This document shows positions 1 through 64,000 of a stretch of DNA of 64,000 nucleotides, piece after piece. The notes under the pieces were generated by a model. The model was not told the origin of the DNA and made no database searches. It worked only from the letters and a program-made list of their open reading frames with translations. The DNA lies in the NCBI GenBank assembly GCA_964016885.1, contig OZ024750.1, forward strand, positions 40,362,001 through 40,426,000, read 5' to 3'. This stretch comes from Eledone cirrhosa. Taxonomy: Eukaryota. Every line of letters begins with the position of its first letter. Position 1 is the first letter of the stretch. The position numbers and the translations under genes are program-made.

Positions 1-53
1 ACATATCATCCCCACAGCCAAAACAAACGACCAAGTAATTCGGGTCAAACAAT

Positions 54-128
<75 letters not shown>

Positions 129-273
129 ATATATATATTTCGTTTCTGAATTTGTTTAGCATGATTCTTTATCTGAAATCGTGTGTTGAAACCGATATTG
201 TTATACTTTGGGAGGGTCATGTTGCCAATAAGAAACACACGCACCAGTTGCTTTCACTTCAATTTATTATATA

Positions 274-1494
274 CTAGCAGTAAAGCCCGGCGTTGCTCGG
301 GGTCGCTCAGTAGCTGTGTTAAAGTTACAATGTTAAGTTTCTTTTTTGGCTTAAAAACTGTAGTGTCTACTGTGCAGACTTGCATGTGGTGTTTTTGATT
401 AATGTTCCCTCAACCAACAATATGCCTTATGAAGTTAAGAAAACATAACGATAACCCGAATGTTATAACAAAAGAGGATGCTGGGGATAAAAACTGCACT
501 GGTTATTTATTAACAAAGATCGAAAATGTAAACACTGCAACGCAGAGAAAAACATTAGCGTAACCAAATTATCAGTTATGTCTGTCTGCACGCCTATATC
601 ACCTCTCTGCACGACTGTCTGTCTGCACGCCTATATCACCTCTCTGCACGACTGTCTGTCTGCACGCCTATATCAACTCTCTGCACGACTGTCTGTCTGC
701 ACGCGTATATCACCTCTCTGCACGACTGTCTGTCTGCACGACTGTCTGTCTGCACGCCTAACAAAATTTACAGATACATATATTTTAAATAAACTTATAT
801 AATTTTTGCTTTTTTTTACGAAATATTTGCTTGTTTTACGTAGTCTTTAAATAGACTTGTTTTCAAGTAAAAATATTGTTTTAAAAGGCTTTTAAATGGA
901 AATGAAGCAAAACGGAAGCTTAGTGTTCGAACTGATGAATTTTGCAGGTCCAAATTTTGCTGGCTCGACAACTGTTCGTGTATTGTGTTAATGTCATTTT
1001 AAACGCTGAAAAAGCCAGCGTAATTTTTTTAATTTTTGCCAGCGTAATTTTTTTTATTTTTGCACGCAGAAAATGTAAACAGAACGTAAGACGCTACGCT
1101 GAATGTAAACAGAACAAAGGGAAATCATTTTTTTAATTTTTGCACGCAGAAAATGTAAACAGAACGTAAGACGCTACGCTGAATGTAAACAGAACAAAGG
1201 GAAATCATTTTTTTAATTTTTGCACGCAGAAAATGTAAAGAGAACGTAAGACGCTACGCTGAATGTAAACAGAACAAAGGGAAATAACTGATCACTTACG
1301 CTCAAAAATCGATACATTATATTCGATTTCGTCAGATAGGGCGGGTCAATTTGAAATATTTTTTTTCCGATGTCTTCGCTAGGGCTCAATGTACAAGTAT
1401 AGCAATTTCGGTGCAATTCCGTGAGAGATTGTAAGAGGAGATGTGTGCCAAAAATCGATAGACAGACAGACAACCTCAGTTTTATATATATAGA
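274..1494 (-). mobile_element. Non-autonomous Helitron
   Basis: On the minus strand it begins TCTATATATATAAAAC and ends with hairpin CCCGAGCAACGCCGGG + CTAG. It sits between A and T with no TSD (empty site visible in the pLTR at ~10565) and carries (CTGT)n near the 5' end. Confidence 0.85.
579..760. repeat. ~37 bp minisatellite inside the Helitron
   Basis: Unit ctgtctgtctgcacgcctatatcacctctctgcacga, about 5 copies. A separate ~77 bp unit x3 lies at ~1057-1285. Confidence 0.9.
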
Positions 1495-1565
1495 TTTATA
1501 AATTTACAAATTTATAAATTTCTGGTTGGTTGGTTGGTTCCACAACCAGATAGCTGTTTATATAT

Positions 1566-1610
1566 AGTCATAGTTCTTTCGTCACACACTCTGTGACCTC
1601 TTCAGTGACT
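1566..1610 (-). ncRNA. Minimal type I hammerhead ribozyme in pLTR
   Basis: Minus strand: agtca CTGAAGA g gtcac-agagtgt-gtgac GAAA g-aa-c TA tgact; stems I and II pair. Confidence 0.75.
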
Positions 1611-1670
1611 GGGGATTCCTTTCTTTGTTTCTGTGCCTCTCCTTTGTTCTGTCCTACGCCATTTTGTTTC

Positions 1671-1809
<139 letters not shown>

Positions 1810-1810
1810 T

Positions 1811-1870
<60 letters not shown>

Positions 1871-1876
1871 TATATA

Positions 1877-1948
<72 letters not shown>

Positions 1949-1960
1949 TATATATATATG

Positions 1961-1991
<31 letters not shown>

Positions 1992-2000
1992 GTATATATA

Positions 2001-2081
<81 letters not shown>

Positions 2082-2113
2082 ATAAATGGAAACTATATTT
2101 ATAAAACCATATT

Positions 2114-2179
2114 TATTTCATTATATATATTTCAGGGATAACATATTAACAATATGCTATGCCTTCCTCAGACAAAATA
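2114..2179 (-). ncRNA. Type I hammerhead ribozyme
   Basis: tattttgt CTGAGGA aggcatagcatatt-gtt-aatatgttatccct GAAA t-atat-a TA atgaaata. Confidence 0.7.
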
Positions 2180-2298
2180 CAATATAAACAGTTTTATAGA
2201 TAAATAGATTCGACATACCGTAACAACATCTACTTGCATTTGAGAAGGTTGATTTGGTAGTGACAAAATTGTACACAACAATTTAAATATAACTTTCC

Positions 2299-2334
<36 letters not shown>

Positions 2335-2505
2335 ATATATATGACGATTGAAATCCAATCGTTTTCATGAAATAGTCTTTAAGACTATACAGAGCATTTG
2401 ATGTTTTTCCAAACTGAAGGATAAGTGTTTTAAACTTTATTTTATCATGAGTTAAGGGTCTATTGATTTTTCCCTGGATTTCACTAAATTCTGTGGATGA
2501 ATTTG

Positions 2506-2715
<210 letters not shown>

Positions 2716-2749
2716 AATATATATATATATATATACATAAATATATATA

Positions 2750-2850
2750 TGTTGGTCTATCCTTTCACCTATGCTACGAGCTGTCTCGCCTATGTATGTT
2801 GTTGTCATGCTTCTGCAAGTACCCTCTGTACATCTTATGCTATAGATAGA
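2750..2850 (-). pseudogene. Penelope GIY-YIG endonuclease remnant
   Basis: Translates to [16 protein letters not shown]; nucleotide similarity to 6690-6785. Confidence 0.75.
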
Positions 2851-3178
2851 CTAATTTTACTGGATTCCTGTTGATAAGCACAGTAGATTTGGGTATTTCA
2901 CTCTTTTATTTCAACTCCATTTCGATTCTCTTTATTTTTCAATTCACATTCCACCGTTGCGAAACTTATTTGGGTTTCGAGGTTCAAATTCGTCTACGGA
3001 ACAGGTTTGAATTTCGAAATTTAAATATGTCCAGGAATCATGGCTGTTGCCAATATAAGCTTGTCTTTATTGACTTATATCGAGACAGACAAATTGTATT
3101 TACTTTAATTAGTTTATTTCATTAATAGCTAACTTTGTCTGTTGGAATATGAACACATTTCGTGTTTATCATATATTT

Positions 3179-3218
<40 letters not shown>

Positions 3219-3240
3219 TATATATATATATATATATATA

Positions 3241-3371
<131 letters not shown>

Positions 3372-3434
3372 ATTTATATATATATATTTATATATATATA
3401 TATTTATATATATATATTTATATATATATATATT

Positions 3435-3465
<31 letters not shown>

Positions 3466-3520
3466 ATATTTATATATATATTTATATATATATATTTATA
3501 TATATATTTATATATATATA

Positions 3521-3589
<69 letters not shown>

Positions 3590-4193
3590 TTATATATATA
3601 TTTATATATATATATATATTTATATAAAGGTTAAAATACTGGAGCGTGTTGGAGTTAAACACCCTCTTCGTATTATAGAAATGACAGTAAAAGGTATAGC
3701 TCAATGTAGTTAAACAGAGCCGAAAAATTCGGTAGATGTATTAGTATTATCATTATTATTATTCTCATTCCTATCATGCTCATTTTCATATTCAAACTCT
3801 TGATAAGGTTAAATTTGTGCAGTTGAAGATAGATGTGTGTATTGTTGTAGGTGTATGTGTGTGTGTGTGTGTGCACACATATATACATATGCATAATGTA
3901 CCTTTTGATTTTCCATTGTAACTTTAATGTTGGTAAAGGTATAATTATATTATATTACATTATATTATATATGATTCCTGATCTATATAACCACCTTTGT
4001 CTAGCTCTAGGTTTTTTTTGCATTGGACTATATTTGTAATATGGTTCTTAATGTCACATACATCCTTAGTAATTTTCATTATATATTTTTATTATTTTTA
4101 TTATATATTTTTGCAATACTTTAGTATATGTACACACCATATTCTTCGGAGCTTCTGGCTTGTATCTGCCGTTATTACTTCTTGTTGTTTGAA

Positions 4194-4236
4194 TTGCCCT
4201 GATGAGTCCTTAATAGGACGAAACATTGTCGGCTAA
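4194..4236 (+). ncRNA. Type I hammerhead ribozyme
   Basis: ttgcc CTGATGA gtcct-taat-aggac GAAAC att GTC ggctaa, followed by AATAAA. Confidence 0.82.
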
Positions 4237-4331
4237 TAAAGACTTTTGATGTATTGAAGGCTTCTTTGTTTTACTCTCTTAATTATATATTTATATATAT
4301 ATTTATATATATATATATTTATATATATATT

Positions 4332-4367
<36 letters not shown>

Positions 4368-4487
4368 TATATATATATTTATATATATATATATTTATAT
4401 ATATATTTATATATATATTTATATATATATTTATATATATATATTTATATATATATATTTATATATATATTTATATATATATATATT

Positions 4488-4536
<49 letters not shown>

Positions 4537-4538
4537 TT

Positions 4539-5620
<1,082 letters not shown>

Positions 5621-5641
5621 TTATATATATATTTATATATA

Positions 5642-5732
<91 letters not shown>

Positions 5733-5795
5733 ATTTATATATATATATTTATTTATATATATATTTATATATATATATATATTTATATATATATT

Positions 5796-5826
<31 letters not shown>

Positions 5827-5895
5827 ATTTATATATATATATTTATATATATATTTATATATATATATTTATATATATATATTTATATATATATT

Positions 5896-5928
<33 letters not shown>

Positions 5929-6200
5929 ATATATTTATACATTATGAAGAGAGAAGAAACATTTAGATATAATTAGTAATAAAATTTCGTTTCTGAATTT
6001 GTTTAGCAAGATTCTTTATCTGAAATCGTGTGTTGAAACCGATATTGTTATACTTTGGGAGGGTCATGTTGCCAATAAGAAACACACGCACCAGTTGCTT
6101 TCACTTCAATTTAATTTAATATATATTTATAAATTTACAAATTTATAAATTTCTGGTTGGTTGGTTGGTTCCACAACCAGATAGTTGTTTATATATATAT

Positions 6201-6245
6201 AGTCATAGTTCTTTCGTCACACACTCTGTGACCTCTTCAGTGACT
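6201..6245 (-). ncRNA. Minimal type I hammerhead ribozyme in the 3' pLTR
   Basis: Identical motif to 1566-1610; same strand as the PLE ORF. Confidence 0.78.
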
Positions 6246-6465
6246 GGAGATTTCTTTCTTCGTTTCTGTGCCTTTCCTTTCTTCTATCCTACGCCATTTT
6301 GTTTGTGTGTGGGTTGCGTGCTCAGTTTGCGCATGCGCCACATCCGGGTGTCTGTGTGTGTTTGTGTTCATTTTTCTATTTTTCTATTTATATTTGTTTG
6401 TTTATTTATTTATTTATTGTTGGTTGGTTGTTTGTTCTATGTGTGTGTGTGTTTTCATTTTGTCC

Positions 6466-9400
6466 TTAATTGTAAGTTGTGATGTTGCTGTTCCACTCAT
6501 ATTTTCTATTTAATTTTGGTTTTAATTCTTTTATGCTTACTGCCTCTGTAATTTGCCTAAACATTGCGTCTTTCTTGTGTGTGGATTCTATTTTTATTTC
6601 TATGCTCTCTAATTTACCCCTGTGTTCTATCTTAGCATGTTGGTAGAGCACAGATGATTCTTTACTATCTTGGAGGTCTCGCCAGTGTTCATTTATTCGT
6701 TCCCCTATACTACGAGCTGTCTCACCTATGTACACTATATTTTTGTTTCTACATTGTCCCTCAGTACATCTTATGCTATATACTACATTTCTAGTTTTAC
6801 AGTTAATATGGGGGCTTATTTTACAGGTTATACATTTCTTATCTATACATGAGGGTCTTTGGAACGGGTATGTCTTGCTAATAAGTGTTTTTACGGAGGT
6901 ACCAGGTCTTTCTACTATCTTAATATTGAGATTATGTTTCTTTAGGGCCCTTCTAAATTTGTAGGCTAGTTCGCCTCTAGGGGTTGTATTGATGAACATT
7001 ACACTCTGGTATTTATTGCTATCATACCATGAGTTTATTCTATTGGCCTTGTTCTTAGTTCTTTCTATTCTATTCCAAAATTTGCTCCTATACAAGGGGC
7101 AGGTCCCATTTATGTCATTATTTACCATTTTTTCCCATTTGGTTCTGGCTCCTTTATACACTCTGATTCTATCTCTCTGATTGTAGCCAGAGAACTGCAT
7201 ACGGTGGATGAAGTGTTGTATGTGTCTCTCTAGTTCTTCGGGGTTGCACATGCGGGACACATTTCTCATCACCCGTATCAAATCCGCAATCAGTATGTTG
7301 ATTTTGGTATGGTCCGAAATGGCCGAGTTTCGGTGGATCAGATGTTTGGAAGTCATGGGTTTGGCATAATGGGAATGGAGGATTTGTTTTTGGTTGTGAA
7401 TAGTATCTAACCAGAGCTCTGTGTCTAGTACAGGTAATCGATGGTTGGGGTGTCTACTTGGGTAGTCTATAGTAACTCTAATGCTCTGGTGGATGGAGTT
7501 TGCTATTTGCTGGATGCTTTCCATTGTGTTTTTCTCAGGTTCCTGACTGTTCTTTAGTGGGGGTGTCTTAACTACGATGTTTATATCATCTACGTAGCGG
7601 GAGTACATTATCAGGGTTAAGCTGTCTTCTAATTGTTCTTTAAGTTTTTGTTTAAGTCTACTGTCCCACCATACCATGAACAAGTTAGCTATGTCGCCTG
7701 CAATGCTAACACCAATGGCTGCTCCTTCCTCTTGGGCATATGTTTTACCATTAAATTTGAACATATGTTCCTTAAGGGTTAATTTTATGCTGGCCCCTAC
7801 CGCATGTGCAATCATTTTCTTCAGTTCATCGTGGTTTTCGGGTGTCCGTATGGCTCTGGTCCACCCGTTCCATCTATCTGTGTGGGTTTTCTTGGCCATT
7901 GAGGTAATGGTAGGTGGTCTGCCTCTTGCTGGTCTTGTAGGGCACAGGTTGCTAAGGTCATAAGTGTCTAGGTAACTATTACTATGGGTAAGCTTAAGTA
8001 GAAGTCCCAGCTCACTGGTATCAATCCCACGGAACTCAACCTTGCTCTCGCTGATCATTTCGACGCATTTCTCCACAGCAAAATCCACGTCAATAGATGG
8101 ATACAGGGACACAACATCCATACTGCCTATTATGCAGTTTGTTAGGTCCCCAGATCGGTTACCCGCGTCGATTCTGCTGAGGAGGTCCTCCGTGCTGTCA
8201 CACACATCTGGGGACATCTCAATGATGGGGCGTATGATCAGGGAGAGGAAGTAGGACAGTCTGTAGTTACTAGCAATGTTAGCCCCACAGACTGGCCGTG
8301 TTGGTGGTCCCGCGACAGGGTCCCAGCCCGTTTTATGGTCTTTTCGAAGCCCATACAACGCCGGCACGTCATTGTTCCAGGCCTGGAAGTTGTTGGCAGT
8401 CCTTTTGTTGGGCTGCATTATATTTGTCCACATCACCATATGGGCATTGAGGGTTTTTTCTCTATCCTCATGCTCCTGTGGTGTTACCTCTCTTGTGTTA
8501 GTGATGTGGGGTTGCATTGCCTGGATGTAGTTTGGCAGGCTGTCAACCGACATTCTGCCAGACTTGTCTGTTGGAAAGCATGCTATCTCTCCATTACGCG
8601 AGCGCTGCATGAGCTTACGCAAGCCATTTGCAGATTCTTCTCCCAGTTGCTGGGCCTCTATTCTATTATGCTTCTTGCTATACTGTTCTATAATATTTCT
8701 AAGTTCGGATTTAGCTATACTAAATTGTGCTTCTGTTTGTTCATCGACCTGCGACGGCAACTGCGTGCGTTTGTTAAATGGCAAAGTCGTGGCGTGGACT
8801 CGTCGTAGGTCGAATGATTTATCGGAGGGGTTATAAAACGGAGAGTTCCAGGCTGCTGCTGCTTTATGTGTACTAGTGCTATTGTTAGTTGTGTTGTTTC
8901 TATTTCCACCAACAGCAGCAGCCTCAGCTTCATGGTTGTTTCTATGTCTCTCATAATTACTCCTGTCTCTTTCCACTGGCTCAATGTTGTTATCTACCCT
9001 ATTTTGTGTGTCTGTGTGTTCGTCTTGGTTATTCTCTTTGTCCTTAGTCTCCCTACTCCTTTTAATCCTATTACTTTCTCTTATTTCTCTGATTTCTGTG
9101 CTACTGTCATTACTTGTTTTCTGTGTCTGTGTGTTTGTTAAGATTGTAGTGGTGGTGAGAGGCATTGAATGTGTGTGTGTTGTTGTTGTTGATGTGTGTT
9201 GTTGTTGATGTGTGTTGTTGTCTCCGTGTGTGTGTGTGTTATCGTTGTTGTGTGTGTTGTTATTGTTGTTTGTGTTTGCGTGTCTGTTGTTGTTGTATCT
9301 GGGTATGTTGCTGTTGTTGCTGTTGTTGATGTGTGTGTTGTTGTTATTGTTGTCTCCGTGTGTGTTGTTATTGTTGTTTGTGTCTGCGTGTCTGTTGTAT

Positions 9401-9732
9401 CTGGGTATGTTGCTATTGTTGGTATTGTATCTGGGTATGTTGCTATTGTTGTTGTTATTGTTGTTTGTGTCTGTGTGTCTGTTGTTGTTGGGATGTGTGT
9501 TGTATATGTGTGTGCGTATATTGTTGCTTTTGTTTTTGTTTTTGATGCTCCAGCGTAGTTTCGTAAATGATTTTTCTATTTCTGACAGACAACTAATCAT
9601 ATTTACCTTCTTGAATGTCGCAAATTTGGGTGGCAGACGTAACACAGACATTTCATTATTATCTATTTTCGTGTTTCCATAAATGTTGGTATTTTTATTG
9701 TTGAACTCTTCAGATAATGAGGTGTCGGCCAT
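6466..9732 (-). CDS. Penelope-like element ORF: reverse transcriptase + C-terminal GIY-YIG endonuclease
   Basis: PTDKSG, LYGLRKDHK, TRPV, SMDVVSLYPSI, GAAIG, YSRYVDD, LPVLD; Cys linker CIDKKCITC...C; NVVYSIRC...[16 protein letters not shown]...EAVSI...LN. The frame stays open a short way upstream of the Met. Confidence 0.95.
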   Translation of the reverse strand: MADTSLSEEFNNKNTNIYGNTKIDNNEMSVLRLPPKFATFKKVNMISCLSEIEKSFTKLRWSIKNKNKSNNIRTHIYNTHPNNNRHTDTNNNNNNNSNIPRYNTNNSNIPRYNRHADTNNNNNTHGDNNNNNTHINNSNNSNIPRYNNNRHANTNNNNNTHNNDNTHTHGDNNTHQQQHTSTTTTHTHSMPLTTTTILTNTQTQKTSNDSSTEIREIRESNRIKRSRETKDKENNQDEHTDTQNRVDNNIEPVERDRSNYERHRNNHEAEAAAVGGNRNNTTNNSTSTHKAAAAWNSPFYNPSDKSFDLRRVHATTLPFNKRTQLPSQVDEQTEAQFSIAKSELRNIIEQYSKKHNRIEAQQLGEESANGLRKLMQRSRNGEIACFPTDKSGRMSVDSLPNYIQAMQPHITNTREVTPQEHEDREKTLNAHMVMWTNIMQPNKRTANNFQAWNNDVPALYGLRKDHKTGWDPVAGPPTRPVCGANIASNYRLSYFLSLIIRPIIEMSPDVCDSTEDLLSRIDAGNRSGDLTNCIIGSMDVVSLYPSIDVDFAVEKCVEMISESKVEFRGIDTSELGLLLKLTHSNSYLDTYDLSNLCPTRPARGRPPTITSMAKKTHTDRWNGWTRAIRTPENHDELKKMIAHAVGASIKLTLKEHMFKFNGKTYAQEEGAAIGVSIAGDIANLFMVWWDSRLKQKLKEQLEDSLTLIMYSRYVDDINIVVKTPPLKNSQEPEKNTMESIQQIANSIHQSIRVTIDYPSRHPNHRLPVLDTELWLDTIHNQKQILHSHYAKPMTSKHLIHRNSAISDHTKINILIADLIRVMRNVSRMCNPEELERHIQHFIHRMQFSGYNQRDRIRVYKGARTKWEKMVNNDINGTCPLYRSKFWNRIERTKNKANRINSWYDSNKYQSVMFINTTPRGELAYKFRRALKKHNLNIKIVERPGTSVKTLISKTYPFQRPSCIDKKCITCKISPHINCKTRNVVYSIRCTEGQCRNKNIVYIGETARSIGERINEHWRDLQDSKESSVLYQHAKIEHRGKLESIEIKIESTHKKDAMFRQITEAVSIKELKPKLNRKYEWNSNITTYN

Positions 9733-9988
9733 GTTGATACCGTCAATTTTGTCGGGATATCTATTGGTATACTCTATAGTATCCAGTAATAAAATGTATC
9801 ATACCTAAACTGCTCCTAAATTCCTCGACTACGTAGTTTCGTGGCATAAACAAAAACAATATATCATAAATATATAGAGTCCTTGCGAGGTCTGCCGACT
9901 TAACTCACAGTTGGGTGCGGATGCATTCATGTATATATGTGTGTGTCCGCGTGTATCTGTGTGTTTCTAAATATATTATATATATATT

Positions 9989-10019
<31 letters not shown>

Positions 10020-10020
10020 T

Positions 10021-10075
<55 letters not shown>

Positions 10076-10295
10076 ATTTATATGTAGGAGGTGAGTTTTA
10101 TTGTAGTACAATAAAGCAATGCAGATATCGGATAAGAAGCACTCTACAGTTTGTGGGACTGGAGTATGCATAATATAAGATCAAAAGATGGTTAAAGGAG
10201 TTCAATATATTTTATTATGCGCATTTCAAAAATATGTTGATTTAAAACTGCACTATCAACAAGTGTTTTTTTAGCCTTCATATCATGTTCTCCTG

Positions 10296-10363
10296 TTTTA
10301 TCTGATGAAAACACAAATATTATTGTTTGATGATGTTTGTTTTTTGAAATGCGCATAATAAAA
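10296..10363 (+). ncRNA. Type I hammerhead ribozyme with a long stem II
   Basis: ttttat CTGATGA [acaaatattatt pairs with gatgatgtttgt, including G-U pairs] GAAA t-gcgc-a TA ataaaa. Confidence 0.78.
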
Positions 10364-10647
10364 TATATTGAACTCCTTTAACCATCTTTTGATCTTATAT
10401 TATATATATTTATATATATATTTATATATATATATCGTTTCTGAATTTGTTTAGCAAGATTCTTTATCTGAAATCGTGTGTTGAAACCGATATTGTTATA
10501 CTTTGGGAGGGTCATGTTGCCAATAAGAAACACACGCACCAGTTGCTTTCACTTCAATTTATTATATATTTATAAATTTACAAATCTACAAACTTATAAA
10601 TTTCTGGTTGGTTGGTTGGTTCCACAACCAGATAGTTGTTTATATAT

Positions 10648-10692
10648 AGTCATAGTCCTTTCGTCACACACTCTGTGACCTCTTCAGTGACT
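10648..10692 (-). ncRNA. Minimal type I hammerhead ribozyme in the 5' pLTR
   Basis: Same motif; the only change is in loop 3 (aa to ga). Confidence 0.78.
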
Positions 10693-11052
10693 GGGGATTC
10701 CTTTCTTTGTTTCTGTGCCTTTCCTTTCTTCTGTCCTACGCCATTTTGTTTCTGTGTGTGTGTTGTGTGCTCAGTTTGCGCATGCGCCACATCCGGGTGT
10801 CTGTGTGTGTTTGTGTTCATTTATCTATTTGTTTATTTATTTACATGTTGTTGGTTGGTTGTTTGTTCTATGTGTGTGTGTGTTTTCATTTTGTCCTTGG
10901 ACAACTATCTGGTTGTGGAACCAACCAACCAACCAGAAATTTATAAGTTTGTAGATTTGTAAATTTATAAATTTATAAATATATAATAAATTGAAGTGAA
11001 AGCAACTGGTGCGTGTGTTTCTTATTGGCAACATGACCCTCCCAAAGTATAA

Positions 11053-11092
<40 letters not shown>

Positions 11093-11179
11093 ATATTTAT
11101 ATGTATATATATATATTTATATATATATTTATATATATATATATATATATTCATATATATATATATTTATATATATATT

Positions 11180-11216
<37 letters not shown>

Positions 11217-11236
11217 TTATATATATATATATATAT

Positions 11237-11342
<106 letters not shown>

Positions 11343-11529
11343 ATATTAAATAAATGGAAACTATATTTATAAAACCATATTTATTTTATTATATATATTT
11401 TAAGGGTACCAAGATAACATTGGTACGCTTTCATCAGATAAAATACAAAGTTTGTTTTATAAATGTTCACATACCCATGAAAATCATACCTTAACGGGGT
11501 TGGAAATTCACTTCTACTTATATATATAC

Positions 11530-11608
<79 letters not shown>

Positions 11609-11765
11609 TGTGTGTTTGTGTGTGTGTGTGTGTGTATATACCTGTATAAATACATATGCATTGGTGTGTATGTGTCATGTCAGTTTGTTTAGTTGGCCTC
11701 AGAGAGCGTCTAGTATGGCACGCTAACGACTGGCTATAACAATTGCGATGAAATGATTGATAATA

Positions 11766-13347
11766 TCATAATCTATAAAGCTCAGTGTGTGGTCAAGCTC
11801 CTTCGTTATAGAAATCTACGATATAGAATTTCTTCAATTGAAATTTACCATTCAATATTCGAAACAGTTTCGATTGCGTCTTGACGCAGATAATTTTTTC
11901 AATTTCACCCACAATTACGCAAAAAATAGATAAAACTCAATATTTTACGATTTTTCTCTGTCATTTAAACTGCTAAACTCTTTCCACTACCATTAAAAAT
12001 CTATACAACTTCATACTTTCTGCTACTTTCTCTTTCCAAGCTTGATGGTGATACTGTCCGTTTTACTCTATAATATCATCTGCTTGCCTCCTCTATCTAC
12101 AACCCACACATTTTGCTACTTTCTCTTTTATACTTCAAACTTACTGATTTATTTCCAAACGCATACAAACACACACTCACTTCAATTAAACAACGTGCGG
12201 GATTTATAACCACAAACATTTGCCATTTGCAACATGTACGTAAAAAAATTCCTTTCTTAAAAATTTCAGTTCATTTTATTTGTTTCAATTTACGTTTCTA
12301 TACACTTTACACAAATATTTTCACATGTACGTAAACAACTTCCTTTCTTACAAATCTCACTTCATTTTCTTTCTTTTAATTCACGTTTCAATACACTTTA
12401 CACACTCTGTCGCTATACTTACCTAAACAATTTCTTGCAACTCCAAATATTTGTTTCTTTTCCTTCCACGGTCAAAATGTTTCCACATTTCATTCACATT
12501 ACAATTTCTATCTTTAACTAACTTTCACCCTTTATCATCATAATCTATAAAGCTCAGTGTGTGGACATGCTCCTTCGTTATAGAAATCTACGATATAGAA
12601 TTTCTTCAATTGAAATTTACAATTCAGAATTCGAAATAGCTTCGATTGCGTCTTGACGCAGATAATTTTTTCAATTTCACCCACAATTACGCAAAAAATA
12701 GATAAAACTCAATATTTTACGATTTTTCTCTCTCCTTTAAACTGCTGAACTCTTTCTACTACCATTCAAAATCTATACAACTTCATACTTTCTGCTACTT
12801 TCTCTTTCCAAGCTTGATGGTGATACTGTCCGTTCACACTACTCCCCACTGTCTTAAATTTAGAAAACACATATCCTCTATGAGGTTACTAAACCTGCTA
12901 GAAACAGCAGCTAACTCGCCCCCATATCACACCCCTCCCTACTGTCTTAAATTTAGAAAACACATCCTCTATGAGGTCACTAAACCTGCTAGAAACAACA
13001 GCTAACTCTCCCTCATATCACAACCCCCCCTACTGTCTTAAATTTAGAAAACACACAGACAACCATGCAGAACAACTCCATCGCAGCTCTGTTGTTCGGC
13101 TGGCATCATCTACGCGCGTGTTCTGCAAGTACTGTGAAACAATAAATTTCAACACTTTTTTGCACAGAGATAATATCCATAGGCGAAACTACAATTGTCA
13201 CTGCTGGCGCAGCTCCTGCTTCGGCAGTCCAGGTCTGCAATTCATTCACCCAGTGTCTGGCAGACAAAAAAGTGCTGCCATAAAATGGGTGGTGCAACCT
13301 AACTTTGGTAACTTAATGACCCCAAGCAACGCCGGGCTTTAATGCTA

Positions 13348-13348
<1 letters not shown>
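11766..13348 (+). mobile_element. Non-autonomous Helitron with a duplicated 5' end
   Basis: 5' TCATAATCTATAAAG at 11766, repeated at ~12539 (~300 bp direct repeat). The 3' end CCCAAGCAACGCCGGGCTTTAATGCTAG|T nearly matches the end of the 274-1494 element. Internal ~93 bp tandem repeats at 12840-13055. Confidence 0.78.
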
Positions 13349-13411
<63 letters not shown>

Positions 13412-13414
<3 letters not shown>

Positions 13415-14039
13415 CATAGGTTAAGTTTAACGTTCGAGAAAATGAAAGTAGATTTTCTGACAAGTGAATGTGTTTTTTTTGTTTTTTTTTACAGTGACAG
13501 TTACAATACACTGTTTGTTTATTTACAACAGGTATCTTTAGTGATATGATGTTAATTAGTATTGCGTGTGTGATTATTTTTTCTTTTTCTTTTTTTGTGT
13601 ATTGTGTGTACGGAAAATGACATTGTGTTGAAAGAAAGAAATTTTTTTTAAATAACTACATAGTTAGACGTTTGTTGCATATAACATATAAATTGACGTA
13701 CCTTATCTGTATTTCAGCTATTTATACGGTCTAATAAGGATGTTGATAAGGTACGTCAATTTATGTTATATGCAACAAACGTCTAACTATGTAGTTATTT
13801 AAAAAAAATTTCTTTCTTTCAACACAATGTCATTTTCCGTACACACAATACACAAAAAAAGAAAAAGAAAAAATAATCACACACGCAATACTAATTAACA
13901 TCATATCACTATAGAGACCTGTTGTAAATAAACAAACAGTGTATCGTAACTGTCACTGTAAAAAAAAACAAAAAAAACACATTCACTTGTCAGAAAATCT
14001 ACTTTCATTTTCTCGAACGTTAAACTTAACCTATGCCAT
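13412..14039. repeat. Long inverted repeat (~295 bp arms, ~37 bp loop) within (TA)n
   Basis: ggcataggttaagttt...gtaccttatc / gataaggtac...aaacttaacctatgcc. Confidence 0.92.
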
Positions 14040-14150
14040 ATATATATATATATATATGTATATACACATATATATAAGTATTGACGTTTATATATATACA
14101 CACACACATATGTATATATATATATACACATATATATAAATATTGAAGTT

Positions 14151-14186
<36 letters not shown>

Positions 14187-14220
14187 TATGTGTATATATA
14201 TATATATATATATACACACA

Positions 14221-14258
<38 letters not shown>

Positions 14259-14447
14259 TATACACACACACATATATATATATACCCACACACACATATA
14301 TATATACACACATACATACATGTGTGTGTGTGTGTGTATGTATATATATATATATATATATATGTGTGTAGGTATATATATATCTATATATACGTATATA
14401 TATATATACATATATATATATAAATATACACACATACATGTGTGTGT

Positions 14448-14480
<33 letters not shown>

Positions 14481-14558
14481 CACACACACACATATATATG
14501 TGCATATATATATATATATATGTGTGTGTGTATGTGTATATATATATATATGTATGTG

Positions 14559-14589
<31 letters not shown>

Positions 14590-14630
14590 TCATATATATA
14601 TTTTCATACACACACACACATACACACACT

Positions 14631-14690
<60 letters not shown>

Positions 14691-15769
14691 CACACACATA
14701 TATATATATATAGTATTAAGGGGTGTTGAAAGAGATTAGGTTGTTATGTAAACATTACAGTATGTATTCAAGGACGTTGTTGATAGAAAGGTCATGTTTT
14801 TGTCATGTGTCTAGAGTGAGATTGTAAAGCTATGATGACCAGGCTCCGAAAATATATGGAAGCCTCAAAGTCTGCACAATTCTATATTATCTGCATATAA
14901 ATATGTGGTTAGAATTGAATAAATGCAGGTCGTTTAAAGATAATAAAAAGAAGGGGAAGGATAATAAGGGTGTTGAATAGAAACCTGGGGTATGTATCAC
15001 AGAAATGGTTGGTCTCCCACTATTAAAAATAAGATTAATGTCTCTCTCAAGTCGTGCTGGACTTAACCGTCGTTTTTCAGTGTCCTTTTCTACAAAACTG
15101 AAGTACTACCCACATTAAAGTATTGCTTATATATCTCACTGAGTTGGACTTACCTATAAGATAAATAAGCTATAGTTTTACGGCCACATACTCTCGGGGC
15201 CGCATTTTTTAAATTATATTTTTATTTTGTCATTAGTCTCTATACTTTAACACTAAATCATTAAACAAATTAGGGCATCAAATTTCATATAGCTTAAGGC
15301 CTCAACAGATGAAAGTTCGGCCCTTGTTCCAAGTCTGGAACTAAGCAGGCACATCAATGAGTATAGGTTGTGTAGAAGAATATATAGGCTGAGTAATTGT
15401 CTCAGTGTGGTCAGAGCAAAAAACTATGTTTGCCAGTTTGGCAAACTGTAAGTTGAAATTAATTTATATGGGAAAATGTGGTGCGAAACTGAGAGAAGAG
15501 GTGCACATTGAAGGGTTACACTAAGCCACTAAATACACGGCCGTTGTCTCTGACTATTGTTGATAATCCTCTTATGAACCTGATCAATGGACAACGAATT
15601 GGCTGTCGTTACAGCATAGAATACAATTTCTTGCCGTGTATCATCAGACTCGGGAGTTCAAATCCCACCGAAATATCACTTTAAGGTCGATAAATAAGGA
15701 ACCCATGCAAAACTGGGATCTTCTTCTTCCTCCTCTTGTTTTTCTTCTTATTATTATTATTTTTTTTAT

Positions 15770-16525
15770 TATTGGCAGTATCCGCCTATAAGGCAATATC
15801 GGTAGAGAGTCGAACGTCATGCTCTGCAGCATAGAGTTACGGCCCTTTATAATCTGAGTTCAAACCCCGCCGAGGTTAACTTTGCCTTTCATCCTCACGG
15901 GGGTCGATAAAATAAAGTACCAGTAATGTACTGGAATAATTGCTGGCCTTGTGCCAAAAGTAGAAACAATTATTATTGGCAGTATCGGTAGAAGGCCGGA
16001 CGTCATACTTTGCAGCATAGAGTTACGGCCCTTTACGGTATGAGTTCAAATCCCGCCGAAGTTAACTTTGTTTTTCATCCTTACTGGGGTCGATAAAATA
16101 AAGTACCAGTCATGCACTGGGGTTGATTTTAATCGACTTTCCCCTTCCCAAAATTGCTGGCCTTGTGCCTATATATAAGGTTAACTTTGCCTTTCATCCT
16201 TACGGGGTCGATAAAATAAAGTACCAGTAATGTACTGGGTAATTGCTGGCCTTGTGCCTAACGTAGAAACAATTATTATTATTATTATTATTATTATTGC
16301 GGTGGATTGGTAGTATAGGTAGAGGGTCGGACGCCATGCTTTGATGCATAGAGTTACGGCCCTTTCCATTCTGAGTTCAAATCCCGCCGAGGTTAACTTT
16401 GCCTTTCATCCTTACGGGGTCGATAAAATAAAGCACCAGTAATATACTGCGGTCGATTTAATCGACTCCCCCCACCCCCCACCCCTCGCCAAATTACTGG
16501 CCTTGTGCCTATATAAAAAATTATT
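15770..16525 (+). mobile_element. Head-to-tail array of about four SINE-A units
   Basis: Units start at ~15770, 15975, 16178 (5'-truncated) and 16298. Confidence 0.82.
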
Positions 16526-16868
16526 ATTATTATTATTATTATTCGTCTTCCCCCTCCCCCTCTTAGATTTATCACTCACCATTGTTTTGTTCAGTATTGT
16601 ACATCAACTCAGTGGTTCTCTCATTACTTCAGCAAGTACAATAATGTTTATGGTTCGCTGATGAGGTCGAATAAGAGCCAATCATGTCCACTGACTGGAG
16701 TTATCTCCTATTCTTGTCGAATTGACTAAAATAATATTAGGCGATGAGCTAATGTTTTTCCTTCCTCACAATATTTCTAATACTTTTGATGCTTATTAAA
16801 CTAAATATTCGAACTGAACTATTTAAACGTTAGAAGAAGATTGAATTACTGGGAGGTAGATGGAGTAC

Positions 16869-17690
16869 TATATATATATATATATACGCATATATATATA
16901 TATATATGCATATATATATATATATATATGCATATATATATATATATATATATGCATATATATATATATATATATATGCATATATATATATATATATATG
17001 CATATATATATATATATATATGCATATATATATATATATATGCATATATATATATATATATGCATATATATATATATATATATGCATATATATATATATA
17101 TATGCATATATATATATATATATGCATATATATATATATATATGCATATATATATATATATATATGCATATATATATATATATATATGCATATATATATA
17201 TATATATGCATATATATATATATATATATATATGCATATATATATATATGCATATATATATATATATATGCATATATATATATGCATATATATATATATA
17301 TATGCATATATATATATATATGCATATATATATATATGCATATATATATATATGCATATATATATATATATATGCATATATATATATATGCATATATATA
17401 TATATATATGCATATATATATATATATGCATATGCATATATATATATATATGCATATGCATATATATATGCATATATATATATATATGCATATATATATA
17501 TATATGCATATGCATATATATATGCATATGCATATATATATATATGCATATGCATATATATATATATATATATATGCATATATATATGTTTATATATATA
17601 TGTGTGAATATATATATATGCATATATATATGTTTATATATATATGTATATATATATATATATGTATGTGTATGTGTGTGTATGTGTGTG
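16869..17690. repeat. (TA)n/TGCA compound microsatellite, representative of the many (TA)n, (CA)n and (GA)n tracts
   Basis: Direct reading. Similar tracts at 1680-2070, 3180-3625, 14040-14710, 18330-18920 and 56115-56665. Confidence 0.95.
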
Positions 17691-18461
17691 AGTGTGTAGT
17701 ACAAGGTCAGAAACGAAAAACAAACACGGAGTACAATTACTAAAAGTATTAGGGTAGTACTTGTGTGAAATGGATAAAGAATTGTCTTCAACGTATCAAG
17801 CGTTTGTCTTTCATCAGGAAAGGGAGCAGGATGACGTTAGCAGAGGGAAGAAGTTAGAGAAAGAAAATTAGGGGTGTACATATATATACATATGCACACA
17901 CAGACATATGTATACACACACACACATATATATATATATATAAACGTATATAAATATACTTACATATATATATATATATACTTATTTCGTTTCTGAATTT
18001 GTTTAGCAAGATTCTTTATCTGAAATCGTGTGCGTGTGTTTCTTATTGGCAACATGACCCTCCCAAAGTATAACAATATATATACTTACATATATACTTA
18101 TATATATATAAACATGTATACATATATACATGTGTGTTTATACGTATATATATTTTTTTTTTTTAAAATTAAAATAACAGATCCCGTTAAGGGTGAAAGC
18201 AGCGATTCTTTGCTTAAACTCTAATCTGTTATTTTAATAAATATTTGCTCTATTGTTCTTATATATTTGATATATATTTATCCTTATCGAGCCCTCTTTG
18301 GATTTTAGTCTTCACATTTATTATTATTACTATATATATATATATATACATACAAATATACATATAATTACATATATATATATATATATATACATACATA
18401 TATATATACACATACATACACATATATACATATACACATACATACACATATATATATATAT

Positions 18462-18492
<31 letters not shown>

Positions 18493-18614
18493 CATACATA
18501 TATATATACACATATATACATACATATATATATACACATACATACACATATATATATATATACATACATATATATATATATATATATACATACATATATA
18601 TATACACATACATA

Positions 18615-18645
<31 letters not shown>

Positions 18646-18778
18646 ACATATATATATACACATACATATACACATACATACACATATATATATATATATA
18701 TATACATACATATATATATACACATACATACATATATATATACACATACATACATACATATATATATACACATACATA

Positions 18779-18809
<31 letters not shown>

Positions 18810-20783
18810 ACATATATATATACACATACATACACATATATATATATACATACATATATATATACACATACATATATATATACACATACATACACATACA
18901 CACATATATATATATATATATTACGCGTGCTCAAACACCTTGGAAGTTGTGTAGGGGACACGGGTATTATTTAGGCGCTGCCATGGGGTCCCACATGTTC
19001 ATGTGTAAGTCACCCCAACTCTGACCTGAATTATTCAGAGCAATATATAGTAGCAATCTAATCACGAGATGTTTACTTCTTATAGAATAGGAAAGCATCA
19101 GCCTGGTAAACCTCTTCATGATGGAAGTAATGAGACTTTCACCTCATTTATAATCATATGATTTGATGTAGTTTAGTTTCTCGTGTGTTTTAATAAGGAC
19201 AGGGTTGGCGATACCATCAGGCCAACTAGGCACTTATCTAGGGCGCACACATTATACAGTGGGACCTAGATTCAACTTAATTCGTTCTTGAAGGTCGTTC
19301 GTCGCCGGAGATGTTCGTGAACAGAAACAAAATAAATAATATCAAAATCTCATAGATTCAATATTATGCGAGATAAATCCTTTATCACGAAAATACAATA
19401 GTATATATAGAGTAATGTAAAGGGTCAAGATATAAAACAACTTTTCCAGGCATAGAACGTCTCGGGTGACAAACGATGTCTCGAGTAACGAACACGTAAT
19501 TATGCGAGGTATTATGTGAGAAAGCCTTTACCATGAAAATATGATAGTATATATAGATGTAATATAGATGTAATATAGATGTAATTCACTTTCCGACTTC
19601 AAATGAAATTATTTCAAACGTTTTTTAATTAACTATCTAGATTATTAGATTAGTAACGAGTACTTAATTAACCTGATGTCGAACTAGGTAAAGTGGGTTT
19701 GTACTAAACAATGTTAAGAGTTTTAAAGACTAAAATAAATTAAAATATTTCTCGGTTCAATTGTATTATATGAACCCGTAACTCCTCTGGGAGTCGGAGG
19801 GGTGCCACATTGTCTCAGGCATTTTAAAATCTGGAGCTCATCCTCTCTCCAGGTCTAAATACAGATGATTTCTTCCAGAGAAGGATAGAGAGCGTGAGAA
19901 AAATATATTGTGAAAGAATTGACCCCAGTACTAGACTGGTACCTTTTTTATCGACCTCTAATGGATGAAAAGCAAAGTTGATCTCGGTGGGGTTTGTCTC
20001 CGGTGGTGGTCTGGAGGTATTGTCAGAACGTATGTCCAGAGTGGTGGGGGTGGTCTGGAGGTGTCGTTAGAGCGTCTGTTCAGAGCAGTGGTCTGGAGAT
20101 ATTGTTAGAGCATCAGACGAGATGTTCTGCAGTGTTTTAATTATTTGTGTCCGAGTTCAAATCCCACTGTGGCTTACTGTGGTAGTAGACTCCACCGTCA
20201 GCCCGTTTAACACCACCACCACCAAGCTCGAGGGTGCTTTTGGCAAAGTCCACAGAGTAAGAATACCTTCCCCACCACCCACGGAGGTTTGTTGAAAAGG
20301 TCATGGATTCTGCTCCTCTCTGATTAAACTAAAATGAAAATAAATTTTTATACAGAGTCTAACTACAACTAAGATAAATATAACTCACGTAAAGCTAAAA
20401 GTTTCATTAGATCGAGTTTCTAGGTATCACGCTTAGGGGTGATTAAACAGCCAACCTCGTGTATAATACTACCAAAAGGTGAAGTCCTATTATAGCCATC
20501 ATGTCGAGTCAGAACTAACATATCACAAGGTCGCCGTCTAAAGGAAAATATTTCGTATAATCTATGTCTATATATACGAGTAAATATACGGCTATCAATG
20601 TGTTCCTCAGAAATGATGTCTTTAAAATGAATGTGGTGGGGGGTAGTCAAACATCGATTTTACCTTTAGCAGGAATAGTGGACCTAAAGCAGGTAACCTT
20701 ATTACAGATTTTTTTTTAAAGTTTCACGAGTTTTATTTTTTTTCACGTTGTCCGATATTTTTTTCATTATAATCTGCTTTCCT

Positions 20784-21002
20784 AGGGCGGTGGATTGGCA
20801 GAATCGGTAGAGCGTCAGACACCATGCTTTGCAGCATAGAGTTACGGTCCGAGTTCAAATCCCGCCGAGGTTAACTTTGCCTTTCCTCCTTACAAGGTCG
20901 ATAAAATAAAGTACCAGTAATACACTGGGGTAAATTTAATCGACTTTCTCCCCCCCCCCCCAAAAAAAAAGAATTACTGGCCTGGTGCCTATACTAGAAA
21001 TC
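20784..21002 (+). mobile_element. tRNA-derived SINE family A (full copy)
   Basis: A/B-box-like head (tggcagaatcgg; gagttcaaatccc), central ctttcatccttacggggtcgataaa-type domain, tail ggccttgtgcc...agaaa; 15 bp TSD ataatct(g/a)ctttcct. Other copies at ~25090-25510(-), 38061-38240, 39560-39780, 40705-40890(-), 53218-53410 and 55550-55730(-). Confidence 0.85.
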
Positions 21003-21047
21003 ATAATCTACTTTCCTTCGAAAATTGTTTGTATAGTTCTAACTTTG

Positions 21048-21095
<48 letters not shown>

Positions 21096-21683
21096 TAAAT
21101 CTACCAAAATAAACAGTAGTGACCAATCCGTATGAAGAACTCAATGTAATCCAAATATAGAAAATATGAAAAGAGAAAATCCATTCAAAATTTAACGATA
21201 AAAATCATAGGAAAACAGTCAAGATAAATTAATAAAAACAATAAAATAATTACAAAGAACAGGTTCCTTATATTAAAAAAAAAATCATTTTACGTTCGTT
21301 TCTGGGATATATATGTGAATGTTGGTATGTATATCATATTAAAGATCTATGTAAAAAAAAATTACAAATTATCGGAGGAGATATTTTAATTTATATACAT
21401 ACCTTCACTTATATATGGCATATATAAGTGAAGGTATGTATATCTTCGCCAATAATTTGTAATATTTTTTTTTACATAGATCTTTAATATGATATACATA
21501 CCAACATACACATATATCCCAGAAACGATCGTAAAATGATGATTTTTTTTTAAATATAAGGAACCTGTTTGTTTTTATTTCATTATTTTTATTAATATAT
21601 ATATATATAAACAGGGAGAAAGAGACGATTATGAGGAAGAAAAATATTTTTCCTATTTTTGTCTCTTTTTTCTGGGTTAGAAA

Positions 21684-22150
21684 ATGAACAATATCCTCCA
21701 AACACACATCATAAAGAGAAAAAGACAACCCAAATCCATAAAAAACATCCTCACACAAGCCAAAATCCAACAAACCCTCACAATAAACCCTACAGTAACA
21801 AAATGCGGAAGGCCCAACTCTGGCATATGCATAAATCTAATAGAAGGTTCAACATTCCATTTTAAACAAGGACAACGTTTCACAGTTAAACATAACTTTA
21901 CATGTGCATCTGAAAACCTTATCTATGTTTTGACCTGCTCAGGTTGTCAAGAGCACTACATAGGACAGACAAAAAACAGCCTCCGTCAACGTATGACCGT
22001 CCATAAATCACAAATTAAAATACAGGAATACAGAAAGATTTAAAATTTTCCCCATTTACAAATTCATAGACAACGCTACTTTCATCCAACGCACCAATAA
22101 GGAAACAATTCATTAATAAATTTCAACCACTACTCGATGCCCTAAAAATC
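21684..22150 (+). pseudogene. 3' fragment of a second Penelope-like family (Neptune-like Cys linker + GIY-YIG)
   Basis: KCGRPNSGIC...FTCASENLIYVLTCSGCQEHYIGQTKNSLRQRMTVH. Flanked by inverted repeats at ~21610-21688 and ~22689-22762; degenerate hammerhead at ~22553-22594. Confidence 0.8.
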
Positions 22151-24254
22151 GAACCAATCTAAAACTGCAACAAACCATCAAACATTTACAATAGTTACCT
22201 CCCTCACACCCTACCTAATCCTTTTTCTTAAATAAATTAAATATCACCCACCAAGAATTGCTTCCCTCTGCATATTAACTCTCTAAAAAGGGAAATCATA
22301 TCAAACCTCAGTCCACCATTTGCCTCCTTCACGGAACCATGGTTCAACTAAGCACTCTTGCGATATTAACACATTTTGAACTGCTGAAATTCAATGACTG
22401 CTTGTAAATAAAATTTTTTCTTCCACATTGACTTTTTACGTTCCACATTATGCACGTTTTTTTTCCTTTTTCACTTCTTAAACCTTGTTTGTATATAACA
22501 TTCTTTCTGCCCCTTCTGTTCAACATGTGCGACACCACACCAATACATTTCACTATCATTTGATAATGCATATAAATTCAGAAACCGGTAATAGACAAAT
22601 ATATAAATAGATAAATAAATGCCGTTGTTAAATAAATAAATCAACCAATACCTTAACACTTCACACAAAGTAAAACATTTCGTTTTAATCATTTTCTAAC
22701 CCAGAAAAAAGAGAAAAGGAGAAAAAAATATTTTTCTTCCTCATAATCGTCTTTCTCCGTTTTCATATATATATCCTAACTCGGGTGCCTCCTCTCCACA
22801 TTTTATTATATATATATATATATATATATATAAACAGAAGTACAGAGCTACGTGTTCATTCATAGGGGACCAAAAACCACCAGAGTGACGAACATATAAC
22901 CTACGGAAGGAATGGTGAATATAAATCAATAAAAAGAATATATTAAAATATACTAAGCATTCGATTATAACAATAACACCTGGACATGATCAAATAAGAG
23001 TATGTTTCGCTATAAGTGAAGATTCCATATTGTAGACGTATTATATATAAAATTAAGCCGAAGTGTAGGGACTGTCAAATGTTTTGTGTAGTGGGTGAAG
23101 TACTGAAGTTCCAGATGCAGGTACGAAATATGTGAACGACTAAGAGGCACAGACGTGTGGGCAGCGGGAAAGGTGATATCACATTTTAAACAAAGCACGA
23201 GTTTACAACTTTAGAATTTTGAACAAAGAAATAAACCGAATTGGTTTAGTATTTCACTTGAATGATGTAACCACGTATTTATTATGACAATATTTAATTC
23301 GTCATTCAGTGTTCAACGATAGTTGATAAACGTGGTTTCAACAACTTGAAATAAATACACACGCCCCCGTCTCCAAGGCGTTCGCATGGGTTCAATTTTT
23401 AACTTCAGAAACCTATATAACTTGGCTATAATTTAAACGGGAGGAGAATAGAAAATATTTTCTCAAAAAAGAAATATTCAATTAACAATACTACTAATTA
23501 TGTTGAGATTTATTAAACAATTTATGTAATAGAATATTATATTGTAGTATGACGAATTTCTGTAAAACCTTACTTATGTGATCTCGGTTCCAGGTTCACT
23601 CATCGCACTTAAATCGTTTCGAGTACAAGTTGACATATCAAGTAATAGTTTCAAATTTCATGTCACATGGAGAAAAAAATGGACACCCATTCTTTAACAA
23701 TGATGATTATAACACTTAAACAGTAGGGTATCAACTGTAAATGGGTTTGAAGGTTCATAGCCGTGCAGAAACAGGTTTTATAAGCCTTTAAAATTATGTA
23801 CAGTTGCTGGCCATACCTATACGCTAAATAAGCTATAATTTAGAGCCACACTCCCTGGAAAGACTAATTGAAAACATTTTAGTAGTTTTTATTCTTTAAC
23901 ACTAAATATTTTACCGGAAAAATGTTTTAGAGAGGGCCTCAAGTTTTATATAACTTAGGGCTCCAGCAGGTGAAGGTAGGACCCTGGTAGGGGTAGAAGT
24001 AAAATAATCAATCGATAAACACAGCTGTATAAATAACATTACAACTTATTTATATAGAATGAAAATATATACACAAATATAAATACTACGTTAATGTCAA
24101 ATGTAAATACTTATAAAAAAAACTTTACTATTTTGTAACAAATATTAATGGTAAAACAGCAATGTGGTAACGGATTTAGTAAGAATTTATAAAATGTACA
24201 TTGAAAATAAATGTTTTAACAACTTTGAACTAAAAATACCCGGAAAAGTTTTTT

Positions 24255-24950
24255 TTATATTGCTCTCGCACGTATGTAGCTGGCAAGAGAACAGGCGAAT
24301 ATACCTCCAACTAGCTGTAAAAATCCAAATATATTACAAGTGGTTCCCAAATAGATTTGACGTTTATGCATCCAAGAAAGGATTTTTTTCGAACAACCAT
24401 ATTCATAAATAGAGATCTTGTTTTTAAAGTTATTTCCACATCCGTTTGTTGGAGAAATACAACAAGAATCTGGGACAGTACCATTGCCCAACACACTGTG
24501 CCATTCAATTGGTTTGTGTACACCGCAGCAGGCAAAACGTTCTTGAATATCATCCCATTCTTTTGTAATTGTACTGTTGTAGAGATATTGCTGTTCAGAC
24601 TTCATCATCCTGGCGCTAACAGAATGACTTGCAATTTTTCTCAGCGAAAAAGCTGCAGTTGAGCTGCCAATTTCAACCATTGTTATAATGACGACAAACA
24701 CAGTAAATGTAGCAATATATTTGTAGCTGTTCTTTAGAGCTCCGACAAGACCAAATATTGACATCAGCATGAGAAGAAAACCTAAAGATATGAGCAAGAC
24801 GGTACATAATTTCATATAGGTTCCCAATAAACAGGGATAAGATTCGGTATAATAGAGGCCACCAAGTGTTATAAGAACCGTAGAAGCAATTAGAAAGAGA
24901 ATATTAAGCAAAATTAAAGCCGTTCTTGTACAAGTTGGACTACATTCCAT
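24255..24950 (-). CDS. Intronless tetraspanin (CD63/TSPAN7-like, 6-Cys EC2), 231 aa from the ATG at 24950
   Basis: Four hydrophobic segments; large extracellular loop EWDDIQERFACCG...EW...VPDSCC...NGCG...YEYGC. The ORF track starts at a TTG (24965); the first ATG gives MECSPTC. Confidence 0.93.
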   Translation of the reverse strand: MECSPTCTRTALILLNILFLIASTVLITLGGLYYTESYPCLLGTYMKLCTVLLISLGFLLMLMSIFGLVGALKNSYKYIATFTVFVVIITMVEIGSSTAAFSLRKIASHSVSARMMKSEQQYLYNSTITKEWDDIQERFACCGVHKPIEWHSVLGNGTVPDSCCISPTNGCGNNFKNKISIYEYGCSKKILSWMHKRQIYLGTTCNIFGFLQLVGGIFACSLASYIRARAI

Positions 24951-25020
24951 GTTTGCTTCTGGCAAAAGAAAATGTTACTAAATGACCGACTATTTATTGA
25001 TCGATAAATAACCTGGCTTT

Positions 25021-25034
25021 ATTCATATGCAAAT
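25021..25034 (-). promoter_or_regulatory. Octamer motif ATTTGCATATGAAT, ~80 bp upstream of the tetraspanin ATG
   Basis: Same orientation and similar spacing as at 60811; followed by AATAAATA ~35 bp downstream. Confidence 0.45.
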
Positions 25035-25599
25035 TTATTTTGGCACCGTGGAGTACATTATACGACTATTGTTAATGAACATAAAATAATGAGTTCTAAT
25101 TTAGGCACAAGGCCAACAATTTGAGCGGGGGAAGGGGAAAGTCGATTAAATCGACTTCAGTAATTCACTGATATTTTTATTTTATCGACCTCAGAAGGAC
25201 AAAAGACAAGGTTGACCTGGGCGGGATTTGAACTCAGAACGTAAAGAGGCGGAATAAATACTTTAAGTAGATGTCCAGTACTCTAAAGACTCTAACTGTT
25301 TCTAATTTTGGCACAAGGCCAGCAATTTGAAGGGAAGGAGAAATTCGATTATATCGACCCAGTGCATTACTGGTACTTTATTTTATCGACTCCGAAAGGA
25401 TGAAAGGCAAAGCTAACCCCAGCGGGATTTGAACTCAGAACGTAAATGGTTGTAACTCTGTGCCACAATGCATGGTTCCGACGTTCTACCGGTTCTATTG
25501 CCAATTCACCACCCATTATCAATCAGAAAATAAATAATAAAAATAATTTTGTAGGAAATCCACAGATTCGTGTGTTTCTGCACATAGTGGAGGGTTACT

Positions 25600-26030
25600 G
25601 CTTCTTCTTCGCCCACTTATTTCTGATAAAGTGTGTAGCTCGGAGCTCAGAGAGTCACTCCAGGTAGAGCTGGCTGCTACTTCTCCGAATTGAGCGATCA
25701 CAGCTCCGATACTATGGGGTCCCAGCGAAGGGTCTTTGGAGTAACGTTATTCGATAGAATGCATAGGTCCGAGATCAGAGAGTCACTCCAGGTAGAGGCC
25801 CTACTTCTCCGAATTGAGAGATCACAGCGTCTGATTCTGTGGGCATGTGGTTAGAATGTCTCGGGAAAGAATCGCTGGACAAAACCAACTGGTAGGAGAC
25901 CCGAGCAAGATGGTTGGATAACATCCATCAGCTCGGCTGGTCACACTTGGGGATCCAGCCGGATCAGTTGATGACAATTTCTTCTGACAGGATCCTCCGG
26001 AAAGAGTGTTTAAGGACTCTGCCCCCTCTC
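25600..26030 (+). mobile_element. RTE-type LINE 3' fragment
   Basis: Remnant of GHVVRM...GRRP...RWLDNI, typical of the RTE ORF C-terminus. An inverted tail piece (cttcttcttcgccc) lies at ~25600-25620. Confidence 0.7.
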
Positions 26031-27752
26031 GGGGTTACTGCTAACAAGATAATTATTTCAAGCGTGTATACAGCAGATTTCATTAGTTTTGTTTATCTTA
26101 AAAGTTACTTTAAAGAAAAGCAACACTCGGTGAAGTTTCAATCTTTTTGTAGTGCAAACATACAAAGGCAAATCTCTGCAAATATGTAACGTTGTTTCAA
26201 ATACGAGTGTCAGCTCACAAGTTCATAGATTGACTATGAAGGAGTGATGCTAGAGCTGTGAAATATGGCATGCTTTAATTTCAACTCTTCTCCAAGGACT
26301 ATGTTGAAAAATAAACTTCATTTGGTCATTCCATGAGAATATTTTGGTCAGCCTATGAACTTTTCAGCCAACCCCGTAAATGTTTTTATTCAACAAATTT
26401 CAACAAAATTATAAAATGTTTACAATGAAAGAGGAGGGGAGGGGGGCAGGAGAAAACAAATATAATAACGAAAGTGTGTGTGTGGTGTGTGTGTGTAAGG
26501 GACGGGGTCCATCAAAGACCCAGGAGCGGTTTCTATCAAATGACTTAAAACAATTATGAAATAATAAACGAGTTCATAAGGTGCAAATTTTGTCCTTTCA
26601 CCCCCCCCACCTCCTCTGTCTGTGTGTGTCTGTGTATGTATGTCTGTGTTTCTGTGTGTATGTCTGTGTCTGTGTGTGAGTGTGTGTGTGTGTGTGTGTG
26701 TCTGTGAGTGTGTCTGTCTGTGTATGTCTGTGCGTGTGTGTCTGTGTATGTATGTCTGTGTATGTATGTTTGTGTTTGTGTGAGTGTGTATGTCTGTGTG
26801 AGTGTGTGTGTCTGTCTGTCTGTCTGTCTGTGTCTGTGTGTGTGTGTCTGTCTGTGTATGTGTGTGTTTATCTGTGTGTCCGTGCGTGTGTGTGTCTATG
26901 TATGTGTCTTTCCTTTTGCGCATGTATGTACTTAATGTAATGGGTGAATTGACAAAGTCGTTGGAACGCAAGACAAAGTGCCTTGCGGTATTTGTTTCGA
27001 CTCTCCATTCTCAGTTGAAATCCTTTAAAGTTCAACTTTGCCTTTCACCCATTTGGGGTAAGGGTTGGGATCAATAAAATAAAGTATCAAAATTAGGAAA
27101 TGGACTGGAGAAATTGTTAGAGCGTCGAATGGGATGTCTTGCGGCATAGTTTCAGCTCTCTCTGTTCTATTTTAAAATCCCGCAATAGTCTACTTGGATA
27201 GTAGTAGACTTAATTTGTCACTCGGTTTAACACACCACCTTACCCCAATCAGTAAATAATGATGCAACTAGGTTCAAATACTCAGCGTCAAGTGTATCCT
27301 TCCAAGTACGATTTGGTGGTCCTCAATGGAGTATAGTTACAGTAATGGTAATTGCGATGGCCAGATATAGATATTTCATAACTTATGTTATTCATAATCT
27401 GCCGTAATACATATTTCTGTGGCGTTAAGGCTGCCATCACGCAACCCCCAACACGACTTCATCAGACGTAATAAGATTGTTATGTAACATTTTTAATGAA
27501 ATACAGGCTATCAATAAATGGACGGACGAGTTCGATGTTGGTTTAATAGGGACGGATTCTCATAAGACCAACGGACCAGCATCCTTTTCCGTCTATAGGT
27601 GTATTTTATAACAATTGATTATGTTTACAGTTATTTTCTGAATTTGAAATTTTCTAAGAAATTCAATCCACTCAAGCTTTGGTGGTTTCTCTCTCCCCAC
27701 CTCTCTCTTTCTCTCTCTCTCCCTCTTTCTCTCTCTCTCTCTCTCTCTCTCA

Positions 27753-27832
<80 letters not shown>

Positions 27833-27835
27833 GTA

Positions 27836-27930
<95 letters not shown>

Positions 27931-28168
27931 GTATATATATGTATATATATATATATACATAATATATATATATATATATACATATGTATGTATGTGTATA
28001 TATATATATATGCACGCACACACATATATATATATATATATGTATTTCGGCTTCAATTGGGGGTAACCACAGAAAGTAAGGTACTCAATACATAGCAGAG
28101 TATATACAATATCTAATATAGGCTTTTACAGGACTAGAACTGTTTCATTCGAATGAGATAGAGTGACA

Positions 28169-28245
<77 letters not shown>

Positions 28246-28634
28246 CTATGCCTTAATTCAACTATAACTACAAAACATTGGAATAATCTCGAAATTTTTC
28301 GCCATAAATTAATGATGTTGACATTTTCACGACTGACTATGTTAGAGTTATTTCGCTAAAATTATACAGAAATTACTAGTGTCCTTGATACACTTATCCC
28401 ATTATAGTATCAAAGCTGGTGGTAACATTTTCCAGAAATTGTTTCAATTATAAGAATCACACTACATTTTTTCCCATGATAAGTAATTACTGCAGTGAGA
28501 CGACTCCAGAATTGTGTTGAATTATTTGTGAAGAAATGTAAAGATGTATTTCACAAGTAAATACTAAACGACCGTGAACTTTCGTGTTTTCATAAACTGC
28601 TTTATTGTAGTATCAGTGACAAGTTTAGGCCTTG

Positions 28635-29108
28635 GAGGGCTCTCTAGGAACTTCAGGTTTGGTGAGTCCCGGGGAACTTCACGTTTGGGGAGCCCGGGGC
28701 ACTTCACGTTTGGGGTCCCGTGGAACTTCAGAGTTAGAGGGTCCCGGGGGAACTTCAGAGCTGGAGGGTCCCGGGGAACTTCAGAGCTGGAGGGGTCCCG
28801 GGGAACTTCAGGTTTGGTGGGGCCCGGGGAACTTCAGAGCTGGAGGGGTTCTGGGGAACTTCAGAGTTGGAGGGGTCCCGGGTAACTTCACGTTTTGGGG
28901 GTCCGGGGAACTTCAGGTTTGGTAGGTCCCGGGGAACTTACGTTTGGTGGAGCCCGGGGAACTTCAGGTTTGAGGGTCCCGGGGAACTTCAGGTTTGGTG
29001 GAGCCCGGGGAACTTCACGTTTGGGGGTCCCAGGGAACTTCAGAGTTGGAGGGGTCCCGGGGAACTTCAGAGCTGGAGAGGTCCCGAGGAACTTCAGGTT
29101 TAGTGGGT
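28635..29108. repeat. GC-rich ~26 bp minisatellite
   Basis: Unit similar to ggtcccggggaacttcaggtttggag, about 18 copies. Confidence 0.92.
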
Positions 29109-29227
29109 CCCCTCATTCACAAAAAATAGATTACCCAGCAACCCCCCAATTTTACATGTCAAAGTTAGTTTGGCGCAAGTAATTGGAGTTGATAAGTTAT
29201 ACATGCAGGTATTAAATTCAAAAATTA

Positions 29228-29720
29228 TAATAATTGTTTCAATCTAGGCGGGATTTGAACTCAGACCGTATAGGGCCGTAACTCTATGCTGCAAAGCATG
29301 GCGTTCGACCCCTTACCGATACTGCCAATCCAATAATTATGGTTTCTTATATAGGCACAAGGCCAGCAATTTTGGGGGAGGGGAAAGTCGATTAAATCGA
29401 CTCAGTACATTACTGGTACTTTATGTTATTGACCCCATACGGATGAAAAGCAAAGTTAACCTCGGGATTTGAATTCAGATCATAAAGGGCCGTAACTCTA
29501 TGCTGCAAAGCATGGCGTCCGACCCTCTACCGATATTGCCAATCCAATAATAATTGTTTCTACTTTTTGCACAAGGCCAGCAATTACCCAGTGTATTACT
29601 GGTACTTTATTGTATCGACCCCGTAAGGATGAAAGGCAAAGTTAACCTCGGCGGGATTTGAACTCAGAATGGAAAGGACCGTAACTCCTTGCGTCAAAGC
29701 ATGGCGTCCAACCCTCTACC
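29228..29720 (-). mobile_element. Head-to-tail array of about three SINE-A units
   Basis: Reverse complement of the SINE-A consensus repeated three times; the first unit is deleted. Confidence 0.8.
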
Positions 29721-30495
29721 TATACTTCCAATCCACCGACCTCAACACTGTAATAATGAAAGTGAAAAGAGATAGAGCAAAAATCGACCCCATTACTCGA
29801 CTGGTACGTTTTTTTATCGACCTCGAATGGATGTCAGGCAAAGTTGACCTCAGTAGAATCTAAACTCAAAGAGCACTATATCTGATGTTCTAACGTCTCT
29901 TCCAATATAAATATGGCCTGGGGTAAGATGTCTGATCTAAATGCTAATGCCCTGCTTTCAGCTAACATGTCACAAACGAAGATAGAAGAAAGACATCAAT
30001 ACAAAGCCAGTTCCACGAACAGTATACTGTAACTAATTTCATACATGGTTAAAGATGATGTTTTTTAGACTTATATAGAGAGAGAAAAGGGCTTGGAGAG
30101 GGATGGGCTCCGCTAGACTTTAAATGCCCAAGAAACACCGCATGTCACTACGACTCTATCAGGAGTTACGGGACCATTCATATAGAGAGAAAAAATATTT
30201 CATATTTTTAGAGGTTTTGGCAAAATGTGAAACTATACTGAAATGTTTACAATAACACATCTTACATTACAATTATTATTAATCCAACAGAATAACGTTT
30301 TCTCGTGAATATCATGAACTGGACCATAGACAAAACAGCAACTAGCTTTTAAAATAATGTATAAATACCAACATCGAGCAGTGGGGAACCAGAACACCTG
30401 CCTTAACTAACAAGACGGCGGAATAGCAGCGACGTGAAAATAGAATTGAGATTCTACCCGAACTAATATCGAGAGATTGAAAAGCAGAATCAACA

Positions 30496-31200
30496 ATGGT
30501 TGAAGATATATCATCCACGGTTATTCGAATCGCTCGCGCTTCAGTCTGGACTTTGTCCTGTTTCATGTGGTGCAATGCTATAGCTACTATTATCCTTGGC
30601 ATCGTAATAGGATCTATTTACGGTGGTACATTGAGCTCGTTCGGAGCTCATTTTCTGCTTTATTCTCTTCTTTTGGTCTCCTTGGGCTTAATATCCATAT
30701 GTCTCGGTGTATACAGCTTACGCTGTTTAAGGGAATACGACTACTTGGGCATGACGATTTTGGGATATTTTGCTATCATTATTGGAGTCGTTCTGCTTGC
30801 GACTGGAATAACTGGCAGTGTGGTGAAGGGTTACAACAAACCAGCTGTTCTCCGTCATTTACAACTTACCCAAAAACATTATACTACCAACGACAATGAT
30901 AAATATGCATGGGATCTTCTTCAGAGCGAACAACACTGTTGTGGAATTCATACTGGCACAGATTGGTACAAAGTTCTTGGCAACAATATTGTCCCGAAGA
31001 GCTGTTGCTTTTACAAGTTCCCAAGTTGTGGAGTGGGAGATTCTGGGGAATATCCCGAAGGCTGTTTAGCCAGTTATACTAGTCTCATAGACTTTATTCA
31101 AACATGTCTTTCAGTTTACTGCCTCGTGTGCGGATTACTGTTCTTTTTTATAGGAATTGCTCCAGCACACGCCGCCAAAAAAGTTTATGATACTTATTGA
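30496..31200 (+). CDS. Intronless divergent tetraspanin, 234 aa
   Basis: Four TM segments; AWDLLQSEQHCCG...DW...VPKSCC...PSCG...PEGC; uninterrupted ORF. Confidence 0.92.
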   Translation: MVEDISSTVIRIARASVWTLSCFMWCNAIATIILGIVIGSIYGGTLSSFGAHFLLYSLLLVSLGLISICLGVYSLRCLREYDYLGMTILGYFAIIIGVVLLATGITGSVVKGYNKPAVLRHLQLTQKHYTTNDNDKYAWDLLQSEQHCCGIHTGTDWYKVLGNNIVPKSCCFYKFPSCGVGDSGEYPEGCLASYTSLIDFIQTCLSVYCLVCGLLFFFIGIAPAHAAKKVYDTY

Positions 31201-34098
31201 ATAATTGGACTAACATTTTAATAACTTGAATCCTTTTTTTTTTTTTTTTATTTTTTATTTTTTTTTTTTAATTTAAATTCTTGCTTTCGAAACTGAACTA
31301 ATATCACAACTCGTAACCTTATTGCAATTTGATTTATGGCTCTGTTTCTGTGAGGAAAATAACTTGAAGTGTATAAGGATATTTAAACTTTTATTTCTGA
31401 CCTAATACACCCGTCAAATGTACTCGGTATGGTCTACTATAATCTGCTGGTTACATTTAATCCTGTGTTTGACACGATCAGGAATAAGTATTTCAACGAG
31501 AATCTGTTGAAAACGTTTAGTTTCTGTTAAAAACATTAATACTAAAATTGTTATTTATTCTCAATCTATCAGGTCCAGGCAAACGCTATAAATGTTCACC
31601 TCCCAACAACTGTTTACCGCATTCTCTAATTTAACGGACTTTATTTATTTATAAATACTTATGACCAACACTATTTTGGTTGAAATGTAATTTGTAACCG
31701 AACTTGCCGTCTTTCCCGGCGCCGAAGACGCTTCGTCGTCATGGATGCAGCCTAATTTTGACAAGCAAAAATTTGAAGAAAAATAAAATAAACCTTCGGT
31801 CTCCAAGACGCATGGTAGATTTTTGAGATATTTTAAAGGAAAAATGTAGCTTCTTCGACTCCGGTAAATCGTAGAAAATATTTATATTGAAGTATTTTGG
31901 ATAATTTCCTCAACTTAATTCTTTAACTTTTGACTAACGTTTTCTTTCTGATAGACGGTAGGCTGCCGGTTATTAAATAGCACCCCCCCCTCCGTTATGT
32001 GGTTAAGCGTAAAAGTATTCTTATAATCCTTTCCCCTCCCCTAAAAAAAAAAAACTTTTCTTTTATGCATTTAACTGTTTAATTAAATTTGTCTAAATTT
32101 AATTTTATGACAATGTCGAATGCGTAATTCCGTATTCCACATGTTGGCCTGGATACTAATCTAAACTAACGACCTAATGCAAACAAAACTAAACCCTGAA
32201 ACTCTAACAATATTTCCCCCACCCTCAACAGAATTGTGGTTAGCATTTCATTAATGAATGCCTGCCAAAATAAATCTATGTAAATGTGCCTAATTAGAAT
32301 ATTGGTGTCGTATTTGGCCGAGGTAGTTTTTATACAAATATTCTCGGTGACATTTAAGAAAGAATATGTAATTGATAGCCAAACCTTGGCCTGGAAACCT
32401 GATCTAATACCCGGTCAAACCAAGGCACATTTCTAGAGCTCTGAAGAACAATTCTTGATCCCCCCCCCCCCCTTCAACTAATATATATTAGTTCTTTTAG
32501 AACTAATATATATTAGTTCTTTTAGAACTAGTACATGTGCAGCCGCTAGAAAGCCCACTCTATACCCCCCCCCCCCCATACTGCTCCATTCTTTACACTA
32601 AACCCTGTGTTAATGTGGAAAACAACGTGGCAGCAAAACTACTGAACTTGAAACTTGAAACTTCAAGGACTGTTTCTGTTTAGCAAGATATAAAGACTAC
32701 TGGTACATAGATTGGCATACTATGCTAGACGATGGAGAGATGAGTAGGTCTTTACCCAGCTGGGAGAAGGAAAAACCCTTTATTTGACTAGGACAGTTTA
32801 ACACACATCAGCAATATCTGTACTAAACCATACAATCCAGTTTGCCGAAGTATATTGATATCTAGAACCTTATAAATATAAAACTACATAAATATAAAAT
32901 AAGGGTCGTGTACGTTTTTTTTTTTTTGTGGTGGAGTAATATTCCTGTAAATATCAATACTTGGAGCAAAATGATTAATCAATTAGTCACTAAACTATAC
33001 TTTTAAGTAATTGTTTACCAGTTATCCGATTTCCTTTTTCCATGAAATTAATATCGTGTCACCATTTGTGGGAATAAACGACCACTGATGTAACTTCACA
33101 TTTTGAAGTGTAGATGTACTACGAACAGACGTACTTAGGGAAAATAGCACTTATGGCAAACAGTAAAATTGCGTCTCCTGCCCCCAAATGAAGTCTTCCT
33201 CGGTCATGTAGTGCCCAGCACTGCATTTTCAACTATAGACCTAGTAATTTATAAATGGTTTAATGATCCAGCTACCATAGTGTTCCTCACATATGATAAT
33301 CAGACGGATCATACATCTGAAGTTTTGGGGGTTTTTATTTTTTATTTTTCACTCTGACGATAGCTTAACTGACTTTCTAAGAAAGTGTTCTTTGTCCAAG
33401 TGGCGTCCATGGCATATGCCATGTTTACCATATCCTAGTTATGTCCCCTGACTAGGAACGTCATAAGGGAAGACTGAGCTTTGCACTCATGGTGTCTATC
33501 ATAAAATAAGGTTAAAGTAAAAAGCTATCAGAGTTTGTTTTGAAATAATTTCCCTATTAATGCCTTTTTGGAATATCACCTTATTTCTTTTATGTTAATA
33601 CGGTCACATCGTCGAAAATTGGTTTTCAATATTCTAGGAAGACATGTTAAAATATTCCTGTAACCTTGATTTAAAAAAAAATTCTTTGTTTAGATATTGC
33701 TGTTTATCAGTCCTCACTCGTAAGATATTAAAATCTGCCAATAACATCAATTTATAATTTTACTTAGTTTCTCTCTGAATAATTAGACATTAAATTAAAT
33801 TTTTTTTCTTTTCTTTTTCCTCATTTAAAATCGGCTCACCTTAATTGTAAAATTGTTATATTACAAATGTAAAATTTATATTTTACAAATTTATGTTCAA
33901 TAAAATACTTTTTAATGATTCAAATTGTTTCTATCTTTCATTAACACCAGTTGCAGACATTTAAAACTTTTTTATTAATGAATTCATAACATAAACCCAT
34001 TTGATTTCAGTTAGCTAATCATTTCAACAAAACCACTGCTTGGCTGGTGATGGGAAAATATCACAAAACAAGTTCACTTTTGGTTATGAAAGTAATTT

Positions 34099-34138
<40 letters not shown>

Positions 34139-34583
34139 TCGTAGATACCTATAGATATATTGAAATGAGTATTCTTTATAAACCTGGTGTTGCATGTATC
34201 TGACAGATGGGTCTTATACTAAAGCAGAGGTTCTCAAACTTTTTGGCCCCACGCTCCTTACGGCCACGTAATACCCTCATCGTCCCCCACCTCTGTTTCC
34301 AGAGAGACCTGCTTACAGGCAAATTGTATATAATTAATAAAATCTTTAATAAATAATATAGACTACGTATAAATAAATATATATTTGATATTTTACTGTT
34401 GTGCGTAAATTTATATTGCAAAACTAAAGCTCGAATTCCAAGCTTTTATTCAATATCTAGAATATAAAAACAGTAATTAGTCTTGAAGAAATATAACAAT
34501 AATATTTGTAAGAAAAGAAAGATATGCAATAAAACAAAGTTATATTGAGGATAGATGAACTTCATAACATTCTTCGCCGATTT

Positions 34584-35506
34584 TTATTGTTCTTCAATAT
34601 AGCGCTTGGGGGCTACGCGTATACGATTGCTTCGTCTCACGGTGTCAACAGGAACTTGCGGTAGGATGCTAGTGCTATTTGCCACGGGATTTAAATCGAT
34701 CACGGTTTCATCTAAGAGTAGATCGTTACTGTGGTCGATGTTAAGTAGTTTCGGCATATCAGCAGGACTGCTAATTGAACTGTTTTCTTGGATGGATTGA
34801 TTGTCATTATTTTGACAATTAATTGGGCCAGGGGAGAGGTCTGCTGTTGAGACTGTACTAGATCTTCCATTTTGATATCTGACAACCGCGAAATTAGCAT
34901 TCACCATCTGTTCGATAATAACTTTATTCACTAATGGGTCGTTCTTTGTACGAATAAAGTTTCTAATATAGGCGTCGTTTCCAACTCTAAGCCAATCTGG
35001 TAGGCAAAATCCTAAGGAACCCTTTCGATCGAATCTAAATATGCAGTTATGGGGTGTCTCATTAGTCGCTGTACAGAGAAGTGATCGTTACGAGGCAAGA
35101 ACTTCTGGTATATCTTCCCACTTAGTTTCTTTAAGTTTGCGCGAGTTAATTATGCATTGAATTCCTTTCCAGAGGACTCCGTTGTAGCGCTCGTTTTTGG
35201 CCATTTCCTTGTGGATGGTACGGCGAAGTGCGCGTGTGGGATATACCATTGGACAAGCAGAAATGATCGAATTCTTTGGAGAGAAACTGAGTTCCTCGAT
35301 CGGAGTGTATGAATGAGGGAGCTCCGAATATTGAGAAGATTTGTTTGAGACAGTTAATGACAGTGTTTGAGGTGATGTCACGCATACCGAAAGCAAAAGG
35401 GAATCTGCTGAATTCGTCTACTGCAGTCAATAAGTATGTTTCCTGCTTTTGAAGATTTTGGTTTTGGTCCAACGATATCGATTGACAGACGTTCGAACGG
35501 CCTTGT
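34584..35506 (-). pseudogene. Frameshifted Gypsy integrase core and C-terminus
   Basis: LTAVDEFSRFPFA, IHSDRGTQF, TSPYHPQGNG, ERYNG and RRSNR..APKRY are split across frames. Confidence 0.88.
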
Positions 35507-37555
35507 TCACTTAATGAGTTTAGCAGATGGAGGCTTGAAGAATTTTGGCTTGCACTCCAAACATGATGCGTAGTTTTTGACGACGTCGCGGATTTCGTCT
35601 ACGGAAAAGGGCAGGTTATGGCGTCGGATATAATCGTAAAATCTAGTTACTCCTGGGTGTGCTAGTTGGTCATGGAGTACTTTTAAATCACAGGGTGGCG
35701 ATATAGCTGCAACGATTCTTGAAAGACAATCGGCTTGGGTGTTGAGGTAGCCAGGTTTGTAGTCAATGTCAAATTGATGCTCTGATAGTTCTAAACGCCA
35801 GCGAGATATTTTATCATTTTTGATTCGTGATTTATTACTCGAGAAAATGAAGGCTACTGATTTTTGGTCAGTCCGTATAATCGTATGAAAACACTTCACG
35901 TATTGCGACCATCTCCGTACAGCTTCAATAATAGCCATAGCTTCTCGCTCCACAGTTGATTGTCTTTTCTCGGACGGTGTAAGTGTTCTCGACAGGAAGG
36001 CCACGGGCCGTTCGTTTTGAGAAAGTATAGCTCCGATTGCATCGCCAGGCGCATCTGTTTCTATTACCAATGCGTGGCCAGTTTTAAGAGGAATGCTAAG
36101 AGCGGCATTAGAGATATCTGCTTTCATGGCTTGTATTACATCTGTAGCTACTTTATTCAGCGGGAACGAGTCAGCTTGTAATAGTGGTTGGATTTTCTTC
36201 GAGTAATCGGCAATCCACCTAGCATTATAGGCTAGGAATCCAAGGAATCGTTTCAGTTGTTGTTTGTTTGTTGGGATTGGGTAGTCTAGTAGGGTTTTGA
36301 TGCGTTCCTTATCGGGTTTCTTTACTCCGTTCTGAATGTTATAACCTAGTATAGATATACTCGTTTGGCCGATTTTCCTCTTATCCGAGTTAAGAGTGAG
36401 GTTTTCTGTCTTCACGGCGTTTAAGAATGCTTCCACATTTCTATCATGTTCAGCTTTGGTATTTCCCGTGACTATGACGTTGTCAATATAGGCACAGGTT
36501 TTGAGTAAGTTATATTTCTCTATAACTTGATCCATAATTCTCTGAAAAACAGGTACAGCGTTAGTTACGCCGAAGGGTAAGCGGCAGAATTGGTAGAGTT
36601 TGTGATTAGCCTGAAATGCCGTTAGAGGTTTGTCGATTTTTCTTAAAGGTACTTGGTGATACGCTGATTTGAGGTCGAATTCTGAAAAATATTTATCCTG
36701 TACCACTTTGTTAACAACATCCTCAATGTCGGGGGATGGATAGGCATCCAATTGTGTATACTTATTAATTGTCTGGGAGTAGTCTACCACGAGTCGAGGT
36801 TTCTTTCCGTGTACTATGAAGCACTGAGCTCGCCAAGGTGAAATTGATTCCTCAATGATACCAGCTTCTAGGAGGCGAGTTATTTCGGACTTAATAAAAT
36901 TGTCGTCTCTCTTGTTAATGAAACGTCCCTTAGTGGCAATCGGCTTGATATTTGTCTCGGCTAAATCGTGGAAGACAAGAGGCGGATTAACTTCTATTGT
37001 TGGAAAGGTACAGCATAGTTGATTTGAAAATTTCATGGGAGGCCGGGCACCGCCAAGGTGGAGAATAATAGAGCTATGCTGGGTGAGGACATCCATTCTG
37101 ATAATGACGTCTGCGACAAGACTTTTTGCAGTGATTAGGTTCACAGAGTATTCCTCGCTGTAGATACATATTGGTATGGATGTAGTACCAGTCGTCTTTA
37201 ATATTTTATTGTCGGCTAGTGTGATTGCCCGTTTTTCTTGTTTTACGCTCAAGTTTAATTCAGTTGCTATGCTATGACGTATAAACGAATCTGTGGAACC
37301 AGGATCGATTAAGGCCTTTAGTGTGGTGTCTTTTATAGTTATCGGGCAGAGAATAGCTTTAGACTGTTTGCCGGTATTTAATGAACATATAAGTGAGGCT
37401 GCTTGCTTACTGCTTTGGCAGTCAGATTTACAGACTGATTGCCAGTGGCCGATCTTCCCACAAGAATAGCATGTCTTTTCTAGCTGGGCATTTATTTCTA
37501 GGATGCCTAGAAAGTCCACAAAAAAAGCATTTAAATTCACTTTGGGAATTAGCAT
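35507..37555 (-). pseudogene. Gypsy gag Zn-knuckle + protease + RT + RNase H + integrase N-terminus
   Basis: CYSCGKIGHWQSVC; LIDPGST; RLVVDY, FDLKSAYHQV, LPFG, YIDN (second catalytic D changed to N); ETDAPG, EREAMA, IRTDQKS; H...HPG...CLEC. Confidence 0.9.
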
Positions 37556-37956
37556 TTTTCAAGTATTTCAAGTATTTCAGCTTTTATTCAATATCTAGAA
37601 TATAAAAACAGTAATTAGTCTTGAAGAAATATAACAATAATATTTGTAAGAAAAGAAAGATATGCAATAAAACAAAGTTATATTGAGGATAGATGAACTT
37701 CATAACATTTACTATATTTGATATTTATTATATCTCTACCCTCCACCATCACCCTCTTAGGTCCCATTGCCCCTGGACCTTCTCACTGCCATTTGGACGG
37801 AAATATAACGACTAGAGAAAAGTTACACCTCTTGCTAGAAAAAGAAAATTGATTTAAAATCAGAATTGAAGTCGTTTCAGTGGTTCACCCTCCCTCCCAT
37901 ACACACCGTGTGTTTAGAATTATGTTTCCATTATTTAAAATAAATTAACCTTTTTT

Positions 37957-38304
37957 CAGACCTGTCAACTCTCCCTGCCCGATAGGGAGATCTCCCTCCC
38001 ATTTGGGGATGGGTGAGAGATGTCTTCTCTTGTGAAAATGGGTACAGCTTTCATTATGTACAGTATCGGTAGAGAGTCGGACGCCATGCTTTTGCGAATA
38101 GAGTTACGGCCCTTTCCATTCTGAGTTCAAATCCCGCCGAGGTTAACTTTGCCTTTCATCCTTACGGGGTCGATAAAATAAAGTACCAGCAATGTACTGG
38201 GGTAATTGCTGGCCTTGTGCCAAAAGTAGAAACAATTATGTAAAAAATCTCCCCATTTTTGCTTTATTTCTCCCCTTTTGGGTTTTTAGAAGTTGGCACG
38301 TCTG
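37957..38304. mobile_element. MITE with a nested SINE (38061-38240)
   Basis: TIRs CAGACCTGTCAACT / AGTTGGCACGTCTG. Related pieces at ~42015-42145 and, inverted, at ~42355-42467 show the SINE-free state. Confidence 0.7.
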
Positions 38305-39257
38305 CTTTTTTTTTTTTTTTTTTATATCTAAATAAAATGTGACTTTTTCCTGGATTCGACCTGACAAATGCAATGTTTTGTTTATGAATTACAAGGCCAG
38401 TTACTGCCGGGGTTGGTGGGTGGTATATATAGACTATTGGCATTAACAAGTATGAAAGACAAATCTATCTTAGAACAATAAGTTATTAAAACACGACAAA
38501 AGTTTATAGTTCAACATTTTCCCCGCTTAGGTCATTTCAACAACCTTCTCTCTCGGTAAAGCATGATTAAATATAAAGATTCAGAGTTAAATAAACAAAT
38601 ACCGATAAGGTGTATATTGTTTATGCGGCATCACAGCTTTCTGGGTTAGGAGTATCAATCAACAGTGTGTCGTATTTCATCACTAACATAGTTAACCTCC
38701 AGTGTATACTGACTGTCTAGTAAAATGTCAAAAAGAAACAATATACTGATACTGATCATAGCCAACAAAGGAGCCTATTTATGGTTGCTTGATCTGCTAA
38801 AATTACCAGCTAAATCTCCGTCAAATTTTGCCTGACCCGTCTTAAAAATGTATCCAGTATACTGGATAAAATGGTCGTGATTATGAATATATATATATAT
38901 GTGTGTGTGTGTATCCCAGGTTCAATCGGGGGTAACCACAGTAAGTAAGGTACTCAATACATAGCAGAGTATAAATATTTAATATAGAAATGGCTTCTAC
39001 AGGACTAGAACTGTTTCATTCCGAGGAAATCATCAGACAACGCTTTCCTGATGATTTCCTCGGAATGAAACAGTTCTAGTCCTGTAGAATATAATATATA
39101 TATATATAGATATATATATAGATAATTTCCTATTAACCACTCTACTAAGTATTGAGTACTCTGGTGCGTTATGGTCCATCTGGTTCCTTACCACAACTCC
39201 TTCGTTTTATATATATATATATATTTATATATATTATGTAAGGCTTAATAGCATTAC

Positions 39258-39309
<52 letters not shown>

Positions 39310-39950
39310 CATTACATAATTGTCTGTGAATGCCAGCTTCCTATGGATTGTCGCCAGCAAATAGAGCAGTGGAAACTAATTAATTAGTCCTGGAAGAGGG
39401 AATCTAATTCTCTACCCCCCCCCCCCCCACCAGATCGTTCTTCTCACTATTTAACGTATTAGTGTGACTCTGTTTACATTTGGGTTGGAATCTTAATGAT
39501 ACTAGCTTAATTAAACCATCAAGTGAGTGGAAAAGAGATATCTGATGATTTTGTTTCAGGGCGGTGGATTGGCACTATCGGTAGAGCGTCAGACACCATG
39601 CTTTGCAGCACAGAGTTATGGCCCTTTACGTTCTGAGTTCAAATCCCGCTGAGGTTAACTTTGCCTTTCATCCTTATGGGCTTGATAAAATAAAGTACCA
39701 ATAACACACTGGAGTCGATTTAATCGACTTTCCCTTCCCCTTCAAATTGCTGGCCTTGTGCCTAAAGTAGAAACAATTATTATAATATATATATATATAT
39801 ATATATATTTAAAGGTTAAACAAGGTTCATTGAATAAATCAAAGAATTAGTTTTACAATAGATTGGAAGCACTCAACAGACACGGTTTTCCGGAGTTATT
39901 ATTATTAATTCAAAATATTAACAAAAATAGACATTCGTGTGATCAAGTAT

Positions 39951-40015
39951 ATTTTATTATACATATTTCAGAGGTACTGAGCTATCTTCAACAGTACGCC
40001 CTCATCAGATAAAAT
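39951..40015 (-). ncRNA. Type I hammerhead ribozyme (left arm of palindrome)
   Basis: attttat CTGATGA gggcgtactg...cagtacctct GAAA t-atgt-a TA ataaaat. Confidence 0.72.
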
Positions 40016-40120
40016 AAGATGATGCATGACATACCCTGACATAGTAGATGGTTAAGATTCAGTCATAGTAGTGAATATGATATGACATCTACTATGTCAG
40101 AGTATGTCATGCATCATCTT

Positions 40121-40185
40121 ATTTTATCTGATGAGGACGTACTGTTGAAGATATCTCAGTACCTCTGAAATATGTATAATAAAAT
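40121..40185 (+). ncRNA. Type I hammerhead ribozyme (right arm of palindrome)
   Basis: attttat CTGATGA ggacgtactg...cagtacctct GAAA t-atgt-a TA ataaaat. Confidence 0.72.
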
Positions 40186-40375
40186 ATACTTGATCACACG
40201 AATGTCTATTTTTGTTAATATTTTGTTGAATTAATATATATATATATATAGAGATAGATAATTATATACCTATACCCGCGACTCCTGGCGGAGTCGTAAG
40301 GGGCGTTGTCGTGAGATACGGCGTTTCTAGGGACATTTTTAAAACCTGGCGATTTGAACACAGCCGATTTCTTCC

Positions 40376-40407
<32 letters not shown>

Positions 40408-43400
40408 GGGTTAGAAAAAGAGATATAGAGGAAGAATCGACCTCAGTACTAGGCTGGTACTGTTGTATCGACCTCGAAATAATAGAAGACAGTTGACCTT
40501 AGCGGGATTTGAACTCAGAAAACTGGAACAAATGCTGCAAAGTATTCTATCCGACGTTCTAACGACTCCGCCAATTCGCCGCCAGTCGTGAATATAATAG
40601 GCTCGAAAATATGTCAAGTCTTAGAATGCTGATTGAACGATGTAAGTTCGATAAACAGAAACATATGCTCTAAACACAACCCTACCATTTGGAATGAAAT
40701 AGGATTTCTAATTTTGGCACAAGGTCAGCAATTTAGAGAAAGAGAAAGTCGATTATATCGATTCAGTTCTTGACTGATACTTTATTTTAGCGACTTTGAA
40801 ATGATGAAAAGTAAAGTTGACTTCGGTGGGATTTGAACGAAAGGCACAAAGGAAAGAATACAGTAAAGCATTTTATCCGACTTTCTAACGATTATTTGTA
40901 TGTATGTCCCTTAACTTCTAATATATATATACGACGTTTCTTGGGAATTTAAAGCCAGGTGGAGCCCATCCCTCTCCAGGTCCGAGTACAGCAGATTCAT
41001 TCCAGAGAAAGATAGAAAATGAGAAAGAGATATAGAGGAAGAATCGACCCCAGTTTAGACTGGTACTTTTTTTTATCGACTTCGAAACGACGAAAAGCAA
41101 AGTTGACTTCGGTGGGATTTGAACGAAGGGCGCAAAGAGACGGAAAGGGTACAATAAAGTATTTTATCCGACTTTCTAACGATTATTTGAAGTGAAATAT
41201 AAAAACCTAATCTGATCAGACGACAAGATGTCGGAAACGAGATAAGTACATATCAACTGTACACAGATGTATTCTCTCTACGTTGTTTTCTGTTGTGTTC
41301 GCTGTACCAGTCTGTTCTATAGTGATATATATATTACAGCATTGTTTCAAGGATACACACACTTCAAATATTTAAAGTGTTGTTTATTACATTCATTTCT
41401 AACGAGAGGATTTTAATTGATTGTGTTAACTCCAGAACATTCCTAGCACCAGAACTGGCGCCTGGGTATTCAACACTCTAGGGTAGCTCTATAAACGTGT
41501 TTCCCCTCCCAGTTATACGTCTTAATATATTCCACCCAGCCACTGGAAAGATAAGAAATTAAACGTTGAAAAATTAGATTTTAATAATTTCTTTCTTATT
41601 TAAGCATTTATTGAATAATTAAAGGTGACAATTTATGAGCAACTACCAAGTAGTATCATTGTCCCCATTCCCTCATCGCTCTTTAGTATTCCAGTCTTTT
41701 TAAGATTTAGTCCGAGGGCCATGCATGGAAGTGATCCCTATTAGTGTCAGTATGTGTCATTATATTGCAGTCATCTGTATATTAGACATCTCTTGACACA
41801 GCAGTTGATACTTTTAAGATAAATTACTTGGTAAGATGGCTAGCTGGCCTGAAGTATGATATTTACTATAGATACCATCTGAATTATCGCTGGAAGCTAC
41901 CAGAAAAATTAAAGTAAAGTATATTGTGAATAGAGCAAATACGATAACATGTCCTTAGTTTGACTTCATTTTCTATTTAAAATAGTTCAGTAAGTGAACT
42001 ATTAAAACTCCGTCTGATGGGGAGATCTCGTTCGTGCTCATTTCTCAGTTTTTGTGAAAATGGGTATAGCTTTCATTACGTAAAATCTCCCCATTTTTTG
42101 ACACAGTACCCCCTCCCCCCGTTTGGGTTTTTGGGGTTGACAGGTCACAATTTAACTCTTCCCTTCGTATCAAGGACGCATGTAACACGGTTCCCCAGGT
42201 AAATAAATCTTAGAAAAATCTTCCACAACGTTTCGTGTGCCAAATGATTTAGAGAGCTCAATAAAGATATATTGTGGCATATTTTGCTCTCTATACCAGA
42301 CCTCAACTTCTGAAAACCAATCGGGGAGTACCAGGAAAAAAAATGTACCCCAAAACGAGATTTTACATAATTAAAGCTATACCCATTTTCACAAGAGAAG
42401 TCATCTCTTACCCACAACAAAGTGGGTGGAAGATCTTGCCGTCGGACGGGTGAGTTAACAGGTCTGGTATACATATCTTAAAGCTGGCAAACACCAAATA
42501 TAATATCTGCTATTCTTTGCTTGACGTGGAAACTATACTGGGATTCTAGTAGAATCTGATCAGTGAAGATAACCTGTCGATTAAAAATTCTGTAGGGTTG
42601 TCTTCATACAATAAACGCTAGAAAGGTTCCTCTGAAATATTCACAATGATTCTGTCTGGTTTTTATAGAGTGAAACGAGTACTATATCTCTAGTCATGGA
42701 ACTTTCCCTACACAATATACATAACTACTTTTAGAAATTCAAACATTCTCACTTCCATGTTTCACAATTTTGGCCAGATAAGTCCCTCATTCCAAGAGAT
42801 GGAAACATGGAGAAAAAAATTTGATTCGTCAAAGGAATGTAGTTGGCGGGATCTAAAAAAAGAAAAGCGTGATGCGCCTACTGAGTGTAGCGGATGAAAG
42901 TAAGGATGGACGAAAGAGGGATATATATACTCATCATTCCCTGTCCCCGCTTATTAATTTTTCAGATTTGTTCAACCATCCTGTCTTATCCCACCCCCAC
43001 ACTTATTAAATTTTGCTAATCTATCTCCGGCGAAATTATATATTTCAAGTGGAGCATTCCTGCGACAACTTTTTATACATTAAACAAAGATTATACATGA
43101 CAAAAATACATTACTAGAAATCCTTTGTTATAAAATAAATAGAATGGGGTCTCAACATGTAAACTAAACGTTTTTTTTTTTTTTTTTTTTTTTTTCTTTT
43201 TGTTAAAAAAAAAAATAAAAAAAAAAATAATCAACGGAGACAACCTTGAAAAGTTACCACTAAGTCAAGAGTCATATCGGTGCCGTATTAACATACGTTT
43301 CTAGTGCACGATTTAAACCCGGGGGAGGGGGGGGGGGGGACCCATCCGTCTCTCCAGGTCTGAATACAGCAGATTTCTTCGTGAGAAGCATAGAAAGTGA

Positions 43401-45203
43401 GAAAGAGATAGGGGAAGGATTGATCCCAGTAGTTGACTGCTACTTTTTTTATTAACCTCGGCAGGATTTGAACAGTGAGCCGGAACTAAGACTGCAAAGT
43501 ATTGTTTCTGACGTTCTGACGAATGGTAATTCGTCGCCTGACTGAAAGAAGTCTAAACATTTCCAGTATTCTTTGTTTAAATCTAGGTTGACCCAGATGG
43601 CAAAACATTGGCCCAGTCGTAACTTGAGTTAGAGCGACAGATTAAATGTGTTGAGGATCAGAGTTCAAATCCAGTAGAGATCAACTTGGCCATTTATCCT
43701 ATCGGGGTCAACAAATCTTTTGAATGTAGTGGGTTAATGAAGATTGTTAGAGCGTCGGACGGAATGCCTTGCAGCTTCTGTTCTGGGCCTGTACTTTGAG
43801 TAAAAAGAAAAGAATATATATCATCAAACTGGGTCAGCTAATATTAAAACACGAGATGATACTTCGTAAGAGGCCAACTAAACATAAAACAGGTGTGTGT
43901 GTGTGAAAACAAAAACCGTGTTTTAGTATATATTTCGGACAATTCTTCCTTTAAGAAACTTAAAATTTTAGTGAATTCAGCTATTTCTAGCATGTAAAAT
44001 GACCGTATTCGTTTTTTTTTTTCTTTAATGCCAGTGGAAAATACGTGTTTATATATACAATAAATGTATTTAAAAATAAACAAATATGGTGGCTGTTATT
44101 AAAAAAAAATTTACGAAGTCTTCGGTACAAATTTAAATTTATTACAAATGAATTGGATTAGAAAGCGGTTCTCAGTTTTCAATTGGACGATATAACTAAA
44201 TGAATAAAATGGAATCTGAATCTTTAGCCAGAATTAAATAGTGTAAAGCCACTAAGTAGGGGGAGATTTGATTGCTATTTCTAGCAGGTCAAGCGACCAC
44301 GAGGAAGCTCTACCCATGGCTAGTTATGTGTTAGTTACAGCCAACAAGGTTTTCATGAATCTGAACGACATTGGTATTAACTAGAATTCGACAATGGCTG
44401 ACAAAGTTTAAATACGGAGGACGTCATTTCTCAACGGTTTTCCAACGATTTATTTCGGAATCTGTTTTGTTTTTATCTTGAACCTTTTTTTTTTTTTTTT
44501 CGCCCATTGCTATGTATTTTCAATATCCTCTATGTATATTGGGGTCTAGAAAGTTCAACAGATGTCTTGAGTATAAATACTGCTTACAATTTCAGGTTTG
44601 CCAATCATCAAATACGAACAAAGCTTCTTTGTACGGGCTTTCATTTTATTTCGAATGTCATTACATTTCAGTGTCACAGTTTCGTTTTATTTCCGGGTAT
44701 ATCGGACCCTACTCTTTACCAATGCCAAAACTAACAATTTCCAGCAATTACTGGAAAGTATTCAAATTTGGTTAAGTTTTTGGAAGTTTCGGCGTTGAGT
44801 GAAATATCAGCCATCTCCATTAAAAGATGAAGTTCAGAGACCAACTTAGATACATATTGAACTTTGACCAGCTAGAGATCTGTTGAATCTGAATCAATGG
44901 AATAATGAATATCTGAAAAGATCATGGGAGGAGGGGGGGGGGGGTTAACCATCAAAGATCATTAGTTATTGATGTACAAAAGCGTCGTTCATATTTTGAA
45001 GTTAATATAGAACAATCCACAGGTTTTAAGTCTTGTGTTAAAGATTTGGGATTAATTATTCGTATTAACAAGCATAGTTAAATGTGAAACTATCTTGAAA
45101 TTTAGTATTTCATTTTCATCGATAACAGATAACAGTAGTAGTACTAAGATAAAAACAGTCAACAGTGATATAACAATATAAAAATATAAATATTTCAAAT
45201 ACA

Positions 45204-45935
45204 TCATAGATTATCATATTTATCCAATTTCTTATCAAGATAGATGGGGATTGACAGTAAGCAGAGATGGAAAACACTAGATATAACCCCGAATACAGAA
45301 ATACCAACTTGCAAAGAATTGGTATAAAAAACGTAACATTTGAGACAGTCGTTGCGGTAATAGTTGTATTTAGCGATGGCTTGGTAGCCACATCCTGGTG
45401 ATTTAGAAATACAACACGAATCAGGAAGATTATGGTCTCCCAAAATTCTAAACCATTCGTTCGGTGAATTAATGCCACAGCATTGCATTAGATTTTGAGT
45501 TGTGTTCCATGCGATTTGTGAAGTAGGGTCATTTATATAGTTCCTTTGAGCAGATTCCATGCGATTGTTAACTTCACCATGAACGTAATTTGTTGCTCCG
45601 ATACCAACAAAACCAGTGAGACACTGTGAAACTCCTAGTATTACTACGAAACATGTCATAACATTTAAGCCAAAGGTACTATTCGTTATCAACGAACCCA
45701 CACCAATTACTGCGAGGACGAAATAGATTATTCCTAAACATAGCAGAAAAATAGCAATAAGCTGGAAATGGCCACCAAATATATTTAAATCGCCACCGTA
45801 ATGAATTTGTATTATGATCCCAAATGCAGTGGAGAAGAAGGCACTACATAATAACAAAGAACTAAGAAGTCCAAAACAACATCTCGTGCAGCTTAGTGTC
45901 CATTGTCTCACGGTGTCTGTTGGAAGGTCAGCCAT
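45204..45935 (-). CDS. Intronless tetraspanin, 243 aa (left copy of the inverted pair)
   Basis: Four TM segments; AWNTTQNLMQCCG...EW...LPDSCC...PGCG...NDCLKC; C-terminal YDNL. Confidence 0.93.
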   Translation of the reverse strand: MADLPTDTVRQWTLSCTRCCFGLLSSLLLCSAFFSTAFGIIIQIHYGGDLNIFGGHFQLIAIFLLCLGIIYFVLAVIGVGSLITNSTFGLNVMTCFVVILGVSQCLTGFVGIGATNYVHGEVNNRMESAQRNYINDPTSQIAWNTTQNLMQCCGINSPNEWFRILGDHNLPDSCCISKSPGCGYQAIAKYNYYRNDCLKCYVFYTNSLQVGISVFGVISSVFHLCLLSIPIYLDKKLDKYDNL

Positions 45936-46397
45936 ATTGATTTTTCGAGTTGAATTGTTTTAATGGCTCTGTATCAGACGGCTGATATTTGTAATTGTAT
46001 AAGCTAATAGTCTCGCCTAATTTGTGAGGGGTTAATTTAAATATGAAAAGAATGTCTTGAAACAGTCGAAAAGGGGAGAATAAGATTATATATATATAGA
46101 GCGAGAGATGGGAGAGAGATAATATCTATAGAAGTCGGTAGGCAAGATCGATTCCAGAAGAATTCATTTGATATTAATTTTCAGAAATAGTTAACTTAAG
46201 TCTAGACACTATAAATAATATATTTCTTGGTTATTTCTGTTGTTATACCAGAAGAAATAGAGACCTGCCTTAGTTTCTAGATAAATCTCAAATAAGGTGA
46301 TTGACCTTGGACATTTTATGGTCTTTATATTAAAAGATGGATTTTTTTAACAATGAAAACTAAAGTCGGATATAGGTTGCTCTGTTTTCTTGTTTTT

Positions 46398-47000
46398 CCC
46401 TTCTTCGCCCATTTATTCCTGGGAGGGTCGTGGGGGCAGAGTCCTCAAACACTCCATCTAGCGGGTCCTGTCAGAAGCAACAGTCTCCAACTGATCCGAC
46501 TAGATCCCCCAAGCGTGGCCAGCCAAGCTCATGGATGTTATCCAACCATCTTACTCGGGGTTTATCCCTGAGTCTCTTACCTGTTGGTTTTGCCCATTAA
46601 ATCTGTCCAACGATTCTTTCCTGGGACATTCTAACCACATGTCCATAGTATCGGAGCTGTGATCTCTCAATTCGGAGAAGTAGCAGCTCTACCTGGAGTG
46701 ACTCTCCAGTGATTCTTTCCTGGGACATTCTAACCACATGTCTATATTATCACAGCTGTGATCTCTCAATTCGGTGAAGTAGCAGCTCTACCTGGAGTGA
46801 CTCTCCAGTGATTCTTTCCTGGGACATTCTAACCACATGTCTATATTATCACAGCTGTGATCTCTCAATTCGGTGAAGTAGCAGCTCTACCTGGAGTGAC
46901 TCTCCAGTGATCCTTTCCTGAGATATTCTAACCACATGTCCGTATTATCGGAGCTGTGATCCCTCAATTCGGAGAAGTAGCAGCTCTACATGGAGTGCTT
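46398..47000 (-). mobile_element. RTE-type LINE 3' fragment with a ~99 bp internal unit amplified x4
   Basis: Same sequence family as 25640-26030; tandem units from ~46612. The counterpart in the other arm (~49130-49390) has a single unit. Confidence 0.75.
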
Positions 47001-47495
47001 TGTTTTCATTGTTTAAAATACATATATATTTTTTACAACTCTGTAGCCTGTGTACATTCTTCAAAGTTACCTTATGCGACACATGGGCAACCACAAAAAC
47101 TAAAGCCCTAAAAGAATTGTCTTGATGAATCTACCAATAAAACTCTGTATTGAGTTCTATCAACATAATCTGTCTCACCTTAAATAGGTGAATATACAAC
47201 ATACATACACACACACACACACATATATATATATAACGCACCAGAGTACTCAATACTTAGGGTAGTAGAGTGGGTAATAGGAAAATGTATAACCCCGACG
47301 GCAGAGCTCCAGAAATAGCCGTCGAAACGGCTGGAGCTCTGCCGTCGGGGTTATACATTTTCATATATATATATGTGTATGTATGTATGTATGTTGTATA
47401 TTCACCTATTTAAGGTGGGACAGATTATGTTTATAGAACTCAATACAGAGTTTTATTGGTAGATTCATCAAGACAATTCTTTTATATATGTGTGT

Positions 47496-47545
<50 letters not shown>

Positions 47546-48120
47546 AAAAGAGTCAGAATCCCTGGTCCTGACTCTTTTCCTATTACCCACTCTACTACCC
47601 ACAGTATTGAGTACTCTGGTGCGTTATGGTCCACCTGGTTCCTTACCACACTTCCTTCGTTATATATATATATATATATGTAAAAGGTAAACAGAAATAA
47701 CAACACAATCGGTACAGTATATGGAAGGTATATATTAGGTTAACGCTTGAAATAGCAGGAAAAGGGTCTGAACGTTTCGGACGCTGGTCAACAAAGAAAG
47801 TGTGGTAAAAAACCAGGTGGACCATAATGCACCTGAGTACTCGATACTTAAGTTAGTAGAGTGGGTAATAGGAAAAGAGTCAGGACACCAACGGCTGAGC
47901 TCCGGCCGTTTCGACACCTAGATCCAAACTCAGTTCGGATCTACCAAACTACTAAAACACATATATATTTGTATATGGCCTACAATTTATGTACATGTTA
48001 TGTTTATAACATATCGAAGTTTTCTTACCATTTAAGAGTGCAAAGAGCTAAACTAATCACTACAACTAAATTGACCAAATTTATCCCACCCCACACAATT
48101 CAGAAATGCTTCCAGCGCCC

Positions 48121-48183
<63 letters not shown>

Positions 48184-48354
48184 AAAAAGAGATGAAATCG
48201 AAAATGCAACTGGAGTCTTATTTTTTTAAAAAATATATATATTTATTTGGTTCCTTTACCGGTTTCGCAGTTCTTCTACTTTTCAAAAGGTGAGCTGAGA
48301 TGGAGGGTCTGTGGTTTTTCTCGGTTATTTTTTATTTTGTAAAAAATCCCTCAC

Positions 48355-48433
<79 letters not shown>

Positions 48434-48569
48434 ACACTGGAAGGTATTATCCGTAGCGGTAGAGCACTCAGTCCATGGGACGAGTTTGGTAGAAGTAGTA
48501 ACACAACGGTTAGTTCACCACACCGAGAACAATTGTTTCACCTTATGCGGATCTTCAGTAATACCAGTC

Positions 48570-48608
48570 CGAGCTGAAGATCTGCATAAGGTGAAACAAC
48601 TGTTCTCG
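48570..48608 (+). ncRNA. Minimal type I hammerhead ribozyme
   Basis: cgag CTGAAGA tctgcataaggt GAAAC aact GTT ctcg. The inverted partner at ~48524-48558 has a palindromic AATT loop. Stem II is weak. Confidence 0.6.
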
Positions 48609-48637
48609 CTGTGGTGAACTAACCGGTTGTGTTACTA

Positions 48638-48701
<64 letters not shown>

Positions 48702-48706
48702 TGTAT

Positions 48707-48946
48707 ATATATGAATGTATATATATAGTGTATTTTGCAATACACTGTATGCTTAATTAAAATAATTTCGAAGACCTTATGCTATTGTTTTAGAGTAGTG
48801 ACAGTCTCACTTACTTTAATTTTCAGCAAAATTAAAGTAAGTGAGACTGTCACTACTCTAAAACAATAGCATAAGGTCTTCGAAATTATTTTAATTAAGC
48901 ATACAGTGTATTGCAAAATACACTATATATACATTCATATATATAT
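48707..48946. repeat. Near-perfect palindrome (~115 bp arms, 4 nt loop)
   Basis: ...cttactttaatttt cagc aaaattaaagtaag... Confidence 0.92.
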
Positions 48947-49665
48947 CGTTATTTCAGAGCACCAATTCTAATTTTTTTTTAATATATATATATATATAAT
49001 TTGATGAATTTACCAATACAGCGTATTGGTAAATTCATTAAGATAATGCTTTTAGGGCTTTAGTTTTTGTGGCAGACCATATGTAACATAAGTTATAAAA
49101 AATATATGTATTTTCAACAATGAAAACAAAGCACTCCAGGTAGAGCCCAACTTCTCCGATTTGAGAGATCACAGATCCGGTACTATGGGAATGCGGTTAG
49201 AATGTCTCAGGAAAGAATCACCGGAGAGTCACTCCAGGTAGACCCCGAGAAAGATGGTTGGATAATATCCATGAGCTTGGCTGGTAACACTTGGGGATAC
49301 AGCCGGATCAGTTGGAGACTGTTGCTTCTGACAGGACCTGCTGGAAGGAGTGTTTGAGGGACTCTGCCCCCACGACCCTCCCAAGAAGAAAACAGAGCAA
49401 CCTTTCTCCGACTTTTGTTTTCATTGTTCAAAGAATCCATCTTTTAATATAAAGACCATAAAATGTCCAAGGTCAATCACCTTATTTGAGATTTATCTAG
49501 AAACTAAGGCAGGTCTCTATTTCTTCTGGTATAACAACAGAAATAACCAAGAAATATATTATTTATAGTGTCTAGACTTAAGTTAACTATTTCTGAAAAT
49601 TAATATCAAATGAATTTTTCTGGAATCGATCTTGCCTACCGACTTCTATAGATATTATCTCTCTC

Positions 49666-49746
<81 letters not shown>

Positions 49747-49784
49747 ATTAAATAAATGGAAAACTATATTTATAAAACCATATC

Positions 49785-49850
49785 TATTTCATTATATATA
49801 TTTCGGGGATATCATATTAACAATATGCTATGCCTTCATCAGACAAAATA
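49785..49850 (-). ncRNA. Type I hammerhead ribozyme (same family as 2114-2179)
   Basis: tattttgt CTGATGA aggcatagcatatt-gtt-aatatgatatcccc GAAA t-atat-a TA atgaaata. Confidence 0.72.
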
Positions 49851-50141
49851 CAATATAAACAGTTTTATAGATAACAATTTTAAATATAACTTTACATGTA
49901 TATATATATATATACATGTATATATATATATATACATACATATATATATATACATATAATATATATATATACATATAAATATAATATATATATAATATAT
50001 ATAATATATATATATAATACATATATATATAATATATATAATATATATAATATATATATAATACATATAAATATAATATATATATAATATATATATACAT
50101 ATATATATACATATAAATATATATACATTTAAATATAACTT

Positions 50142-50185
<44 letters not shown>

Positions 50186-50292
50186 CATGCATGTATGTAA
50201 TCTTATTCTCCCCTTTTCGACTGTTTCAAGACATTCTTTTCATATTTAAATTAACCCCTCACAAATTAGGCGAGACTATTAGCTTATACAAT

Positions 50293-50303
50293 TATAAATA
50301 CCA
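50293..50303 (+). promoter_or_regulatory. Candidate TATA box TATAAATACCA
   Basis: 58 bp upstream of ATG 50351; the same 11-mer occurs at 30360, upstream of the 30496 gene. Confidence 0.45.
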
Positions 50304-50350
50304 GCCGTCTGATACAGAGCCATTAAAACAATAGAACTCGAAAAATCAAT

Positions 50351-51091
50351 ATGGCAGACCTTTCAGCAGACGCCGTGAGACAATGGAAGCTAAGCTGCAC
50401 GAGATGTTGTTTCGCACTTCTTAGTTCTTTGCTATTATGTAGTGCCTTCTTCGCCATTGCATTTGGGAGCATACTACAAATTCATTACGGTGGAGATTTA
50501 AATATATTTGGAGGCCATTTCCAGCTTATTGCTATTTTTCTGCTATGTTTAGGAATAATCTACTTCGTCATCGCAGTAATTGGTGTGGGTTCGTTGATAA
50601 TGAAGAGTACTGTTGGCTTAACTGTTATGGCATGTTTTGTAATAATACTAGCAGTTTCACAGTGTCTTATTGGTTTTATTGGTATCGGAGCAACACGCTA
50701 TGTTCAGGGTGCTGTTAAAAATCGCATGGAATCTGCTCAAAGGAACTATATAAATGACTCTACTTCACAAATCGCATGGAACACAACTCAAAATCTAATG
50801 AAATGCTGTGGCATTAATTCACCGAACGAATGGTTTAGAATTTTGGGAGACCATAATCTTCCTGATTCGTGTTGTATTTCTAAATCGCCAGGATGTGGCT
50901 ACGAAGCCATTGCTGAAGACAACTATTACCACAACGACTGTCTCAAATGTTACGTTTTTTATACCAATTTTTTCCAACTTGGTATTTCTGTATTCGGGGT
51001 TATATCTAGTGTCTTCTATCTCTGCATACTATCAATCCCGATCCATCTTGAAAAGAAATTGGATAAAGATGATAATCTAGGACATATTTGA
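50351..51091 (+). CDS. Intronless tetraspanin, 246 aa (right copy of the inverted pair)
   Basis: About 85% aa identity to 45204..45935 (37 differences over 243 aa by manual count); same Cys pattern. Confidence 0.93.
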   Translation: MADLSADAVRQWKLSCTRCCFALLSSLLLCSAFFAIAFGSILQIHYGGDLNIFGGHFQLIAIFLLCLGIIYFVIAVIGVGSLIMKSTVGLTVMACFVIILAVSQCLIGFIGIGATRYVQGAVKNRMESAQRNYINDSTSQIAWNTTQNLMKCCGINSPNEWFRILGDHNLPDSCCISKSPGCGYEAIAEDNYYHNDCLKCYVFYTNFFQLGISVFGVISSVFYLCILSIPIHLEKKLDKDDNLGHI

Positions 51092-51643
51092 AATATTTAT
51101 TATATTTTTATATTGTTATATCACTGTTGACTGTTTTTATCTTAGTACTACTACTGTTATCGATGAAAATGAAATACTATATTTCAAGATAGTTTCACTT
51201 TTATCTATGCTTGTTAATACGAATAATTAATCCCAAATCTTTAACACGAAACTTAAAAACTGTGGATTGTTCTATATTAACTTTAAAATATGAACGACGC
51301 TTTTGTACACCAATAACTAATGATCTTTGATGGTTAACCCCCCCCCCCCCCCCTCCTCCCATGATTTGTTTCTGCTGGGATTACTTTTCCAACGGCAAAT
51401 ATTGCTCTCCGATTAAGTCGGATCAATTTCAAGACAACTGGTGATCCATTTTTTTTTTTTTTTTTTTTTTTGGTCGCCAAATTAAATCTGGTTATGTTTC
51501 ATATAACACTTTACTTACAAAGAACTCAATACTTGGCTGTTTGTATTCCATTTATTTTACTAGTTTAATTTGGTATATAGTTTCTGCCATACCAATTCTT
51601 ATGGAATCATATTCAATGAACAATTACTACCAATAGAATTACC

Positions 51644-51687
<44 letters not shown>

Positions 51688-51708
51688 TATAATATATATA
51701 TAATATAT

Positions 51709-51745
<37 letters not shown>

Positions 51746-53539
51746 TATATAATATATATATAATATATATATAATATATTATATAATATATTATATAATA
51801 TATATATAATATATATATAATATATTATATTATATATATATATATAATATATTATATTATATATATATAATATATATATAATATATTATATTATATATAT
51901 ATAATATATATATAATATATTATATTATATATATATATATATATATATAATGCTTCAAACAGCACGAACTCTAATCTAAACATTCTGTTCAGATATTCAT
52001 TATTCCATTATGATTGATTCAACAGATCTCTAGCTGGTCAAAGTTCAATATGTATCTAAGTTGGTCTCTGAACTTCATCCTTTAATGGAGATGGCTGATA
52101 TTTCACTCAACGCAGAAACTTCCAAAAACTTAACCAAATTTGAATACTTTCCAGTAATTGCTGGAAATTGTTAGTTTTGGCATTGGTAAAGAGTAGGGTC
52201 CGAAAATAAAACGAAACTCTGTGACACTGAAATGTAATGACATTCGAAATAAAATGAAAGCCCGTACAAAGAAGCTTTGTTCGTATTTGATGGTTGGCGA
52301 ACCTGAAATTGTAAGCAGTATTTATACTCAAGACATCTGTTGAGAACTTTCTAGACCCCAATATACATAGAGGATATTGAAAATACATAGCAATGGGCGA
52401 AAAAAAAAAAAAAAAGGTTCAAGATAAAAACAAAACATTCAGAAATAAATCGTTGGAAAACCGTTGAGAAATGACGTCCTCCGTATTTAAACTTTGTCAG
52501 CCATTGTCGAACTCTAGTTAATACCAATGTCGTTCAGATTCATGACAACCTTGTTGGCTGTAACTAACACATAACTAGCCATGGGTAGAGCTTCCTCGTG
52601 GTCGCTTGACCTGCTAGAAATAGCAATCAAATTTCCCCCTACTTAGTGGCCCTATCTTAAATAGGGAAGACGCGCACAATATTTCTGGCTAAAGATTCAG
52701 ATTCCATTTTATTCATTTAGTTATATCGTCCAGTTGAAAACTGAGAACCGCTTTCTAATCCAATTCACGGCTGACATGAAATTCATTTGTAATAAATTTA
52801 AATTTGTACCAAAGACTTCGTAAATTTTTTTTTTTTAATAACTGTAATGTCTTGAGCTGTAATTTTAATAATAGCAACCATATTTGTTTATTTTTAAATA
52901 AATTTATTGTACACATAAACACGTATTTTCCACTGGTATTACCGATTTAAACAAAAGAATACTGAAAATGGTTAGACTTCTTTCAGGAAATTACTGGCTT
53001 AATCTTTGATTTGACGAATATATACACCTCCAAGCCGGCGAATTACCATTCGTTAGAACGTCAGATACAATACTTTGCAGTCTTAGTTCCGGTTCACTGT
53101 TCAAATCCTGCCGAGGTCAACTTTGCCTTTCATCCTTTCAAGATCGATAAAGAAGTAGCGGTCAACTACTGGGATCGATCCTTCCCCTATCTCCTTCTCA
53201 CTCCCGTTCTCACTTTCAAGGACGGTGGATTGGCAGTATCGGTAAAGGGTCAGACGCCATGCTTTGACGCATAGTTATGGCCTTTGCCATTCTGAGTTCA
53301 AATCCCGCCGAGGTTAACTTTGCCTTTCATCCTTACGGGGTCGATAAAATAAAGTATCAGTAATGTATTGGGATAATTACTGGCCTTGTGCCAAAAGTAG
53401 AAACAATTATCTCGCTTTCTATATTTCTCTGGAAGAAATCTGTATTTAGACCTGGAGAGACGGATGGTCCCCCCCCCCCCCGGTTTAAATCGTGCACTAG
53501 AAACGGCGTATGTTAATACGGCACCGCTATGGCTCTTGG

Positions 53540-53860
53540 TTTAGTGGTTAGAACATTGGGCTTGCAATCGGGAGGTTGAGTTCGCATCTCGGACCGGGTG
53601 ATGCGTTGTCTTTGAGCAAGACGCTTTATTTCACGTCGCTCCGGTTTACTCGGCTGTCGACTTGAGTAACGACGTCACTGGTGCTAAATTGTATCGGCCA
53701 TTGCCTTTCCTTTGGACAACATAAGTGGCGTGGAGAGGGACAACTGGTATGCATGGGTGACTGCTGGTCATCCACAAACATCCTTGCTCGGACTTGTTCC
53801 TCAGAGAGGAACTTTCTAAATACAAATCCCTTGGTCATTCGTGACCGAAGGGGGTCATCA
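53540..53860 (+). mobile_element. tRNA-derived SINE family C
   Basis: Head tagtggttaga...gagttc, then gtc(c/t)ttgagcaagac(a/g)cttta. Related copies at 54325-54510(+) and 58420-58610(-), plus a tail at ~57705-57860(-). Confidence 0.7.
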
Positions 53861-53869
53861 CCGTTACCT

Positions 53870-53906
<37 letters not shown>

Positions 53907-54881
53907 AGCTCCTACAGGAATTACGGGACCATACCATACTCCTCTAGCCCCAAAAGAATATCACCTAACTTTGTTTGAAAAATTCATCTCCACCTTTTCT
54001 CATCCATATTCAAACCTAAAGTAGTTTACAATTGTTCGTTATGGAGATTATTTTAAATATTTCGAGAGAACAGTCGGCATATTTTGTGGCATCGAAGAAA
54101 CTCCAACGCCATGAACGACCCCCACCACAATTCTGTCATTAAATTTTGAAAAATAAGTTTAACACAAAATAACTTTCACCCAACATGATCCAACCTTCGA
54201 CCTCCAAGATATATATTTCAAGTTTTCTCCCGACAAAGCTGTATACATATAAGTATGTGAACTTCGTATATCTAATGATACACGAAATTTATATATATAT
54301 ATATATAAATATTTAGTGAAAGCTGAGTGGTTAGAGAATTGGCTTCGCAATCGTGAGGTTGTGAGTTCAATTCCTGGACCAGGCGATGCGTTATGTCCTT
54401 GAGCAAGACACTTTATTTCACCTTGCTCCTTCTTCCTGGAGTTGCGACCGATAGATAGTATTAGCAATTGGAAAGACCAACGGAAACATTGTTTCCTCGG
54501 TCCGATTTGACGAAAGTCGATCGCTCCTTAAAATATATATATGTATTAACGAAGATCACTCAACAAATCTAGTGAATTGCAGTTATGCAGCTGCAATCAT
54601 CTGTTCAGTGCACGTAGTTTTACTGTAGGGCATTGGCTATGTTTTTAATTGGGGATGGATGTTATATATACATTTTATTTACGTTGTCTGGTTTCACTAA
54701 TAGAGTTTGTCCAATATGTCACGTAGTGGAATCGAACGCAGAGCTTCATGATCACACCAATAGGTGAACATCACTAAATATTCTACTGAATGACATACGT
54801 TAAAAAAGACTTTATAAAGGAGAAAGAAAACAAAACCGAGCTGTTGTTGATAGTGACTACCTCAAGAAATCGAGACTAAAC

Positions 54882-55000
54882 AACAAATGCCATATCACGC
54901 TGAAAACACCGGTTCTCGTCCGATCACCGAAGTTGAGCAACGTCGATCCTGGTTAGTACTTAGATGGGTGACCGCTTGGGAAACCAAGCTGCTTACAGCA
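54882..55000 (+). pseudogene. 5S rRNA-derived copy (pseudogene or SINE head)
   Basis: ccatatcacgctgaaaacaccggttctcgtccgatcaccgaagttgagcaacgtcg...ggttagtacttagatgggtgaccgcttgggaa matches the metazoan 5S core. The terminal stem is degenerate and the copy is single, not an array. Confidence 0.88.
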
Positions 55001-55844
55001 GCTATGTTTCCCCTCTGTCAATGGGGCGCAGCACTTTTGCCCTCTTGCCCTAGGCCCACATCCAATCACCCTTTCCGTCACCCCTCTCTTCTACGACACC
55101 AGGGCTCTTGTCACCCCCCCCCCGCCTTCCCGATCCTTTGCTTCTTTCTCTCTTTTTTTTCTATATATTTTTCTATATTTCTCTATTCTTTCTTTCCTTT
55201 TGTTTCCCCTTTTATATTATTTCTATATTAAAAATAAACGTATTATTTACAAAAAAAAAAAAAAAAAAAATTATGCTTAAAGGAAAACATATTTTCTTTG
55301 TTAGCAGGGAACTGTGACAGTAATAGACAAGATTTATAGTCTTATTGGATATCACACAAACCCGCTTCTTCGGCAGACTAGTTTTTATAAATAGGGAAAA
55401 AAGGGTTACGAAGATTCTGGGCTGGTAATAATTTGAACAAGGTTTTTTTTTAAAATTAATTTAGTCAAGGGAAATATGTCTGGTTTCATAATATACTGGA
55501 GACAGACATCGTCAAAAGTCAATACAATAAAATTCTAATGTAATGAAAATAATTGTTTCTACTTTAGGCACAAGGCCAGCAATTACCCAGTGCATTACTG
55601 GTACTTTATTTTATCGACCCCGTAAGGATGAAAGGCAAAGTCAACCTCGGCGGGATTTGAACTCGGATCATAAAGGGACGTAACTATGCTGGAAAGCATG
55701 GCGTCCGACCCTCTACCGATACTGCCAATACACCGAAAATAATATGTGTAGTTTGGATATCGGTGGAAAGAAAAAACCACACGCACGCACTCACTCACTC
55801 ACTCACTCACTCACTCACTCACTCTCTCTCTCTCTTCACATATG

Positions 55845-56110
55845 GCATTTCTTGGACATTTTAAACTTCGTGGGGCCCATCCCTTCCCGGGCCTGAATAC
55901 AGCAGATTTCTTCCAGAGAAAGATAAAAAATGAGAGAATGGAAGTGAGAAAGAGAAAGAATCGACCCCATTACTAGACTGGTACTTTCTTTATCGACCCG
56001 GAAAGGATGAAAAGCAAAGTTGACCTCGGCGGGATTTGAACTCAGAGAGCTGAAACAAATACCACAAAACTTTTTATACGACGTTCTAACGACTCTGACA
56101 ATTCGCCACC
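55845..56110 (-). mobile_element. SINE family B (shares the central domain with family A, different 3' tail)
   Basis: Shared ctttcatcc...gtcgataa...gtaccag core followed by a ctctggaagaaatctgctgtattcag tail. Other copies at ~19770-20000, 40270-40580, 40930-41190, 43300-43540, 53030-53490, 57870-58200 and 59955-60450. Confidence 0.7.
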
Positions 56111-56118
56111 TCATATAC

Positions 56119-56172
<54 letters not shown>

Positions 56173-56207
56173 GTGTGTGTATATATATGTGTGTGTGTAT
56201 ATATATA

Positions 56208-56250
<43 letters not shown>

Positions 56251-56417
56251 ATATATATATATATATATGTGCGTATATATATATATGTGTGTATATATAT
56301 ATGTGTGTGTATATATATATATATATGTGTGTGTATATATATGTGTGTGTGTATATACATATATGTGTGTGTGTATATATATATATGTGTGTGTGTATAT
56401 ATATATATATATGTGTG

Positions 56418-56450
<33 letters not shown>

Positions 56451-57912
56451 ATATATATGTGTATATATATATATATATGTGTGTGTGTGTATATATATAT
56501 ATATATGTGTATATATATGTATATGTGTGTGTATATATATATGTGTGTGTATATATATATATGTGTGTGTGTGTATATATATATATATGTGTGTGTGTAT
56601 ATATATATATATATATGTGTATATATATATATATATGTATATGTGTGTGTATGTATGTGTATATATGGATAATATCACTTATTCTTTATCATTAATATTA
56701 ATATAAAACATATTTTTTTTAGAGAAGGGCCTCAAATTACCTTAGGGTCTCAGCCGGTGGATGTCCTACCCAGTAGGAGACGAACTGAACATTTGTGTAC
56801 CCAACAATTGGTATCGGGGTATCCCCATGTTGTCTGTCAAAACTGTTTATTTATTAGATCTTTCTCAACAGGCAACTAACAGGCGACACCCTCTGGCATT
56901 CAATGAGAGGGTAAAGTATGTCTGAGAGGAAACTTTATAGCTATCTATTTATTGTCATCAATTTAAACGTCCATATAGAGCTAGTAAGCCGTGACAGATT
57001 AGGGGAGGTATCTAGTATCCCTTTTAGTTAAGAAACATCTAGAAACAAGATAGAGAGATTTTAAAAAAGGGGGCAGAAAGAAAACAGGTGGCAAATGAAG
57101 CATAAAGAAGATTTTTTTTAAAGTGAAAAACAATGGCAGCTATGAAGCAGCTAGAAGTTTCTCTTGTTGAATCTTGACCTCCATGAATCGTGACCTCCAT
57201 GAACTCAAAGATCGTATTTATAGTTGGCAGATCTTAAACCAGACATGGGCAACCTTTTTCGAGAAGCGGGCCGCATGAGATATGGCTCATCATCAGGCGG
57301 GCCATAAGGTGACTTAGGCGAGCCATTCAGAAAGAGTCGTCGCATGACTGTCTTAGACAATGTATTCTATCTTCAATCTTGATAGTTTTTTTAATGATCA
57401 ACTTCAAGATGTCCACTATATCAAACTGATAGTTTCTACATTGGATCAGACAGTGTCAAAGAGTTCCTGGGAAGGAATATAGAGGTGATTCTCTGAGGCC
57501 TGTTCGTGGTAAAATATAGTTCAATAGTATCTGCCCGTTCGAAGTCAGCATAATCATTTTTATTAACATTGCTCAAAGTCTGATATATTTTTTGATTTTG
57601 TTTTCACAAGTTATTTACTATATTTACTATTCTAAAAACTGAAGATGTTTGTATAATTCATTTCCCCTCTACATTACTTCTACACATATAATATAGAAGT
57701 AAAGTAAAGACCCCTTTCGGTCACTAATGCCCATGGGATTTGTACCTAGAAAGTTCCCCTCCGAGGCACAACTCTGGTCATGGTTGTTTGAGGAAGACCA
57801 GCATACCAGTCTCCTCTCTCTCTACACTACTGATGTTGTCCAATGGAAAGGTAATTACCGATACCATCTCCTCTTCAGGTGTAAATACAGCAGATTTCTA
57901 GAGAGGTATAGA

Positions 57913-58023
<111 letters not shown>

Positions 58024-58789
58024 GAATTGAGAAAGAGATACAGAAGAATTGACCTCAGTATTAGACTGGTACTTTTTTTATCGACCTTGAATGGATTAAA
58101 AGCAAAGTTGGCCTCGGCTGAATTTGAACTCAGAGAGTCGAAACGAAAAACGCAAGACATTCTATCCAACGTTCTATCGACTCTACCATTTCGCTGCCCT
58201 ACACATTAAGTATATAGACATGTAAACCTGTTATATTTCCGTATTTTCCTGTAGAAAGGATGAGCAGCCTATTGCACATTACATATCAATGATGTAAGCA
58301 CATTTCAGGAGATCTCAATAAGGATCAATAATCGGTTAAGGGATTTTTTAAATATATTTTTTAAAGACTCGATCGACAAGATCCCAGATCTCATTTGCTT
58401 ACTGAGTGGGGTGGACCTCGTCATATCGGACCAAGGAAACAATGTTTCCATTGGTCCTTTCATTGCCGATACTATCTACTGGTCGTAACTCCTAGCAAAA
58501 AGACCAACGTGAAATAAAGTGTCTTGCTCAAGGACATACATAACACATCACCAGGTCCGAGAATTGAACTCGCAACCTCACCATTGCGAATCCAACTCTA
58601 TAACCACTAATCCATATATCCCTTCTTTACTTCTTTACAACAATTTGTTTAATTTAATATCTTATTAGTATTGTGGCGAGGGGGGGGGGGTATCCGTAAA
58701 AATATCGAGGTGTTTAGGGGTCGTGACGAAATAAACTTGGAAATCTTGGGTTCACAGTATACCCTGTATGTTTAGAGGCTTAATGTGAG

Positions 58790-59085
58790 ACAGTGTTTAC
58801 AGTGAACAGCAGTGGTGTAATAGATAAGGTAGTGTCTACAGTGAACAGCGGTGGTGTAATACATAAGGTAGTCTTTACAATGAACAACACTGGTATAATA
58901 CACACGGAAATGTTTATAGTGAACAACGGTGGTCTAATACATAAGGTAGTGCATACAGTGAACAACGGTCGTCTAATACATAAGGTAGTGTTTACAGTGA
59001 ACAGCGGTGGTGTAATAGATAAGGTAGTGTTTACAGTGAACAGCGGTGGTGTAATACATAAGATAGTGTTTGCAGTGAACAACGC
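58790..59085. repeat. 39 bp minisatellite
   Basis: Unit gtgtttacagtgaacagcggtggtgtaatacataaggta, about 7.5 copies. Confidence 0.92.
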
Positions 59086-59294
59086 TGTTATCACCCACAA
59101 ACATTGCACTTCAGAAGCAGTTCCTAGTCCTTGGCAGTGAGTCCTCAGTGATTACCAGTTTGACTTCAGTGGAGGTAGGTTTACCGAAAACGTTTTCTCT
59201 TATGTCACTTTGGTGAATGCAGTGTCATTACAATGAGGAGTAGGGGGTGTTTTGTATGTTAGTATGAATGAAGCCCTTAAATGTTTGTATAGGG

Positions 59295-59700
59295 CAGTGG
59301 TCCCCCAACCTTTTGTGCACCATGCCCCTCCACAACATCTAAAAAAATTGTTGTTTCCCCTTTTGACATGAAAACACCAATGATCAACTGCAAAGTGTAA
59401 ACAAATTGGTATATAAGTGGTGCCAAATGTACAATAACATGTGGTGGAGGAGGTGAGACAGGTGTTTCTGACAGTAATGTGTACCAAAGTTACCTTGGAG
59501 TAGGTGGTGCCAGATGTATAATAACATATGGAGGAGGTGAGACAGGAGTTTCTGACCATAATGTGTACCAAAGTTACCTTGGTGTAAAAGTAATAAAGTA
59601 AAACCTAAGTTTTGTTCTCGTTAACAACATTTTCAAATGGCCCTCTTAAATATTCAAATTGCGCTCCTGTGTGGTGTGCGCCCCACGTTGGGAATGACTG
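59295..59700. mobile_element. hAT-type MITE
   Basis: TIRs CAGTGGTCCCCAAC / GTTGGGAATGACTG; perfect 8 bp TSD GTATAGGG; internal ~84 bp duplication. Confidence 0.88.
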
Positions 59701-60499
59701 GTATAGGGTGATAGGTCGGGGAGGATTGTCCAGCAAATTTATCGTTGTTCTTAGTTAGTTTCCTTTATCATTAGTTTTAGAGTAGTTTTGTTGTGGGGTT
59801 AGAAGAGATCACAACACACGTGAAACCGATCGATATTTCACAATAGAAATCCCAAATATTACTGAGAGATTTATAAAGACCTTCATCAGTCACAAATAAC
59901 CATGGGTTTTGCACCTAGAAACTTCCTTTCTGAGGCACAAGCCCGGAAAAGGTGTTTGCAGTATTTGTTCTGACTCCTCTCTGAGTTCAAATCTCACCAA
60001 GGTCAGCTTTACCTTTCATCCTTTCAAGGGCGATAAAAATGTACCAGTCAAGTACTGGTCGATTGTACCACTATATTTTTTTCTCACTTCCTTCCTCTCA
60101 CTCTCTTTCCCCCATTCCTTTAAAGATGGTAAGGAGAGGGGTTCCACCAAATTTTTTTTAAATGCCCAAGAAACGCCGTATGAAACTATGACGCTGCTAC
60201 GAGTCCATCAGGAGTTACAGGTTCATACATACATAATAAATAGTTTACTTTTCATCTTTTCGAGGTTGATAAAAAAAAGTACCAGTTTAATACTGGCCGT
60301 TTCTTTCTCTGGGTGTCTTTCTAGCCTCTCTCTCACTTTCTACCCTTCTCTGGAAGACCCGGAGAGTGGATGGACTCTGCCAGGCTTAAAATACCCAAGA
60401 AATGTTGTATGCCACTACGGCACCCATACAACTCCATCAAGAGTTACAGGATAAAAGACAAAGACAATTGTTAGTTAACATTTATTTTATAAACGCAGT

Positions 60500-60700
60500 A
60501 TAGAATGTCTCAGGAAAGAATCGCTGGACAGATTTTACTGGCAAAACCGACCGGTAGGAGACCCAGGGGTAGACCCCGAGCAAGATGGTTGGATAACATC
60601 CATGAGCTTGGCTGGAGACGGTTGCTTCTGATAGGACCCACTGGAGGGAGTGTTTGGGGACTCTGCTCTCAGGAATAAGAGGGCGAAGAAGAAAAAGAAG
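60500..60700 (+). mobile_element. RTE-type LINE 3' fragment
   Basis: RMSQERIAGQILLAKPTGRRPRGRPRARWLDNIHELGW followed by a (GAA)n tail. Confidence 0.78.
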
Positions 60701-60810
60701 TAATTCCGAGTTTCAATGGCTTACAATACAATTCGAACCAAAGTTCAACATTTTTCAATGAGAAGTTTATCAATCAATTCATATTCAAATGAATGTAAAA
60801 AAAAACTGTC

Positions 60811-60820
60811 ATTTGCATAT
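60811..60820 (+). promoter_or_regulatory. Octamer (POU) motif ATTTGCAT(AT), 101 bp upstream of the tetraspanin ATG
   Basis: Perfect octamer; Inr-like TCAGT at ~60882. Confidence 0.45.
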
Positions 60821-60911
60821 CAATAGAACACGCTGTTAGTAATATACTTAAAAGACAAGTCTAAAACACCAACAGCTAAGTTTCAGTCAGGACATACAAA
60901 CAGCCAACGCA

Positions 60912-61649
60912 ATGTCAGTGTGCTCGTACTCCGCGAAATATTTACTAGTTCTGCTAAATGTATTCTTTGTGATCGTTTCGTTGGTACTTATTGCGGTCGG
61001 ATCTCTCATGCAGGTATCGTTTCATGTCTATGCTCAGGTGTTCCATCACAGTGTCAGTCTACCTGCTGTGCTAATAATTTCTCTCGGCGTCTTAATATTG
61101 ATGACTTCAATTTTTGGCCTAGTGATCGTCCTGAAAGAAAGATATATTCTGTTATCTGTGTATTCCTGCATACTTGTAGTTCTCGTTATTGCTGAAGTAT
61201 TAATTGGACTGGTCGGTGTTACCTTGAAGACATACGTACGTCAAATTGTCATCCATACTATGGAAATAGCCGAGAAGAAGTTTAACGAGAGCCTTTCTGC
61301 CGCTTACACCTGGAATACTATTCAGAACAACTTGCAGTGTTGCGGTATTTTGAGCTACAAGGAGTGGTATAAATTCTTAAACAAAACGGTACCAGATTCT
61401 TGCTGCATCACCTATGATTACAGCTGTGGTTCCGACGCTATTGAATTCAACAACGTTTACAAGAATGGTTGTGCTAAAGCTATGTTTCACTGGCTCTCTG
61501 AGCACCAGATTGTTATTGGTGGACTTTGTGCTGCTTTTGTCTTACTCAAGATCTTAGCGCTAATGTTAGCGCGCTGTTACGGCAAATATCTGGTGGAATT
61601 TACGACACAACCTAGCTTAACTCCATTCAGATCTTCCAGATGGAAATAG
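60912..61649 (+). CDS. Intronless tetraspanin, CD63-like, 245 aa
   Basis: AKYLLVLLNVFF TM1 with the conserved N; TM3 E; TWNTIQNNLQCCG...EW...VPDSCC...SCG...YKNGC. Confidence 0.95.
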   Translation: MSVCSYSAKYLLVLLNVFFVIVSLVLIAVGSLMQVSFHVYAQVFHHSVSLPAVLIISLGVLILMTSIFGLVIVLKERYILLSVYSCILVVLVIAEVLIGLVGVTLKTYVRQIVIHTMEIAEKKFNESLSAAYTWNTIQNNLQCCGILSYKEWYKFLNKTVPDSCCITYDYSCGSDAIEFNNVYKNGCAKAMFHWLSEHQIVIGGLCAAFVLLKILALMLARCYGKYLVEFTTQPSLTPFRSSRWK

Positions 61650-62357
61650 TGACCAACTTGTACCGATTTCAAACCTATATTTTTTCATGATTTATATTCA
61701 AATTTGACGCCATGCTATGTTGTCTTGAAAATAAGACCTGCTTTTGGCTTTTACAGAACCCTTGCCATATAATTACATACACTTTCTACACGAGCAATTT
61801 GAACTAAATTTTCAAAAATATAATCTAAATAGTGACATTTTTCTATTATAACTTGTTCTCGAATTATGGTGTACTAAAGCGTGTATAATATATATATTAT
61901 ATATCTATCTATCTATATATCTATATATCTATATATCTATATATCTATATATCTATATATCTATATATATAGATATATAGATATATAGATATAGATATAT
62001 ATATATATATATATCTATATATATATATATAAGTACCAGAGATCTACATGAAACGCATCGTAATATAAAATGGCTGAAAAACTTGTTCGTTACGATTTAC
62101 TGAACATTGTTTCCGATAGGTTTTGTTTTTTCACTTTACAGAAAAAAAATTAGCTTTACTAACGAGACTAAATATACTTTATACGATATAGTTACAAATG
62201 ATTCAAAGAAACTTTATATTACTAAATTGTTTAATGTCCCCTATCGTCCTATTCACGCTTTTTTTTCTTCTTTAAAACGTCTGTATTACACTCCAACCAG
62301 ACACGCGAAAACTGATGTATTCAAGGGTTCGTGTCGTGTTGTGGTAGGGAAATTTAC

Positions 62358-62389
<32 letters not shown>

Positions 62390-64000
62390 CCTCTCTCTTA
62401 CTCTAGAAACTAATCTCCATGTTATCCGTTTCACATAGAAATTTTCATCGATTCTGATAGAATCGGGTTTGTACTGAACGAAAGATCTTATAAAAGGACA
62501 TCAGATAGTTTCCAGAACATGTCTCGTACATTTATATAATCCTAATTGGTCTTATTTTTAACATATTTCATAGTAATAACTCTAAAGTGATATAAACACA
62601 GCGATATGTCCTTTATACAAGCAACTGTTTCACATTTGAAATGTTTTGTTCCGATCCTGACTTACAACTATAAATATAACCAGTTAACTAAATATATAAT
62701 GCATATATTCCTCCACCAAGTCTTCATGTCTTGCGCTCATTAGTTTATGAACTAATTAATGTAATGATAGACAGCATCTTTGACTTCTCGTTAAAGCTGG
62801 AAAGTACTCCCTCCTCTATAACGTAAGTTTCTGGAGTCCAGATGAGTATCTTAATGGAGTACTGCTGCCATTATTTCATGGCGGTGTAATACAATTACCC
62901 ATGTTCCATGGGTTGGTCCCTCTCGGGAATTGTCTATTCTTTACTATGTCCTCTTATCACGTCAATCCTCTCTGGAATTCCCTCCCTGCATATTTCTTTG
63001 ACTTGCAATTGTTTTAGGGGAAACGTTAATGGTATCAATCTCATTGGCATGGAACAGATTTCAGCCCAAACTAATAGCGACTTGCATAACTGAAGGGTAA
63101 TTTAGAGGAAGAGACCACTTAACCCTATATATTTACCATATTGTCACTGTAAAGGTTTCATCTCACATAATATCGAATCTTCAGACCTCAATGTTTAAAA
63201 GAATAGGAATTATCATTCTCACGCTCTCTCAAAACAAACTATTGCATATTTTCTGTGCAACCCTACTATAGCGCGTTCATAGTTCCCCACAATAATTCTA
63301 GAGAAACTTTCTTTAATATAAAATGTAGATCTCAACCCTACCCCAACACACAAATCTACCAATTGTTTGAGACAACCAAACATTCCCCTACTTCATTATT
63401 TTTTTTTTCACTGTTTCGTCTCCATTGAGGTTCGTGCAAATATCACGTGACTACTGTTACCTAGACTTGTTTGTATAAATATTGGTGTAGGATTAGTTAG
63501 TTTTGTGGCTTGGAGACAATATTTGAAATGTCATACAGTGCTAGGTGTCTCGTCGTTTTCTGTCTGAATGTCTGTACTCTCTCTCTCGCTCTGTGTGCGC
63601 GCGCCCCGTACACCACAAATATGTCTATCGAAAGTTATATCAAAATGTCAGTAAATGTGGAGACCCGATACATGACCCCCCCCCCCCCCACACACACACA
63701 CACCTCCCTTCATACCTAGTTTCCACATAGGTGCAAGAAATTAATTTAAAGTTCACTTAAATTGCTATATGACCGAACTGAAATAAAATTACAGGAATTC
63801 ACTTTTTGTGGGGGGTGGGGTCTGGGACGGGGTGAGTTAAACCGAAATGGTTCTTCATTAGTTTTATATTCCACACTACTGGGCTGGAATCCCCCCCCCC
63901 TCCCTCGGGAGTTGGAATATCTATTTCAACGCGTCTCCCTTACCACCCTCCGTGGTAACGCTATCTCCGTTATGTCCGCTTGGAATCGCGCTACTTTTTT

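Follow-up and report, generated by a model that had tools for sequence, protein, structure and literature searches.

Five tetraspanin genes, each encoded by a single uninterrupted open reading frame (ORF) matching PF00335, lie within 37 kb of the window analyzed here, a stretch of 64,000 nucleotides from the genome of the octopod Eledone cirrhosa. In order, these are T1 (24255-24950, minus strand, 231 aa), T2 (30496-31200, plus strand, 234 aa), T3 (45204-45935, minus strand, 243 aa), T4 (50351-51091, plus strand, 246 aa) and T5 (60912-61649, plus strand, 245 aa with a longer tail). All of them pass the PF00335 cut-off of 32.1 bits (58-133 bits), and their outer loops have the pattern W..Q..CCG, W, PxSCC, CG and C in common. 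At least 51% of the array span consists of recognizable repeats. A preliminary description made from the sequence alone had reported five intact single-ORF tetraspanins amid repeats, all with a six-cysteine outer loop, which is confirmed. Its alternating orientation holds for the first four genes but not for the last two, both of which are on the plus strand (order - + - + +), and the very different sequences it noted are found in all pairs (22-30% identity) except T3 and T4, which are 85% identical. The genes were also described as intronless, and this is true of the coding sequence only: T1 has an acceptor-like pyrimidine tract and AG 8 nt 5′ of its ATG, so that an intron in its 5′-UTR is possible.

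The array is located on C10 of a 3.0 Gb genome, and its five members are the only PF00335 matches on this chromosome, compared with at least 24 matches genome-wide (150 of 181 candidates scored); their grouping is no chance event. The suggestion that the array may extend beyond the window was not borne out, as a sensitive HMM scan of 100 kb to the left and right detected no sixth member; the best other score (E 0.009) came from a hydrophobic segment. When the genome was searched with T3, T5 and one relative, the matches were confined to the five array genes and a copy on C7, to which the T5 search added weak matches on C24 and C18. The nearest recognizable host gene to the right is a TSPEAR-like gene, whose laminin-G and EPTP exons are on the minus strand about 60-77 kb from the window and could serve as an anchor for synteny.

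Mobile elements are present both within and outside the array. A young LTR retrotransposon is inserted between T2 and T3 (34441-37709); it has identical terminal repeats of 131 bp and little gag, and its protease, reverse transcriptase and RNase H share one frame (35507-37555, minus strand) with the integrase core in another. To the left of the array, a 1088-aa ORF (6466-9732, minus strand) contains reverse transcriptase-like and GIY-YIG-like motifs, without a Pfam match at E 0.001; we take this combination to be that of a Penelope-type retroelement.

T1, the array member with the most CD63-like features, retains the polar residues in TM1, TM3 and TM4 and has no terminal YxxPhi, while T2 is the fastest-evolving member. 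T1 was the sole one of the five proteins to be folded, and its AlphaFold model (pLDDT 84) predicts four long helices, at 5-35, 43-73, 76-102 and 186-230, the large outer loop lying between the third and the fourth. All 10 Foldseek matches of this model at E<=0.001 are tetraspanins, and its outer loop fits that of CD63 most closely (rmsd 1.5 A, 34% identity). The model of the T1 protein of Octopus bimaculoides is longer (355 aa), the extra part being a low-complexity extension for which no match was found upstream of T1 in Eledone. A search of the ESM Atlas returned generic tetraspanins only.

The T3/T4 duplication and related copies

T3 and T4 lie in the two arms of an inverted segmental duplication, which are 85-93% similar in a self-BLAST comparison. 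The left arm (44005-46700, minus strand) carries T3 and its flanks, and the right arm (49132-52962, plus strand) carries T4 along with two stretches of approximately 500-600 bp that contain TA microsatellites and have no counterpart on the left. The alignment of both genes and flanks identifies T4 as a recent inverted DNA duplicate of T3, and the two as the sole recent pair in the array, which agrees with the local amplification previously proposed. Compared with the database entries of octopus, Argonauta and Sepia, this duplication is seen only in the Eledone cirrhosa genome.

Indels are absent from the 732 coding nucleotides of the pair, compared with 19 in 1885 flanking nucleotides (P about 0.0006), many of which may fall in simple runs. 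The dN/dS ratio is 0.6, which is not significantly below 1 (p 0.06), and the residues appear to be under weak constraint. When the changes were assigned using the Octopus ortholog, 18 were derived in T4 and 3 in T3, with 16 ambiguous (p 0.0015), so that T4 is the copy that has changed faster; dN was 0.059 in the outer loop versus 0.076 elsewhere. Across 44005-52962, the coding DNA of the two genes differs more than their flanks (7.8% versus 4.2%), and synonymous sites behave likewise, a pattern that does not single out positive selection; candidate causes are conversion of the flanks and mutation bias. The C-terminal YxxPhi of T3 (YDNL), also present in its three named orthologs, has been lost in T4.

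Outside the array, a T3-like copy was found on C7 (76961530-76962502, minus strand). It reaches from some 26 nt 5′ of the ATG to a 3′ TA tract, is embedded in a tandem nest of (TATG)n-tailed repeats, each about 600 bp long, and has a 345-nt in-frame deletion that removes TM1-TM3 and leaves an open frame of 128 aa. The deletion joint is present in two of three sequencing runs; a spliced intron was considered for the missing segment and rejected, since the ends are not GT-AG. This copy is possibly a retro-insertion, and it could instead reflect capture at the DNA level. If it is a retro-insertion, germ-line transcription would be implied, a hint that comes from one copy only.

The three sequencing runs, which are contigs of one sample and possibly the assembly's own, contain both the T3 and the T4 form, on contigs that span gene and flanks. 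They also include a third T3-like variant, corresponding to 45559-45711 of the window, which shows 8 differences as well as a frameshifting deletion of 1 nt. It occurs in two of the three runs and is absent from the assembly, and may represent either an allele or a broken copy that was left unassembled.

Relatives, phylogeny and origin of the array

A search of 1.84 billion representatives, of which the best 150 matches were listed, added many relatives of the array. The closest named proteins belong to Octopus bimaculoides, O. sinensis and Argonauta hians. Orthologs of T1, T3 and T5 are present in both Octopus species and those of T1, T2 and T3 in Argonauta. T1 is 80% identical to its ortholog in O. 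bimaculoides and 75% to that in Argonauta, and the T2 ortholog in Argonauta, a 'tetraspanin-9-like' protein, has 38% identity and is grouped with T2 at 99/98. The orthologs or clade members include XP_014772951, XP_014772953 and XP_052821542 (O. bimaculoides), XP_029658421, XP_029652141 and XP_029658210 (O. sinensis), GAB1597359 (Argonauta hians) and CAE1293097 (Sepia pharaonis); all have automatic names that do not set them apart from canonical CD63 or TSPAN9. The distribution of T1, T2, T3 and T5 orthologs implies that the cluster is old and stable in octopods, and, as the ortholog records of each species apparently share one contig, we infer that it is conserved as a cluster in other octopods. 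Among the best 150 relatives listed, one cluster includes the 'CD63' of Sepia pharaonis, and each of four further sets of clade members apparently comes from one contig. All named clade members are coleoid, and named proteins of chiton, limpet, oyster and clam fall outside. The subfamily thus appears to be lineage-specific, as had been proposed, at the level of coleoid cephalopods and not of Eledone cirrhosa.

Three phylogenetic analyses recovered the array genes in one clade. In a FastTree phylogeny of 257 rows, T1-T5 all belong to one clade of 44 rows (support 0.84), with a gene on C24 just outside; a quick IQ-TREE tree of 72 chosen rows supports the array clade at 99, with the C24 gene inside on a long branch; and a careful tree of 35 rows, a subset of the 72 without T4 and the C24 gene, recovers the clade at 99/100 and nests it in the CD63 group at 98/93. 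The CD63-like founder proposed in the preliminary description is supported, as is the monophyly of the five genes: T1-T5 form one clade inside the CD63 group. T2 joins T3 at 100/100 in the 35-row tree and is sister to T3/T4. T5 is the octopod lineage closest to a 19-row side radiation that holds the cuttlefish protein (72-row tree, 97 SH-aLRT). Forcing the array clade together with CD151 was rejected at the borderline (p-AU 0.044).

The C24 gene (23323154-23323804) is a dispersed single-ORF tetraspanin of 215 aa with orthologs, and no family neighbor was found within about 20 kb of it. The array clade also excludes three single-ORF tetraspanin-like genes located on C4, C17 and C28, which suggests that intron-free tetraspanins have originated repeatedly in this genome.

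The canonical CD63 of E. cirrhosa is located on C18 (19.90-19.98 Mb), where its 7 coding exons extend over 80 kb and are separated by six phase-0 GT-AG introns; the protein ends in YxxPhi and groups with limpet CD63. It was the only match among intron-bearing paralogs in the T5 search. Garcia-Espana et al. 2009 (PMC2650405) define the CD63-like group by six introns and the cysteine pattern CC-CC-C-C and count 4 losses versus 105 gains of tetraspanin introns; no mollusc is among the taxa named in the sections consulted. The C18 introns match the six ancient CD63-like introns in all six cases, and none of the six interrupts the coding sequence of any of T1-T5 or of the C24 relative. Because all six are gone at once and the intron-bearing CD63 is on another chromosome, the data are best explained by a single retroposed founder, and it is likely that one CD63 mRNA was reverse-transcribed in a coleoid ancestor, in line with the retroposed founder envisaged earlier. 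The later copies, to judge from the inverted T3/T4 arms, would have arisen at the DNA level. The flanks of T1, T2, T3 and T5 share nothing alignable beyond common repeats, and traces of a founder poly(A) or target-site duplication would be beyond reach at that age. Octopods and cuttlefish separated roughly 270 million years ago, and this split sets the minimum age of the founder if the cuttlefish-side members share it.

Alternatively, the founder may have originated by DNA duplication, either from CD63 or from some other six-cysteine tetraspanin, and have lost its introns in place or stepwise. The array clade is not sister to this genome's CD63 in the best tree, in which branches are long, and forcing that position lowers the log-likelihood by 6.2 without being rejected (p-AU 0.077). 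The location on a different chromosome also proves little, considering that coleoid genomes are strongly rearranged (PMC9068888). However, the absence of all six introns from the five genes and the C24 relative, together with the rarity of tetraspanin intron loss (PMC2650405), makes such a founder highly improbable.

Regional conservation and sorting motifs

Mean identity among T1, T2, T3 and T5, computed without 13 scaffold columns, as in the two sets of rows compared with it here, is 22% in TM1-3, 15% in outer helices A-B, 32% in the cysteine head and 15% from TM4 to the tail, compared with 44%, 19%, 21% and 43%, respectively, in eight canonical CD63s from several phyla. Twelve rows of the side radiation have values of 29%, 33%, 39% and 25%, although relatives outside the window were gathered with a profile that rewards the cysteine head, which may inflate their head conservation and not that of the array's own four lineages. 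The aligned paralogs of the array thus display the reverse of the canonical CD63 pattern. The membrane-spanning parts of the clade are only 2-32% identical to those of this genome's own CD63. Between orthologs, T1 and T5 are 75-80% identical overall and 87-93% from TM4 to the tail, with the cysteine head being the least conserved part of T5 (62%); the good conservation of these helices between orthologs implies that membrane cores and tails have become fixed in a different form in each paralog.

In tetraspanins, the cysteine pair of the inner loop is a site of palmitoylation, the C-terminal YxxPhi is a lysosomal sorting motif, and the membrane-spanning parts and tails govern lipid binding, palmitoylation-dependent clustering and sorting. 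The six cysteines of the outer loop (CC-CC-C-C) are present in all 43 clade members. The inner-loop pair after TM2 is found in none of them versus 20 of 23 canonical CD63s, and a terminal YxxPhi in 8 of the 43 versus 21 of 23; carriers of the latter within the clade include the T3 lineage and the T2 of Argonauta, and T3 alone has it among T1-T5. The array hence resembles the CD63 (TSPAN30)/CD63-like group, as delimited in PMC2650405, in its six-cysteine pattern, tree nesting, outer-loop fold and partly retained YxxPhi, but differs from it in lacking the six defining introns and the inner-loop CC and in having mostly lost YxxPhi. With none of the six introns in T1-T5, these genes are filed as members of the tetraspanin superfamily that are CD63-derived and outside the canonical CD63 definition.

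Other subfamilies provide precedents for tetraspanins that have diverged, are restricted to certain tissues and give specialized membranes their shape, such as the uroplakins UPK1a/1b and peripherin-2/ROM1; these have the same overall fold as the T1 model but weaker sequence matches. A local cluster of CD63-related tetraspanins is also known in another invertebrate: the Tsp42E genes of Drosophila, which keep their introns. Insect-type CD63 rows fall outside the array clade (the Tsp42E proteins themselves are not in the tree), which points to an independent origin. This cluster, Tsp42Ea-Er, comprises 18 genes versus the five here, with Tsp42Ee and Tsp42Eg as CD63 orthologs (PMC9441712).

Function and significance

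Considering the sequence evidence as a whole, we moderately favor a CD63-derived cluster that originated by one coleoid retroposition and local copying of DNA, and whose products would be tissue-restricted organizers differing in trafficking and membrane partners rather than in outside recognition. An intron-free founder, reverse-transcribed from one CD63 mRNA in the coleoid ancestor, would have given rise to T1-T5; T3 would still be sorted to endosomes or lysosome-related organelles, T1, T2, T4 and T5 may reside more at the cell surface, and the divergent helices may bind other lipids or partners, so that the paralogs would organize membranes in different compartments with different in-membrane partners. 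Divergence in the membrane-spanning parts and tails, which steer sorting and clustering, suggests this role over a recognition repertoire. The conservation of frames and the orthologs in Octopus and Argonauta indirectly suggest that the genes are kept functional. Counting against the organizer role, relaxed constraint can by itself let hydrophobic helices drift even when no new function is gained. As to the site of action, germ line or reproductive tissue is the leading, still tentative, guess, with a hint from the C7 copy inside its (TATG)n-tailed repeat nest. A wider version is rather unlikely: a coleoid-wide, retrogene-born subfamily, which has four to five octopod genes and a far larger number on the cuttlefish side, and which diversified its helices and sorting tails around a nearly fixed outer head, may build a cephalopod-specific membrane structure, examples of which, equally doubtful, would be sperm or spermatophore membranes, pigment granules and iridocyte lamellae.

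The preliminary description leaned towards a diversifying family of surface proteins that could act in exosome, neural, immune or gamete recognition. On such a reading the array would be a young repertoire, still diversifying, and selection would act on the outer loop. Clustered intron-free paralogs of 22-30% identity would be consistent with this, as would the 19-row side radiation (97 SH-aLRT), several members of which are apparently on shared contigs, the strong divergence of outer-loop helices A-B (15%) and the poorly conserved T5 head (62% to its ortholog). However, the cysteine head is the best conserved part between paralogs (32%, and 39% in the 12 side-radiation rows, versus 21% in canonical CD63s), the outer loops of T3 and T4 are no more different than the remainder (dN 0.059 versus 0.076), and four of the five lineages have octopod orthologs and are stable across octopods; with divergence concentrated in the membrane helices and tails, a recognition repertoire is very unlikely and its youth is contradicted. 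If the genes were ordinary birth-and-death duplicates that experience relaxed constraint, overlap partly with CD63 in function and have no distinct role, this would explain the long branches, the lost motifs, the T3/T4 dN/dS of 0.6, the C7 copy with its deletion and the frameshifted T3-like variant in two of three runs. It is nonetheless quite unlikely that this accounts for the array, as T1 and T5 are 75-80% identical to their orthologs (87-93% from TM4 to the tail), meaning that the divergent helices of each lineage are now conserved, and as all frames have stayed open in a span of which about 51% is repetitive.

A search of the full-text literature, beyond whose coverage most subscription papers lie, found no description of the cluster or subfamily; it included sections of PMC11431876, PMC3349304 and PMC9712504, and the terms 'tetraspanin' and 'CD63' are absent from the main text of PMC9068888. 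In PMC9839350, tetraspanin-8 serves as a pan-neuronal marker, and the accessions of the 'CD63-like' markers differ from those of the array orthologs; two peptides listed in the ink proteome of PMC10142993 resemble canonical C18-type CD63. The ortholog accessions are absent from the supplement of this proteome, from five Loligo single-cell files and from the full texts, which has no bearing on expression. The array genes are known so far only under automatic 'CD63-like' names, and with this label on their orthologs, cephalopod work on markers or exosomes can be led astray.

At present this is a gene-family story and not a new mechanism. The sequences point to a real and old cluster of CD63 offshoots that lack coding introns, are apparently confined to coleoids and invert the usual conservation pattern. 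It is a candidate addition to the coleoid-specific gene clusters and has been hidden under the automatic name 'CD63'. T3 and T4, 85% identical and only one of them with the sorting motif, offer a natural test of compartment change in tetraspanins. Members of this superfamily hardly ever lose introns and usually conserve their helices while varying the outer head, and the subfamily appears to break both rules.

Follow-up and report, generated by a model that had tools for sequence, protein, structure and literature searches.

The window that we analysed, 64,000 nucleotides of contig OZ024750.1 of Eledone cirrhosa, carries two single-ORF tetraspanin genes, here called copy A and copy B, one in each arm of an inverted duplication (Table 1). 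The initial annotation had described inverted tetraspanin twins, and this proved sound: both ORFs are Pfam tetraspanins and both lie within an inverted repeat, although its arms extend further than reported and their edges are 7-11% diverged. The upstream block includes an identical run of 183 bases, ends sharply at 46343, and is a putative conversion tract or promoter/5' UTR. The downstream block may be 3' UTR, given the poly(A)-type hexamers within it. The inner edge consists of a dispersed-repeat fragment, a 99-base tandem array and a lead-in, and the repeat in the 509-base segment is 96% identical to positions 2041-2203. Two of the ten differences in the 3' shoulder fall within the extra codons of copy B. 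Flank counts leave out ragged indel margins (44887-44942 and 44234-44247), a microsatellite margin (46091-46098) and the stop codon of copy A.

Table 1. Features of the inverted duplication, with window positions and bases differing between the arms
Feature	Position	Strand	Counterpart in arm B	Remarks
Arm A	43256..47490	-		Ends approximate; inner end passes via a fold-back element to a TA run
Arm B	48985..53548	+		Ends approximate
Spacer, about 1.5 kb	47491..48984	.		TA/GA microsatellites and short fold-back repeats
Outer edge	43256..43583	-	52944-53548	23/308 differ
A-only segment, 440 bases	43584-44025			Separates outer edge from remaining arm
Outer downstream flank	44026..44233	-	~52683-52941	8/208 differ
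Near-identical downstream block	44248..44886	-	~52019-52650	8/628 differ
3' shoulder	44943..45203	-	~51083-51339	10/254 differ
Copy A, 243 aa, C-terminus YDNL	45204..45935	-		Slower-evolving
YxxL motif codons (Y240-D-N-L) and stop, copy A	45204..45218	-		Common to three octopod orthologs
EC2 core, codons 124-184	45384..45566	-	50720-50902	3 differences in 183 bases
Proximal upstream shoulder	45936..46090	-	~50196-50350	5/155 differ
Near-identical upstream block	46099..46343	-	49434-49678	2/242 differ
Inner edge	46344..47108	-	49049-49433	40/359 differ
B-only segment, 509 bases	49679..50187	+		Microsatellite and dispersed repeat
Copy B, 246 aa, C-terminus DDNLGHI	50351..51091	+		Faster-evolving
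Copy B tail, Y240D and stop loss adding G-H-I	51068..51091	+		Terminal tyrosine motif gone
B-only segment, 623 bases	51357..51979	+		Unpolarised indel, gained by B or lost by A

The PF00335 profile scored copy A at 65.9 and copy B at 70.9 bits, against a gathering cut-off of 32.1. The structure predicted for copy A (pLDDT 91.9) has the four membrane helices (6-47, 56-84, 87-113, 197-242) and the large second loop of a tetraspanin, with loop helices in 115-165, and all five Foldseek matches to this model at E<=0.001 are tetraspanin-family chains. Residues C152, C153, G154, C174, C175, C182 and C197, which include the CCG motif, are invariant across all 82 aligned sequences, A and B among them, and copy B has kept 15 of 15 cysteines. 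Protein comparisons gave one ortholog per species in three octopod species. A 28-row, midpoint-rooted tree places the two copies with these orthologs, T30496 and P0006 in a clade of their own (100/100) and the fish CD63 proteins P0004 and P0005 elsewhere, so that A and B do not group with vertebrate CD63. Copy A is only 49% identical to its Argonauta ortholog, against 75% for the neighbouring T24255 and its own ortholog. We found no description of this conserved yet fast-evolving octopod cluster of single-ORF tetraspanins in the literature searched; an octopus tetraspanin expansion has no occurrence in the paper or preprint of Styfhals et al. An acceleration on the stem before the duplication was considered and rejected: a tree branch of 0.32 hints at it, and relative-rate counts do not (27 vs 22 and 30 vs 22; p=0.57 and 0.33).

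The two proteins differ at 37 of 243 residues and the genes at 56 of their 729 coding bases; within codons 1-150, 24 residues differ and 10 further codons have silent changes alone, and the upstream sequence 46340-46115 differs from arm B at a single base in 226. These counts agree with the initial annotation (37 residues, about 25 changes against about 10, and near-identity upstream, the proximal shoulder included). Its central claim, that the coding sequences diverged more than their flanks, also stands beyond chance, both for silent sites (17.5/166 vs 33/1487 in the flanks, p=2.5e-6) and for replacement sites, where dN is three times the flank rate (p=2.4e-6). Its ratio of 25:10, however, is below the neutral one of 343 replacement to 106 silent sites. 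The idea that protein evolution was accelerated in the pair found no support: dN (0.072-0.077) is lower than dS (0.093-0.113), which itself equals the divergence at both arm edges, and dN/dS is 0.63-0.83, not significantly different from 1 (intervals of the 0.65-0.83 estimates span 1; p=0.19-0.33 for those of 0.66-0.74). It is the flanks that are unusually alike, not the coding region that is unusually fast. Nor did replacements concentrate significantly, as proposed, in the N-terminus, TM2-TM3, the EC2 A-helix and TM4, since no hot cluster is significant (p=0.5) and TM2 itself (56-84) has only 2 replacements. The sole non-random cluster is the cold EC2 core (p=0.03 by residue, p=0.003 by base), the stretch NRMESAQ...SPGCGY that had been noticed as almost unchanged (2 replacements and 1 silent change).

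Along the arms, divergence follows a W: 63/667 (9.4%) at the edges, 33/1487 (2.2%) in the interior flanks and about 10% at coding synonymous sites, so the equality of silent and flank divergence that would have undercut the initial annotation is not seen. Divergence at the edges agrees with that at synonymous sites (17/166, p=0.77) and is higher than in the interior flanks (p=1e-12); the result persists without CpG sites and for what is left of the edges when the SINE-like and array segments are set aside (24/298, p=3.5e-6). Classes of silent site are heterogeneous (chi2=77, 6 df). The inner edge was counted from pairwise alignments, and a first distal estimate of 47/413 agrees. The interior itself shows a gradient, from 15/409 adjoining the gene to 10/870 just past the two large indels (p=0.004), and at 46343 divergence drops abruptly from about 10% to the identical run. 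An identical run of 97 bases lies before the gene and one of 92 bases after it. The gene forms a local peak of paralog divergence amid low-divergence surroundings, as expected of a conversion peak. Decay at the edges and peaks over coding sequence are published signatures of conversion with selection, as described in PMC2588116 and PMC3924837.

Comparison of the two arms fits an older duplication, probably about 0.10 changes per site in age, after which gene conversion between the arms would have made the flanks alike again; flank identity would then understate its age about four-fold. The initial annotation had proposed such conversion, as one of two options, for both the flanks and the EC2 core. 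For the flanks the W profile fits it; for the core it was not borne out, because orthologs, too, differ least in the core (20/61 vs 100/182, p=0.003) and the deficit of silent changes there is not significant (1/38 vs 16/128, p=0.12). The inner SINE-like part is a weak clock, since its A-B distance (11/126) is about that of each arm to a dispersed copy, D (9/95 and 10/95); relative-rate counts for this fragment, 4 vs 6 and 2 vs 1, involve few changes.

The same divergences could arise if the duplication were as young as the flanks imply (2%) and either positive selection or local hypermutation had sped up the coding region, or a divergent allele or a third paralog had taken its place. The high dN would fit, as would the uneven silent excess: CpG sites are changed more often in the gene (14/56 vs 6/70 in the flanks), and two-fold non-CpG sites are flank-like (1/88). 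We nevertheless consider this very unlikely, because dS would not rise under selection, four-fold non-CpG sites remain more diverged than the flanks (6/75 vs 27/1417, p=0.005), both edges are as diverged as stated above, the window holds no third close copy, and each of the three species has one ortholog. CpG hypermutation was rejected as sole cause, since the silent excess shrinks without CpG sites and yet persists (7 seen vs 2.5 expected, p=0.016). Among the changes, an A-to-G bias as from edited cDNA was not seen (A>G 7 vs G>A 4; C>T 12 vs T>C 6), and silent changes were not significantly nearer to replacements than expected (p=0.15).

Conversion would be unnecessary if, in a duplication about 0.10 old, purifying selection had preserved promoter, 5' UTR and 3' UTR in the flanks while the protein was weakly constrained. 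The low-divergence zones do take in 400 bases ahead of the gene and 1.2 kb behind it, where promoter and UTR sequence is likely to lie (read by eye, the upstream block contains a TATA-like word, and poly(A)-type hexamers first appear about 510 bases beyond the stop), and the edges are largely repeat-derived. Such constraint would, however, have to remove about 87-92% of mutations over 245 and 630 continuous bases in flanks that carry 11 indels, the two largest of 509 and 623 bases; moreover, the upstream block is absent from all other genes of the tetraspanin cluster, and no Rfam family was found in the arms in a search of 43000-56000. We regard this account as unlikely.

Divergence of 1-4%, as in the flanks, is also of allelic size, which would favour an assembly artefact – two haplotypes joined in inverted tandem, or a merger of the flanks during polishing. 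This is the least probable reading of all. Beyond the outer arm ends, compared out to 10 kb, only dispersed repeats match; the spacer halves are unrelated save for 20-base matches; the window contains no N; and polishing would not turn 10% into 2%. Of the six read runs listed, three contain the stretch, all from one sample and study, and as no RNA run is among them they are mute on expression. One, X1, contains 0.76 of the sampled words of 50200-51330, a region in which only 218 of 1101 31-mers recur elsewhere in the window; this suggests weakly that B-specific words exist outside the assembly, as X1 may be the source sample rather than an independent one.

Change between the copies is lopsided, a feature that the initial annotation missed. 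The 37 replacements divide into 20 derived in B, 5 derived in A, 2 conflicting and 10 unpolarised; Tajima tests with three outgroups (p=0.001, 0.004 and 0.016) show that only copy B is accelerated, and its branch is 0.11 long against 0.053 for A. A GC-to-AT rule for polarising silent changes was discarded, having no power on replacements of known direction (8 vs 8). Compared with neutral expectation, the 34 single-base replacements are conservative (p=0.007), those derived in B only marginally so (p=0.06). Omega on the B branch is about 0.9-1.2, assuming an even split of silent changes, and the changes in B do not avoid ortholog-invariant columns (17/120 vs 20/123, p=0.72). The last three results, all on copy B, fit relaxed selection.

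At the C-terminus, copy A and all three orthologs end in YxxL and copy B has lost this motif through two changes. The terminus of A, KYDNL, is a tyrosine motif without the glycine of the GYxx-hydrophobic motif of CD63, and its YDNL is predicted to act in endosomal sorting. Mutation of the motif tyrosine keeps CD63 at the plasma membrane (PMC8289845), and copy B, like such Y-to-A mutants, is predicted to remain on the cell surface. Loss of a targeting motif from one copy together with an asymmetric rate is the pattern of a relocalised duplicate, the targeting role here being a predicted one.

We put at roughly one in two the probability of the following history. An inverted duplication would have produced two copies of an octopod tetraspanin, both of them presumably expressed; arm-to-arm conversion would later have re-homogenised the flanks; and the coding region would have escaped because selection, rather than chance, keeps the changes of B, including the loss of its terminal YxxL, and these changes are predicted to shift the protein out of endosomes and onto the cell surface. 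A role of selection in holding the paralogs apart is plausible, and the data fit chance as well. Conversion could have missed the coding region by chance or through a divergence-driven shut-off, leaving B a relaxed spare copy that lost its tail motif neutrally. Interior flanks have a near-uniform rate (run tests p=0.40 and 0.14; chi2 p=0.02), so two or three tracts could suffice and could miss the gene; the B-branch omega near 1, the indifference to invariant columns and the fast evolution of the orthogroup point the same way. Against this, copy B is free of indels and internal stops, whereas non-coding ratios predict 3.6-9.3 indels (P=0.03 to 1e-4, though AT-rich non-coding DNA may overstate the rate), and conversion reaches the gene on both sides, at the identical runs. 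On balance we find relaxation somewhat unlikely. The strongest form of the selective history – that motif loss turned an endosomal tetraspanin into a naturally surface-resident form, B, which selection keeps distinct in the face of continuing palindrome-type conversion – is possible, and we offer it tentatively.

The pattern is already known from primate opsins and colobine RNase1B, and the A/B pair is a new example rather than a new kind of system. The colobine RNase1/RNase1B duplicates (PMC3924837) likewise diverge less in non-coding than in coding sequence, concentrate replacements on the derived copy, and have had conversion plus selection both proposed and disputed. There, the functional shift was shown by assay and several species were compared, whereas here the function is predicted and one genome is compared; and unlike that pair, ours lies head-to-head inverted, with dS as high as the edges. 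High divergence at a presumed target of selection amid homogenised surroundings is also found in the Teshima and Innan model, the human red/green opsins and the Drosophila Pre28 transporters (PMC3924837, PMC2588116); the opsin and Pre28 peaks are narrow and confirmed by orthologs, whereas ours spans nearly the whole coding region, dips in the EC2 core and compares two paralogs. Drosophila Amy and Bob (PMC2588116) share raised paralog divergence at both block edges around a low middle, to which the present locus adds a central coding peak. CD63 (PMC8289845, PMC12203959) is a tetraspanin with a terminal Yxx-hydrophobic motif like that of copy A; the fish CD63 proteins fall in another clade, and the tyrosine loss in copy B parallels the engineered, surface-resident CD63-YA. 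Among relocalised duplicates (PMC4202327) it is common for one copy to evolve faster at the amino-acid level, as here; those are plant pairs of measured localisation, whereas ours is predicted from sequence.

If the selective history is correct, the locus is a small natural experiment on the escape of young duplicates from gene conversion, and the C-terminal sorting motif is a named candidate target; in its strongest form it would be a cephalopod parallel to the opsin and RNase1B cases, with selection acting on where in the cell the protein resides. Separately, the replacement P137S has given copy B an N-glycosylation sequon at N135.

Copies A and B, the inverted tetraspanin twins, lie in arms that are separated by a spacer of ~1.5 kb and are longer than the duplicated unit proposed in the initial annotation. 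Because matches beyond the outer arm ends are to dispersed repeats only, the arms do not look like a pair of alleles of a single locus placed side by side; an assembly artefact is most unlikely, and the feature is real. The differences counted earlier by eye were correct, at 37 of 243 residues and, at 46340-46115, 1 of 226 bases. Counted as substitutions in gene direction, divergence runs from 40/359 (11%) at the inner edge through an upstream block (2/242), proximal upstream sequence (5/155, as counted before), coding sequence (56/729), 3' shoulder (10/254), downstream block (8/628) and the segment after it (8/208) to 23/308 (7.5%) at the outer edge.

Synonymous divergence between the copies (17.5/166; dS 0.093-0.113 depending on method) equals that of both edges combined (63/667, p=0.77) and exceeds that of the non-coding interior flanks (33/1487, p=2.5e-6), which points to a likely duplication age of ~0.10 changes per site and makes the excessive likeness of the flanks the anomaly. 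The excess of edges over flanks persists without CpG sites and outside SINE-like and array segments (24/298, including one part that matches a dispersed repeat over 50 bases). Contrary to this age, two-fold non-CpG sites show only 1 change in 88, the silent excess left at non-CpG sites amounts to 7 changes where 2.5 are expected (p=0.016), and in its inner SINE-like part the duplication matches a dispersed copy as closely as the arms match each other. That the duplication is young and the gene was hypermutated or replaced is very unlikely. Flanks constrained as promoter and UTR, with no conversion, are an improbable explanation as well, since this would require ~90% of mutations to have been removed from blocks where 11 indels are still present.

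Net acceleration of the protein pair, one of two options offered initially, is not seen. dN/dS between A and B is 0.63, or 0.65-0.83 with bootstrap intervals that include 1, or 0.66-0.74 under a codon model, not significantly different from 1 (p=0.19-0.33). In the first 150 codons there are 24 replacements, and 10 codons with silent changes only, close to the ~25 and ~10 estimated, and the estimated ratio lies under the 3.2:1 ratio of sites; nor is any window significantly replacement-rich, despite the clusters perceived. The EC2 core (codons 124-184) is replacement-poor as described, but its homogenisation by conversion does not follow, as orthologs, too, are most conserved in this region and the silent deficit there does not reach significance.

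Change is uneven between the copies. When polarised against three orthologs, 20 of the 37 replacements are B-derived and 5 A-derived, with 2 conflicting and 10 unpolarisable (Tajima's test, A versus B, p=0.001, 0.004 and 0.016 with the three orthologs); assuming an even split of silent changes, omega is ~0.9-1.2 on B and 0.26-0.5 on A. Copy B is not in outright decay. It has no indel or internal stop and keeps 15/15 cysteines, and the 34 single-base replacements between the copies are more conservative than expected under neutrality (p=0.007; p=0.06 for the 18 derived in B). Because B changes are equally frequent in ortholog-invariant and variable columns (p=0.72), relaxation would fit as well as directional change.

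The best explanation, to which we give a probability of about one half, is an inverted duplication ~0.10 substitutions per site ago, after which the close arms would have swapped tracts, resetting the flanks while the edges decayed. Tracts spanning the gene would have failed to persist, those from B to A being stopped by purifying selection on A; as dS is at full age, A-to-B tracts must be absent as well, presumably through selection for B's state. A smaller but real possibility is that tracts were few and those from A to B missed the gene by chance, with which the nearly uniform rate of the flanks and the lack of a significant association between silent changes and replacements (p=0.15) agree. 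Flank conversion with the copies kept distinct was the better of the initial options, to which we add that one copy accelerated and lost a conserved, putative sorting motif.

Copy A ends in YDNL, its orthologs in YDKL, YNKL and YDNL, and the Argonauta sister paralog in YELI; such a terminal motif occurs in 36 of 174 tetraspanin-like proteins retrieved. B ends in DDNLGHI, so that a tyrosine-to-aspartate change and a stop loss, two separate changes, affect the same putative signal. The terminal GYEVM of CD63, which unlike A and B has a glycine before the tyrosine, binds AP2 and AP3 for uptake into late endosomes (PMC12203959, in excerpt), and a Y-to-A mutant is mostly retained at the plasma membrane (PMC8289845, in excerpt). 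On this basis A is predicted to be endosomal and B to reside at the cell surface. B also gains an N-glycosylation sequon at N135, and the charge of the 183-196 loop is +1 in A, -4 in B and -1 in orthologs.

The pair would work like several known cases (all cited from excerpts): colobine RNase1/1B, with non-coding divergence below coding and replacements on the derived copy, and the divergence-peak signature of red/green opsins (both PMC3924837); edge decay and a genome scan for divergence peaks (PMC2588116); and relocalised duplicates, which frequently evolve asymmetrically (PMC4202327).

The window, AT-rich animal DNA, contains numerous microsatellites and five single-ORF tetraspanins. A and B have their closest protein matches, one ortholog per species, in Octopus bimaculoides (62%/56% identity), O. 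sinensis (60%/55%) and Argonauta hians (49%/44%), so an octopod source is likely and the duplication is likely lineage-specific, although annotation gaps may conceal copies. Argonauta orthologs of T24255, T30496 (both named by start coordinate) and A/B have the consecutive accessions GAB1597360, 359 and 358, the same order as here, and cluster order looks conserved. The subfamily of T30496 and A/B evolves much faster than its cluster neighbours. The structure model of A has a tetraspanin fold; relatives are named 'CD63-like' in their sources, yet fish CD63 falls in a different clade of the tree. Among the papers listed in literature searches, titles and abstract openings contained no description of the pair or of an octopod tetraspanin cluster, which gene-family tables of cephalopod genomes, supplements or subscription papers could mention; squid tetraspanin-8 has served as a neuronal marker (PMC9839350, in excerpt).

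Features of the window
Feature	Position	Strand	Remarks
ORF, 1088 aa	6466-9732	-	intact; no Pfam match at E<=0.1
GIY-YIG fragment	21684-22043
T24255	24255-24950	-	single ORF; best match 75% to Argonauta GAB1597360
T30496	30496-31200	+	single ORF; best match 37% to Argonauta GAB1597359
Likely young LTR retrotransposon	34441-37709
Identical 131-base direct repeats	34441-34571, 37579-37709		bracket the protease-RT-RNase H ORF
Protease-RT-RNase H ORF	35507-37555	-	inside 34441-37709
Arm A	~43256-47490		inverted-duplication arm
Copy A	45204-45935	-	single ORF
Tandem array	46603-46997		arm A
Arm B	~48985-53548		inverted-duplication arm
AT-rich 164-base repeat	49711-49874, 2041-2203		copies 96% identical
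Copy B	50351-51091	+	single ORF
5S rRNA match	54889-54992	+	78.8 bits; model positions 8-112 of 120
Tetraspanin	60912-61649	+	single ORF; best matches 76-77% to Octopus proteins
Short fold-back (self-inverted) elements	5195-5590, 13348-14101, 21224-21600, 39903-40236, 47109-47484, 48490-48643, 48704-48945		many; several in or next to the spacer

Two motifs can be seen by eye in the 1088-aa ORF, YVDD of a reverse transcriptase and, at the C-terminus, one like GIY-YIG; we take them to suggest a Penelope-like element. The 5S rRNA match may be a gene or a derived repeat. Marking the duplication's inner end is the fold-back element at 47109-47484, of which a collapsed counterpart lies near 49001-49050. 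Four 99-base units within a dispersed repeat form the tandem array, and arm B has ~1 unit. TA runs surround the AT-rich repeat. Gene B has a copy of it 155 bases upstream, which may have inserted recently and could alter B expression.
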